From the NCBI GenBank assembly GCA_051294905.1, contig CM119384.1, forward strand, positions 6,324,001 through 6,388,000: a stretch of DNA of 64,000 nt. The letters are read 5' to 3'. The notes under the pieces are model-generated. The model had not been told where the DNA came from and did no database searches. It worked only from the letters and a program-made list of their open reading frames with translations. Source of the stretch: Botryllus schlosseri (lineage: Eukaryota). Below are positions 1 to 64,000 of the stretch, one piece after another. Each line of letters begins with the position of its first letter. The first letter of the stretch is position 1. Both the position numbers and the translations under genes were made by a program.

Positions 1-265
1 TCGTCAAATCACTGGCTGCACATGGAACGAAGATTTAATAATGGGTTGCCCATAGTTTCGTTACACTTGAAATTTTGTGCGACATCTCATGCAAACAATT
101 GAAGGTTTTCGAATTGCAAAATCCACTAGAAACGTATAAACATACAACAGAAAACTCATTCAAACTGGGATATTTGCCCCTGATGGGATCTATACCAGTT
201 AATATATCAGGGTAAGACTACCACACAATTAAATTCAATCATCCGCACGCCGCAAGGTAACTCAC

Positions 266-3200
266 CTATTCCACAATTAACTCCGGTGTATCCAGGTCCG
301 CACGTACACGTGTAGTCCTCTTCATCCACGGCAGTGCATCTTGCCGAGTTCAGGCACGGATTTGGATTGCATGGACTTTGATCTGATTCACAAAGAGTAG
401 AGGATAACCACACAGAGAATCACTGACTTGCCATAACTTACAGCAGTTAGAGACGCCGTTGCCGATAAGGCCTGGGTTGCACTGACATCGGAATGCGTTT
501 CGGTCTCGAACACAAGTGGCATCGTTGTGACACGGGCGTCCGTAGCGTTCTTCGCATTCATCGATTCCTAGGAAGATCATTTGAATTTTTTGTAACCGTT
601 CATATCAGTAGTGTAAGCTTCAATGATTAGCCGTTTCCAGAAGTTATAGCTCAAAATAAGATTTCTGAAACCCGAGATATGTAACATTCATGCACTTATA
701 TATTTCTCTTTTGATTACAAGTGTGTCTGCTGGCCAGCATAGGTGGTCGGTAACATAGTACTTCAACTTTTTTAAATACTCCATTAGGTTTTGCCTACTT
801 GCACTTGCACAACTTAACTACCAACCGTGACTACTTTGACCATCTCTGCTGGCTGGGTAGATGTCAGCTACTGATAGGATTACTCAAAATGGTCATGTCC
901 CACAAATCCATTAGCGTTCAATGCAAGGTCAAATTTATGACACCTACCAAGAGGCGGTTAAACTATGATTATATATATCACAAAGTGTAGAAGACTGCAA
1001 TGCGGCCTGGAATGTTTGCATTTTTTCAAAGGTAAAGCTTCTCCGGACAACTGCTTCAGTAATATTTTCAAGAATGTATCGCATACTTGTACAACTTCTT
1101 CTGCCGTTGCCCCTGTACCCTTCCTTGCATTGGCAGACTCGTCTGCCTTGGCTCATTCTGCATAGCGCATCGGGATGACAGGTGCTGCCATCTGGCAATT
1201 GGCAAGGGTCGTCCGCAACCGCTCCTGAAAACGATTCCAATGCTTTGCATGACTTTGTAACACGTAACTACCACAATACAATACAGTTGCTTTATACGAT
1301 GGTCAAATGTGTGGTGTGATGATGAATGATTTACCCAGTTCTTATTGCACAGAATTAATGTTCATCCAAACAACATTTTTCCATCAGATCTTTTATATCA
1401 ACTCTAGTCAGGAAGCATCGTGAACATAAACGATTTGTCCACGATCTTTGAATTACTCCACAGCTATTGTATGAACTATAATAATGGCTACCATAGCAAA
1501 TGAATAATATAATCATATTAAAATACACTCGAATATTTTCGGCCAGTACCAGCAGAGAATTCAAGATAACTTTATATATCAATAGTCTTATCACCAAATA
1601 TGACATCACCGGCATAAAAATTTCCGCCAACCTAACGTGTGCGAACACAAGGAATTTGTGTAAAATCCAAAAATAGTACGCTGAGCATAAGCCATCTGTT
1701 TTCCTCAATTAGCCGTTTTTTTATGCCGGTGACATCATATTTGGTGATACGTCTTTAATGTACTTTGCATATTGTACTAATAGCGGCTGAGGATTAACTC
1801 TAACGAGTGTCAGATAAAAATAGTCAGGTTTATTTCAATATAAATATATCATTCAATTGTACATTGAAGTTTCAGTACCTCCAAGAGCTTCTTCACATAA
1901 ATATTTAGGATACTTCTTGTCATTCGAAAATCTTTCACGAATACATGTTATAGAGATTAATATCTCATCATGTACTCTAGTTACAAACCATGAATCATCT
2001 CTCCTATATTACGTAAAGCATCTTACTGCAAGAAAATCCATTGCCGGTATATCCAGACATGCATTCGCATCGGAATCGACTGGCCACGCCCGTCTTGCAT
2101 TCAGCGTTGACGTCGCATGCTCGTCCGCTCGCCCTCTCGCATGGAGACATTTCTGTTAATGGGAGATCGAATCAGATTTAATGCTCCAGCTTCATTTAAA
2201 GGTCACAATACCTTCGCACGTAAAACCGTTTCCTTTGTATCCGGCTTTGCATCTACATCTGTATTCGGAGCTGGAGTCCATTTGACACTCTGCGTTCACG
2301 TCACAGAACTGTCCGAGATTCTCTTCGCACGGATCTGTCACTAAATAGAAGCAAAGGTTCTCAAAGTAGCCACTCCAGTTGAAGTAAAAGGAACTGCGTA
2401 AAGTTATACTCAATTACAAGTAGAAGTACAAAACGGTATCGCAAGAAATCAAATAAGTAGCTTCCAACATCAGATTTGGTTGAGTTATACAGGGGCTATT
2501 CACTTCTTTGTAAAAAGTCAGTAGTTTTGGCTAAATAGCTGCCCAAGTAGAAACGGAAATAGTCTAAAATTGTAAACTCATGAGTAGGTGGAGCAAGTAG
2601 GCAAAATCTACTGGGGTACTCCAATTAGGAGAAGTACTTCGTTACTGACAATCTGTGAAAATATGGCAATTCGACAATTGTTAAAAAATTCTATCAATTT
2701 GTAACAAAATCGCACAATAATATCAGGAACGAAATTATGTTCGTTAAGGCACATACATTATTCTTGTGATGCCTAGTTTTGAAAATTCGTCAGCATTGTG
2801 ACTTGACTCGATTTAGTTCGAGGTAACTCTGGTAATAACGTGAGACAAATACGATAATAAGGTATAATGAGAAGCACAATTACCTATCTGGCAGTTCCGG
2901 CCTCTGTATCCGGCCATGCAATTGCAAGTGTAACCTCGGGCATTAGCGGCTCCTTGGCACCTACCGCCGTTTTGACACGGGCTGCTCCTGCAAGCGTCTG
3001 TGTTGCAAAGTAATACAATGCATCAACATGTGGACAACGTCATTTTATGTGCATGATTTCGCAGGCAATATTAAGTACCTGTTTCGCAGTTTCTTCCGAT
3101 ATATCCAACTGGACATAGGCAGGAGTAGGTATCCCCAGATACTACGCAGTCTGCTGATCGTTGGCATGGGTTGGGAGTACATGGATTGCGAGCTGCAAAA

Positions 3201-4612
3201 TGAAAATTATGTCAATTTTAGATCTAGAAAACAGTCATAGTCATATTTCAATCGAAGTAAAATGATCTTTCAACAACAGTAGTACGTTTGATGACTTGTC
3301 AGTAGAATTCGCGGGTGTCTAAAAATTTACGACTGACTTTTCGAATAAGTTATAATAACGAGTACTGTGAAGTTCAGTAGCACCATAAACTTTTATTGGT
3401 GCGGCACTCTTCCTAACACAATAGTTAGGAAGAGTGGTAGCATCCTTAGCCTCCACGCATTCCACTTTGGATTTGGTAAGCAATCTTGTGTGCATAAAAA
3501 ACTCTAATTTTATAATGCAGAGAGGAACCATAGTGAATTTATTCTTCGGCCGTAAATTAGGAGAGTATTACTATATTCAGTGTTATCTTATTTTGTGAAA
3601 ATGCTTGGAAATTAAATCAATTTGTCTAGCTACCTATCTCAAATGCCACTTTTACTACATCAAACTTATACTACATCAAAATCTCATCACGGGCTGTGTA
3701 CTTTGCCTCAAGAGTATCCTCCGTGTCGATAGAATGAACCGAAATTCTTTTTTACTTACATCTGCATTCCGACACGGGTACGCAAGTGTTATCTGTACCG
3801 CTGCGTTCCACTGACCCTTCGGGACAGACACAGAAGCTATCTCGGTTGCAGCCTCTATTACATATGGGACGTCGGTTGTCGCAGTTGGCCGGGCAATTTG
3901 TCGCGCATGGATTGAACACTCGGTTTCCAGGGCAACGCGCTGCAAAGAAAAAGTAGTGCTATCCACAGTATTGAGTGGTAGAGCTTGTGGTTCTTGAACA
4001 CTAGAGCATTTTGAGTTGGGCAGAACGATTTGGAAAATTGTGAAATTATGAAAGTTTAGCATTGTACAATTGTTTGTGATTATTATGCAACCAAGAAAGT
4101 GGACCATGACTAGGAAAAATGTTAAGAACGGCTGGTTTGGATCTAATGTAGAAATATATTCGACTAAATTTTGCTCACAATAGCACCGGTTCTGCTTTGA
4201 AAATTTTTCATGCAACAAAGATCATTTGCATTATTGGCCTGGAACGAATATTTATGCAGGCATAAATTGCAAGATTTATGCAATCTCCAATTCATTTCAC
4301 TTTAATTCACAGCCATTTTTACCAAATAATATAAATTAACGAAATTTTTCAGCATTTCTGATATCTATTATCTAATTAAGTGTTGTAAACATCCAAAATT
4401 CAACCGTATAGAAAAATTTACAGTCCAACCAATCAACGGTATTAGTATGTTTAAACTTTAAGATCAATATCACCAGGTTGAAATAATGTACTTACGGACG
4501 TTCTGACAACGTTCACCGCTGATAGGTGCCTGACAGGTACATTTGTATCCGAGTGGGCCAGGCACATTTTCGCAAAATCCACCGTTCAGGCAAGGATTTC
4601 GTTGACAAGGAG
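266..4612 (-). CDS. Distal EGF/TIL exons (EGF, TIL, 7x EGF)
   Basis: Exons 4496-4612, 3760-3939 (TIL: [18 protein letters not shown]...), 3079-3192, 2884-2997, 2212-2334, 2027-2152, 1087-1224, 442-567, 266-382. All are phase 1-1. Confidence 0.88.
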
Positions 4613-7600
4613 CTAAATGCAACATACCTGGTGTGATCACACGCCGGCACTACGAATGCTTTCTTTCAAAAATAATGAGCAAGAAATCTGGATATTGCCA
4701 GCGGATATCCAAACACAATGTATTGCGTACAATCGGGTCTATGAAATTGGGAGGGTGGAGACAAAGAAGAAATTGTCAAGTTGACAATGAGTGCATATTC
4801 TTTCTCTTTTTAGAAGTATGTTTGGTAGTCTCTTAAAATTTGGCAATCATCCCATAGTGAGAAAAATTGACGATCAACGCGGAGACCATGAATCTGCCTA
4901 TAAATATACACCACGCAGCTAATCTGATTATGATCATTCGTTACTTAGTACGACTTAAAGCGATGTATATCTTACCAACACCGCAATTAGGTCCTGTGAA
5001 TCCGTTCACGCATTGACAAGTGTATCCTCGGTCAGAGTTATCGTTGACACATTGGCCCGAGTTTCGGCACGGTCTCGAAAGGCACTGATTCGCTAGAAAT
5101 TAGATGAGATCACTCAATTTTCTTACTACAATTCGAACTGGCGTATTGCAATGAACGCTTCATGTATGAAATGAAAATGTAATGTAAAATTACTCACTCG
5201 GACAGCTGGAGATCGGTACGCACGTCTTATCTGTTGGGCTCAATTCCGCATATCCAGATCTACACATACAATATTGCGTAAGGCTGCAAGCTCTGTTGCA
5301 TCTGGGGAACAGCTCGACGCAATTCCTCGGGCAGTTGGTAGCACAATCTGTGTATTCCTGATTTGGGCCGCATATCGGCTCTGTAAATTAGTACCGGCAT
5401 ATTGAGAATAATGCGGACGGGATGATTTGTATTTTATTACGGTAGAATCAAATTTTTACTAACCGATTTCACAACGAGCTCCGCTGTATCCAATTCGGCA
5501 CTGACAACGGTAGCCTCTCGGGGAATCATTAGCTAAGCATGATCCTCTATTTCGGCAAGGATTGGGTCGGCATGGATCTCTGGGTGTGGGTGCTGGAGTA
5601 TCTGGAATAATAGAATCCTGTATTGTTTGCCGCCCGAATAGATCTGGTTGAGTACACAATCAGGCTCTAAACGGCATGCATTAAGAATGGTTTTGTACAA
5701 GATATTGTGTAAGATACACAGAATGTGATATTCCATATTTAGTTTTGCATTAAGGCATTACATTGTTGCTTACAGACCACTGTTTCCGCATTACATTCCT
5801 GCATAACCAACGTGGCATCAACAAGTGTATCTAGTAACTGAAGTGAAATTTTTATTCAGAATGCACAGAAAAGCATTTGGATTTTGTCATACTGCAGATC
5901 AGAAGGTATACGAAACAATTTTGCAATAAGTTCAGCTGAATCTACCTATTGGCAATGGTTGCCTTTCATAGAACCATCACCTAATCAGGTGCCTGTATTT
6001 TAGCATGGAATACATTGGAGCGGATTTCTGGGTGTGGCTGTTTAAAACATAAACCTGCATAAACCAGGCGCATAATTACTACATAAACCCAAATTAAGTT
6101 TTAATTATTTTGTTCGGTAAAATGCGTACTTCAAAAAATAATTGCCCCAGTAATCACACTACCGGAGATCGGAAATTATGCTTGGGGATCAGAGTTATTC
6201 CGAGCAACCCTGGTGGTAGTAGTTTGCCCCTGACATCCATAACCAAGACATACATTCCGATTTAGAGTGCAAATCAATGCTCACCAGGTGCTGGAGTCGT
6301 CGTTGGTGGTGGTGGTGGTGGGGCACTGCAGTCAATCAGAGGGGCTCCCTTGGGTGACGTGGTGCGCGGGATCCTTCTGCCACTCATCTTCTCGACGCAG
6401 TAGCATTCCTCAGTGACCGAATCGCATTGCCTAGGCTCGTAATTTCCGTCCATGTCGCAATTCATTGCCCGAGCCGCTGCTGGATTACTGGCCCTCATAG
6501 CTTTACGTGTCGCGCCACAAGTACCGTCAGCATAGACTCGTCTTTCTGTAGAAAATAAAATATGGATTGCAAACAATATGAATGAAACTATGACCATGGC
6601 TGGGCACAATGATTCGAGTATTGAGTTAATTTATCAATGAAATTATATCGCGATACTATTTTCCACTGTCAAAGGCTGTAAACCTCAAATAGTCGTATCA
6701 CAGCATAGGAAACATGTAGTACAAAGCTACGCATGTTACTAGAAATGACATATCTGCAAAGTTGCGTCGTGAATTGCAATGAAATAGGTATAGACGAAAA
6801 ATATCAATTTATCTTTATGTGGTGAAAAATTGGCATTCTTTTCTTTACGGTTGCATCAAATGTACATCCAAAACTTTCTACATCATCCATTCCCTTTTCC
6901 AAAAATCCAATAATCGTGATATTATATTTTCATCTGATCAAGACACACACAATGTACAATGTGATTAGACACAATGCGATGTAATGAACAGATAGGAGGA
7001 TGCGGTATGACGAGTTGCGGTCTCCTAATCTGGCATCCACCTCGGCTTACTGCCCGATGTCACAGTTCTTGTCGATGTTAATGTCTTGCTCTTTCCATTC
7101 CTTGTGAGTGCGTTCTTTCGTCGGGTCTTTTTGTTGGCTTTTTTGTCGCTGTAAGAACGGCGACGCGGGAGAAGAGGTGCCCTAATAAACCTCCGACGGG
7201 AAATCGAACCAGGACTGCCCGGGTAGCAGGCACTTATCGTCACCACCACGCAAACTCCCCTGCCCTGATGACGTCGTAATAAATGATACTCGAATACTCG
7301 ACTCGAAGCTCGATACTCGATTAATAATCGAATCACTCAGGTACTCAAGCTTACCCAGCCCTAGCTATGACGCGATCATACGTACCGCCTTCGTCGCAGT
7401 TGAGATTGAATTGGGAGGCACGCATTCTCGTGTCGTCAATTTCCTCCCCGGTCATCCTGTCGACACACCAGCAATGTTGCAGGAAGCCGTAGCATTGCCT
7501 TCTCTTGTAGGTTCCGTCTTCGTTGCAGTCAAAAGTCATGGCGTCCATCAGTCCCCTCACATCGCGATTTCCGGACTGGCAATTTTCTGGGGAATTAAAA

Positions 7601-10600
7601 CGTTTCTGCTGAGTATCGCTTCCCTGATTTCGGTGACGATTATATCTTCATGTTACACGGCTCCATTAAATAGTTCAGAACGTGTGACAAACGCAAGGGT
7701 TCAATGCTCAACATGTATTATTTTGGTTTGCAAAATTATCCAACAGCGGTTAGTAGTGACACTCTGAAAGAAATAGCTTCGGAATTAATGAAACATCGCT
7801 ATCAAACCAAATAGGGTCTATGGAGAACCCTATTCAGTTTTTCTAGTTTGTATTTTTTCAAGGCTCATGTCAATTGAGACTTACACGTCACTAAAACATC
7901 CTAATAGCTATCCGGAAGTTACCTTAGTAGATTACTGCCGGATACATGTCCCGATCAGAGTCAGCAAACAGCAAATTCATTTCTTTGTTATTATATGGCT
8001 GTACCAATGCAAATACCATTTAAATATTTGTTTTTCCTGAATAACTTGTTTTGCGGGGCTAATTCGCATTTCGGTAGATCTAATACAGAGGTCGCCAACA
8101 CTCATGCGGCAGGCAAGGTCATATTCTGCGACCCACGATCTCATTTTGAGATTTCGTATGAAGTTATATTAAAGCATGTTGAAATGCCGAAATTGATTTC
8201 AGTTTCAAAATATTGTTCTTGTTGTTCAATAGTAGCTTTTCTCCTGTGCCCAAAATCACTATGCCTCACTAGCTGAAACAGGTTTGGTGATGGCAACAGT
8301 GTTCCATCAAGGGAGAATCGGCTGATATGAATGGGCATATTGTCGCGATGTGCAATGGCCCAGACACTGCCAAGAACGATACGCTTAGACAACGGCTTGG
8401 GTCTTCCAGTATGATCAAACATTGCGAGGTGATAGTAATTCAGCTACTACTGTATCTCACTTGCCCTAGATTCCTAAGTCACTGAAAGGCGTTGTTATAT
8501 ATCAGTGGTCGGGAACCTATGGCTCGCGAGCCATATATGGCTCTTTTGGGTATAAGACAGGGGTGGGCAAACTACGGCCCGCGGGCCGCATGCGGCCCGC
8601 AACACCGTTCTGTGCGGCCCGCGAGAGTCTAAAGAAACTTTTTTTAAATATTGATAAAATGCGTACTAAAAATCGAATTAATGCAGGGACTTGATTAACT
8701 ATTTCTTAGTATATTTCACCATGATAATTCTAAGACAGTGGTTCTCAAACTGGTGGACACGCCCCCCTTGGGGGCGTGAAAGCATCTGAAAGGGGGCGCG
8801 AAGCTGAGCGCAACTGAAAAAAATTTTCGCGCTACGCGCCATTTATATCCAGTTCAAAATTTGTGTTCTGTATTTAGTCTTAATTACATATTTAAAAATC
8901 TCTCATCCACAGTCGGAACCTTCCATGCCATCAAACTACCCGTTAGGTTTGCTAGCATCCTGGTTGCGTTTTGTGACATGACGAGAAGGGGCGCGAAATC
9001 TTTTACCATCATAAGAGGGGGGCGTGTCTTAAAAAGTTTGAGAATCACTGATCTAAGGTAAATACTTAATATCACAGCGGGATAGCTGCAACGAGATTGA
9101 CATAATTTGGATCACGAGTGGGATTTCAGATTGGCCACTCCATTTTTAATTATTTCAGTGTTGTTCTTATAAAAAACGATTCGGGCGTGTCTTAGGTAGA
9201 TTCGTTTGTATGCGTAGAATTGGGGTATTTATATTTTATCAACACATATAGTGGAAGCGTGTTTGAAGCTAACATGGTTATGATGCTGTCAGCATTGTGT
9301 GTCCTGGAACTGAACCAAAAGTGAAATTAGTAAATCTATGTACAGATCGTTGCTCACAGATTTACATTTCAATCCTATTCTAAGAATCAGGCCAACCGAC
9401 CTTCATCTCTATAGTTTTGACAAATTGGTTATTGAGGTCCGCCAGCCTATGAAATCTCGCCACTATATGTTTCTGACGCGTGTACGATATCATCAAAGCA
9501 ACGTTTGGCTTGTTTTAAATAAGCACTTAGGTATATTATCTCCATGTCCTCACTAATCAAATATCAATATTGCGTTTTGGTTAATATTCCAAATTATATA
9601 TAGTGCGGCCCGCGAATGGATTCAGATGTTGAATGCGGCCCGCGATCTCAAAAGTTTGCCCACCCCTGGTATAAGATATGGCTCTTTGCCAAATATTTAT
9701 TTTTATACCGAAATGATCAATATTGCAGCGACTTGTTAGTAAATTTTCATCACGGCCAGAATAATTATTCTCGTGTCAGTATAAACATGTCTTTGAGAGG
9801 TAAAGACAATACCGTCTTCAGGTTTAGGGGCTCCGACCCCCTCTTTTTAAAATCATCAAATTTAAGTTATTGTCAAGCCAGCGGCCAATATCACTCGCAA
9901 AGTCTGTGTACCCGACACGAAATATTGATTTGTGCAATACGTTGATTAATCAAAGAGCATAGCAGACATAGCGACGCCCATATCAAAACGCATTTTTCAA
10001 ATACACATTGTCTTCCTGATCTACAGCGCGAAATGAACTGCTGTGGATGTGACATTCACAGTAACAAACTCGAATTACAAACGACGCCATAGCTATCCAC
10101 GTTATTGAGTGATGAGTATAGCTCTTTGTGGTACCGGCGATAAAATGTTGGCGTGTATAGCGCAACATTATGTTACCGCTGAATACTTTGAGAATTGAGA
10201 AGTCGACAAGTATTTCGATTTTCGGAATCAGTGTGACAGTCACATTCAATTAATATCAGTTGATAAATTCTAAGCTACTTACGATGAATTGCGTTATCAA
10301 TGTTGAGGCTTGGCCCGTGTGAGAAAATATGGCGCACACGAGGAATCCCATGTAGTGAGTTCGCATTGGGGCTATCATGACGTCACTAATTTTCAATTGT
10401 GACATAACAGTTGATTGGCATGTATGGCTCTTTGGGAGTTGAGATGGAAAAAAATAGGGCCAATATGGCTCTTCGGACAAAAAAGGTTCCCGACCACTGT
10501 TATATATCGTGCGCAGCTCATAGTTCAAAATAAAAGTGATGATCATGACACTTTCTGTTTTACCGTTACTTGTATTTCTTTGATAAAATATTATTTCTTT

Positions 10601-13600
10601 TGTGGATACTATGCTCATCGCTCACGTTAGAGAGCACAACCTTGTACTGAGGTAAACTTTAATAACGTATGTTACGTGTGTGGCCTATTTTGTCTCGATA
10701 TTGCATTCTTGCAGTTCGCAAGCCGTTTTGACTCGGCGACCTCCGATCAAACACGTTGTTTGGTGTTCGCCGCCTATAGAAAACCACTTACTCTTAACAT
10801 TGCAATTCCGTCCCATATAATCATCTCGGCAAGTGCAAGTGTACTGGTTGTCCCCTCCCCTGTTACACACGCCTCCGTTCCCACATGGGTTAGGTGAGCA
10901 CGGATCTGTTTGGGATACAATTACATCACAGTATAGGATAAGGGATTGATAAGTTTTTAAAATTTGACACAATAATACTTTGGAAATAGTATGGAAAAGA
11001 GTCCTCGATTATTGATACTTGAGGTTGCATAAAAGTGACTTAATCTCCTCACCACCAACTGTTAATGAGACGGGTGTTTATTTTTGTACCTTCCGCTCAA
11101 GTAAAAGAGATTTCTCCGCCAATAGTTTATGTAATATGATATTAAACCACAAGATGTATTATTGGAAAAAGTTTGAAATACGCAGGTGCTATCTCAGGAC
11201 ATTTCAGTCATCAATGAATACCAATAGCAATAGTACCCTTGTTGAACTGGTTAAACGGCAAGACCAAGACTTCATTGGAATGGGAAATGTGCCTCGATGT
11301 TTCTTATCATCAAATTTATTATTCTCAAACTGCACAGGTCAAACATAATGATCAAAATGAAATGTATAATTTTGTACTTGCCTGGACAGGCACTTATAGG
11401 GATGCAGGTCTTATCGGTGGTACTTCTTTCGACATAACCCTCCTTGCACACACAATACTGGTCGATGTTGCAGGCAAGATTGCAGAACGATACTGGGTTT
11501 CCGCAACTCTCCTGGCAGTTTGAGGCGCAGTCCGTGTAGACCTGGTTGGGTCCACAATCAGGCTCTGTCAATGACACACATTTTATCATTAGATTAAAAA
11601 ATATTTTGCATCTTTTAATCCATTTCCTATCTGGATTAACAGTAGGACATGATATAGTTAATGTAACTTACCATTTTCGCATCGCGGCCCGGTATAACCA
11701 ATGCGGCATTGACATGTGTATCCGGTAGCAGTATCAGAAAGTGTGCAGAAACCTCCGTTTTGACACGGATTCCGTTCACATGGCGCTGAAATATAACATT
11801 GACGATATTAGACACTACTGATGTGATGAGTTGGCATTATTTGTCGGTAAAAATAATTTTTTATTACTTTGGTGCAAGCAGCATTGTTGTGTTCACACAT
11901 TTATCAGCTATGTGGAGAAATGCGGTGAGCACTTGGATCTTGAGCTTGTCAGTTTTTATTAACCCAACGGGATGTAATTCATGAAATGATTCAATCTATC
12001 ATTTCAATTAGAATCAAGGCATTGCATGATCGCAACTTACAGTTTTCACAGCGTAGTCCTGTGTATCCGAAACGGCATTGGCAAGTGAATCCAGCTAGAG
12101 TATCAACATCTGTACAGACACCTCCATTTTGACAAGGATTTGATCTACACGATGCTGAAAGATAATAGCGGCTATTCAGTATCAGTATCAGTATCAGTTA
12201 ATTATTATTTTCATCATTTCAAAACATCACAAAACTGCGATACAATGAAAAGATAGGGAGGTGTCGAAACGACTTGGAGTAGTCCTTGAGATCGGACACC
12301 CACCTTGGCCTAGTTACAGAATTTGCATTGGGGACTAGGCTGACCGACTCATTCCAAAATGGAGTTTAGGTTCCATTATTTTCGATAAGCATAATTTGAT
12401 GTTGTGCAACGTAATACCGAATCACAAATTACGTATAAGTCACAAAGTAAGTCATCAAGTATAGGCCCATTGTCTTTTCAATGACATTTCACATCTACAA
12501 GCATTTCAGTCAATGTATTAATGTAAATTGTGGTCAATCATAAACATGTATGAGGTAATGCCCCACCTTATTCTCCTATCCTACAAAATTGGACGCACAG
12601 ATATCATTTTCAAATCAATTTTGTCTCACTAAAGTCAGTTATGGCTGTTGAACATCAAATATCTGCTGGCTCAAAATTGGCACTAGCTCATTATTATTAT
12701 GTTGCAAATCACAAAAGACACAAAAGGATTAGGTTGACTACAGTGAAGTATTTTTTTATGATACGTCATTTTTCAATCATTCTTAAGCACAACTCGGTTT
12801 AATTTTTCGGCTGACATCACTCATGTCAATGTGGCTGCCCAATAAATGGTCATTGGTCAGTCTATCGAAGGCAAAATATCGATGTCTAAATTCTGACTTA
12901 ATGTAGTGAACCCACCGTTATATGTATGACTGAATGTATTTCGGAAGTTAAGACTTACTCAGTACTCTACGGTCAACAATCTCGTCGCAATTGATGCTAG
13001 GTTCACCAGGACGCGTTGTCGTGTCGGCTCTTCTCTCCCCGGTCTGTTGGTTCACGCACCAACATTCCCCGGTCGACGGGTGGCATTGTGTTGTACGGTA
13101 ATTTCCGTCAAGATCACAAGTGACGATGTACCGTCCCACCACAGAGGGAGACGCATTGCTTCTCATTTGACGTCTTCTTGCGCCGCAGCTGCCAGCAGCC
13201 CAAACTCGGCGCTCTGTATGACAATGGGAACATGTAGCTCGGCGATAATGTATCTTGCTATAAAAACTTTGGGAGAAGATTTCAATCAAATGGAAAAACA
13301 TGACGCTTCATGACTTAAATATCAATATAAAAATGAGTTCATGAAAATATATCTGTACTATTTTATTACAGTTTGTCACCTATTTTTTAAACTTTTTTAT
13401 GGTGTGCAGGTAATTGTTTCATCTAGTTTGATTGATAGCAGTAAATATGCCACATAATCTCTATATTACATTCATATCAGAACATTTAATTATTTTAATG
13501 CCATATAGGGATATATATGACTGCGTGATGCAACCACCTGACTTAATGACATTACGGTCGTACCACCGGCCACCATTTCACCGAATGATATTCCGTTATT

Positions 13601-16600
13601 TTTAGAAATGAACTTCTGTTTGTCAGTCTATGTTACCTCCTACGTCACAATTCAGGTTGAATTCGGCTCTTCGCATCCGTGTGTCATCAATTTCCTCTCC
13701 CGTGACAGGATCGACACAATAGCAATGGTTCAGGAATCCGTAGCATTGCCTTCTCTTGTAAGTGCCGTCGGCATTACATTCGAATATCATCGCGTCCATA
13801 AAACCTGCCATTTTGTCGTTGGCGTCTTGACAAGGCCCTGCGAAGTGGCCAATAATGTAAGGTGCGATCCAAAATTCAGTTCGGTCGAAAATTTATGAGA
13901 ATTAAAGGAGCTTGACCGTGATATCTGGGGAGCGTTTGACTATTTTAAAACGGCCATCCAATCCGGACAAATCTTATAAAGACAGCTGTTGAACGAAATG
14001 AACGATATGTAATCTTGCACAAACTTTTACAGAAACATAACCATTATCAGAATACAGAGACTTGCATCACAAGGGTTTGGATTTAATCCAGAAACAGAAT
14101 TGTCATTCGGCCCAGATCACATTAAGCACTAGTTTTTAATTCTTATCCTATTTCATTTCAAGCAGTACCTTGGTTATTCGGATGTAAGACATGCCTCTCT
14201 ATAAGATGATTCTAAGGAAGGGGAGATTGTAAGCATCGTACATGATATTCTAATGTTTGTGGTAAGCAGGGCAATGGGACAGGGGAAAATAGATAAACGC
14301 CTGTACTCGGAAGAAATGCAGTTTATTTTTGTCTGCACCACCGATGTGAGCTGAAGAGGCAAAACTCATCAAGTCGGCACACCATTTTTCTCTACACGCA
14401 ATCCCAGTATTCTGTGAACATAGCTGGGAAGTCACAGATACCACTTTTGTGATAAAATCTTTAGTGTGACTTGACCAGGGATTGAATTCACAACATACAA
14501 GGTAAGAAGCTGGACAGCTCTACCATTAAACTGTCTTGTCAGTACCTAAAAAGGTGACAAATCCACAGAAATGTAGTCTCAGTACTAAAAATCAACGGAG
14601 ATTTGTGCCAACACAGACGCATAGATCCCATATTTAGTAAGGGAAGAGGAATTTACTTACTTTTTGGTTTCATTGTTGGCTTCACTGTAGGCTTCGTGGT
14701 TGGTTCAACATCAACGATGGTGTCATCCTCGTCTTCTGTACGATGGACACGATTTGTTAGCAATCAGTAAGCATCGAATAATTTCGTGATACTTTTAAAC
14801 AGATGTGGAAGTGGTGTAGCTAATTTCAGGGAATGTCCAGTAGACCTGCACCAGCACTAGGTAACCGAAAAGAATGTGGATAAAAAGAGAAAGAGTTCTT
14901 AGAAAGGAGGACATTTTCAATTTCCTGAAAAATGACGACAAATCCTCCTGAAGTAGGACATATAGTAATCGTATACCAGTATACCTTAAATATAATATAA
15001 CACATTGTGACAACACAGTGAGCTTATCACTACTTCCAAGAAATGTCAGTTTTATGAGCATGCGCATGCGCAGCGCTTTGCCACATGCTTCGGATGCTGT
15101 GGAATTATCGAAATACTAAAAATCACACTAATGGCAAGGTACTGCTCGACTTGAAAAAGTGCAATCAATATGCGATTTGGATTCGAGTACCCGAATCATT
15201 TTGCCTATTCCTAATTAATTATCGCAAGTGCCGGGGATGGTTTTTGGGGGTAATATATTTGATAACAGGAACAGGCAACTGGGGGACAATACATTGTGTC
15301 ATTAAATCAACTGAACCTATGCAAAAGAACTTACTTTGACAGGAATATCCGTCTCCGGAATAGCCCCGTTTGCATCTGCATTGGTTCCGTCCTCTAACCA
15401 TCGCACAGACGGCGTCTTTGCCGCATCGTCGACCGAACATACGATGACAATCGTTGTCCCATTCGCCAGCTGTATTAACAACAATGCATTAGTGGATTCG
15501 CAACCTTCCACCTAACCCGAAGAACATACTTTGGCAGAAAAATCCGTTGCCCCAATAACCGCTCTTGCATACGCATCGGAAAGAACCATCGTCATCTTGC
15601 ACGCAGTCGGCGTTACTGTCACACATTCTTCCAAAATTCGTGTGGCATCCGGACTTCGGACTGCCCTCTGTTAGGGAGAGATTTGAATACAAATGTTGAG
15701 GCTGACAGAGATAGATATAGAGTAGCTTACGTCCGCAGTAGAGGCCGTTTCCGAAATAACCTGCCTTGCATCTGCATCGGTATCCGTCCTCACCAGCGTT
15801 TACGCACATAGCGTTTTCGCTACATCTTCTTCCGTAGCGTACAAAACACCCGGCTGGAATACAAAGTAATCTCTAGCCGTTGAGTATCACGAATTGCAGA
15901 GCAGGAACACAACATAGATCAGTTGAAAACTATATTTGTAATCCATTATAATGGTGGCAGCATTTTCAGCAATGAAGGCAGTTATAATCAATTGGCTTTG
16001 GCGTAATAAATATTGACATCGGAATCTGAATGATTTATATGGAAGTTCATCAACTCGAAGAAACAAGGATTGGAATAGAATGAAAAAAAGAAGGCGTGGA
16101 AGCGACTCCAACGATCCAGCAATCAAATTACCACCTTGGACTACAGATAGAGTCATAAAAATGTTTGAAAAAACATGTTATATATATATATAATAATAAT
16201 CTTGTATAGTAGCACACAGATATCTGATGTCTCACTGTGAGTAAGATGCGATCTCTCTCATTCAATAAACATACAAATTATAATATGTGCCAGGATCTTC
16301 GCTGTACTGATATCGAGTTGGAGCAATGCAATCAATTTGATCGTGAAGGATCATAATCATGATAGATTGATACCTAATCTCATCAACAAATAACGAGTAT
16401 TGTCAAAATGCTACTAAAATCACTGTCGTGTACAGTGGATACCGTAAAAATTAACTACAACATACTTCTGCATCGGAAACCATTTCCCAAATATCCCTGT
16501 CTGCACATGCATTTGTGAGAGCCATCTTCCATGGCCTGGCAGTCGGCATTCATGCCGCACCGTCTGCCGGCAGCACGGTGGCATTCGCTGTCCCATGTTC

Positions 16601-19600
16601 TACCCACTGAAACAGAAAAGGGGAGATGCTACATGGGAGCTTTCGGGATCGAAGAGAAATAAATTACTTGTGCAGAAGTAGCCGTTTCCAAAGTAGCCTT
16701 CGTTGCAACGGCATCTTTGAAGTCCGTCCTCGTCAACACAAGACGCGTCCTTATGACACCTCCTGCCGGCATATTCGTGGCACTTATCGTCCGGCACACC
16801 AGCTAACAAAAATGTAATCTGATTTAGATTTATCGTAATGATCAAGTCACCCGAGGTAGTCTGCTACTAAAATAGGAATAGACGTAAAGCCGTAAAAAAC
16901 ATAATTACATGTAGAAGTGATGAATTACATGACGTGTTAAAACTACTTGAAATAGAAGTAGTTTGGAAATAAGTAGTTTCAATTAGTCGATTCGGTCGAG
17001 GGGTACCATACTTTAGCAGTTGATCACAAATGGCTTCATTCAAAATTGCAAGATGCATCTTCACAACCAACACAAAAGCAACAATGACGCTACGAATAAG
17101 GGTAATCTTTGAACATATATTCACAAACCGTGATCCAGGGCTGATTTCACGCGGTTATTATGACATTCTGGCTCAGAAAATTGAAACGAACCGATCCCTA
17201 AACTACTTTTACTTTTCAAAATCAAGACTGTAAAAAGTAAGTAATTTTGTCAAAAAACTGTTAAATAAAAGTGTAGTACAATAACATTGACATTTGAGCA
17301 AGTAGTGAAATTAGGCAAAAGCTACCTGAGTAATCCAAAAAGAAGTAAAAGCACTTGGTGTAAGTACTTAGTGTGAGTACCTAGTGACCGCCTCTGTTAG
17401 TCAATAGGCGAACATATCAAAAATAGGTGGCAATAGTCTATATCTGATTCTCTCACATGAACAGTATTTTCCGTTTCCAAAGTACCCCTCTCTGCATACA
17501 CACATGTGAGTGCCGGCGATAACATAGCAGTCGGCATTTTCGCTGCAACGTTCATAGTCTTTTTCGTAGCACATCTCAAAGTCAGCCTTCACCGACCAGA
17601 CCTTGAATTCTGCGTCTAAAATGAATATTACAAGTGTAATTGGTAGCAACACCAAATCGTCATTGACAGTCCGCAGAACTAAATGATATCGATTATCGTT
17701 CTACACAATGAGTACAATTGGCATAGTAAAATTAGTGCTTATTGCTGTTTTGTATGTACAATTGCACATATTACGTATCAACAGATTAGAAAATTAGAGA
17801 GACTTCTTTAACGTGTGAAGTATAATAGTCACGGTCACAAGGTAAGGAATCTTCTGTAGAGCGAACTTGGCAAGTAGTTTTAGATGTGTCGCAGCGCAGT
17901 CGTCTAGAGTTTTACTGCACTACTTATTATTGAGTATAACAGCAGTGACTACCCCAACCCTATATTTGTGCATATATAGCCTCACATGTGTAACATACTT
18001 ACCATCGCAGTCAAATCCATCACCGAAGTAAGCCATGTTACATCTGCATGTAGGATTGCCATTGACCATCATGCATTTGGCATTTCTGTTGCATCGCCTT
18101 CCGAATCGTCGGTGACATTGAGACCTCCACTGTCCGGCTTTGAAGGCGAGAAAAATTTAATGACCGGTTCGAATTGACCTGATCAGGCGTGCATACTTGC
18201 GCAGTAAAATCCACCGCCCCAGTAGCCTGGATTGCAGACACATTTCGGCTTTCCATCTACCGTTTCGCAAGTGGCCTGTTGATGGCATCTTCTACCAAAG
18301 TCACGGTTACAATCTGAGGATGGCGTGCCACCTGAAAACGGAAAATTCATCGTGTTAAGTTGTTATTCCAATTTCACATTTGCATACATTTCAGTTTCAA
18401 ACGGACATGTTTTCAAATAAAACAGGATAGCTTAGCAAATGACGGTCAAGTTCTCTTCCTAGTATAGATTAGAATGATGATGACTCTTGTAAACTGAAAT
18501 CACATGAAATAAGTAAATATGTAGCCAGTTTTAGCCATGATATTAAGTCCTTGTAGTGCATATGTAGAGAGGTGTATATTCTTCTGTCCTATGAAGCCAA
18601 AAAATACACTTACTCATACAATACAGTCCATTTCCAAAGAATCCCGAACTGCAAACACATTGGTATTTACCATCTCTCTTCATGCAAGTAGCATCTTTCG
18701 AGCAAGCCCTCTTGTATCGTGCGCGGCATCCGTCTGTGTTTAGAGGGGAGTTTAGCAGTTTACCTCGGCGTTATTACTTTCAGATCAGTACCTCTGCAGA
18801 TGAAACCGTCTCCGACGTATCCATCTTGGCATTGACACTGAGATCGACCGTCGCCTCCTTTGACACATTGAGAGTTTCTTCCGCAGCGCCTGCCGTTACG
18901 TTGGTGACACTCATTATCCCAGGAACCGCCTGATATGAAGTATGCAAAATGATTACATCAAACACAGGCATCACAGGCAATGTTCCCTCTAAGCTGTGCA
19001 CGTGCGCAAATGCGCAGTGCTGAAACGGTGTCTGCGCACAGAAAATCTAGGATGCGCACAAAAAATTCGCAGTGATGACGTTTTTTTTAATCGTTGCGCA
19101 CTCTTGTCCAAGGCACCACGCAGGCGCTCTGACTCGAGAAAAATGAGAGGGAACATTGCCAGGGGTAAATAGTGCTATCGCTGAAGTCTGAAACCGAGTT
19201 AGGCCTACAAGTGCGGCCCGAAAAGGCAAATATTGCGCTCCGCGAAGCAATGAGAATTTGCAATCGTGTGCGACTCACGAAAGATATTTTTCTTTTACTA
19301 TGGTATCGTACGCGTGAGCGATACTGATATCATATCAATAGCGCAATCCTATGTGGGAATGGCGAAATAACGTGGTTTAACAAAATTATGAATAACAATG
19401 GGCTAGCTAGAAGTTAACTGCGAGAAACTAACGAATAGTCTTCTCCGCGTGTCATGAATATTGTATAAGATTTACTGTACAATTACATGCCGCGAATTTT
19501 CGAAGTCATCACTTCCATCAGGCGAATCTGATCACGTATGGTGATATAGGATAATATGCAGAATATGCAAGTACAAGCACCAATATTGTTGAAAAAATCC

Positions 19601-22600
19601 ATCCCTTTGCAAACGTTGATCGGGAAATGCAGCAACTATATGCACCGTAGGGCGTTGCATTAGATCAGCTTCTCAGCAGCACAAATTTGTGATTTTATTC
19701 GATTCGTTTGAACGCGTATCTTCTGTCGATAAGGTCATACGCTAATCTTGTTTTTGCTTCAATCAGACTTGAATATTCGTATCATTATATCTGACTGTAT
19801 GTCTTGACAGTAATGAGTGCATTGCCGGTATTAAGACGTCACATCAGTGTTTTAACGCGATAGGCCTACATCGATCGCATGTATTGATTTCAAGTGCGTT
19901 CTCGTGCGTGTATGTCTGTCTTCTAGTAATCCATAGTATGTCACCATATCGTCGCAGTGGAATCAAAGTGACTTATGTCATTGTCCAGATTTCAATATCT
20001 TTTGGCATAGCAGATAGGAGGTCACGAAATAGCATGATGTAAGGAAGTCATTATACCAACGGGTACGCCCGAAGATGTTTAATTATATTTAGGGGTCCTA
20101 CCTTTTCCAACACATCTCACTCGATCAGCTTTACCTGTATATGTAATTACGTGAGCAGAGACAGGATTAAAATTGACAGCAATATATGCAATTCCCGATG
20201 ATATTGGCCGATTTGATCATGAATTATAGAAAATTTTCGCGCCTGACGGGTTTAGGCGAAGTTAGGTATATCACTCTATGGGGGGCCTGGTTGCGCACTG
20301 TTGTCCAAGGGCCTGCACAGTGAGTTGGCGTATTTGCGCAGACTCGTGAAGAATTAAAGGGAACATTGATCACAGGCATTCGTAGTATCATGCGACTAAA
20401 TCATGGGTGTTGGATGGACATTGCTAGACACAACGCATGGTGTCTTGTGTATCATGTTGTATATTGTGCCTTAGCAGACAAAAATAGTATAACAGCTGAT
20501 AATAATCGTTATAAAGGGTGTGATTGATTCCGCTAACTCAACAGTCTCAACACCACTGTCAATTTTCAGAATGTCTAGTATATTTTAATACTAATTAAAA
20601 TGCTGGAAAAATTAAAGAAGTGTAAAAATGGTTGAAGCTTGTAAACTCAAACTTACGTGCGCAATAGAAGCCGTTTCCGAAAAATCCCTTGTTACATTTA
20701 CATTGAGGTCGGCCATCATCATCAGAACATGTTGCGTCTTGATGACATCGTCTTCCGAATCGTAAATGACAACGGGACCTCCAAACTCCACCTATACGAA
20801 AAGATCATAACTAAATAACTTTACCAATCTAGATGTAGCTAGTCTAAATTGATATAAATCATGAAATAGATCAACAAATGCAAGATCAATCTGATATTTC
20901 TATTATTCCATGGGCCATATGGATTGGCAGTAAGGAAAGGAATAAATAAGGGACACTGGATAGCAGTACGTACCATTTTGAAATTCTTCTCAAGACTAAA
21001 TTTCTTTCTAAAACTTTGCATCAAATTCGTCAACATTGTCGACATTTCAACACAGACAGTTTTGCTATTTTTGCGATAACCGGCGAAAGCTTAACCCGGT
21101 ATTTGCAGCACACTCACGTCCACAATAGTATCCCATTCCCCAATATCCGGGCTTGCATTTGCAGCGATATCGTCCAGACATTGTTTTTAAGCAGTCGGCA
21201 TGCTCGTGGCAAGATCTTTGGAGGTTATCTTCGCACTCTTGAGGATCCACGGGTGATGCCTCGGTGTCTGCATCTGCATAAGATTGGTATAATTTGTTAC
21301 CGAGGTGTAGACGGAAATTCATAACTACGATATGCTTGTATCACATATTGATAGAGTGGTAACAAGCATTTTGTATATAATAATAATAATATGAGATATT
21401 GATCTATATTATATTTCAGATATATGTATATATAAAGAGCTTTTTGGAGGTACAGAACTTCAATATACACTTGAATAGTTGCTGACGACTACCCCTGATG
21501 AGTGTCAGCCGAAAATATTCGGGCTCATTTCAATATGAATATACTATTCAATTATATGTATATGTATTTAGCAATGTTATCTCGTAATATGCACATTGTC
21601 CAAGTATTGTGATTGCTGGTCTAATTAGGAAAATTCAGAAATAATCATAGGTTCTGGAAAGCTGGATCCTAGATTTGGTAATTGCTAATTTTCGATTCAA
21701 ACTCTATTCAGAACTTCGTATGCATGATATATATCAGTGTTATACAACAAACTTCAGTATACCTTCACAGTAAAATCCTGTACCAAAGTAGCCCTTATTA
21801 CATCGGCATTTGGGTTCGGCACCAGAGGTGTCACAGCGTGCATTGGCATCACATCTGCGTCCAAAGAATTGGTGACATCTGCTTGAGTATGCTCCACCTA
21901 TTGTATGCAAAAGCATCAAGCTGAAGGAACTATTATACATGATTATTTATGTCAAAAACAAAAATTGAACATAACTAAACCAAGTTATGTTTACAAGTCA
22001 GTCTCGTTCAATTACTATAACAAAAAGTTTTATTCATTTATTACAGGAATAGTATTACATCCGGGACGTCAAAATAAACGTGGATGGTGGGCCAGATTCG
22101 TACCTCTTGATTGCTTACATGCCGGACCAGCCAAATGATTCTAAAATGTTACCTCCAAATACAAACCTTTATTTTCCACTGAAATGCCTTAATATCCAAT
22201 CTATAAATAATAGCATTCTTCTACCATCACCTTTATTCGCAAACAACGGTATTGGCAGAAATACAATGATTGGCTGATTCAATACAGTTACAAATTGCTA
22301 AAACAGTAGCTCTAACGATGACATAATTTGACCATCTGGCGGTTGTATGTTTGAAACCCTGATTTACATAAAATGTTGAACGCACAAAGAACAGGGAACT
22401 GTCTATTGTAATGCGCTGTAATTTGCTGAAAAAAGTTTTGAAAATTGTGATCCTCCAGAGCAGGGACTGTGATTCTATGATCATTCTACGCAATGGAAGC
22501 TATTCAGGAATTTGAGGACCTTCCTCTGCGAAATGAATTTACATATACACATAAATAAGTCAGAATATATTTGTATGGATTGCATGTTTTTACAGCAGTT

Positions 22601-25600
22601 TGCCTTCAACTATCACAAATCACATCGACTTACTTCCACAGTAGAATCCATTGCCGAAATACCCAGTATTACAAACACATTTAGATTCGCCATTAACTTG
22701 TTGGCACATCGCATTTTCATTGCAAGGCCTTCCATATTTTCGGTCACATTCGGATTTCGGTGTTCCACCTGTGTTCCACCCAAGGACAAGAATCAATGAG
22801 TAAATCCAGTGCAACATTAAAAAACAGTAGTACTCACGTCCGCAGTAGAATCCGTTTCCATAGAACCCGCTTCTGCATTGGCATCGATATTTCATTCCGT
22901 CTTTGACACAATCTGCGTTTTCATTACATCCTCGACCGAATTCCAATTCGCACGGTTCTGGTGAAACAGGGAAGTATTTAACCACATTGGAAGTAGAAGC
23001 TATTACATATAGAAAAACATAGTGATACAAGAAGACAAGATATGAAATAATTGATAAAATACAGCTCAGTATTTAAAGCAGTGTTTCTTAAACTTTTTAG
23101 CGCTCGTACCCCTTGAGCTGTCGTGAAATGTTTTTCGTACCCCCTATCCAGGATCGAAACAGCACTTTTTCAAGTCACCCTCAAAGGTCATGGACCCCAT
23201 AGGGTTTTCAGCACAACTTATTTTGATTTCAGGGACAGGAGATATTCATATCGAAGGTTTCGCCGATGTCCTGTGATTTTAGGGTCCAAAGTAAATATTT
23301 TGTCGGGGGGAATGACATACCCAAATTTAGTGTAAGAATTCGATTGAAAGGAATCGCGCCAAGCGCAAAGAAAATTTTAGAGTTGAAGAAGTCCGGCCAA
23401 TAATATTCCATTTGCAAAATATATGCGTAATTAAATAACGTATAATTGCACACTGCATCTCATACCCCCTACTTTTGTGATTCGTACCCCCAAAGGGTCC
23501 GTGGGCCCCTGTTTAAGAACCGCTGTGTCAAAGACTAACTAGATACCGTATTCATAAATGGATAACACTCACTTTTGCACGTAAGTCCATCTCCAACGTA
23601 TCCTTCATTACAGACACATTTCGCATTAGCTTCAGATGTATCGCAGCGTGCGTTAGAAGAGCATCGTCGCGCATATCGTCTGTGACATTCATTGACCCAA
23701 CTTCCAGCTGCAGACACAATTAACAATTACATACCTGCTCACTGCCCAACAATTTATCCAAAAACTACATCATGAAAATTGTTGTTTTTTGTAAGTCATG
23801 ATTAGGGCACAAATGGATTATACTCTTTTTGAATGACCGTCTAATTACAAATCGAGGGAGATGGGAAGATGCATCTTGCAAGTTTGAGAGTGGCCACCTT
23901 ATGATTAACTTCCATATGTACACGACCCCTACATCAAATCTACAATTTGAAACTACTTAGTTAGTTTCAGACTTTATCTACCTTCCCCTTATATTACTTT
24001 ATCTACTTCCTCTTGTAGTAGCTTTGACAGTTCTTGGAAAGTGCTATTTCTACTAATAATTTAGTAGAAATTCATGGCGTTACTTCTGCTTATACTCGAG
24101 TATTCATTAGGTGCAAAAGAAGAACTTACATCGGCAGAAAAACCCGTTTCCGAAAAAGCCATCTTTACATGCGCAAGTGGGATTGGCCCCTGGCGTACAT
24201 TCTGCGTCTCTGTGGCATTTTCTTCCGAATCTTCGAGCGCAGGGACCTTTCTCTGCGTCACCTGTTTTTCAGAATGACAGAAATAGGAATTGTCATCAAT
24301 ACTAATACGCCATTGAGAAAACTAGACCGTTGAACGACAGTCATAGAGAGCATGTGACGTGTGATGAAAATTGTCTTACCAACGCAATAGAGGCCGTTGC
24401 CGACATATCCCGCTTTGCAACGGCACATGTACTTGTCTCCAGACTTATAACAGTTGGCATTGGCGGAACAAAATTTGAAGAATCGTCTGTAACACATCAT
24501 ACCGTCCACCGGCTCGTCTTTTGGCATCGGCATAACATCAACAACGCTGGGATCCTCTGCAACATCATATTACATGGTTCAAATTACAGATTGAAAGTTT
24601 CAAAACACTAGTATTGAATTATAGGAACCTAGGCCTATAAAAATAGATATTTTAGAGATTCAGATGTTTCACAGGATAATTTTGTGCACAAACTCAACTG
24701 TAGTGCCGGAAGAAATATCAACTCACTATCACAAGAATAGCCATCTCCAGAATAACCTCGTTTGCACCTGCAAACGTTTCGTCCGCGTACTCTCGCACAA
24801 GCGGCATCTTTACCACACCGTCTACCGGACATACGATGGCATTCATTATCCCATTTTCCACCTATAATGAAATGAATGTCGATTAAAACGCTATTTCCTA
24901 TTTTTGCAGTAAAGGGCATATACTTTGACAGTAGAATCCATTGCCCCAATAAGAGCTCTTGCACACGCATCGGAAAGAACCATCGTCGCCTTCTAGACAA
25001 TCGGCGTTAGCGTGACACATTCTTCCGAATTGAGTATGACATCCGGACTTAGGACTGCCCTCTGAATATTAAACGATTAATGTAGAGGGACATGAAATCA
25101 TATGAAAATAAAATGAATACATACGTGCACAATTCTGGCCATTTCCGAAATAGCCTGTCTTGCATTGACATTGATAACCTCTTGCGCCTGTGTTGACGCA
25201 CATCGCGTTTGCATCACACGGTCTGCCGAATCTCATGAAGCACGCTCCTGTATTGCAAAGATAATTTAATATTTTTGCACGATTAATGTCAAGTTGCAGA
25301 AATTCTGATAGGAAAACCATCCTCAAGTTGAACACCTCAACCTGCCGCGGAAATTTAATTGAATTTACGGCTTTATGACATTTCCTGGTGAACCTTCAAG
25401 GTTTGTGATACTGGTGCCGGAAAAAGTTCTTACTAACCTCGGCAAAAGAATCCATTTCCGAAATAGCCGTCTTTGCACACGCATTTGTGAGATCCGTCTT
25501 CCATCGACTGGCAGTCGGCATTCGACGCACATCGCCTACCGGACTCTCGGTGACATTCGTTGTCCCAGGAACTGCCCACTGGAAAATCGAAGAGCGATAC

Positions 25601-28600
25601 TATTTCGATACTTTGTCGATTTCACCGGAATGACTTACTCGCGCAGTAATAGCCATTTCCAAAGTAACCCTCGTTGCAACGGCATCTGCTAATTCCGTCT
25701 TCGTCAACGCAGGAAGCGTCTTTGTGGCACATTCTTCCGGAAAATCGTTGGCACTCATTACTCGGCGTACCAGCTGATTTGAAATAGAAAATGGCATTAT
25801 TACATTTCTTATTATACAATCTGTCTGCAGATTTACAGCAAATTACAAAATCAGTATTTTACAGATTCCCAGTAAAATATCTTACAGTCGGTCGATGTGA
25901 TAGTTGCAAATCGGCAATAGTATCACAATAATAATTAATATTAGTATATTAGGAGTTAAATCCGCGTATCTCACATGAACAATATTTTCCGTTTCCATAA
26001 TAGCCTTCTTTACAAACGCATTTGTACAATCCGCTGACCATGAAACAGTCAGCGTTTTCACTGCAACTTTCGTAATCTTGTTCATAGCACATTTCAGCGT
26101 CGACCATCACGGACCAAACCTTGAAATCCGAGTCTACAACCAACAATAACATGATCAGCAAAAGTAGCAATAAAGACCAGAAAAGCATTTGTCATAATTT
26201 GTCTCACTTACCATCACAGTTGAAACCGTCTCCAAAATATCCCTTCTTGCATCGGCACTCGGGGTTGCCATTGACCATCATGCATCTGGCATTTCTGTTA
26301 CACCGCCTTCCGAATCGTCGGTGACATCGAGACCTCCACTGTCCAGCTGTGAAGGCGAGATAAATTAAATGACAAGTTCAAATTGACCTGGTCATGGAGT
26401 GCTTACTTGCGCAGTAAAATCCACCGCCCCAGTAGCCTGGATTGCAGACGCACTTTGGCCTTCCCTCTACATTTTGGCAAGTGGCATGTTGATGGCATCT
26501 TCTACCAGAGTCACGGTTGCAATCTGAGGATGGCCTGCCACCTGAAAACGAGATATTCATTGCTGTTTTCTCTCGCCCCAAACTCGCTGTATCGATGCAC
26601 GTTTTTGCATATCATATTACTAATCAACTGTGAGCCACATCAGACACACCTTTATCTATAACCGACTATTCACTTACTCATGCAGTATAGTCCATTTCCA
26701 AAGAATCCAATTCGACAAGCACATTGGTATCTTCCGTCTATCCTGACGCATGTCGCGTCTTTCGAGCATGCTCTCTTGTATCTTGCGCGGCAGCCATCTA
26801 CACAATGCGTTTCCATGTTAAATTATGTAATTTTGTGATATTTCGTGTATGCTGCAATTTTACCTCTGCAAATGAAGCCGTTTCCAGCATATCCTTCGCG
26901 GCATTGACACTGAGCTGAACCATCGCTTCCTGTGACACACTGAGAGTTTGCTCCGCAGCGGCGGCCGTTGCGCCTGTGACACTCGTTGTCCCAAGACCCG
27001 CCTAACATTTCAAAACGGATTCGTTAATAATATGCCGCATTTATCCTAATACCAAAGATACTGAGGTCAGCATCTCATGTTATTGATGTAAGTGTAGTTA
27101 AGAGTAAATACAGGCGTAATCTGATTTCTTGTGCACTTAACAGACTGATCTTCACAAGGCAATGAGTTGGGGAAAAAGTAGCCTACTTTATTGCCACAAA
27201 AACCAACAAAATAATTTGAACAAACGTCTTTGAACAAGTTACCCTTTTTAGATCACATTTCCCCTCTTTAATCAATACAATCATCCAAAATATGAGAGAA
27301 AGCATCATACTTGCGCAGTAGAAACCGTTTCCGAAGAATCCTGCGTTACATCGGCACTGAGGTTGGCCGTCATCATCCATACACGTAGCGTCTTGATGAC
27401 ATCGTCTTCCGAATCGGAATTGACAACGGGACTTCCAAGCACCCTCTGTCAAACAAAATAGAAATAGGTATATTCGGATTGCGCTTCGCATATATCATAA
27501 CTGCCAACCGCAGCATAGAGATTTCAGGATAGAATGCAAGATTCTCTGACTCTGAGAAAAATACATTTCTTATTATAACCTGAAGAGCCCAAGAGAATGA
27601 GCTCGCATATCAGGAATTATTAATGTTAAGACAACGCAAATGATGCCTGATCAGTGATATTTTCCATGATTCGACGTGACGAATGATATACATTTGGTGA
27701 CAGTGTTTCCTCTGAAACCTAAATTACTCAAATATGTTGGAAATATACAACAAGATATTCTAACAAATAGTTGAATCAAATGATCCAATTTCTCCTGCAA
27801 TCTACAATACATTATATCGCCAGACCACAACTTTTGGACATTGATGTTACACATCCCATAGCATCATAAGATCAACAATATCAGTGGAGATTAGCTTGAT
27901 TACAAAAGTATCACCCAGTCCATTGTACAAAACTCACTTCCGCAGTAGAATCCCATTCCCCAATATCCGGGCTTGCATTTGCAGCGGTATCGTCCGGACA
28001 TCGTTTTCAAGCAATCGGCATGTTCGTGGCATGATTTTTGAAGGTTATCTTCGCATTCTTGAGCATCCACGGACATGACATCGGTGTCAGCATCTGTGTA
28101 CGGTTGAATTTCACTCAAATGTAGATCTACTCAACACGACAAGAATCAGCGTACTAATTTCGATCAATTACCGAGCGGTTGAATGTGTGCTAATTTCAAT
28201 GCAATAATAAATTGCGCATTCACTCAGTTCCAGCATTGAGATCAAGTTAGAATCGTTATTTCTCAAACTGAGGCAGGAGTCATATGTGTTTCATGATCAC
28301 TACTCATCAATTCTAAGTTCTGTATGAGAAAAGCTAACCTTCGCAATGGAAGCCAGTTCCAAAGTAACCTCTCTTGCATCGACACTGCGGTTCCGCACCA
28401 GTTGTGTCGCAGAGAGCATTGGCGTCACATCGGCGTCCGAAGAATTGGTGACAACGATTTGCGTAAACTCCACCTGGCCCCAAAAAATGGTAAGTTATAG
28501 GAATGTCATTTACCTAAAATAACTACCGTCATATTGAGACCAAAGAGAGAAATAGTTGAAAGTTACTGCCTATATGCACTTTCTATATGCAATCTTTCTA

Positions 28601-31600
28601 TACATACTTCCACAATAGAATCCATTGCCAAAGTAGCCAGCGTTACAAACACATTTAGCTTCGCCATTAACTGTTCGGCACGCCGCTTGTTGATTGCAAG
28701 GCCTTCCGAATCTTCTGTGGCAATTAGATTTGGGAGTTCCGCCTAAAATCGAACGACATTTAATAATACATAGTTCACCACCGTCCAATGTTAGCACGCA
28801 CGTCCACAGTATAATCCATTTCCATAATAACCGGATCTGCATTGGCATCGGTATCTCATTCCGTCTTTGACGCACTGTGCATTTTCGTTGCAGTCACGCC
28901 CGAACGCGAGTTCGCATGGTTCTAGTAAATAAGAAATCAAATTTGCATCATCTTAAATTAAGCAATCAGTAAGGTCTCAAAATTAAAAATGATTGCACAT
29001 AAATAGCAGCAACACACTACATGAAAAACCAATGTACACAAATGCACATGGCCATCGGTTAAATCACAACGTCCAGTAATCACGTTCTTCAGTGCTTCAC
29101 ACTCACTGGCATGCATTTTTAAACAACCATCTTTAAAATTGAGGTAGTAGCTGCTGCTGGTCTGATGTCTATTGGCCATGTTATTATTGCTGTATAGGAA
29201 AGGTTACTTAGGCCCATTCAACCAGGAGCATAACCGAATAGCTAACTTGTGACCGAAGTTGTCTTACCGATAACATGTCTAACACGTTTAACTAACAAGT
29301 CTCTGATTATGGCAATACAAATAATGATAATATATGCATATTCACTTACTTCTACACATAATTCCATTTCCAACGTATCCATCGTTGCAGATACACTCGG
29401 GATCGGCTCCACTTACATCACAACGCGCATTAGCAGAGCATCGGCGTCCATACCGTCTGTGACACTGGTTGACCCAACGCCCGGCTAAAAAGAAAGTTAT
29501 CTCGCTTCAAAAATACTCATTACTATGTAACTGTTGAAGGTTATGATAAGTCACAGTCAATACAACATTATGACTATTTGATTGGATTTTCATGATGATA
29601 GCACACATTGCATTATGTATAAAAAAAAAAACATTGATATCGCAGGCGTATTTAAGAAATAAAACGAAAAGATAGATAACCTACAACAAAACAGGGTGTT
29701 AGATTTGGTTATAAAATTCAGAACAAAAAAAGTTCATCTATGAGATATTCATGTGCCAGTGCAGTAACAGTTCTACATCAGGCAAAGACAGTAGGATATG
29801 AATGAATATAAAATTGACATCAATCCGTCCTATTTTTGGACATATTAATTCACTATATACTGGAACCTACATCGACAGTAAAATCCATTTCCAAAGAATC
29901 CTTCTTTACATCTACACTGAGGCAAGGCGCCTTGAACACATTCTGCATCTCTGTGACACCTTCTTCCAAACCGTCTTCCACAGACATCCCTCTCTCGATT
30001 GCCTGTATTTCACAAATTAGTCAGTGAGGATCCCAACAGGTACGGCTGTATTTCAAGATTTTTTTCTAAGTCGCAGACTGAAATCCAGCTGGTCTATCTG
30101 GGTATATGTGCTCTAGGGAAAGGGAATTTGGCTACAGATAATAATATAGACCAAGGAATATAATCACACGGTCAACTTTGATACAGAAGAAAACCAATAG
30201 GTGTTCAGTAATAAAGTACTTCTACATTTATTAAGTACTCAAGTGAGTTTTGACTGTCTGATTCCACTGATAGTTACATTTTAAAGCACTTTAAGGTATA
30301 CTTCCATAACTTCTACTATTTAGAATTTGTCAAGAAGAAAGTTATATATGGATTGGATAGATTCGCATCTTGTTGTGGGTGATATTGCTAAGGCAACTGG
30401 GCGATGTATTATAATTTTGAGAAATGGACCTGGACCTGCTTTCATCATCATTATAGTCATGCATAAACTAATTTTGAAATCTGCCACCAGCGATTGACAA
30501 AGGCTTAATTCTCATCACGCACATCTAATGAAGGCAAATTTGTAGGTACAGTGTCAGATGAAAATTTATGAGCTGTAGTAATTGTATTAGGAATGGCACT
30601 CTAACACGTTTAAGCAACCATACGCCTAAACACAGCGTAACAAGAATTCCAGCCACGGCCTCGTTCTTACTTAAGCAATAGCGTCCATTTCCGATATACC
30701 CAACTTTGCATCTGCATTCATACTTGTCGCCTACTTGATAGCAGTCGCCATTGTGGGAACAATACGAGAACAGGTTCCTGTAACACATCGAGCCATGCAC
30801 CTGCTTGTCAGATGGGGCAGGTGCGGGAGTAGGAGTGGACGGGACGCCTGAAACTGAATATTACACTTTACTGGCACCCATTGAAGGGATATCTGGTCCG
30901 TGCAAAAAATACCGCATGTTGTGGGTTCTCCCAGGAACTCGACAATGGTATCTCCACTTGTTCGGTACGCGTTAATAATTCCGGCCCTTGATGCATCGCC
31001 CATGGAAGACACCCAAATACTGAAACATGAATAACAGACATTTTACATTTTTTTGTGTAGTTGTTTATCCAGTTTAAACTGGCATTAAATAGATAAAATT
31101 ATCATTTTATTACATATTATGCACATCTATATGATTATTGTCATTATTACAACACATAATTGATATTGGTAATCGTCAGTAACTAGTCGAGAATTGAAAA
31201 GAACTTTGAATAAAATTTCGCTTTGAGTCATGAGTCGATCTACATCTAACGCTGAGTTATAATGACAATATATAATATGTATAATTGTATATACATCCTA
31301 TATACATCATATATGCCCAAATTACCTACAGATGATAATTATTATATTTGTGACTTGATGACCCAACAGCTGCATCGTTGGACACCATTTCAATGAAAAA
31401 GCGATTCTCTTAATATTGGAAATGAAGCTTAGTAATATCCACCAAAGTGTAGTCATAAACCGGAAACTAACGTGAAAGTTAAAGTGAGTTCGGCCTTTCC
31501 GTCGGTAGCGACATTGAAATTGACTTGATAATTTGCTCGTCTGAATCCATTGTAGCCGTTATAAATTCTCTGCAGGCCATCTCTTGCGCGTTGGAAGTTC

Positions 31601-34600
31601 GACTGGAACCACGCATTGTAATTACCTTCAGCGATATCGGCTCTCACCAGAAATCTGAGGCAAGATTCCCTATCTGCAAAAAAGAAAAAGTGATTATCGT
31701 ACAGTGCACTTATGTGTAGCTGCCTTCAAGTTATCATCATTAGCACTTTGTGGATTAAGGACGTTTGATTTTCATGTCTGCTACTGCTACAACAGCAAAA
31801 AGGATAAAGAACAAGGTACGCGTGTAGTGTCCTGGCGATCATCGGCATTCCAGATGTTTCATAATACAGCGGTGTGTATTTTGCCTTCCAAAGCTATGTC
31901 AGTAGTGAAAAATGTTGAATTAAAAACTCACCAACGGGACAGTCGTCTGCTGGAATGCAGGTGGCATCAACAGAGCTTCTTCGGATCATACCCTGCGGGC
32001 AGACGCACGGATCATTGCGATTGCACCCTCGGTTACACCTCGGTGTAGGGTTTTCGCATGTAGGTGGACAATTCGTGGCGCATCTGACCCTGACTTTCAT
32101 TCCGGAGCATTTTTGTTCTTTGAAAAATACAGAACATGAGTATCGAAAAAGCAGCGTACAGTAGTATGTACTGTAGGTAGGAATTTAAGAATATATGTAT
32201 CTGTATCTGGTAAAGGACTGGAAAAAACTGTTGGCACAGAAACTGACATTAGTTGTCTTACCTTAAATATGGCACATTTGACCTAAATCATAGCCCGTTC
32301 CATGTTACAAAGACGGAAAATTCGCTAACATGAGGTTGAAGAAATACAACCTGATAGTGATAAATATGGAATAGAAGTATATAAATAAAATGAACACAAG
32401 CAACCAAAGACACCGTTGAATAATCCAAACAGAATGTCCATGAACCCATTACCCTTTATTTTAACACGTTAGGGCAGTGCTAGTTTAGACACTTAAAAAC
32501 CCACAGCAAACTCACCAACGCATTTATTATTCTGGCGTATGTAGCCAGATTTGCACGAGCAAGAAAGTCGGTTGGATCCTTGACAGTTGCAGATGGTATT
32601 CTCGACTTTGTCTTCAATTTGACCACCTGAATTACGGAATAATGATGTATTTACCTCATGAAGCCTAGTTCTGAATGATGATTATAAGGTTGTATTCACT
32701 ACTTTAATGATGTTTCAAACTAAGACTCAACCAATCAATATGCAATCGAGGATCGGTGTAATACGATTTGAAAGTCTTGACTGCATTGCAGCAGTGACTG
32801 CATTGCACCATTGACTGCATTGCAGCATTGGCCGCATTGTATTGCTGTTCAATGCACTCAATCAGTATCAATATCAGTTTATTATTATTTTCATCATTTC
32901 AAAACACCACAAAACTGCGATACAATGAAAAGATGGGAAGGTGTCGAAATGACTTGGAAATTGTCTTTGAAATCAGACACCCACACCCAAATGGCAAGAT
33001 TGATATAAAGATCATGTTTCACAGTAGTCATCATGGTCAACATATCTCATTCCACATTGATAGGGTAAAAAAATTGCATCAAATGATGCTCAAATAAATT
33101 CATCAACAAAAGGTAGCACATAACCTTGATTTCATACACTGCGCGTTAATTTAAATCTGACGTTTATGAAAATTATGGACATTCAACAAGAATTATGTTC
33201 ATGGAAGCTTGACTGAATGACTTAATTTACTTTCAAAGCTGTTGGGTAGAAGTTGAAACATACCACTGCTACATTCAAAATAGTCTGAATCCACTCGAAA
33301 TAACATTATAACTGCACTGACCAGTGGATACATAAAATCCTTGAAGAGCGCAACCGCATTGGCTTCTCACAACGCACTTGTTACCGTCGTACACGTATCC
33401 GAAATCACAAACGCAAGCTTCCACGACATCATCAGAGTCGCACCTATGACCAACAGTCCGATAAGCGACAATGCTCAGGATCAAAGCAATCGTAAACTTA
33501 CGCCAATGAAGCGAATGGGTTAAGGCAGGTGTCCTGGCAGACAGAAGCGCAAGGTGTGTACGTGCTGTGAGTCGGACAGTTAGGTGCGGCCATTTTAGCA
33601 GCTGGCCTCCAGTCACATAATTCAACTCCCCGGTCCAAACAATTCATTGCGTAATCTTCGAAGATCTGATGAATACAAATGGTCGGTAAAAATTCACTGT
33701 AGCTAACGAGTAGGTTCTTCTGCGAAACACTGCTATATCAATAGCAGTAACAAACAGAAGTAACCAATGCATACTCAATAATATCAGCAAAAATTTGGAT
33801 AATAATAATTGATAGAGCGCAATATATCATCCTTACACAAAGGCGCTGTACAAAGGCGTTCGTAACATATCGAAAGTATAACGATATGTATACAAGACCG
33901 AATGCATAGTTGTAAGCAATGAATGGATAACATCTAAAAGAGTGAGGCATTGCAGAAAGGAATTTCATGATAATACATGGCGTGCGATAAATTACTGGGA
34001 ATGTTGAATTGATGTTCAAAATCATTGAAAATGAAATTGAAGGCATTTTAATTACTGAAATAGTACCGTTTTTATAGATCATGTAATTTATATCACATTG
34101 AGATTCGTAACGGCATATAACCAAATATAGTATCTCTATCTCTCTCTCACTCTCTCTTTATTACTGAAACTTTTCAGGTTGCTTTGAATGAAGCTAGTTT
34201 ATGAACTTACCATTGAAATGATGTCGGCGTTACCCGCGTCATCGCAAGCATCTTCAAGACATCTCTGATAGTCGCCATCCGAATCAGCGGAAACGCAACC
34301 ACCGAAAAATCCGGCACGATCACGTAAAGCCCCGCAAGCATCGGAACCAGACCTTGGCAAATAATTGTGCATTTAATGGGGGCTAATTTCTGAAAACAGC
34401 TCAGAAGCACGTTTCATACTAAATTACAAGCTCGTAATGATAAAGCGATATAACACCATTCACTTCATATAGTGCATCAGTATGTGCATTGCGTAATCAC
34501 CACAGAAACGAGATTTAGAAGCCAAACGCCAGTATATTCACTAAATACCATTTCAAGTGGATTTATTGTGTCTTGTCCATTGCTGTGCATATATCATCAT

Positions 34601-37600
34601 CATCATTGGTTTATTAGCAATTTTATCAGTTCAATACACCACAAAAAATGCGATACAATGAAAAGACAGGAAGATGTCGAAGCGACAAGGAGTAGTCTAT
34701 GGAATCTGACACCCACCTTGGCCTAGGCCAGTGGTTCCCAACCGGGGAGGAATTCCCCCCTTGGGGGGAATTTTACAATTTTTAGGGAGGAATTCCACTT
34801 TAGAATTGTAACGGATTTTCCAAATCGTTCATGTCCGAACTGTCATGTAGTCAACCAGCTATATCCGAATGTATGCTCCTTATGGCTTTTTTTGCTGAAA
34901 GTATGTTCAAATGCTATTTGAAATCTCTTTTTCACATACAAATTCCTCCTTGTTTTTTTTTAAATTAGTTCAGATGTGCTGCAGCTCGCAAGGCAATTTT
35001 GTAGGCCAGCGACGTCCTCTCAATCAAATATATCCTAAGCGAGCAAATGTCGTGCCGAATCTATCGCAACCAGGCCTCCAGTGAAGGTATTTATCTTATA
35101 TTTTCAAGTCAACATTTTCAGACAGTGACAAAATATTCCAACGTCATCGATTCAAGTCAAACAGATCGCTAGCCTTGCTTTATTTTTAGTGAGAACAGCT
35201 CCCCGATCGAAAAAAGACACGTTAAACTTGGTGCGACGTTGCCGAAACGTAATGGGTTTCCTAAATTTCAATGAGCTCCAGCAGGAAATCTCATCGCGTG
35301 TATGTTATATATCAGGGCTGCAACCTAGTCACGATGCTCCGAGTCACAAGTCAATCTCACTTCCATAGTTTTGACTCGGGAGTCAAGTCGAGTCATTTTC
35401 AATTCAGCATTGAGTCAAGTCCGACTCCAAGTCACCGAGCAGAGGGATCGACTCCGAGTCATTGTAATGGTATTATGACTCGAGCTCGAGTCGAAGTCAT
35501 TGTGTTGACTGATGCTCAGTTTCCAGTTGAAGTCTTGTTAAACCCACTTTTTATAACTCTGTTTGGTGATATTGAATAATTTGGATTTATATTATACTAA
35601 TTTTCCTCACTTTGAGCAGTTTCTTGTCGCATTTTCAAGTATCAAGACCAATAGACGAAATTCCAATCGGTGGTCACTTTACTGTTTTTCGAAATTACAA
35701 TGATATGTCGGTTTTGGCCGTCTTATAGTCTCGAGTCATATGGCTTGGTTCGAGTCATGCGCAATGACTCGAGTCCAAGTCAAGTCAATACACAGATTGT
35801 CTTGATTCGAGTCGTTTCCGTATATTGAGAAAATGACTCGAGTCAGGTCGAGTCATCAGAAAATGGTGCATCGAGTCTGGTCAACCCTGCTATATATGAA
35901 AATAACAATATTATTGGCCAAATGCATAGGCAAACGTGAGAAAAAAAATCGCGAGACCAGTAAATTTATGCATACTGATTTTTCACAGCAGATGTATTAG
36001 CGATTGGTGCATCGTAAGCCGGAAACACAAATGGAAGTGTGGGGGTCTGTTGAGTCAAGCCTCCCAGAATTTGTTTGATTGGGACCGAGACCATTGTTTT
36101 TGGAGGTCTAGAAAGTGTTGTTACAGCCCTGCTAGAAACAAACAATCGGTTCCCGCCCGTCTTATTCTCCTAGTCAATAGGTGTTTGCGCAGTAAAAATT
36201 ACCTTTTTTAATCATCGGGCAGATTTCTCCTAAGGGGGGAATTTTGGCTCAAATTTCGGCCAAGGGAGGCACGAGACGAAAAAGGTTGGGAACCACTGGC
36301 CTAGGCGATGTAAAGAGGAGGCATGCACACTGAATGAAAGTAAAGAAGATAGTATAGAAAAAGAATGCGACAAGAAATAGGGCAGCATGTCATGGGAAGC
36401 GAGATCGATAGGTCAGTCGTGGTCCGGTAATCTTGAGGATGGACTGTATTTATTTAGTAGTAATTGCTTGTATTTCGACTTGAATGTGGACATGCTCGTC
36501 GACTGTCTGATGGCCGGCGGGATACTGTTCCACACATCAGGTCCGGCATATTTGATGGAGCGATGATCTTTTCGGTCGATCATATGATATTTGGACGACG
36601 TGGACGCGCGTGTGTTGTACTTGTGCGCTTTTGATTCAGAGGTAAAGAAGTCATTGAAATATTCGGGGCAACGACCGCAGTGAAACTGATACATAAACTT
36701 GGCGATTTCTAGTTTCCGCATATCTTCTATGTTTAGGACGCCAAATCTCTTCAGCAGCGACTTATTGGATGGGCAGCCAGGCCCTTTTGGAGCCCTAGCT
36801 ATGATTCGGAGTACTTTATGCTGTAGTTTCTGCAGTGGCTTGAGTGCAGTTTTACTGGCAGCCCCCCAACAGAGGATGCCATAATGTAACTTCGATTGGA
36901 TTAAGGATTTAAAGAGTATCAGAAGAACCCATGCTGGCATGAAGCGCCCAAGGCTGTAGAACAGGCCGCACTTCGGTGATAATTTAGTTTCTAGGGACTG
37001 AATATGACTCTTCCAGGACATGTTCGAGTCCAGTAAAACTCCGAGATATTTGGCATTATCTGTGTTGGAAACGGGCTGACCAGCGATATTAACGGTTAGG
37101 CTATTTTTTGAATTTACTGTCAGCAATTGCGATTTCGAGGCGTTTATGCAAAGGTTGTTCTGGGCCGTCCACTCATGGACTTTGGGCATTTGGTCACCAG
37201 TCAGGGCATCCAGCTCTGCCGTCGAAGATGCGGAAGAGAGGAGGTGAGTATCATCAGCGAACAGTGTGGTGTTCAGTGAGGAGGTTTCAAAAATGTCGTT
37301 GACATATAAGGTGAAAAGGACCGGTCCAAGTACTGAGCCCTGGGGCACACCACAGGTCACCGGGTGAGGAGAGGACAAGGTGTCTGAGATCGCAACCATT
37401 TGTTGGCGTCCAGTGAGGTAACTTTTCATGAGCTCACCATTTCATGTTTCGCTTTCTCAGTCAATGACTTTGTGGAAAAATTAATCTGTCTCGCTGACTA
37501 CATAATAGATAAACACAATTATCGGAGTTGGATTTGCAAATTTCAAGTGAAATTTCCTGATAATCATTCAGTTAGCATTTCTAATAGAACCAAATTACCC

Positions 37601-40600
37601 AACTACTAGCTGGTACTAGCAGGCCATACAATATTTTTATAATCTCAGTGACTGCAAATTTATTTTATATGTTAGCTGATCATTGTTTTTCGAAGCTATT
37701 GGTTTGAAGGATGAATTGCAGTTTCTCCACAATGCGATTTTCAAAATAAGCAGGAGATTTAAAATAGCTAGTTTTAACATAGATTTCGGATATGATCTCC
37801 CGAATTTACCAAGCACCGCAGAAATTCCTTATCTTAATCTAGAAATCTGCAAACATGGTTATGCGTAAACAGTGGTATCTCTAACAGAGGCATTTACAGC
37901 CACGTGTTCTGGACTGGAGCGCCCAAGTTGACCAAACAATCTATAAATTCCTTATAATAATCTGGAAATCTACATGCTTATGTGTAAACAATGGGCTTGA
38001 GATTGTTACTGCACAGTGCACATACACATGCACAGAAGGTCAAAAGCGGATTACAAATATCGGCAATTCCTTACCAGCGAGACACTTGCTGTGCTGTGCA
38101 ATCGGATACAGCTCCCGGCGTTACCTCATCGCAAGCTTCTGTTTGATGACTTTGGACAAATTGCGCGAAAGTGTTGGCCGTATTTCCATCTTGCATCATC
38201 CAATCATCATTTGCTTGCTCGTTGAAATTGCCACACACGCCACATACCTTGAAAGTAATAAGAAGGTATGGAACAGCATAGAAGAATCCTTTTTACGGAA
38301 ATCGTGAATATATAACTGGAAAGTGTTATGCTAAGGGAGAGTCAAACTCGATGGCCCCAAACCACTTCAGCAAGTGTGTGCACTGCTGCTGGCTTTGAAT
38401 CTGGATCAGCGTAAATGAATATGGATGTTCAGACGTGGTCCTGGCGGTAGGCGATGTCTAGAAGTTTGTACTAGTTGAATGTGAATGAGTCACTGTTTGA
38501 TCTTCTCGTGTTTTTTCATACAACGTGTGAACGCGAGCTCAGTGTGTGGAGTCGGGGGTAACGAGCCGTTTGAGCATCACATGAACAATTTGAACATTGA
38601 ACATTGGTTACAATTGATGTTCAATTGGAGTATTTGGTTGTATTAAGGTCTATCAGTAGTATTTTCGTATCAGTACTATTATGTATTTATTTATAAGCTA
38701 TCCACTCAAACAAAAGTTTAAACTGGGAAGAATAGACAAATGAACGTTAGCTATACGTGAACTTGGCACTACAATCCGTGATTGACGATGCATTGTACAC
38801 CTCGTTAGCGTTGAGCATAAGCACGTAAGAGACAGGAAATTTCTCATTGATGTTTATCATATGCGTACATCAACAGCCACTGTTGACTTTGAAGCGATGG
38901 AATCGGATTTTAAAGATAACTCAATGCCTAAAAGACACGTACATGCGATCGAAATGGAGATAAAAGGGCAATGCTACAACATAAAACAACACACCTCTCC
39001 CATGTAAGACCCGGATAGTTTCACGACAACTCCGCGGCCGTTGAATCTCACAACCAAACCGTTGGCCGTCTTCAATTGGATGACTCGTCTTCCCCGGCGG
39101 CTGATCGAGAACATATGGGTACTCACTTCGGCGACAGAATTACCGTTCACCTGGAGAAGAATTTGCGTGATAAACATTCGATGTTATGAATGTGAGCCAT
39201 TCTACATCAATCGAGCAGAGTTGAAAAACGTGGGTTGAACCGGATTGAGCTCAAAACTGAACAGTGAACGCAATGACTTGGACTGGGACTCGAGTCACAA
39301 CAATATGACTCGGACTCGGCCCTCTATACTCACTCTGTCTTGACTCGGTGATGATTTGAAAATGACTCGAGTTGACTCGAGTCAAAACTATAAAGGTGAC
39401 TCGGAACCTTGCGACTTGGTTACAACCCTGGATAAAATGGTCTGAAACCATAGCGACTCCAATAAATAGACTTTAAGTACAAGTATTCAATATCACAACA
39501 AATATTGTATATATATTGCCAAATTTGTTCCACCTGAGTATGCAGTACAAGTAGGTAACACCTACTCGAGCACTTCGAAAAAGTAAAGTTCTTCGTTACT
39601 GACTATGTATTATACGTAGATGCAATTTCAAATTCGCATACCGTGGCCTGAGCTCCCTTCTGCAGGACGACCTCCATTTCTCCACCTTCGAGTACAATTT
39701 TGACGCTGTTGACGAAAGCTTTTCGCGTGTTTCTTCGCCTTTCCTCTTTCACGACTGTCACCGCGAACCACCGCGGATCTGCGTCGTTCATTTGACATGT
39801 CTCCGCCAGTCTGTACGTGCATTTTCCGTTGAAACGGTACGATCTAGCTTGATCGAAGGACTTGTGTTGAGATCCCCCGTAAATACGACAGGTACCTTCG
39901 CCTAAAATAAGAGTGCCACGTTATAATATGGGAAAGACCCTTTGGACGAATGCATGTTATTAAGATAGTGACGTCATAACTACGAAACGTGTTTCTTAAA
40001 ATAATGTTGTTTGAACCTAATCGCGAATGGTGGTTTATAAGAAAATAATACCCTTAAAGCGTCGGGACAAAATTTTGACGTGAATACCAATTAGAGAAAA
40101 ATTCCGCAAGACATTCGGCCAAAGAAGTAAATCTATAGAGAAGTTCATATCATAGAGCATTAATTTCGAACCAAAATTGCAACGTGTATCAAAATTCCAG
40201 CGAATAGCGCATTATCTATGTATTTCTGATAAAAACGGTGATAATGTTTGGCACGCTTCGATCAAGATCTCGCACGCGTACGAGAATAGCTTCAACAATA
40301 ATGGGACACGTGGATAATGGAACTCGATACATCGCTAATCTCATCATGATCGGCCTTATCGCCGAACTTGACCCCCGCCGTGAAATGAACAGGCACACTA
40401 ATGCGAAAATGATCGACGTCCGCGCTCACTTGTCGGCCTGCAGGCTTCCCTTCCCTTGCTGTCGGTACCGCACGTTTCGCGTTGCCTGCATCGCGTGTCG
40501 ACACACGTCATGCCTTGATTGCGACAAGTGCACCGCTTGCTGCACGAATCCTGGAGGAAAGATTCTCCGGCCTGCCAAAAGGAATGAAAGGGATCTAATC

Positions 40601-43600
40601 GGCGCAGGCGTTTTACGTAAGAAGCGACCGGTGTCACAGCACTTCTATTATCACTTAGTATGACATCATAACAGTAGGAAGGATGCGTAAAGTTTAAATA
40701 TGCACCTTTTATGTCGCAAAGTATATAATACCAGCTCTAAACCACATAAAGGTAATTTGGTATTTTTTCGGCCAAACCTATTGCATTGCACTTTGTAACA
40801 ATTCTGTTGGTTGATCACGATTTCACAGATATATCATGTGCATAACATACGCTGCAATACGCCTAATCGGGGTTTCAAGGCATCGAGAGTGAACAATAGT
40901 ATCGAAACTACGATTGTCGTTGATAAAATAACTCTTACAGAGGTATGGAGCGTGTAATTTCAGTACTCGAAAAATCAACTCCCCACCATGCGACTCTACT
41001 CTATCGCACTACATCACTGTCTTCGTATTTTCAAGATATATGCCTGCATTCAATGGTGTTCATATTATCGAAAATCGATGCGATCAATGTTCAGTATCGA
41101 CGTTTTCAACAACCGTAAGTCATGGTAGTTTTGCAGGCTTCATACCAAATAGTATTTCCCTTCGAAGGTGCAACCGCACTGTGCCGCTCTTACGCAGCGA
41201 TCGCCAGACAGAACGTATCCCTCGTTGCATTCGCATCCTATCAAGAAAAAACACCGCGTGAGCTTGGCAAGCGATGTCGCGTTTTCGCGCACAGTTACGT
41301 CACAATACCTTCCACGCAGCCTTCGCCGCAAGTCGGGCTCGTGTTCACGCACGTCGCCGGACAGAGAGACGCGCAGCTAGAGTACTGCGAGTTAGGCGGG
41401 CACGTAAGAGCTGAAACATGAAGTTTGATTACTGGGATGCTGCAGAATATGGTTCTGGTTTAAATCAGTGCGTTTTAATTCAGGTTTTTACCCTTGATTT
41501 TTTATTTTAATTCCACCGCGCTAATTTTATTGATTTTTTGCTGCTGTTTTATTATCTGGAGAGATGCGTGAAGGTGATTTAGGACTGTCGTGTGCATTGT
41601 ACATAAACTGGACATTGTTTTTCGCATCCAGAGACCACTAAAGAGATCACTAATGATACCCATGATATAATAGTGTTAAGGATGATTCCGATTTGACTCA
41701 ATATTAGGGCTGATCGAAATCGAGTAGGCCTACCTGAGGCATTCGATTCTGAATCGAGTATTAGGCTTCAAATTCAGTACTCGAGTATCACACATTATTG
41801 ACAAATGACATCACAACTGTATAAATGACCTGGAAAATGCAAGCACGTACAATGTACAGGTACACTTTATGCGACCACAAATATAACGTCAGTTCTATAC
41901 CCTGGCTTGGACTCGGACTTGACTTTGTGGTGAATTGAAAATGACTCGACTTTAAGTGAAAACTGTAAAAGTGAGATTGATTTTAACTCGAAACCATGTG
42001 ACCTGGTTACAACCCTGCCCCGGATTCAACATGTCTCGGAACGGATTAATGGCGATTCTAGCGACAGATTATTGCCACTGAAGTTTAACATTTTCAACTA
42101 TGGGATTGGGAATAGTGATTCCCAGCCGCGCATTAATGAGTTGGTGCGATATGCTGCGTTACCTTGATTGACATGGTCGCCATTCATCCCATGTTCTTTT
42201 ATTGTTTTTATTGGGAATAAAAAAATCATGATTTGAATTATTGCTTTGATTAAAAGCGATTTTAATCAGAAGCAAAATGATATTTACCAGAACCCTACTG
42301 CAGAAGGTCCTAAAATGCAGAGGTGGTCAAAGTAGTCGTGGTTGGTGCTCATGTAGAAGGAACGTCGTCAATTTCTACTCAATCTCGCTACGATTTCCAG
42401 GCCTAGTTTTAAAGTAGACTTGGAAGTCAGGGATATCAAGATATAAAGTTCTAGATATCCCTGTTCGAAGTAATCAAACTGAATCATGACCGCTTCAGTA
42501 AGTAGGGTAAGTACCAAAGCCTACTGCATTACTTCGAAAAAAGTATAATTATTTCGTTGCTGACCACCTACGCTAGAACTACGAACGAAGCAATTGACTC
42601 ACGCGTTCGAGTGACGTCACGCCAAGGTTGGATGGTCGCACCGTCATCGTTACAAGCCTGCGCGTACGCGGCGACGGCTTGCTCCAGAGCGGATCTCGCG
42701 CCTTCGTAGACGCAAACGTCGAATAGGCAATCCTGTCGGGATTAGACAATATATCATTTATATGAGAGGTCGAATTCCAAATTGTAATATGTGCGGAAAC
42801 TCACGGCGAAGAAGCTGGCGGGCTTGACGCGCGCGTGGCAGCCTTTGAAGGGTCCGTTCGGGTTTCTGATGACAGCGCAGACGCGATTGTATCGTCGGGT
42901 GTTCGCGGGAGACGAGCATTCGCTGTCTTTCAAGTCTTCGGGCGATACGCACCTTCGGGATACGAAATATTTATGCGAGCGGACGTTGCACGATCATGCA
43001 CACTGCACAGCTATGTCGCAGGTGCAGCCCGCGAAATGGGTATGTAATAAAGCTAAGTCCGATACGTTTAAGCTATGATCAAATTGGTTCGAAGGGGCAG
43101 CAATACTCAAATCACATAAATCACATAAAATCGCATATGCTGACTCTGAACATTAATATTTATTCAATAATCCGAAAATTTTGCGCGCTTGGCTCGATTT
43201 TCCTGCGATAATTCGCGATTGTTATAGGTAGCGCCATATGGAATAAGTTTATTGATATTTATATATGGATGAGATGGTAGGCTTTGCAACTATTCTACAA
43301 AGCCCATATGCGGCCCGTGATTTCAATTGCGTATATCTGGTCCGTTCATAAAAAAAGATTGCGCACCCCTGTGTCACGTGACTACAGGATTGTGGTAGAG
43401 GCAACGCGCATTGTAACTTTATCGGACATATTTCTAAAAGCACAGTCCTTTTTACACGCGAATATCGAAGAGATAATTGCTATGTCGACTAAACAATCGG
43501 GACTTCATAAGAGACGCCTCGTCAATGTCATCCGAGATATCTACCCATCTATAGACATGGCTTCAATGAAAGGTGATCGATCACTGATCATTTCAGCATG

Positions 43601-46600
43601 ATGCAGAACGAAGCCTATCAGGCGCCTATAGACTATTTTCATTTCGGGCGATATTACGACTATCTAATTTTAATTCAGACATGGATTCACCATTGCAAGC
43701 TTTACCCTGTAGGCGAGGTTTCTACAAATATAAATTTATATTCAACTTACTCAGTCTTTGAGGGAGTTAGATATCTGTTTCCGTGAGCGTTGGCGTCCTC
43801 GACACCATCAACAACAATATCGTTTGCAGGGTTTCCGTCGAAATTTCCGCAAAGTCCTAAAAACAAGCCCACATTCACAAAATGTCATCTGTCGCCGGCA
43901 ACAATGACATGTATTTCAATATAAATAGCCTACTGCCCGGACTTACGAATTATGTAGCCTAGGCTACGAATTGACGCTTGAATCTATATTTAGTTGTACA
44001 CAATCATGACGTATACATTCTTTATGAACACACCTTCGAGCTGGTCGCCGAAGTATTCCGGCGGAACTGCGACTACTAACGAGTATCGCCCATCAACTTT
44101 GATTTGCAGTCGATTTGCAGCTTTCAAAACGGCGAATCGTCCTTGCCTTTCGATAGTGTATTTCGATGGTGATGAGTAAGGCAGATTCACTACTTCCCCG
44201 TTGATCTGACAACAACAACATTTCATAAAGCGGACACATAATTGTTTTCTTTCTATGAGCAATGAAAACTCGAGACTGTAGCATTGTAACGCCACAGTGG
44301 CGGGGTTGTCACAAGGTTCAGCGTTAGCAGAATGTAAGCCCGACATGATCCACTGGACCTCGATTAGTATTCGAACACGAAATTTCGCATGATCTTGGAT
44401 ATTCCTGTGAATTTACAGTCGCCATTGAATGTGGGCCCGACTGATTTCAGGAATTAGCATTGAAGGGGCTCGCATTAGGGTTAGGTGCGAGGCAGGGGAT
44501 TTCGCAATCGCGCGTCACGTGACTGAAATTTTCACGGGCCGCGTGCAAGCAATGACAGAGCCTCAAGGCGATTGGTACACAGCCAATCTGAAACAAGACG
44601 CGCGACAACAGAGATAAACTTGATGTAATCTGCGTTTGCACTAATATGCCTGGGTCAGCTGTTTGCAGATGCGACCCGATAACATCTAGATTCTAGATAA
44701 TTTGAGACGCGCCGCGACTCGGGAGTGTGCTGTACGTGTTCCGACTACGATTACATTCATGGCACAACGATGACTATACAAATACATTTTACCTACACAA
44801 GGCCATGCTAACTCGACCTTTTTGAATAGACCTTTGTATTGCTATCAGCGCATATCAGCCTATCGCATAAACCGGATTGACAGAAAACAAAGTTACATCA
44901 ATCGACGTATTAATGCGGTGCCAGGCCTCGAGGCTGGCCGCAGGTGAAAACGCAAATGTCGCTACTTGAGTCGGCGCGTTGGTCGCATGACGCAGATAAT
45001 TTGCTATTAATCTAAAATCCGTCACTGACATTTCGGTAACTCGCGAGAACAACACCGATCCCAATGTCGTATTAATTTCGCGCCTTTGACGGTAAATGGA
45101 TAATCTGTGCCGGCCCGAGATAACAAGTTTCCAGGACCAGGAATTGCCGGAGGCCGATTACGGTGTGAAATTAGCACATCTATCCGCCTTAACCGCTGCT
45201 AATTATTTTGTTTTTAAAACCGCCTAACAACCCGGCGCGTGACCGCATGTGCTGTTTGCAGCCGATTTTGTTACACATTGCGGCATTGTCTATTCGCTCT
45301 TGCGGTCGAGAAACCGCAGCTATTTTTTGGTAATTGTAGTTTTCGAGTGGATAATAAGACTCAGGGAACGCAAAATTAACATCTCGGCGTTCCACTTTGC
45401 ACCAAGCACAGAATAAAAGGATATTCGTTAATCTTTCGCCCGAAAATTTCGATAATGTGATTGGATTGGTCCAAAACATTTTAATAGGAGCTGTTGGTGT
45501 TATGTCGGAAAAATCACCCGATCCGTTACATAATTTTATGCCGCGCGTGTTATCCAGTGGTATGCTTCATCAGCGACCGAATATGCCCGCAATCTCCAAT
45601 ACAACATTTCAACGCGTCACACCCACTAAAAGTATGCGACCACCCGACCGAATCTACTTTTGGAAACCACTTACTTGAGTACCTTTCGACATGCGTAGGG
45701 AATCTCTAGCTCTACTTGTACTTGAGTTTAAAGTTACGTCGTTAGTTCAACGTCTACATGAATAGCTAGCTATACGCTGACTACCTTGACCACCTCTGTT
45801 AAGATCAGGAGACGGTATCGTATAGAGTGGGCTAGTAGTGCGTCGAACCCATTAAGGCCGCGATAGTGTCGTGGGTATGGGTATAGCCACCTAATGCGAT
45901 TACGAGGGATGAAAATAGTAGGCAATGAAGCACAGTTTTTCAGGCGGCGCTAAAATCCATTAATTATATAGTCACGTGTGTTGCATATCACGTTGAGCTC
46001 GACGTACCCGCCAAGTGAAAGAGCCATAGATGTATGCCTTTACATGGAGAGAGCTAATCAGTAACAGATCAAGCAAGAATATAATTGGGTCACTGTTGAT
46101 GTTGTTATTCGGATAACCAAGGTTTAGACGGGAGGGTCTATAAAACAGTGCCATCAAGGACGAGCCAATTCCCAATATCTACAGCTTAAAAACTGTGCTG
46201 AAAATGCTATAGTCAGTTCACGACAAAAACCCTACCCGCTCCTGCGAGCTGTGACGCAACCATTGAAAGCTGTTTTGACTACGACTCAGTATCGGGAAAG
46301 TGGGAAGCATGCTCCTGTACAGTAGGGGTATTCAAAAATGATTTTTTTTCTCAAATCGTACTGACTACTTGATAAAATTGTTAGGTTACCTAATTTCAGC
46401 CTACATACCAAATTTGGCTTAATTCCAGCCAGCAGCCGCATTGCTACAGGAGAAGAAAGTTTCGATTTATTATATAAAAATAAATAACAAAAAATTTGAA
46501 AGTTTTCTGTTCACTCCATGAAAGTGTTAGGTTGTGTACAGAAACGATGTTCACCAACCAGTGGAAGCGGAGTTTTTGCCGTCGAAAAATTTGGATTTGA

Positions 46601-49600
46601 ATAAAATAGTATTTACGGTGAGCACCACTATAATAAATAATTAAAGAATTGGTCACCGTAAATACTATTTTATTCATAATCCAAATTTTTCGACGGCAAT
46701 AACTCCGCTTCCACAGGTAGGAATTGAACTAAATATTTTGAACATTGTTTCTGTAGACAATCCAACACTTTCATGGGGTGAACAGAAAATTTTCTAATTT
46801 TTTGGTATTTATTATTATATAATAAATCGAAACTTTCTTCTCCTGTAGCAATGCGGCTACTGGCTGGAATTAAGCCAAATTTGGTGTCTAGGCTTAAATT
46901 AGGTAACCTAACAATTTTATCAAGTAGCCAGTACGATTTGAGAAAAAAGTCATTTTTGAATACCCCTACTGTACAGTGTACCTGTACGCCCAAGCGATCG
47001 CAGCTAAACAGCGTGGATGTAGTCGAAGATCACTTCTATAAAGACACACACGCATCTGCCTGGTGTACATTTCAAAGTAGATTCTCTGGTTCGCCCGACC
47101 GGCGAAACGGGCGATCAGAATTCAAATCGGGCCTTGCAGCGTGTTTTTGCTCCGAGCGACGTGAAACCACAGAGATGCGTCAACAACCATATTCGTATGC
47201 TCGTCACGTTCAACATACGCACATCTCATTGGTTGCAATAAGCGGGCGTGATCATTGTTGATAGACTAATTGGCAATGCCCAAGGACTACCGCGACAAGT
47301 ACAAGGTTGCGTTATACACGGCAACTCGTCACGAATACGCGATCAACATGTTAGGCCCCGCGGTAAATGAGTGATTCCGGCCTACACAATCGCTGATGGG
47401 TGCGTCTGTAATATTTTCAAAACACCACTTAGCGGTGTCTTACAAAAAGCCTAGAAGTGGGCCGTGCTATAAGTCGGCAGTTACGGAATAAAATGAAGAA
47501 TATCGGCCAGGTGTAAATGACCATAGTTGTCAACAAACAACATGAATACCTCAAACACACACACACCAGCAAATAAAATCGTTCGATTTAACGCGAATTT
47601 CTTTATACAGCGAGTCGCACAACGCACAATGCTCCGATGAGCTGTCCCAATAAGGCCCAATGTTCCACAATGACATTTGGAATACATTGGAAGGTGCCAA
47701 AAAGCCTATTTCTATCAGCTGTATACTTGATTCACGATTGCGACTTAATGCTGCAAAATCTGTGTCGCAAAGGAGACGACAGTCCATTTACGTTACTACG
47801 TAATGTTATTCGATTGCAGTGCATAGGTCTGCGTGGTACCTGATAGCTAATGAAGCATACCATCCTGAATCCGGCGATCAAATCCGACATTGTGACACCG
47901 CAATTGAACAGTTACGTATATCAGATGCCGATTAACCTTTGCAACAACATATTTTTCTGTGAATTTTTGTCAAACACCGCGTCTGATTTTTTGACGAATA
48001 GACGATGATATTTTGATATATGATTCATTTGCGGCCCTTTGTTACAGTAACGGCACCGCTTATTGTCGCGTCAGCTGGATGTAATCATTTTGTCGTTTTA
48101 CAGTGAAAACAATGCGTAAATACTAGGGCGGTTACTGCAATACCGCATTGACACTGGAACAAATCGCTCATCGCTAGCGGGATGAGCTTTGAATGTCGGT
48201 CGGCCACTAGTTTATAGTAACGATGTATCAGTAAACAGGCCTTCCAAACACCAAGAAAAGCTTCGATGACAATTAGGCCCTACCTTGATTTGAAGACCTG
48301 GATTCAGGTTTATAACGTCTCCGTACATCCTCACGACAGCTCTGCCAAGCCAGGAGACCGAAATCTTGCGTCCGCGATGTATGTTGAAAACCTGCGAATG
48401 CGGCGACAACGTTCAGGTTCGATATTTTTGTTTCTACGTCACTTGTCCGCAAGATTTACCTCGATGTCGAATTTCTCCTGTTCGCTTCCCGAATATCTCG
48501 CGAACGTGTACGAGCAATCGCCTTGGAAGTCGAACTTCTTCTGGTCGAACGTGGTGTAGTGGGGGTCGCCCACTCCTCTGCATCTTGTGAGCCCGGTCGG
48601 TCTCTTCACAGCGGGTTCTGCAGAGAGGGCAATTATATCATCAGAATTGCGTTCAAGGTGAGTACGCTCCAAGGGCGTCTGATTTGTACCATTTTGGGTG
48701 AATTTGTGAACAATACAAAACACAAATTTTCACCTCCGTCGGTACTACGAGATAGCGCTATGTTATCGCAGTCTATAATCTAGCTAGATGAATATATATT
48801 TCAGTGCGTTCGCTGAAGCATGATTTAGTATTCTGTTTCAATTCGACTATATCATCCGAGAAGAGATGGAACTCAGATCGCATTTAAAACAAACTTGTTT
48901 AAAACAAGGCCCTTGTTTAAAACATGTTTTTTCAAGCCATGGCATCACGAATATTCAATTGTGACGTCATATTGGATTGACATTGACTATTGAAAATATA
49001 GGGTAAATGTAGCTCCTTTGACGAATGTTGCTGTTGAACCGACTATTTTGAGGGTTCCAACCATGCCATATCGATATACGTTGGCTATATCGTGTGAGAA
49101 TTGTCCGTAGTCTCATAACACGTTTTTTGGAAAGTATTTACACAATTACGACATAATTTTGCAACTAAAAATAAACACAATTTTTTTTAAGGCCTTTGTT
49201 TAAAACACTGTTTAAAACATGTTTTAAACAAAGTGTTTTAAAACACCGTTTTTTTTATGCAACCCTAGATGGAACGCTAATATAAGTAGAAGTAACGCCA
49301 CAAATCTGTGCTCTACTCAATTACAAATAGAAGTAGCAATTTCTAATAGACATGAAAACTACTTGAAGGGAGAGTGAAAAATGAAAGATCTGAAAAGTAC
49401 TCGAGGAAGTAGTATCAAAATGTATATTTGATCGACGGGTCGCATATTTTAGCAGTTATTCAGATGTGGCTACAATCACAGTGTGCATTTTCGCGACTAC
49501 CGCAAAATGACTAAATGATACTACAAATAAATATCGAATCTTAGAAAATATAATCGGTTACCGTGATACAAGGGCTATTTCTCGCGGCTCTTGCCACAAT

Positions 49601-52600
49601 TTGACTCATAAAAACGACGCAAACTTATCTCAAAACTACTTTCTCCGTTTCAAAATCGAAACGTGAAAAGTACGTAGATTTGCCCACTAAAACCTGTGCG
49701 AGTAGAAGCGGATGCAGTCTAAAACATAACCACTTGAGTAAGTATTGCAAGCACGCAATATATACTTACGTATTACCAAACGAAAACCGACTTCAGTTCT
49801 CCCAAATTTCGGGTTGATGAAATAACGACATAATCGGAGAAGGGAAGTGTGCTCATGCGGCCAATCTACCTGTTTTGACGCAAGTCGGTGGGGTCGACTC
49901 CCAGCCTCCGCTTCCGCAGTTCATCACCGCTTTTCCAACCAGATTGAAGCCGTTTGCGCAGCGAAAGGTCACTCTTTGTCCGGCGAGAAATCGTGGCTTG
50001 GGAGGTGTCCTGCGTCCGTTGGGAATGTTACCCGTAAACGAGCACGTTGTTCTCACCGCTGAAACACGTTGCGGGACGTGATAAGCCGCGTGTGGTGCAT
50101 GTTGCGTACGTTGACAAAACGTTAGGTGAATAGATGCGGTAGAGTTGGTGGTAAATCCATTTCGCAGTGGTTAGAAAGATTGACATCGGTCAGTGCATAG
50201 ACGCGGCGCATACAATTACATTGACAGTTGACGTTATAGTGCGGGCTCGTTTAGAGATATTGAAGAACAGAGGTGAACAGACAATTTAGTGATATTCAGA
50301 GGTCATTCGAATCGATCATAATTGGCTGAATTTGTGTTCATAAATTTATGAACGACGCCGTGCAAAAGCCGGTTCGAAAACCCCATTTTCATCCCGAGCC
50401 TCGAACGAAATGGCAGATCAAGACCGTTTTTTGAAGTATTATGCCCTATTGAAGAGCGGATTTGCACAAAAACTACACAAACGGAAGTGAAGGAAAGTAT
50501 CACATTATACTGCGACTCACAGGAGATTCAACCCATCGATGCGATATACTGGCTCCTTCGTCGCTGTGGAATCAATGTAGCTTATGTCCAAATTCTTAGA
50601 AAATCAAGTATAATTTTCATTTTATTCGGCCATTTCTTTGTAATGATTGTGATTGTCACATTGTTTCGAAGTTAGCCACGATCAAGATATGGCCGAAAGA
50701 AAATAAAAACTTAATTCTCTCAAAATGAGTAAAATGGACTTAAGCTACCCTGATTCCACGGCGACGATAAGGTCATGCTGTAGCCAAGACGGAGAAACCA
50801 AGAGACGCAGAGATTTGTCACTGATAAAATTTCGCCACGATTACGTCGTGACGACATAAATACGTTGTCGCGTGTATATCGAATGTTTCACAAGAGGCAA
50901 CGGCCCCTCCCAACGATATTGACTTAGTCTATGCTGGCCATTACTTTCTACTGCCACCGTATAGCCAACATCCTTACCACGTCTGATACACAGTGGCGGG
51001 TTGTTCGTCCAGGCGCGCGCAAGCGAGCACCGTGTGGTTCTGCGTCCCCGCAAAAGAAAGCCGTTTTCGCATCTGAACGAAACGAGGTCGCCGGGAACAA
51101 AGCCTTGCTTCTTTTGAGACGCTATCGCACCGTTGACGGGGGGAGTCAAATCCGGACATCCAGCTGTCGAACAAGCACACAATGTCGTCAGACTCGTTCG
51201 TTATTCGCAAGTTATGTGGGTACTGAGATTATTTTTTATGTTGTCGCTTGAATGCGGGAGTTACCACCCTCTTTTACACCGTGGTACCCGTTTAAAATAT
51301 ATAAAAATCAATTACTCTATTTTTCAACCTTTCGAAAAAGTAAGAAACATCATTTTCATTGAAAAATGGTCTGTGCAGTTATAGTGGAGTAGATTTATGG
51401 ATGATAAGTTTGATGACTTTCTTGGAAGAGTTCCAGATTGAGAAACTCTTCTTTAAAAGTACATATTTTACCTTTTCACGTCACACATTCTGATATGACG
51501 TCATATTATGGGATACTGGACTCAACGCCCAGTAATCTAAATTTTCCCAGCATCCTCACCTGGCGCTGCTGCTCTCGGGCAGCAATACCTGACCTTGAAA
51601 TCAGGGCAACGCCTTCTCCTTTGCTGATCTCGGTTGAGGCAGGATAAGCCGAACGTTCGGCCGACCCTTACTGCGTAGCCCGACGTGTGGTAAGACTCGT
51701 CTGTGTCAGCAACGCGAAACTGCGACCGAGAAAAGATTTAGGGCGTCCGCCGATTTAAACTCATATTTCTGAGGCCTACTTCAACTCCGAATGGGTCTTC
51801 GCATGTTTGTCGCGTTCTCCTGTGCTTGACACGAGTTTCTACGTCGCCGGGACCCCGGTTGGGTTTGTCCACGTTGACCCAATCGCCCCAGGCATTGTCG
51901 GGACAGCCTCCGATGGTGCTGCGACCTGTAGTCGTGTAAACGAAACGTGGAACATGTGAAGAGAATTCATATGAATCGATATAGAACGCCGCGATGTGCA
52001 TACGTTACAGCTCGTTGAGATAATGTGATATTAATCGAGATAATATGCCTAAAACGCGTATCCAATACAAAGTCCCGCGACAGACCGCGTCCAACACGTA
52101 TCAAACCGCCAGGAATCGCAACATTCATGTACAAAGGGCATGGATTCGTATTTGGATTCGATATTAACGAATTAGACCAGATTCGAAATGCATCCACGAT
52201 TTCGTTGGTAAAGAAATCCGATTTCGATATGACACTTCCAATCGATTTGTATTCTAGTGCGGATTCATTATTATTATCAATATCGTGGGAAAAGTGGCGC
52301 TTTCAACCGATTATGTTGTTCGCGCCACCACGCGCAGAATAGTTTACAATAAACGACAAAAAAAAACGAATTATATCCTATATCTGACGAAACAGTATCA
52401 GTTTATTAATATTTTCATCATTTCAAAACACCACAAAACTTCGATACAATGAAAAGATAGGAAGGTGTACGCATGAGAGTATGAATTCTATAGTTTGGAT
52501 GGTCAAACGATGGAGGGTCAAAAGAGTTTCTAAAGAGAAAGCAGCTTTTTCATTTACACAGTTCTCAAAACAAAAAGCGGGGGTGATACTCGCGGGAGTT

Positions 52601-53248
52601 CAGAACGTAACTGAACCATGGACGGACAAAATTTTTGATTCGGACATGACAGGACGCGAGTATTTTGACATGCAACTATCAAATTGGTTTATCGTGAATA
52701 TCCAGGAACGACAAGCATGATAAGTGGCTATTCACCTGGCGGTTCGCATCGGTACCGGATGTAAGCGTATTTCTCGATAGCCGGACACGCGTTGCCCATC
52801 ACTCTCGTGTTAACGCCTAGCTCGCACGAGTTTTCGTTTTGACAAGCGGCTGTTATGACCCTCAGCGACGGGACGGACCGGCAAGGCGACTTGGGAACCC
52901 GAACTGTCGGACAACTGAAATAAAAACACCACGGTTTATTCACTCGAACTTCTGGCTATCATGGTCTGCATTTACAATTCGGCATCCGGCATCCGGCCGT
53001 AATACGCATCTTCAACGTATATCACATGACTAGGATCGGCACACTGCACAGACAGCGTGGATCCGTCACAGGACGCACTGAAACGGGTAACTGCAAATAT
53101 TGAAATAATGTTATCTGAGGTCGAAGTCCTAATTACGGGCGATCTGTTACTCACTGGTTGTGAACTGCTGCGCGACACCGACTGCCACCAGCAAAAAGTC
53201 AAAAAATAAAGAAAGCATTCTCCTCTTTGTAAGAGAAGCTGCCCCCAT
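266..53248 (-). CDS. Giant secreted multidomain extracellular protein (FCGBP/zonadhesin-like VWD-C8-TIL core plus SUEL lectin, WxxW, CCP, 49 EGF, 4 thyroglobulin-1 modules); 83 coding exons, 3' end unresolved
   Basis: 83 GT(GC)-AG bounded exons read on the minus strand. Intron phases match at every junction and I found no in-frame stop. Domain motifs were recognised by Cys spacing and signature residues. Exon coordinates are given in the sub-features below. Confidence 0.9.
1589..1749. repeat. 32-bp inverted repeat (30/32 match) around a spacer of about 97 nt; probable small MITE remnant
   Basis: TATCACCAAATATGACATCACCGGCATAAAAA (1589-1620) versus its near reverse complement at 1718-1749. Confidence 0.7.
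4976..7586 (-). CDS. Thyroglobulin-1 x2, EGF, TIL, EGF (C-terminal module copy 2)
   Basis: Exons 7386-7586 (201 nt, paralogue of 13637-13837), 6285-6545, 5464-5601, 5198-5380 (183 nt, paralogue of 11382-11564), 4976-5092. Confidence 0.88.
5774..5895 (-). pseudogene. Decayed EGF pseudo-exon
   Basis: The minus strand reads [15 protein letters not shown], like [17 protein letters not shown] of exon 11672-11785 but with two stops. It lies where module copy 1 has an extra EGF exon. The 5' half is barely alignable. Confidence 0.55.
6920..7262 (-). mobile_element. tRNA-derived SINE (tRNA-Asp-like head) with a LINE-like 3' tail
   Basis: A-box-like TTGCGTGGTGG and B-box GGTTCGATTTCC. The 3' part (GCCGAGGTGGATGC...GCATCCTCCCTATCTGTTCATTACATCGCA) aligns with the tail of the LINE at 34590-34728. 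Confidence 0.75.
8558..9668. mobile_element. hAT MITE, middle element
   Basis: TIRs CAGGGGTGGGCAAACT / AGTTTGCCCACCCCTG; perfect TSD GTATAAGA; GCGGCCCGC subterminal repeats. Confidence 0.92.
8736..9050. mobile_element. hAT MITE, inner element
   Basis: TIRs CAGTGGTTCTCAAACT / AGTTTGAGAATCACTG; TSD TTCTAAGA / ATCTAAGG (6/8). Same family as 60927-61216, in inverted orientation. Confidence 0.85.
10792..14735 (-). CDS. P/T/K linker exon, then Thyroglobulin-1 x2, EGF x2, TIL, EGF (C-terminal module copy 1)
   Basis: Exons 14661-14735 ([24 protein letters not shown]), 13637-13837 and 12959-13213 (QC...CY/WCV thyroglobulin motif), 12041-12154, 11672-11785, 11382-11564 (TIL, GC donor), 10792-10905. 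Confidence 0.87.
12177..12313 (-). mobile_element. Short 3'-tail fragment of the LINE family with a (CTGATA)n tail
   Basis: Homologous to 34590-34728; GGTGTC-29nt-GACACC stem. Confidence 0.8.
15335..24556 (-). CDS. EGF array block A: 18 single-EGF exons, tandem paralogue of block B
   Basis: Exons 24380-24556, 24130-24261, 23573-23707, 22838-22957, 22634-22768, 21763-21897, 21118-21273, 20657-20791, 18792-18929, 18614-18733, 18197-18331, 18003-18137, 17457-17615, 16668-16802, 16466-16606, 15731-15853, 15530-15667, 15335-15469. Lengths are identical to block B exon for exon. Confidence 0.92.
18978..20368. mobile_element. Non-autonomous hAT element with an extra internal right TIR
   Basis: Ends CAATGTTCCCT / AGGGAACATTG; perfect TSD ATCACAGG. 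A second GAGGGAACATTG ends at 19158. Confidence 0.88.
23079..23525. mobile_element. hAT-type MITE (older)
   Basis: Ends CAGTGTTTCTTAAAC / GTTTAAGAACCGCTG; TCGTACCCC subterminal repeats; TSD not cleanly preserved. Confidence 0.7.
24727..30847 (-). CDS. EGF array block B: 18 single-EGF exons (EGF_3-type, C-x7-C-x5-C spacing)
   Basis: Exons 30671-30847, 29871-30002, 29350-29484, 28802-28921, 28608-28742, 28339-28473, 27938-28093, 27311-27445, 26864-27001, 26678-26797, 26407-26541, 26212-26346, 25975-26133, 25639-25773, 25438-25578, 25125-25247, 24924-25061, 24727-24861. All are phase 1-1 with 6 Cys and a GY/F-x-G-x-G-x2-C ending. Confidence 0.92.
30913..32117 (-). CDS. TIL domain followed by a low-Cys, about 100-aa SEA-like module, 3 exons
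   Basis: Exon 31932-32117 is a TIL ([20 protein letters not shown]...CVCPQG). Exons 31472-31673 and 30913-31019 join in phase (2) to give [27 protein letters not shown]...[23 protein letters not shown]...EPTTC. The SEA identity is tentative. Confidence 0.72.
32516..39901 (-). CDS. VWD2 (GDPH replaced by GGSQH) - C8 - TIL - short Cys-rich module, 7 exons
   Basis: Exons 39642-39901, 38995-39150, 38075-38247, 34211-34352, 33502-33665, 33322-33443, 32516-32626. Motifs: [13 protein letters not shown]...[34 protein letters not shown]...[34 protein letters not shown]. Confidence 0.87.
32861..32985 (-). mobile_element. LINE 3'-tail fragment
   Basis: TTTTCATCATTTCAAAACACCACAAAACTGCGATACAATGAAAAGAT block and the stem are shared with 12177-12313. 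Confidence 0.78.
34729..36298. mobile_element. Non-autonomous hAT (Charlie-like) element
   Basis: TIRs CAGTGGTTCCCAACC / GGTTGGGAACCACTG; perfect 8-bp TSD GCCTAGGC (34721-34728, 36299-36306). Confidence 0.92.
35313..35889. mobile_element. hAT MITE rich in GACTCGAGTC palindromic subterminal motifs, nested in the previous element
   Basis: Ends CAGGGCTGCAACC / GGTCAACCCTG; TSD TTATATAT / CTATATAT (7/8). Confidence 0.85.
36413..37429 (-). CDS. C-terminal part of LINE ORF2 (reverse transcriptase, CR1/L2/Crack group), 5'-truncated
   Basis: [37 protein letters not shown] and GPDVWNSIP motifs; open for 338 codons to the stop. Confidence 0.93.
   Translation of the reverse strand: MKSYLTGRQQMVAISDTLSSPHPVTCGVPQGSVLGPVLFTLYVNDIFETSSLNTTLFADDTHLLSSASSTAELDALTGDQMPKVHEWTAQNNLCINASKSQLLTVNSKNSLTVNIAGQPVSNTDNAKYLGVLLDSNMSWKSHIQSLETKLSPKCGLFYSLGRFMPAWVLLILFKSLIQSKLHYGILCWGAASKTALKPLQKLQHKVLRIIARAPKGPGCPSNKSLLKRFGVLNIEDMRKLEIAKFMYQFHCGRCPEYFNDFFTSESKAHKYNTRASTSSKYHMIDRKDHRSIKYAGPDVWNSIPPAIRQSTSMSTFKSKYKQLLLNKYSPSSRLPDHD
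39250..39430. mobile_element. Fragment of the GACTCGAGTC hAT MITE family (one terminus)
   Basis: Ends ...GACTTGGTTACAACCCTG, the reverse complement of the left end of 35313-35889; repeated GACTC motifs. Confidence 0.7.
40430..48617 (-). CDS. VWD1 (with GDPH) - C8 - TIL - TILa unit, 9 exons
   Basis: Exons 48460-48617, 48284-48391, 44034-44205, 43751-43856, 42805-42952, 42603-42732, 41309-41410, 41146-41237, 40430-40571. Motifs: [85 protein letters not shown]. Confidence 0.9.
41905..42017. mobile_element. Fragment of the GACTCGAGTC hAT MITE family
   Basis: GACTCGGAC/GACTCGAC motifs ending GACCTGGTTACAACCCTG. Confidence 0.65.
46320..46971. mobile_element. Fold-back (palindromic) Tc1/mariner-pogo-type MITE
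   Basis: About 300-bp inverted arms (46320-46621, 46653-46971) around a 31-nt loop; termini CAGTAGGGGTATTCAAAAA; TA on both sides. Confidence 0.9.
47431..47566 (+). mobile_element. 3' half of SINE family 2
   Basis: GCGGTGTCTTACAAAAAGCCTAG...GGTGTAAATGACCAT...CATGAATACC followed by (CA)n. Confidence 0.72.
48873..49265. mobile_element. AT-rich MITE family (TGTTTTAAAAC repeats), copy 1, inverted relative to copies 2 and 3
   Basis: Shares its internal ...GGTTCCAACCA...GTTGAACCGA... segment and GGGTTGCAT-like ends with 56995-57500 and 59011-59384. Confidence 0.75.
49870..51163 (-). CDS. Two Sushi/CCP domains, one exon each
   Basis: Exon 50978-51163 ([10 protein letters not shown]...[13 protein letters not shown]...[14 protein letters not shown]) and exon 49870-50058 ([10 protein letters not shown]...[13 protein letters not shown]...[13 protein letters not shown]). 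Both are phase 1-1. Confidence 0.9.
51560..51925 (-). CDS. Mucin2_WxxW (CysD-like) domain, 2 exons
   Basis: Exons 51780-51925 and 51560-51719 (60-nt intron) give [20 protein letters not shown]...[13 protein letters not shown]...[24 protein letters not shown]. Confidence 0.88.
52393..52468 (-). mobile_element. LINE 3'-tail fragment (76 bp)
   Basis: Same block as 12177-12313, truncated within the stem. Confidence 0.72.
52736..53090 (-). CDS. SUEL/rhamnose-galactose-binding lectin (Gal_lectin) domain, 2 exons
   Basis: Exons 52976-53090 and 52736-52914 give [38 protein letters not shown]...[46 protein letters not shown], with the YGR motif and the 8-Cys SUEL pattern. Confidence 0.88.
53155..53248 (-). 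CDS. First coding exon: signal peptide [26 protein letters not shown]|QQFTT
   Basis: ATG in atcATGG context, basic n-region (KRR), hydrophobic core, GVA|QQ cleavage-like site. The GTGAGT donor is phase 1, matching the next exon. A second in-frame ATG lies at 53218. Confidence 0.75.
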
Positions 53249-53636
53249 GATAGAAGTACCTACGAATATGGTTTGTGATCACAAATCAGCCGTACTTCTA
53301 GCGAGGTAGAAGTGAGCACCGATTTCAGTTGCCGACGATATTTAAAGCTCCGGTTCAGCAAGTTCATCGCAACCGACTTCCATTAAAATGATTTTTTTCT
53401 GTTTAGGCTTTCTCTCGCATCGCGGCCTTTATTTTTAATTGAACTTGACATTATACCTATGCGCTGTAACGTGTTATCGCTTTTCAGTAATTAGGCTTTG
53501 TTGCAGGGCAGTAGAAAACTGTTAATGAACGCGGATGGTTGTGTGCAGGGACAGCACACTCTCTAGGAGCATTTCAAACTTGCCTGCTACACTGAGATCA
53601 CTTCTGACTGTGATTGACACAGTAGAGAATACCCTC

Positions 53637-54966
53637 TGTTACGTGGGTTATTGTATGTATTATTATGATGATGCTTCCCTGTAAAATAGCAAGGTATGAC
53701 GTCATGCCTTACCCAACTGTGCATGACCGCATTACTCGTGCTTGACCGCTTCTTGTCTTATCTCATCTCTGGTTGATGGCACATGGAAGCCATAATAAAT
53801 GTACAGCAAGAAACACACATCCGGTACCAGGACGTCCTTGGCAAATAATCAGTAGCGATTTATGTGAATTTGACGGACAACATTATTTGATTACAGTTGA
53901 TCACTACTCGGATTATTTTGAGGTAGATCGACTAACCTCACAGACTTCTACAGCAGTTATTCGCCGCTTAAAATCACATATGGCACGTCATGGAATCTGC
54001 GAGAAATTGATTACTGACAATGGTCCATGCTATGCTGCTCATGACTTCGAGGCATTTGCAAAGGAATACGAGTTTGAACATGTGACCAGCTCTCCAGGAC
54101 ACAGCCAATCGAATGGAAAGGCGGAATCAGCTGTCAAAATCTTCAAATCGTTACTTCGTAAAGCAACAACTGACAAAAAAGACATAAATATTGTACTGTT
54201 GGATTGGAGGAACACTCCAGGCGAGACTGTTCCTGGCTCTCCAGCACAGAGGCTATTTGGAAGACGCACCAAGACCTTGTTGCCAATAGCAACTAAACTG
54301 CTTGAGCCGAAAATTGTTTCTGATGTCATTCCATCGCTTATGGATAGGAAAAGAAAACAGGCAAAGTATTACAATCGTGGTGCAAAAGACCTCGCCCTGT
54401 TGAGTCCTGGTCAACAGGTTCGATTCAAAAGGACAGAAAATGGCTTGTGGCTCGAAGCGGTGGTGATTAAGCAACTGAATGATCGATCGTACATTGTTAA
54501 GGCGACAGATGGAACGATCTACCGACGCAACAGAAAGTTTATTCGAACTACTGTAACTCGCCCGCATGTTGCATTTGACTTTGACGACATTTCGATTGCC
54601 AGACCAGCAGTAGTGAACAGCGGCACTAATGGGTCGTTATCTGGTTCCAGTAGCAGCAGGCCAAGCCGTACAGTTATTCGACCAGCATACTTGCAAGACT
54701 ATGTTACAACTTGATTCGTTGCTGTAATTTATATCCTAATTCGGTTCGCTTCGTTTTCTATTATTTTGTGATGTTTTGAGAAGGGGATGTTACGTGGGTT
54801 ATTGTATGTATTATTATGATGATGCTTCCCTGTAAAATAGCAAGGTATGACGTCATGCCTTACCCAACTGTGCATGACCGCATTACTCGTGCTTGACCGC
54901 TTCTTGTCTTATCTCATCTCTGGTTGATGGCACATGGAAGCCATAATAAATGTACAGCAAGAAACA
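53637..54966 (+). mobile_element. Internally deleted Gypsy (Mag-like) LTR retrotransposon
   Basis: 179-bp LTRs at 53637-53815 and 54788-54966 (TGTT...AACA) look identical by eye. 5-bp TSD CCCTC (53632-53636 and 54967-54971). Polypurine tract GAGAAGGGGA precedes the 3' LTR. No PBS, gag, PR or RT. Confidence 0.95.
53776..54714 (+). CDS. N-truncated retroviral-type integrase (rve core plus C-terminal domain) of the Gypsy element
   Basis: HPVPGRPWQIISSDL...VDHYS...LITDNGP...SPGHSQSNGKAESAVK (D,D35E intact), with a typical terminal RPSRTVIRPAYLQDY. The HHCC zinc finger is absent and the ATG lies within the 5' LTR. Confidence 0.9.
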   Translation: MAHGSHNKCTARNTHPVPGRPWQIISSDLCEFDGQHYLITVDHYSDYFEVDRLTSQTSTAVIRRLKSHMARHGICEKLITDNGPCYAAHDFEAFAKEYEFEHVTSSPGHSQSNGKAESAVKIFKSLLRKATTDKKDINIVLLDWRNTPGETVPGSPAQRLFGRRTKTLLPIATKLLEPKIVSDVIPSLMDRKRKQAKYYNRGAKDLALLSPGQQVRFKRTENGLWLEAVVIKQLNDRSYIVKATDGTIYRRNRKFIRTTVTRPHVAFDFDDISIARPAVVNSGTNGSLSGSSSSRPSRTVIRPAYLQDYVTT

Positions 54967-55190
54967 CCCTCAAACTGATTTTTCTCCTTTTCCAAGACAT
55001 ACCGCCTATCGCGTCACAATATCGAGTCTTGTAATACATAGATTCGAATATATGCGAGGCAGAAAATGCTGTAGCATAATCAGCCTGACCAAATGATCCG
55101 AGTCACAAATCTCACTGACTAGGTTAGATAAGCCATAAGAAGATAATCTCTATTCGTATAACATTCATCACAACCTTCACCGTTTGTATA

Positions 55191-55193
<3 letters not shown>

Positions 55194-55260
<67 letters not shown>
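55194..55260. repeat. (GT)n microsatellite, about 33 units
   Basis: Pure GT run seen directly. Confidence 0.97.
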
Positions 55261-55264
<4 letters not shown>

Positions 55265-56994
55265 ACACGTTATGTACAATTTCACCAAAATCCGAACACA
55301 TATAGTGAACTAATATTCAGCAATCTGCATAGAAAACTTTGGAACATAGTGACTAAAAAGTCATCTGCGGGCCAATCGCCTACGTGGGCTTGTCGCGGTA
55401 AACTAAACTGGCCTCAAGCTATACTTTACGCGGTATAGAATAATTGTCTATGCAAACTAAACACAGTTTCACAAACCGCGGGCGGCGAAACGAATCTCTT
55501 GATTTCAAAAATTTCATTTCTATCACGAGATTCTCGACGATAAATATATTCCACACTTACGATTGGGTCTCGGAAAGCCGGTCATAAGTCAATTAAGAAA
55601 TTGGGGCTGATACACATAACAAATATCTCCACCAATAAAATAATTCTTCATTACCTAAATTGTGGAGCGAATTCGCGGATTTATCATCAATTTTTTAACG
55701 TTTTTATTATAACATATTTTATGATTTATTATTTATTTATTATCAAAAGCATTGTCATGATTTGAAGCTCACACGACTTTGCTTATAGCATATAGATTGC
55801 TATTCCCGTAAATCGATTAAACACGTAACCCAAATATCAATTTCCACATCTAGCTCTAACATATCGTGAATTGCCTCCAGGGAAAGTGATCTTTTTGTAT
55901 GCGGTTTGATATAATCAGTCGATCACCAAACTCCACGTCATGAATGCTCCAGAACATAAGCGGGAAAATATGATCAGCGGAACAGGATAGTCATATATCT
56001 TGTAAATTGTGAGCCTAACGGTGTCGTCTACTTGTCAATCAAGTTTCACCTTCAATTATGCGGCTTTTGCGGTTTAAGGACTAGCGAAAATAGAGATTAT
56101 CTGGTTTGCCTGCAATATCAAATGTCACTATCAATGCCCCCGTATATGGGACTATGGCAAGATCCGGGTCTATGAATCCACCTGGCAGTTGGAATCATGT
56201 ATTAGCGCGTAAGCAAATGGTAACTATTCGAATCATGCGTGAGCAGATGCCAGTCTTATTGATATTTGATAATGCTTATGATCAGACCTGCCGTCGTAAT
56301 ATAAATTTAAATTTCCAAAAAGTTCAATACCTGTAACAAGTGGGGTATTGCTGATTACACTTTCGCTATTCATTCTCGACATTGATTTGTAAATGCGGGG
56401 TCATTTTGCAATAGTACGGAATAGAATGCTACGGAAAACTGTTGTCGTATGGGTAGTGTTTTTCGTCCTTCGAGGCATTCGTTTTAGTTTGCCGCAGCAG
56501 ATGTGCTATCTATCAGGTATCGGCGAAACCCAAAATGTGAGTCATCTAAATCACTTGACCCGACTGTCGCAAACTAGTACTTTTATGCATTTAGGCTACA
56601 GTATAATAACACATTCGCCCGACTAGTTTTATCTTACAATCTCCTGTCTACTGTCATTCGAGTTCATAAACGCAGACACTGTAAGCGGGTATTTAGTAGT
56701 GTCGCATACATTGCTATAGTACCGTACGTCGCTAGGTCAAGAATCATATAATCTTTTATGGCAAATTTCGTCGCTAACGTCAGTACAGTATACGCGCCGA
56801 TTTAAGGCCACAAGATAAGTTCATTTTAATGGGTACTCGTTTTCAACAGTTATTGCGCAACCGATAAAACATTTTTGAATAATCACAATTAAGGTTTAAC
56901 ACTGGCCAATCCGTCATGCACCACAAGCAATTCCAAATACCAAGCAAATGTCGCAAAAATACAATTAGTTCCATGAGCCACATGATTACAGGTA

Positions 56995-57500
56995 GGGTAG
57001 CATTGAAAAAAACGGTTGTTTAAAGCACTTTGTTTAATTAAAACAAAAAAGTTTTTTTTTAAAAGTTATGCCATCATTGTGTAAATACTTTCGAACAAAC
57101 ATGTTGTATAAGCCGACGGGCGATTACCACCCGATAAACCGATATAGCAGACGGATACGATATGGGATGGTTGGAACACTCAAAATAATCGGTTCAACAG
57201 CTATAGTACGACGATATAGTTCATTGGTACGTAATGAATATTCTGATGATTATGTGCGCCGACCGTAAAAATGCTGCATGACGATGTAGTCCTGGTTAAA
57301 GATATTTTTGGTCCGTATATGACAGGGGTTGGAAGCCTATTTCGTCAAAGGAACTAGATTTACCCTATATATTCAATTCACTATGACGTCACAAATGAAT
57401 ATTCGTCATGACTTTAAGAAATAAAATAAAAACATGTTTTAAACAACGGCCTTGTTCTAAATATTTTTGTTTTAAATGGATATTTGTTTTAAACGCACCC
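56995..57500. mobile_element. AT-rich MITE family, copy 2
   Basis: Homologous to 59011-59384 (GGTTGGAAC, CGGTTCAACAGC, TTCGTCAAAGGA blocks). Confidence 0.72.
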
Positions 57501-57520
57501 CCATAGTTTGTTTTGGGGGG

Positions 57521-57765
57521 GTATTCATGGTGTTTGTCGACTACGATGGTCATTTACACCAGGCCGATATTCTTTTTATTTTCCGTAACTGCCGACTTAT
57601 AGCACGGCCCACCTCTAGGCTTTTGTAAGACACCGCTGACGCGGATGAGGTGGCGAGGAGGAGCCTAGGTAAACCTCCAACACTTAGATATCGGAATTCG
57701 GACGTCGACCTCGGTCGGACTCGAACCCGCATCCATTGGTGTTGCAGCCGCGGATTAACCCCATA
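57521..57765 (-). mobile_element. tRNA-derived SINE, family 2
   Basis: Reverse complement contains GGTTCGAGTCCGAC, CCTAGGCTCCTCCTCGCC and GGCCTGGTGTAAATGACCAT, all shared with 61321-61590. Confidence 0.78.
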
Positions 57766-58275
57766 GTTAAAAATGCAGGAGTAACAACTAACACAGTAGC
57801 TCTTAAAATGTGGGCGCCCCTTCTTTAGCAGGGCTATGGAAGATTCTAAGGGGCGCGAAGAGTTCTGAGGGCGATGATGCATTCTTGAGCTCGGAATGAG
57901 TTTGAGTTGCCTATGGATAATAAACATATCCGTACGTTTCGGCATTCGGCCTCATGCGACAGTCATTTTTTAGGCGCGGTTTTCTCATCGCCGATCTTTC
58001 TGACACTTCGCGGAATTGCATATTGGCCGAAACTTCATACGTCTTGGCCTGCCGTGGCGCGGGTAATACGGGTGCCAAAATGCCAACAGAATGCGTACTT
58101 TGTTTTTTATGGTAACCATTACAAAATCCAGACATCCAGACACACAATACATAATATAACTAAGCAACAAAGTTGTTTGGAACGTCACTGTAGCCGCCCC
58201 TACGTACGATGACGTGTTGTAACTTGTAGGACAGGGCAAGGTCACTCAACTATGAGTAGTTGACTGACTTTGGGA

Positions 58276-58971
58276 CAGGGGTGCCAAACATACGGCCCGG
58301 CAGACGATTTCATCAGGCCCGCGAAGCAATTCTGAATAATGGCTGTATTATCCAGCACGTTTCTGACAAATGCTGAGATTACTCTCATTAAATAATCCCC
58401 AAGACAGAAAATGATGACTATATGTTCAATGTTCATACGCCACATTATAACCCAGGGATATCTAGGGATATTCTTGGTTATAACCATCCGACAGTGGTGT
58501 TACGGTTTCTCTGTAATGACCATTAGCAACAAGTCGCTGCCATTGACATCAATGCCGAGAGCAAGGGAAAAGTGCACACTGAGCTCAGAGTTTTGTTGAA
58601 AATGGACCTAGACGTAGTTTTTCACATAAATGAAAACCCCAGTTAGATACCGGTATATGCGGAATACACGGAGAACATAATTGTTACACAAAAATGTATA
58701 TCGTCGCTAAAGTCACTGTATTAGCAATTTATCTAACTGTACCGTATTCAATCAACCAATCATCGACATTTCGACAATTCTATTATTTACGAACAAAGGT
58801 GTTGATCGAATAGAACCCTATGATCCACAGCAAGGATATCTAGATATCCCTGGATCCATACGCTGTATAATTGAATATTCAAGTGTACAACACGGGTATG
58901 GATTTTGAAGGAAAATTTTGGAATAATATGACTGGTCCGGCCCGCGACGCAACTTGAGTTTGACACTCCTA
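58276..58971. mobile_element. Degenerate hAT-type MITE
   Basis: Ends CAGGGGTGCCAAAC / GTTTGACACTCCTA with GGCCCGCG subterminal motifs; TSD not convincing. Confidence 0.55.
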
Positions 58972-59010
58972 TTGTAGGATGTCGATCCAGAGCAGCACAC
59001 GTTCGATATA

Positions 59011-59384
59011 GGGTTGAATTTAAAACACTTTGTTTAAACCAATGTTTTAAACAAGGGATTAAAAAAATTTAAGCTGTAAAATTATACCATAAATACTTTC
59101 CAAAAAAAATGTTGTGTATGAGCCTACGGACAATTACCACCCGATATAGCCGACGTATATCGATATCGGTTGGTTGGAACCCTTAAAATAGTCGGTTCAA
59201 CAGCAATAGTACAGATATTTCGTCAAAGGAGCTATCTTTACCATATATTTTCAATAGTCAATGTCAATCCACTATGACTTCATAATTGAACATTATTGAC
59301 ATCATGGTTTAAAAAAATGTTTTAAACAAGGGCCTTGTTTTACACATGTTTGTTTTTAATTTATTTTTGTTTTAAATGCAATCC
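59011..59384. mobile_element. AT-rich MITE family, copy 3
   Basis: TA|GGGTTGAATTT...AAATGCAATCC|TA; imperfect TIRs flanked by TA. Confidence 0.75.
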
Positions 59385-60926
59385 TACGTTCGAAGCAACT
59401 GTATGATTGCATATTTCGTTGACTTACGAGTGGTCGAGTACCAGAATAGGATTCGTCCTTAAACTAATGTAAATGAAAAATCAAGCAAAATCAGTCCATG
59501 AGATATTTTTAAACCGAATGAGAAATAATATATATACTGGTGCATTCGCGATTCATATTAGGTATCGGCCATGCCTCTGCTAATTCCGTTAACATTGACA
59601 TCCGTCGATTAAGCTTTCAGAAGTTCCTGTCATAGCAGGGGCGGGCAACTTCTCCAGTCGGCGGGCCAGGTATAGGAAAATTAAGTACTTGGCGGGCCGG
59701 ATTGCTGAATCGATACACCATTCGCCTATTCCACATATACAAGGAATAAATCGTATTTAATGAATGTATTTTAACGACAGCAATGTCACTTTAAAGCCAT
59801 ATCTCGCCGATAATGACGAAGACAATGTGGATTTGAGAATAGCATTGTCATACAGGCGCCGCCATGTCTGCTTCTCTCTGATCTATCAACACACGGTGCA
59901 ATCCTTAATTAAGATTTCAAGGCGTTCGATAAGCCCGGTACTAGGGATGGTGTGAACGTGAGGTTCACGTTCGCGTTCTGTGTGTGAACCTCAGAAATTT
60001 ATAGGTTTACGTTCACAAACGAACCTTGGTAGGTTTTGCACTGTGAACCTTTTCCATAGATTACCATTTTTCACGTCATCATAACATATTTGGTTGGAAT
60101 TCTTTGCATTTCCACTTCGCACCACTCTATTAATGGCGCTGGCAGCATAAAAAAATCAACACCAAACGGGCATGCACGTGATGCACCTTACCAATCTCAA
60201 AAATTTTACATTCTTTGTTACAAAGGTTTGCTCGAAATATCCAGCTTTCCGTTTGTGAATATTTAGTGTCTCTCTGCTGTGAGCTTGTCCCGCAATCACA
60301 CAGCATCAAAAGCGAAATACGGGGTCAATCTTGATTTCCTATGTTTATTGTATCATAAAAACAAATCCGTGCGATTGGCGTGTTTGCTTCTGCTGTATAA
60401 CTTGTTAATGCGGTATTATCGGTAGCAAATATAGAAACCCGTTTTACACTCTGCTCAATAACAACGTAACAATACTCGGACGCTGAATGCATTGTCCGAT
60501 CTGACCTAGACCTTTAAGGCGTAAGTTTATAATCCTTGCAAGTCCTGGTTGAAATTGTTGGCAAAGCGACGGAAGATATTGATTTTATGGGATTATTATA
60601 TCATTTGATTGCCACAGTTAATACACTTAGCGACGTTTAAAACGTCAATATGTACTTCAGCATGGTGGCATTATTGGCCCGAGAGTCGCTGGCATCGCGT
60701 ACGACAGGGGCGGGCAACTTCTCCAGTCGGCGGGCCGGATATAGAAAAATTAGGCACTTGGCGGGCCGGATTGCTTAATCGATAGATTATTCACCCATTT
60801 ATTCAGTTATACAAGGAATAAATCGTATTTAAAGAATGTATTTTAACGACAGTAATGTCATTTCAAGCGATTTCTCGCCGATAATGACGATGACAATGAG
60901 GAATTGAGAATCGTATTGTCATACAG

Positions 60927-61216
60927 CAGTAGTTCTCACACGCCTCCTTTTTGATAGTGAAAAATTCTGCGTCCCCCTTCCTTATCATGATATTTTAAAG
61001 AGATAAATCAGAATGCTAGCCATCCCAACGGGTAGTTTGATGGCATTAAAAGTTATGGCTATTGATGAGAGAGTTCTCAAATATGAAATTCGTACACTAG
61101 ACATAGTAATCACCATAACCTGGAGGTAAATCGCGCGGAGCGCGAAAAATTTTCAGTTAACTGTGATTTCGCGCCACTGTTAGATACTTTCCCGTCCCAC
61201 AGGTTGAGAACCGCTG
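60927..61216. mobile_element. hAT MITE (level 4)
   Basis: CAGTAGTTCTCA / TGAGAACCGCTG; TSD TCATACAG / TCATACAT. Copy A shows the empty site (...GTCATACAGGCGCCGCC...). Confidence 0.88.
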
Positions 61217-61320
61217 TCATACATGCACCGCCATATCTGTTTCTCTCTCATCAATCAACACAAGGTGCAATCCTAAATTATGATTTTAAGACGTTCGATA
61301 AGCCCTGTACCTCCAAATTA

Positions 61321-61590
61321 GTAGGTGGCGAGATAGCGTAGTTGTATAATCCACAGCTACAAAACCGTTGTGTTGTGGGTTCGAGTCCGACTCCAGAATT
61401 CCTACCCAAGTGTTGGAGCTTTATCTAGGCTCCTCCTCGCCATCTCATCGGCATGATTACTAAGCTGTATCTCACAAAAGCCTGGACGTGTGCCGTGCTA
61501 CCAGCAGTTGGCGGTTACGGAATGAAAAATAAGAAATATCGGCCTGGTGTAAATGACCATTGTGGACGACTAACACCATGATTACCACCA
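61321..61590 (+). mobile_element. tRNA-derived SINE, family 2 (carried inside hAT copy B)
   Basis: A-box TAGCGTAGTTG and B-box GGTTCGAGTCC; body homologous to 57521-57765, 47431-47566 and 62225-62350. Confidence 0.8.
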
Positions 61591-64000
61591 ATAACATTAG
61601 GGATGAGTACATAGTTAATGCTGACAATGCAAGTCTTTTCGCTTCAACGAACTTGCCCGTAAGCTCCACTTTCGCACGCTGCGCAGGGCGCACACCAGGA
61701 TATGATAACACACAGTCACTAAAATTTGACGTAGTAAGCAAGAAGTGGGATATCTCGGCAAACTGATGGGCCGCAGGCCACATTATCATGTAAGACGGGA
61801 ATCTGTCGGCGGGCCGGACAAAATGCCGTCGCGGGCCGGACCCGGCCCGCGGGCCGTATGTTGCCCGTCCCTGGTGTACGAGGTACGTGTACTTGTACAT
61901 TACCATAGATAGGCTCTCACTTCAATGAAATGTAGGGTTGGAATTAGCAATATGACGTCACGTGACGTCATGAGGTTCACGTTCGCATTCACACAGAACC
62001 TTTCAGACAGGTTCGCGCAACCTTTCCAGAGGTTCACACCATCCCTACCCGGTACCCCAAATTTACCAAGATATCAATTCATTAGGGTTGAGTAGGTGAC
62101 GAGATCGCGTCGTTGGTGAACTGTGTGGCCTAATTAATCTCGATATTGAATTCATGCGGCCCGCGTCCTCTACGAAATTTGAAAAGTGGCCGCGACCCGT
62201 TTTGAGTTGGCGACCCCTGGCATAAGCGGTGCCTTACAAAAGCATAGAAGTGTGACGTGCTACAAGTCGGTGTTTACGGAATCAAAAATAAGAAATATCA
62301 GCCTGGTGTAAATGACCATTGCAGTCGACAACCACCATGATTACCACAAACGACATTAGGGTTGAGTACATCGTAAATGCCGATAATGCAAGTCTTCTCG
62401 CTTCGACGAACTTACGCGTAAGCTCCACTCTCGCATGCTGCGCACACACGTATATAATAACATACAGTCACTAAAATTTGACGTAGAAGGCAAGTAGTGG
62501 GGCATCTCGGCAGACTGGGGCCGCGGGCCACATTATCATGTAAGACGGAAAATGTCCGCGGGCCGGATAAAATCCCTTCGCGGGCCGGATCCGGCCCGCG
62601 GGCCGTATGTTGCCCGCTATGTCATAGCTATGACCTATGGGACTCGCCAGTCGATAGGTTTCCCTATACCTATCTCGATGAACACAACTTCGAGACCTGG
62701 ATAAAGGGATGAAAGGGCAAAAATTACCAATCTTGAAACCATATAGGAGCAAGATATGCTGATTCTGCTATAAAACGCGAGGCTGGCGACGAGGAGCCTT
62801 TAAATAAACCTTCAGCGCGAATCAATATATCAAATTCAAATATTGTGAAATCTAATCTAATTAATGCGAATCAATCGAAAGTTCATAATGTGGGATTTTT
62901 TTGTCGAAGAAGTGGATTTTCTATGCTTGCAATGAAATTCTTAGAATGCTGTAAGTGCATGACATTTCCAACTGATTTGCATTTCCTAGGACGCTCGACG
63001 AGATCATTCCTGTCACAATTTTTCAATGTAACCTTGAATTAAAGTTTGATCGTGTTAAAATACCTGATAATATCTCCGAGACTAGCCTACTGACAGTGCT
63101 TAAACTTGAGCCAGCCCATCATCTCTTTATGTCCCCGATTATTATAATATAATAAATTACGCAAATAGAAAAGCAAATTTTACGGTGAAACCGATATGTT
63201 CATAGCATATAGAGACTCTATATCCCTATATCTATATCTCTATGGTTTTAACGATTTTAAAGTGACATCTAGAAAAGCGGTAACCAACATGAATCTTGGC
63301 GTAAACTTGTTCCAACTTGTCCTTGAAAAACCACAAAACAAGACATGGCAATCGAAACTTCACAAGAAACAGGCATGACTCAACGAAGATTAACGTTCTG
63401 ACTGCATTGTATGTATAAAGTTTTGCAAACGTTACAAGTATTAATAGGATAGACCTGGCTGCAAATATTGCAAAACAGACTAAAATTATAGATCAATGCG
63501 CATTGAGCGATGATCCTCAAATTTTCTCAGGACATTTGTAAGTTAGCTTGATCGCGATTTTTGCAATTTCTCAGCGCACACTTACAAAATAATGTAGGTA
63601 GAATGATTACGGAATCGCGGCGTCAAAAGAGCGGCACCTACGTATTTGACAGTTCAGTGTTCCCGAAGGCAACTTCACGAAAATTAATGTACGATGATTG
63701 AGCAAATTTCTCATACATTTATTATTATATGTGAATCATGCAAATAACATTGTAATTGTTATACATATATTGAACTTTCAGAAATGATTGATCTGCGAGC
63801 CAATTGCGAATTTGGAGCATCCATGTCCATCGATTCCGAAGGACGAAGCAATATGGTTAGTTCGTGGCTATAGTTCTAGTCGATTACCATACAAGGCAAT
63901 ATGTCCGATTAGCGATTTACCATTGTGCCGGATTGAGTTCCTCCCAGGTTAATTGAACGTATCATACTTATCAATTTAGACTCATTCAATATTCAAACGA

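What the first reader, a model, noticed from the sequence alone, without database searches (positions are those of the whole stretch)
266..53248. A secreted 'lectin-VWD-EGF rod-thyropin' giant of about 4,000 aa: candidate bioadhesive or mucus-net fibre precursor
Seen: 83 in-phase exons encoding SP-SUEL-WxxW-2xCCP-2x(VWD-C8-TIL)-TIL-SEA-like-36xEGF-2x(Thy-Thy-EGF-TIL)-EGFs. There is no long PTS mucin tract and no transmembrane segment within the window. Established: the sea-star footprint protein Sfp1 combines VWD/C8/TIL with galactose-binding lectin and EGF domains; mussel mfp-2 is a tandem-EGF plaque protein; flatworm (Macrostomum) adhesives use EGF- or VWD/TIL-containing proteins; Ciona endostyle expresses vWF-like secretory proteins; TIL and thyroglobulin-1 modules can inhibit serine and cysteine proteases. 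Inference: I do not recognise this exact combination. It would give a sugar-binding head, a disulfide-polymerising core, a long stiff rod and a protease-resistant tail, as expected for a structural secretion (glue, feeding net, tunic or egg coat).
Basis: partly seen in the sequence, partly recalled or inferred. Interest (0 to 1): 0.82.

Follow-up and report, generated by a model that had tools for sequence, protein, structure and literature searches.

The report
Giant lectin–VWD–EGF matrix protein gene
The window holds the first ~4,000 residues of a real, transcribed sea-squirt gene for a giant extracellular protein (mucin-type head, 36-EGF rod, thyroglobulin/TIL/EGF modules). The gene runs on beyond the window, and no data here support a glue or feeding-net role.

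Summary
They give one 3,963-aa open frame with no stop.

Per-exon Pfam scans confirm the order: signal peptide, SUEL, WxxW, 2 Sushi, two VWD-C8-TIL assemblies, TIL, an unassigned ~100-aa module, 36 EGF_3, then Thy-1/EGF/TIL units and more EGFs.

RNA contigs from three runs confirm every intron between 28.6 and 34.4 kb. Single contigs bridge the mucin-type head and the EGF rod. They corrected one exon pair of my model.

The two 18-EGF blocks are an old duplication under purifying selection.

Corrections to the reading:
- The gene is open at its 3' end, so the "tail" is probably mid-protein and membrane anchorage is unknown. Other readers of this scan noted EGF exon arrays continuing to the left.
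- "SEA-like" is not supported.
- The lectin lacks the DPC motif.
- There are only two D assemblies.

New points are a GDPH motif in VWD1, strong sequon depletion, and a cationic rod with an acidic hinge every sixth EGF.

I found no orthologue of the head. It is a new variant of the tunicate multi-VWD mosaic proteins.

The parts
53155..53248 (-). Exon 1: start codon and signal peptide (basic n-region, 14-residue hydrophobic core, AQQ)
   Evidence: Read directly from the sequence. It is the only Kyte-Doolittle window above 1.6 in the protein. Donor is GTGAGT, phase 1. No RNA was laid here.
52736..53090 (-). Exons 2-3: SUEL / rhamnose-binding-lectin-type domain
   Evidence: Pfam SUEL_Lectin 6e-10 on exon 3. 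Best solved relatives are L-rhamnose-binding lectins, CSL2/3 and latrophilin RBL. YGR is kept; DPC reads NAC and KYL reads KYA.
51560..51925 (-). Exons 4-5: Mucin2_WxxW (CysD) domain
   Evidence: Pfam 1.9e-4 (profile positions 1-40) and 4.1e-8 (positions 46-88) on the two exons.
49870..51163 (-). Exons 6-7: two Sushi/CCP domains
   Evidence: Pfam Sushi 5.6e-10 and 2.7e-10.
40430..48617 (-). Exons 8-16: D assembly 1 = VWD (with GDPH) - C8 - TIL - TILa/E
   Evidence: Pfam VWD 5e-10 and 1e-3, C8 5e-4 and 1e-9, TIL 2e-5, TILa 2e-6. Exon 9 (48284-48391) was found by eye and by frame. GDPH is at residue 384. The 4.1-kb intron 9 was not tested with RNA.
32516..39901 (-). Exons 17-23: D assembly 2 = VWD (with CGVC) - C8-like - TIL - E-like
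   Evidence: Pfam VWD 1.6e-10 and 7e-5; TIL 4e-3 and 1.5e-3 on the split halves. The C8 exon has no Pfam hit. The best solved match is FCGBP, 6e-30. The exon 19-20 join and joints 20-24 are shown by RNA contigs.
31932..32117 (-). Exon 24: stand-alone TIL domain
   Evidence: Pfam TIL 2e-8, full length. Joints on both sides appear in RNA contigs.
30913..31673 (-). Exons 25-26: unassigned ~100-aa module 'X' with one Cys at each end
   Evidence: No Pfam, PDB-sequence or Atlas match. Exon borders are fixed by RNA joints. It is 43% identical to a module in the related contig L001. The AF2 model of the first exon is beta-alpha-beta-beta, pLDDT 79, with no significant fold match.
24727..30853 (-). Exons 27-44: EGF block A (18 EGF_3-type domains, one per exon; exon 27 begins with a P/T linker)
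   Evidence: Pfam EGF_3. Six Cys in each. Joints for exons 27-31 are in RNA contigs.
15335..24556 (-). Exons 45-62: EGF block B, the old duplicate of block A in the same order
   Evidence: Exon-by-exon 55-86% aa identity to block A; dS 1.15; dN/dS 0.14; introns unalignable apart from short flanks. Mean identity is 0.76 at offset 18 and about 0.50 at offsets 6, 12, 24 and 30, against about 0.42 elsewhere.
10792..13837 (-). Exons 63-68: Thy-1, Thy-1, EGF, EGF, TIL (inferred GC donor), EGF
   Evidence: Pfam Thyroglobulin_1 9e-12 and 3e-16; EGF 1e-8. The TIL exon borders were set by homology to exon 72 and L001, which keeps all 10 Cys.
2884..7586 (-). Exons 69-77: Thy-1, Thy-1 + Pro/Thr linker, EGF, TIL, EGF, EGF, TIL, EGF, EGF
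   Evidence: Pfam hits on seven of the nine exons: Thyroglobulin_1 on exon 70, EGF 2e-8 to 2e-7 on exons 71, 73, 74 and 76, and TIL 2.5e-8 and 1e-8 on exons 72 and 75. Exon 69 was assigned by its match to the Thy-1 exon of L001. Exon 77 was assigned by eye and was not scanned. Collinear with L001 at 54-74% aa identity.
266..2340 (-). Exons 78-82: four EGF_3 domains and one EGF; last donor GT after 266 in phase 1, no stop
   Evidence: Pfam EGF_3 5e-10 to 3.5e-8; EGF 7e-10. The frame is open at the window's edge.

Best explanation
This is the 5' part (82 exons, 3,963 aa) of one transcribed sea-squirt gene for a giant extracellular structural glycoprotein of the mosaic mucin/FCGBP-and-EGF kind.

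Shown: a signal-peptide exon; a head of SUEL-type lectin, CysD/WxxW and two Sushi domains; two FCGBP-like VWD-C8-TIL assemblies; an extra TIL; a conserved unassigned module; a 36-EGF array built as 6 x 3 x 2; then Thy-1/EGF/TIL units. Head and rod sit in one RNA contig.

Inferred:
- The head mediates assembly and cross-linking. The possible routes are non-covalent CysD and D-assembly contacts, a possible Asp-Pro autocleavage at GDPH in VWD1, a CGVC motif in VWD2, and perhaps glycan binding.
- The EGF array is a roughly 100-nm, non-calcium-binding spacer. It has almost no N-glycan sites and is strongly cationic (net +72), with an acidic long-linker EGF every sixth module. That pattern could drive staggered side-by-side packing or binding of polyanionic glycans.
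- The Thy-1 and TIL modules are more likely structural or binding modules than dedicated protease inhibitors.

Whether the mature protein is free, shed or membrane/ZP-anchored is not known, because the gene runs off the window.
For: One open frame over 82 exons with consensus splice sites. Pfam identities of the exons. RNA contigs in X6, X16 and X18 give every joint from exon 20 to exon 31. Single contigs of 803-1,183 nt bridge TIL, X and EGF 27-29 at even depth, and a loose end joins exon 19 to exon 20. The same RNA runs (X10, X16, X17, X18, X20) hold both the head and the 266-6600 stretch. VWD2 is closest to FCGBP among solved structures. GDPH and CGVC are present. GDPH autocleavage is established for VWD domains (PMC10880436 abstract). 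The two EGF blocks have dS 1.15 and dN/dS 0.14, so both are kept by selection. The 6/18 periodicity and length pattern are. Charge, aromatic content and sequon counts are: 3 sequons seen against 25.4 +/- 4.6 in block shuffles, and none in the 1,650-aa rod. The tail order is conserved at 54-74% identity in another species' contig. Tunicates are known to carry many multi-VWD proteins (17 in Ciona; PMC4948705).
Against: No orthologue or annotated relative of the head was found, so function rests on domain analogy. The C-terminus is unseen. There are only two D assemblies, and no D'D3 or cystine knot, which are the elements shown to polymerise mucins and VWF. The SUEL domain lacks DPC. Only 6 kb of the gene was checked against RNA, and the rod-to-Thy junction and the first exons are in silico only. 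The sequon deficit is partly expected, because many Asn sit in fixed GNG and NAxC contexts. A 2026 bulk RNA run gave no exon reads, so expression is restricted and its site is unknown.
Confidence: 0.6

Rival explanations
1. It is the ectodomain of a membrane-anchored or ZP/GPI-anchored giant, such as an adhesion GPCR, a Dumpy/tectorin-like apical-matrix protein or a zonadhesin-like protein. The anchor would be encoded beyond the left edge of the window. The lectin-VWD head would then be a distal ligand-binding tip on an EGF stalk, not a free fibre.
For: The frame is open at 266. Other readers' notes place EGF exon arrays immediately left of the window and a 31-EGF exon 36 kb on (unchecked). 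The SUEL domain's solved relatives include latrophilin RBL domains. A follow-up on this genome reports lectin-headed EGF-stalk adhesion GPCR genes, and others report EGF-ZP grafts (unchecked). From my own knowledge, zonadhesin and alpha-tectorin show that VWD-C8-TIL proteins can be anchored.
Against: No anchor has been seen. From my own knowledge, multi-D-assembly proteins with a CysD are mostly secreted. Nothing ties the downstream EGF arrays to this transcript yet.
Confidence: 0.3
2. One reading: it is the precursor of a particular secreted material (larval or stolon glue, endostyle feeding-net filament, tunic or egg-coat fibre) and works like sea-star Sfp1.
For: The domain vocabulary is shared with cohesive adhesive proteins. 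These include vWD-C8-TIL plus lectin domains in Sfp1/Sfp2, flatworm ap1 and a limpet protein, and EGF arrays in Sfp3/4 and mfp-2 (PMC9382459; PMC12817120). Sfp1 is autocatalytically cut into subunits, and VWD1 here has GDPH. The rod is cationic, aromatic-rich and sequon-poor. Expression appears sample-restricted.
Against: No tissue, stage or proteome evidence exists. Known Ciona adhesive proteins (ASP1, AAP1, APAP1/2) are small, 47-65 kDa. This genome holds many giant mosaic EGF genes, so the architecture alone does not point to glue or net. There is no discoidin domain and the domain order differs from Sfp1.
Confidence: 0.15
3. Two or more adjacent genes were merged by in-phase exons: a VWD gene, an EGF gene and a Thy-1 gene.
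For: 63 of the 82 exon lengths are multiples of three, nearly all phase 1-1, so frames would stay open across any false join.
Against: Single RNA contigs cross the head-to-rod boundary through exons with unusual phases (1-2, 2-1). No start or signal-peptide exon and no terminal exon is seen in the 1.5-kb intron before the Thy part. The same RNA runs hold both ends.
Confidence: 0.05

Closest known systems
FCGBP and gel-forming mucins / VWF (VWD-C8-TIL 'D assembly' proteins)
   Same: Two complete VWD-C8-TIL(-E) assemblies. A CysD (Mucin2_WxxW). GDPH in one VWD and a CGxC motif in the other. The VWD2 exon's best solved match is FCGBP, followed by MUC5AC, MUC5B, VWF and MUC2.
   Different: Only two assemblies, against 12-13 in FCGBP and D1-D2-D'D3 in mucins and VWF. 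No PTS region. No cystine knot seen. The head carries SUEL and Sushi domains, and the assemblies are followed by 36 EGFs and Thy-1 modules.
[quoted passage not shown]
   Same: A giant (3,853-aa) cysteine-rich mosaic with vWD/C8/TIL, glycan-binding lectin and EGF-type domains, cut autocatalytically into subunits (PMC9382459; PMC12817120).
   Different: Domain order differs. No discoidin domain was found in any scanned exon. Sfp1 has no 36-EGF array or Thy-1 modules in the descriptions I read. Sequence relatedness could not be tested, and there is no expression evidence here.
Nidogen-2
   Same: EGF_3-type EGFs combined with tandem Thyroglobulin type-1 repeats. Fish nidogen-2 proteins were among the better hits to the Thy-1 exon, behind Thy-1-only 'thyroglobulin-like' proteins, and the only hits that also covered most of the EGF rod.
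   Different: NIDO, G2F and LDL-receptor YWTD domains are absent from the window. Nidogen has no VWD, SUEL or WxxW.
[quoted passage not shown]
   Same: A predicted extracellular matrix glycoprotein that combines a VWD domain with a run of EGF domains (PMC7390686).
   Different: VWDE is far smaller and has a single VWD. The published OrthoFinder analysis found no orthologue in Ciona intestinalis. Orthology was not tested here.
Hemichordate and crinoid 'mucin-2-like' WxxW + Thy-1 proteins (XP_070580638.1, XP_033107983.1)
   Same: Large deuterostome proteins that combine a CysD/WxxW with many Thy-1 repeats and VWC/TIL-like cysteine modules.
   Different: They have no VWD, SUEL or EGF_3 array. They share only module types and are not collinear with this protein.

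Membership tests
Gel-forming mucin / VWF | N-terminal D1-D2-D'D3 (three VWD assemblies) | tested here: not met
   Only two VWD domains are found in the 3,963 aa (motif scan).
Gel-forming mucin / VWF | Long Pro/Thr/Ser-rich O-glycosylated (PTS) region, or VWA domains in VWF | tested here: not met
   The only S/T/P-rich stretches are about 15-25 aa, at residues ~1299 and ~3400-3430. No VWA hit in any scanned exon.
Gel-forming mucin / VWF | C-terminal cystine-knot dimerisation domain | not testable with these tools
   The gene runs off the window at 266 and the C-terminus is unseen.
FCGBP | Long tandem array of VWD-C8-TIL units, most with GDPH | tested here: not met
   Two units, with GDPH in the first only. 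FCGBP is nonetheless the nearest solved sequence.
Sfp1-like cohesive adhesive proteins | vWD-C8-TIL together with lectin and EGF modules in one giant chain | tested here: met
   Composition only; the order differs.
Sfp1-like cohesive adhesive proteins | Made in adhesive gland cells and present in the secreted glue | not testable with these tools
   Run metadata are coded and no proteome is available. RNA is present in several runs and absent from one bulk run.
Sfp1-like cohesive adhesive proteins | Sequence homology to Sfp1 | not tested
Rhamnose-binding (SUEL-type) lectin | SUEL fold with the YGR, DPC and KYL motifs of sugar-binding members (motif list from my own knowledge) | tested here: inconclusive
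   Pfam SUEL_Lectin 6e-10. YGR is present. The alignment to 5h4s shows NAC for DPC and KYA for KYL.
SEA domain (module X) | Match to the SEA profile or fold; GSVVV-type cleavage site | tested here: inconclusive
   No Pfam hit on either exon and no PDB-sequence or Atlas hit. The half-domain model is beta-alpha-beta-beta, which fits an alpha/beta sandwich, but Foldseek gave nothing below E 0.04 and no SEA entry in the top 50. There is no GSVVV. The spliced whole module could not be submitted by reference.
Nidogen | NIDO and G2F domains plus a YWTD propeller | tested here: not met
   Absent from all exons scanned; present in the nidogen-2 hits.
Thyropin (Thy-1 protease inhibitors) | Thyroglobulin type-1 domain | tested here: met
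   Four Thy-1 exons. Solved relatives include saxiphilin, the p41 fragment and a 'two thyropin protein'.
Thyropin (Thy-1 protease inhibitors) | Inhibition of cysteine or other proteases | not testable with these tools
   Needs an enzyme assay. From my own knowledge, many Thy-1 domains (nidogen, IGFBP, EpCAM) are not inhibitors.
Calcium-binding EGF rod (fibrillin/Notch type) | D/N-x-D/N-E/Q-C consensus before the first Cys | tested here: not met
   No D.[DN]EC motif anywhere. Only exon 81 has a weak EGF_CA hit, 3.5e-4.

The most novel reading that the evidence does not exclude
The rod has almost no N-glycan sites, is polycationic, and carries an acidic hinge every sixth EGF. In the most novel reading it is a self-assembly code. 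Molecules would stack in register by charge, and the FCGBP-type head would lock them, possibly through GDPH cleavage chemistry, into the filaments of a tunicate-specific secreted material such as the endostyle filter net or a holdfast cement. From my own knowledge, the protein makeup of that net is not known. The conserved module X would be a new extracellular domain family.
Probability: 0.12. Interest if true: 0.75.

Novelty: new variant of a known kind. Interest (0 to 1): 0.4.

Why it matters
Tunicates carry an expanded set of multi-VWD proteins whose roles are almost all unknown. The proteins of their feeding net, tunic matrix and adult cement are poorly defined. This gene is a well-supported, expressed candidate with three testable features: GDPH cleavage, a periodic charge pattern in the rod, and a conserved unassigned module. 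As it stands it is one more giant mosaic matrix gene in a genome that has many. Its interest depends on where it is expressed and how it ends.

Tried and rejected
1. My first automatic model added three upstream exons (62416, 60025, 54070), an 18-bp exon at 37198-37215, a retained intron in 22634-22957 and over-long starts for three exons. I removed these by inspection, by paralogue comparison and by RNA.
2. My exon 26/27 border (30872 / 30803) was wrong. RNA joints give 30913 and 30853.
3. The exhaustive HMMER search with Thy-1 exon 70 found no self-hit and no orthologue, only multi-Thy-1 proteins. None of the 150 listed hits matched any part of the model upstream of the EGF rod in a local BLAST.
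4. Word-indexed protein searches with module X exon 25 and VWD2 exon 17 found no candidates. Thy-1 exon 69 found only the L001 ORF.
5. Exact look-ups of four window ORFs, meant to reach contigs that extend past the left edge, found nothing on record.
6. Module X gave no hit in Pfam, PDB sequences, the ESM Atlas or Foldseek on a half-domain model.
7. Rfam found nothing in the window.
8. Ten further ORFs, upstream of the gene and inside introns, gave no significant Pfam family.
9. Endostyle and gut-barrier papers gave no matching protein. Ci-GFM1 is a different, VWF-like gene.
10. I did not submit spliced multi-exon protein sequences to any tool, because they have no reference. No whole-protein architecture search or whole-module fold was therefore run.
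Full report
**What is there.** The window is AT-rich animal DNA (GC about 0.38-0.46). Its minus strand is packed with short cysteine-rich open frames. A splice-aware dynamic programme over all AG...GT open segments chained 83 pieces. After correction the model has 82 exons and 11,890 nt of coding sequence. That is 3,963 aa with no stop. It runs from an ATG at 53248 to a GT donor after position 266, which leaves the codon in phase 1.

Exon 1 (53155-53248) reads as a signal peptide: a basic n-region, a 14-residue hydrophobic core, then AQQ. It is the only stretch of the protein hydrophobic enough for a membrane span. Median exon length is 135 nt and median intron length 363 nt. The lengths of 63 exons are multiples of three, nearly all in phase 1-1.

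**Domain identities.** Spliced proteins have no reference in this tool set, so I scanned exons one at a time. The matches are therefore to half or whole domains. Pfam gives:
- SUEL_Lectin, 6e-10.
- Mucin2_WxxW on two consecutive exons, covering profile positions 1-40 and 46-88.
- Two Sushi domains.
- VWD on exons 8, 10, 17 and 19.
- C8 on exons 12 and 13.
- TIL on exons 14, 21/22, 24, 72 and 75.
- TILa on exon 16.
- EGF_3 on the two rod exons scanned (27 and 38) and on exons 78-81.
- EGF/hEGF on the Notch-like EGFs of the distal part.
- Thyroglobulin_1 on exons 63 and 64, and on exon 70 through the HMMER search.

Exon 69 (Thy-1) and exon 67 (TIL) were assigned by their matches to the L001 contig, not by a Pfam scan.

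The order is: SP - SUEL - WxxW - Sushi x2 - [VWD-C8-TIL-TILa] - [VWD-C8-like-TIL-E-like] - TIL - X - 36 EGF - [Thy-Thy-EGF-EGF-TIL-EGF] - [Thy-Thy-PT linker-EGF-TIL-EGF-EGF-TIL-EGF-EGF] - EGF_3 x4 - EGF. There is no PTS tract; the richest stretches are about 15-25 aa.

**RNA evidence.** Many RNA-type runs of the same species label hold 13-22% of the sampled words of the head stretch. That stretch is about 26% exon. Five of these runs also hold the 266-6600 stretch.

Contigs of X6, X16 and X18 show a CT..AC (minus-strand GT..AG) joint at every predicted intron. They agree with my borders for exons 20-25 and 28-31. Exons 26 and 27 are the exception: RNA sets them at 30913-31019 and 30671-30853. 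This adds a Pro/Thr-rich linker in front of the first EGF.

Single contigs of 803, 1,122 and 1,183 nt run from TIL exon 24, or further upstream, through X into EGF exons 27-29 at even depth. A loose end at 34353 is the reverse complement of the end of exon 19. Exon 19 therefore joins exon 20 directly across a 3.7-kb intron that holds a reverse-transcriptase ORF. Head and rod are thus one transcript.

A 2026 bulk RNA run (about 13 million reads sampled) put no read on any exon, so expression is not ubiquitous. The contigs differ from the window by roughly 2-9% per exon, so they come from diverged haplotypes or a sibling lineage.

**The rod.** All 36 modules have six cysteines and the consensus C-x-r-x-x-g-R-r-C-x-x-n-A-x-C ... 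C[13 protein letters not shown]. Their lengths repeat as (52-61, 44-45, 45, 40, 45, 45) six times. Mean identity is 0.76 at offset 18, about 0.50 at offsets 6, 12, 24 and 30, and about 0.42 elsewhere. This confirms the 6 x 3 x 2 hierarchy that another reader noted (s1-268396).

The two 18-module blocks are 55-86% identical in protein. They have saturated synonymous sites (dS 1.15), dN/dS of 0.14 and unalignable introns. This is an old duplication with both copies under purifying selection, not an assembly artefact.

The rod is strongly basic (170 Arg, 77 Lys, 175 Asp+Glu; net +72; pI about 10) and aromatic-rich (11.5% Tyr+Phe+Trp). The long module that opens each six-module unit carries an acidic linker. 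In four of the six units it has a net negative charge (-3 to -6), and in the other two it is +2 or +3. No module has the calcium-binding consensus.

The whole protein has three N-x-S/T sequons, against 25.4 +/- 4.6 (minimum 10) in 2,000 shuffles within 45-residue blocks. The rod has none. Part of this deficit is expected, because many Asn sit in fixed GNG and NA-x-C contexts.

**The head.**
- VWD1 starts with GDPH, the motif at which many VWD domains cut themselves between Asp and Pro (PMC10880436). VWD2 lacks it but has CGVC before the end of the domain.
- Among solved structures the VWD2 exon is closest to FCGBP (6e-30), then MUC5AC, MUC5B, VWF and MUC2.
- The SUEL exon is closest to fish rhamnose-binding lectins and to latrophilin RBL domains. 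The alignment shows NAC and KYA where those lectins have DPC and KYL, while YGR is kept. Sugar binding is therefore possible but not assured.

**Module X.** Exons 25-26 (about 100 aa, one Cys near each end) match nothing in Pfam, PDB sequences or the ESM Atlas. The module is nevertheless real.

A 5.6-kb contig from another sequencing project (L001, Logan SRR23343704) carries, in order: Thy - EGF - TIL - X (two exons) - EGF - EGF - Thy - Thy + PT linker - EGF - TIL - EGF. It came to light through a 70-aa ORF that matched Thy-1 exon 70. It is 54-74% identical to window exons 64-73 and collinear with them, except that X follows the distal TIL there. The window has no trace of X at that place. The two X modules are 43% identical, with the hydrophobic pattern conserved.

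An AlphaFold model of the first X exon (2-row alignment, pLDDT 79) is beta-alpha-beta-beta. This fits half of an alpha/beta sandwich such as SEA. Foldseek found nothing below E 0.04 and no SEA entry in the top 50. "SEA-like" is therefore untested rather than supported.

**Relatives.** The exhaustive HMMER search with Thy-1 exon 70 returned fish "thyroglobulin-like" proteins, nidogen-2, and hemichordate and crinoid "mucin-2-like" proteins. The last group combines WxxW with many Thy-1 repeats but has no VWD. None of the 150 listed hits aligned to the head in a local BLAST. Word-indexed searches with head exons found nothing. I could therefore not show an orthologue of the whole architecture, nor exclude one, because only exon-sized queries could be sent.

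The literature gives context:
- Ciona has 17 multi-VWD proteins (PMC4948705).
- Ci-GFM1 is a different, VWF-like gene (PMC6109156).
- VWDE has no detected Ciona orthologue (PMC7390686).
- Cohesive adhesive proteins of sea stars, flatworms, urchins and limpets share vWD-C8-TIL with lectin and EGF modules, and Sfp1 is cut autocatalytically (PMC9382459).
- Known Ciona adhesive proteins are small (PMC12817120).

**What it most likely is.** It is a giant extracellular scaffold protein. Its head can associate and cross-link in the manner of FCGBP and mucin D assemblies and CysD domains. Its 36-EGF array is a long, sparsely glycosylated, cationic spacer with periodic acidic hinges. I put this at 0.6.

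The gene is open at 266. Other readers of this scan report EGF exon arrays directly left of the window and a 31-EGF exon 36 kb further on (s1-270963, s1-270922; not checked). The "thyropin tail" is therefore probably mid-protein, and a membrane, ZP or GPCR anchor cannot be excluded (0.3). The glue or feeding-net reading is one plausible special case without any direct evidence (0.15). A false merger of neighbouring genes is unlikely (0.05).

**Verdict.** The functional reading is only partly supported. It is a new variant within the tunicate multi-VWD mosaic proteins, of moderate interest until its 3' end and its site of expression are known.

Noticed in passing
window 36413-37429 (-): A 338-aa ORF with a reverse-transcriptase domain (RVT_1, 1.9e-15) lies inside the 3.7-kb intron between exons 19 and 20. 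It is a retroelement remnant on the gene's own strand and is spliced out in RNA.
   Followed up: partly
window 53773-54714 (+): A 313-aa ORF with an integrase core domain (rve, 7.6e-11) lies about 0.5 kb upstream of the gene's start codon. It is a retrotransposon fragment next to the presumed promoter.
   Followed up: no
window 32868-33061: This intronic stretch has contig word depth of 630-16,400 in three RNA-type runs, against about 60-160 on the exons. Raw reads there have many unlike continuations and poly(A) ends. It looks like a highly expressed dispersed repeat. There is no Rfam match.
   Followed up: partly
window 31122-31315: A second intronic stretch shows raised depth (about 175-225) in X6 and X18 but not in X16. 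It is probably another repeat.
   Followed up: no
window 11380-11381 (donor of exon 67): Keeping the tenth cysteine of the TIL domain, as in paralogous exon 72 (same 183-nt length) and in L001, requires a GC-AG intron (CAG|GCAAGT). The nearest GT donor would cut the domain short. This was not checked with RNA.
   Followed up: partly
window 55139-55302: A (TG)n microsatellite of about 80 nt lies upstream of the gene.
   Followed up: no
window 28600-34400, RNA contigs of X6/X16/X18: Exon sequences in the RNA contigs differ from the window by about 2-9%, with two haplotype-like variants in some exons. Either the species is very polymorphic or the RNA comes from a sibling lineage filed under the same label.
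   Followed up: no
L001:2081-2970 (Logan SRR23343704 contig): In the related species the unassigned module X sits after the distal TIL, between the two Thy-Thy units. In the window it sits only at the head-rod junction. TIL-X looks like a mobile two-module cassette.
   Followed up: partly
window 44206-48283: The intron inside VWD1 is 4.1 kb, the longest in the gene. It has several long non-coding ORFs without Pfam matches and is probably transposon-derived filler.
   Followed up: partly

What the first reader, a model, noticed from the sequence alone, without database searches (positions are those of the whole stretch)
15335..30847. Hierarchical EGF array: 6-exon unit x3 = 18-exon block, duplicated x2
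Both blocks have the same exon-length vector: 177,132,135,120,135,135,156,135,138,120,135,135,159,135,141,123,138,135. Within a block, positions 1/7/13 are long (extended linker, Tyr-rich). Positions 4/10/16 are short and start E/D/G-x-C. Positions 2/8/14 share CH-x-DA-x-C, 3/9/15 share W-x-N-x-CHR, 5/11/17 share G-x-P-x-S-x-C, and 6/12/18 share CRCK-x-GY. This records an old hexamer triplication followed by a younger 18-mer duplication, resembling the super-repeats of titin or nebulin. It suggests the hexamer is a functional length unit.
Basis: seen in the sequence. Interest (0 to 1): 0.75.

Follow-up and report, generated by a model that had tools for sequence, protein, structure and literature searches.

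The report
Nested EGF-exon duplications, sea-squirt gene
A stretch of 36 small exons, each coding one EGF module of a large secreted sea-squirt protein, was built by repeated copying of ever larger exon blocks (3, 6, 18, then 36); it is real and transcribed, but it is a tidy example of a known way that modular proteins grow, not a new kind of thing.

Summary
Each encodes one EGF_3-type module. RNA contigs from two studies show 16 of the 17 introns tested, including the A18-to-B01 joint.

The two 18-exon blocks pair exon for exon (mean 76% amino-acid identity). They are not recent copies: dS is about 1.1, dN/dS is 0.125, and the introns are randomised except for one conversion patch. So this is no assembly artefact.

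Within a block, period 6 is significant. Spacers between modules run 8,8,3,8,8,long without exception.

The "functional length unit" idea is not supported. The only close relative in public protein data, Styela clava "zonadhesin-like", uses the same three spacer types with a period of 4.

Multi-domain duplication units are documented (Björklund 2006), so this is a new member of a known kind.

The scan noted other block-wise EGF duplications in this same genome, at other loci (s1-300887, s1-270963).

The parts
15335..30847 (-). Whole array: 36 single-module EGF_3 exons, all phase 1-1, 4,968 nt spliced, no stop
   Evidence: spliced in RNA contigs
24727..30847 (-). Block A (exons A01-A18)
   Evidence: 16 of 17 introns in 24380-30002 seen as GT..AG joints in runs X19 and X7
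15335..24556 (-). Block B (exons B01-B18), same exon-length vector as block A
   Evidence: A18-to-B01 joint in run X7; an X7 RNA contig carries the 3' end of B10 joined to a B11-like exon
28339..30847 (-). Hexamer A-H1 (A01-A06); A01 has a Pro/Thr-rich 20-residue leader
26212..28093 (-). Hexamer A-H2 (A07-A12); 14-residue acidic spacer before A07
24727..26133 (-). Hexamer A-H3 (A13-A18); 16-residue spacer before A13
21763..24556 (-). Hexamer B-H1 (B01-B06); 22-residue spacer before B01
18003..21273 (-). Hexamer B-H2 (B07-B12)
15335..17615 (-). Hexamer B-H3 (B13-B18)
26206..26567 (-). Block A side of a probable gene-conversion patch (exons A11-A12 and the intron between them). It is 86% identical over 363 nt to 17997-18356. 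dS for A11/B11 is 0.18, against 1.1 overall.
17997..18356 (-). Block B side of the same conversion patch (B11-B12)
18978..20369 (.). Young dispersed repeat of about 1.3-1.4 kb inside the 1,727-nt intron after B08. Dozens of copies (lower bound) at 91-96% identity lie on most large contigs. The matching block A intron (309 nt) lacks it.
31897..32184 (-). TIL exon just upstream of the array (context: end of the VWD-C8-TIL head)
12951..13892 (-). Two thyroglobulin type-1 exons just downstream of the array (context)

Best explanation
The array is the EGF stalk of a large secreted mosaic protein. Upstream lie a SUEL lectin, a WxxW-like region, two sushi domains, two VWD-C8-TIL units and a further TIL. 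Downstream lie thyroglobulin-1, TIL and more EGF exons. The gene belongs to a tunicate (sea squirt). The stalk grew by nested tandem duplication of exon blocks, most probably through unequal crossing-over in introns. Because every exon is one module between phase-1 introns, any block copy stays in frame. A three-exon unit (Tyr-type module, G-x-P-type module, G-x-W-type module) was doubled to a hexamer. The two halves then diverged, giving a long leader on module 1 and a 3-residue spacer before module 4. The hexamer was copied to three, and the resulting 18-exon block was copied once more. Since that last step both blocks have been kept by purifying selection on every module and on every spacer length. 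Neutral sites have saturated and transposons have entered introns independently. Shown here: exon structure, splicing, the nested similarity pattern, divergence and selection. Inferred: unequal crossing-over as the mechanism, a stalk or spacer role, and that the periodicity is mainly a record of history rather than a ruler.
For: Exon structure, phases and open frame. RNA joints at the predicted splice sites in two runs from different studies, including the block A-to-B joint. An independent DNA sample (X5) carries block A with its introns. Block A aligns to block B colinearly only, at 74-87% identity in the aligned pieces. dS 1.13, dN 0.14, dN/dS 0.125. Short introns align no better than shuffled ones, except one conversion patch. 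Periods 3 and 6 are significant with and without linkers, and periods 2, 4, 5, 7, 8, 9 are not significant with linkers (core only: period 2 is marginal, p 0.02; 4, 5, 9 are not). Period 6 adds to period 3 (p 0.009). Trees. No Styela module or third-array module falls inside any A/B pair. The spacer series is 8,8,3,8,8,L throughout. A third EGF_3 array 25-31 kb downstream on the same strand keeps the trimer register in its first eight modules and is transcribed. Head domains. The head is colinear with Styela clava XP_039253313.1 at 28-77% identity per matched piece (mostly 45-77%), and this locus is that protein's best match in the genome. Multi-domain duplication units are a documented way of repeat growth: PMC1553488.
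Against: Period 6 over period 3 rests on a small margin (49% against 46% identity, p 0.009) plus the length and motif pattern. The order in which the three hexamers arose is unresolved. In the single-module tree only class 3 is one clade, and class 4 needs three changes. I did not see a transcript that links the array to the VWD head or to the thyroglobulin exons. No experiment bears on function.
Confidence: 0.8

Rival explanations
1. The hexamer is a functional super-repeat, a structural ruler as in nebulin or titin. In this reading, six modules between flexible leaders set a spacing needed for assembly or for a periodic partner, and selection, not history alone, keeps the number six.
For: The spacer pattern 8,8,3,8,8,long is kept without exception across six hexamers, and across a duplication with saturated synonymous sites. 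Class-specific motifs persist.
Against: The only close homologue (Styela clava) uses the same spacer types as long,3,8,8, which is a unit of four modules. The third array downstream shows the trimer register but no clear period 6. Purifying selection on each small disulfide-rich module alone would also freeze the lengths. No partner or periodic target is known.
Confidence: 0.12
2. The array is a substrate for regulated exon skipping. Because all 36 exons are phase 1-1, any subset could be left out to give stalks of variable length.
For: All exons are symmetrical in phase. An earlier first-stage note of the scan raised the same idea for neighbouring arrays (s1-270963, unchecked).
Against: In two runs all joints listed link neighbouring exons only (16 of 17 introns). 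No joint skipping a whole exon was listed, although three joints were not shown and contigs drop rare forms.
Confidence: 0.06
3. Block B is an assembly artefact: a falsely duplicated haplotype or a collapsed-repeat error.
For: Tandem repeats of this size are a classic source of assembly error, and I could not examine long reads.
Against: The blocks differ at 9-40% of exon nucleotides, and their introns are unalignable and of different lengths. Block B has a transposon that block A lacks. dN/dS is 0.125 with both frames open. RNA joins A18 to B01 and carries B10-specific sequence, and DNA from another sample holds a sequence resembling the intron after B17 (25 of 30 letters).
Confidence: 0.02

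Closest known systems
Styela clava 'zonadhesin-like' XP_039253313.1 (1,395 aa; P0041)
   Same: The head has the same order of parts (WxxW-like region, two sushi, two VWD-C8-TIL units) and is colinear with window 51914-33320 at 28-77% identity per matched piece (mostly 45-77%). It is followed by EGF_3 modules of the same subtype (C-x-R-x-x-G-R-x-C first loop, G-Y/F-x-G-N-G-x-x-C end), up to 64% identical to single exons here. It uses the same three spacer types: 3 residues, 8 residues, and a long acidic one.
   Different: The model has only 9 EGF modules, arranged with period 4 (long,3,8,8) and not 6. It has no 18-module blocks and no thyroglobulin tail in the model. The model may be truncated, and I could not fetch its locus.
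Super-repeats of nebulin (7 modules) and titin (7 and 11 domains); multi-domain duplication units in general (Björklund, Ekman and Elofsson 2006, PMC1553488)
   Same: Similarity peaks at a fixed lag greater than 1, because several neighbouring domains were copied together, with blocks of exons as the unit.
   Different: In nebulin the unit matches a known periodic partner, the thin filament (my own knowledge). Here no partner is known. The same paper reports EGF as a family mostly duplicated one domain at a time, so periods of 3, 6 and 18 are at the unusual end for EGF.
Vertebrate VWD-C8-TIL proteins: FCGBP, zonadhesin, gel-forming mucins
   Same: The head of the gene (through the Styela homologue) matches them at 21-33% identity over about three quarters of the 930-residue head for most, with VWD, C8, TIL and TILa domains.
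   Different: None of those listed carries a long EGF_3 stalk after the VWD units. They repeat VWD units or mucin regions instead (Pfam columns).
EGF domains of uromodulin (6tqk, 6zs5) and NELL1/2 (6pol, 6pog)
   Same: These are the best solved-structure matches to the profile of the 36 modules (E 7e-18 to 5e-16). They share the G-Y/F-x-G-D/N-G-x-x-C ending typical of EGF_3.
   Different: Those proteins have two to six such modules, not an array. The Arg-rich first loop and the G-x-W or G-x-P linkers are not shared (alignments).

Membership tests
EGF_3 (Pfam PF12947) EGF-like domain | Sequence match above Pfam's gathering score | tested here: met
   Two-module pieces score 57.4 and 62.3 bits against a cut-off of 28.5. 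Single exons score 27.0-32.0, so some sit at the threshold. The profile of all 36 hits uromodulin EGF domains at E 7e-18.
EGF_3 (Pfam PF12947) EGF-like domain | Six cysteines with EGF spacing, and one module per phase-1 exon | tested here: met
   All 36 modules have loop lengths 7,5,8-9 (7 in A02 and B02),1,10. All introns are phase 1.
EGF_3 (Pfam PF12947) EGF-like domain | Disulfide pattern 1-3, 2-4, 5-6 and the EGF fold | not tested
   No structure was predicted.
Calcium-binding EGF (PF07645) | D/N-x-D/N-E/Q-C start and a match above threshold | tested here: not met
   The best EGF_CA score is 26.8, below the cut-off of 27, and most exons give none. Linkers read G-x-W-x-x-x-C or G-x-P-x-S-x-C, not D-x-D-E-C.
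Super-repeat protein in the nebulin/titin sense | Similarity between domains peaks at a fixed lag greater than 1 | tested here: met
   Lag 6 gives 0.50, lag 3 gives 0.47, lag 12 gives 0.47; other lags give 0.39-0.43 (lags 16-17, on one or two pairs only, lower). The 18-lag partners are at 0.76.
Super-repeat protein in the nebulin/titin sense | Unit size conserved between species and matched to a periodic partner | tested here: not met
   The one available homologue (Styela clava) has a unit of four modules. No partner is known. Only one species could be compared.
VWD-C8-TIL secreted proteins (zonadhesin / FCGBP / mucin group) | VWD, C8 and TIL domains in the same gene, upstream of the array | tested here: inconclusive
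   TIL, TILa and a weak VWD match (19.9 bits, cut-off 22.9) were found on single exons. The region is colinear with a Styela protein that carries VWD, C8, TIL and TILa. No transcript linking the head to the array was seen.

The most novel reading that the evidence does not exclude
Six EGF modules, split 3+3 by a tight 3-residue joint and bounded by flexible acidic or Pro-rich leaders, would form a true structural super-repeat. It would set a fixed segment length in a secreted VWD-linked fibre (mucus net, tunic or adhesive). That would be an extracellular counterpart of the nebulin/titin ruler principle, with the unit size tuned differently in different sea squirts (six here, four in Styela).
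Probability: 0.1. Interest if true: 0.6.

Novelty: new member of a known kind. Interest (0 to 1): 0.3.

Why it matters
This is an unusually clean, four-level record (3, 6, 18, 36) of how an extracellular protein stalk grows by copying blocks of symmetrical exons. Every level is still readable, and the last copy has been held under purifying selection long after neutral sites saturated. It could serve as a teaching or benchmark case for methods that reconstruct repeat histories. It also shows that EGF arrays, usually thought to grow one module at a time, can grow in large blocks. It does not open a new mechanism, and the biological role of the protein remains unknown.

Tried and rejected
1. A profile of the 36 modules was searched against 1.84 billion representative proteins. 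The best hits had about 11 bits per module and were generic EGF_3 giants from a nemertean, a sponge and metagenomes. No array like this one was found, and the genome's own protein is apparently not in the library. Only P0041 had uniformly high per-module scores.

2. The look-up of encoding contigs for P0041 found nothing on record, so the Styela locus could not be inspected for further exons.

3. The search for homologous proteins was run with the EGF part and with the head of P0041. No further tunicate relatives appeared within the length limits. The EGF-part search found generic nidogen- and fibrillin-like arrays at 26-36% identity. The head search found vertebrate FCGBP, zonadhesin and mucins.

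4. A search of the own genome with whole P0041 was swamped by intronless giant EGF exons on C9 and C10. It was repeated with the head only.

5. Raw RNA-seq run X23 gave a single read on the stretch, so nothing could be learnt about RNA ends or expression level.

6. Loose ends in the read table that looked like odd joints proved to be contigs of paralogous exons: C01 and C05 of the third array, and B10.

7. Period 9 (3, 9, 18) was tested and was not significant.

8. Literature searches for this gene in ascidians or the endostyle found nothing specific.

9. No structure was predicted, because spliced multi-exon proteins cannot be given by reference.
Full report
WHAT IS THERE

The gene lies on the minus strand. 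A six-frame scan for the EGF cysteine pattern found 36 modules between 30785 and 15339, and four more of the same type at 443-2329. All introns are phase 1. The 36 exons join into 4,968 nt without a stop. The limits 30847 and 15335 are those of the finding. Each exon encodes one module with loop lengths 7,5,8-9 (7 in A02 and B02),1,10. The modules match Pfam EGF_3, and a profile of all 36 hits the EGF domains of uromodulin and NELL1/2 among solved structures.

IS IT TRANSCRIBED, AND IS IT AN ARTEFACT?

I laid four public runs on 24380-30002.
- Contigs of two runs from different studies (X19, X7) show joints with CT..AC ends on the plus strand, which is GT..AG on the gene's strand. They sit at the predicted borders of 16 of the 17 introns in that stretch, including the joint from A18 to B01 that links the two blocks.
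- A third run from another sample (X5) carries block A with its introns at 92-99% likeness.
- Loose ends in that table turned out to be contigs of paralogous exons. One is the 3' end of B10 joined to a B11-like exon. Others come from a third array downstream.

Against an artefact:
- Block A aligns to block B only colinearly, at 74-87% in the aligned pieces.
- Exon nucleotide identity is 60-91%.
- Short introns align no better than shuffled sequence, 0.49-0.57 against about 0.50.
- The 1,727-nt intron after B08 is filled by a dispersed repeat with dozens of copies at 91-96% identity. The matching A intron lacks it.

THE HIERARCHY

A/B partners average 76% amino-acid identity (range 55-86%). The partner is the best hit for 35 of 36 exons.

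After averaging over A/B partners into an 18 x 18 matrix, I compared label shuffles for several periods:
- Period 6: z 5.5, p<5e-5.
- Period 3: z 6.7, p<5e-5.
- Periods 2, 4, 5, 7, 8 and 9 show nothing.

The same result holds when only the variable columns between the first and last cysteine are used, with z 5.2 for period 6 and 5.7 for period 3. The signal is therefore not made by the linkers. Mean identities are 0.49 (same position mod 6), 0.46 (same mod 3 only) and 0.41 (other). The step from 3 to 6 is significant within mod-3 classes (p 0.009).

The trees agree:
- The single-exon tree needs 7 changes of the six class labels (minimum 5, shuffled mean 24). It recovers class 3 as a clade, and classes 3+6 together at 94/92.
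- When the three exons of each trimer are concatenated, all six A/B pairs are sisters (94-100), and odd and even trimers separate at 87/94. That is the topology expected if a hexamer, made of two diverged trimers, was copied as a unit.
- The order of the three hexamers is unresolved.

The spacer series between modules is 8,8,3,8,8,L (L = 14, 16 or 22) for all 35 junctions. The history is therefore 3, 6, 18, 36.

AGE AND SELECTION

For exons 2-18 concatenated, dS is 1.13, dN is 0.14 and dN/dS is 0.125. The last duplication is old enough for neutral sites to be saturated, and both copies have been under purifying selection. One patch is much more alike: A11-A12 with the intron between them, window 26206-26567 against 17997-18356. 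It is 86% identical over 363 nt, the intron is 83% identical, and dS for A11/B11 is 0.18. This is best read as a later gene conversion.

CONTEXT

Upstream on the same strand are:
- a SUEL lectin exon at 52.7-53.0 kb
- two sushi exons
- TIL and TILa exons and a weak VWD match
- a TIL exon at 31897-32184

Downstream are two thyroglobulin type-1 exons (12951-13892), then further EGF, TIL and thyroglobulin exons down to the window's start.

The window is C14:6324001-6388000 of a 496-Mb assembly. On the same strand, 25-31 kb before the window's start, lies a third array of 14 EGF_3 exons of the same subtype. Its first eight modules keep the trimer register: C01 is most like positions 8, C02 and C05 most like positions 9 and 15, and C04 and C07 are of the G-x-P type. 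In the joint tree C02 and C05 fall in one starred clade with positions 9, 15 and 18. Beyond it lies a 2,094-codon open exon with a near-identical two-module repeat. I did not establish whether all of this is one gene.

RELATIVES

A profile of the 36 modules searched against 1.84 billion representative proteins gave no comparable array. The top hits had about 11 bits per module. The exception is a 1,395-residue protein whose nine modules all score 38-57 bits. It is XP_039253313.1, 'zonadhesin-like', of the sea squirt Styela clava.

Its first 918 residues map colinearly onto window 51914-33320 at 28-77% identity per piece (mostly 45-77%). This locus is its best match in the genome. That result, together with notes of other agents of this scan, is my basis for calling the organism a sea squirt.

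The Styela modules belong to the same subtype, up to 64% identical to single exons, and use the same three spacer types. The order is different, however: long,3,8,8 twice and then a ninth module, which is a unit of four. In the joint tree no Styela module falls inside an A/B pair. Its four Tyr-type modules lie outside the clade of G-x-P and G-x-W types. The module classes are therefore older than the arrays built from them.

Further searches found only vertebrate FCGBP, zonadhesin and mucins for the head (21-33% identity) and generic EGF_3 arrays for the stalk.

HOW IT MOST LIKELY WORKS

Shown: a transcribed array of symmetrical single-module exons, with nested similarity, conserved lengths and purifying selection.

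Inferred:
- Growth was by unequal crossing-over in introns. Björklund et al. 2006 discuss recombination in intron regions (exon shuffling) as one possible route of repeat growth, and find exon borders enriched in EGF linkers (PMC1553488).
- The array is a long, largely non-calcium-binding EGF stalk in a secreted, probably disulfide-linked VWD protein. The EGF_CA match is below threshold.

On the length-unit idea: the strict spacer pattern shows selection on spacer lengths. The four-module unit in Styela and the weak period 6 in the third array argue that six is a historical number, not a required one. I give the ruler reading about 0.1.

COMPARISON AND NOVELTY

Duplication of several domains at a time, and super-repeats, are well documented. 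The same paper reports EGF as mostly duplicated singly, so this array is at the unusual end for its family, but it is not a new kind of thing. Other block-wise EGF duplications were noted by this scan elsewhere in the same genome (s1-300887 and s1-270963), and I saw several myself. Verdict: a new member of a known kind, of modest interest.

Noticed in passing
G000:C14:6292892-6299236 (L002), minus strand, 25-31 kb before the window's start: A third array of 14 EGF_3 exons of the same subtype (CHRYNGRRC, G-x-W-D-N-x-C). Its first eight modules keep the same three-module register. Contigs of it are present in RNA runs X19 and X7.
   Followed up: partly
G000:C14:6281701-6287772 (L001), minus strand: One open frame of 2,094 codons holds about 30 EGF_3 modules in a two-module repeat, with many copies nearly identical. 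This is a recent intronless expansion, in contrast to the old one-exon-per-module array. Similar giant EGF frames lie on C10 (about 3.14-3.15 Mb and 2.35-2.36 Mb) and C9 (about 7.46-7.47 Mb and 7.81-7.82 Mb).
   Followed up: no
G000:C14:6315213-6323725 (L004, L005), minus strand: About two dozen 'CEPNPCMNGGMC' classical EGF exons with near-identical sequence and periods of two or three. This matches the first-stage note s1-270963.
   Followed up: no
window 36416-37441, minus strand: A 342-codon open frame matches reverse transcriptase (RVT_1, 58 bits). It is probably a LINE fragment inside an intron of the VWD head.
   Followed up: partly
window 17997-18356 and 26206-26567: A patch covering exons 11-12 and the intron between them is far more alike between the blocks (86%; dS 0.18 for A11/B11) than the rest (dS about 1.1). 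This is probably gene conversion.
   Followed up: yes
window 18978-20369: A dispersed repeat of about 1.3-1.4 kb, with dozens of copies at 91-96% identity across the genome, is inserted in the intron after exon B08. The family was not identified.
   Followed up: partly
window 55139-55302: A (TG)n microsatellite.
   Followed up: no
window 443-2329, minus strand: Four further EGF_3-type modules lie far downstream of the array, after the thyroglobulin, TIL and classical EGF exons.
   Followed up: no
G000:C14:6304035-6308793 (L003): A second, weaker match (37-41%) to the VWD part of the Styela protein lies in the downstream region. The neighbourhood therefore holds either a tandem paralogue or a very long single gene.
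   Followed up: no
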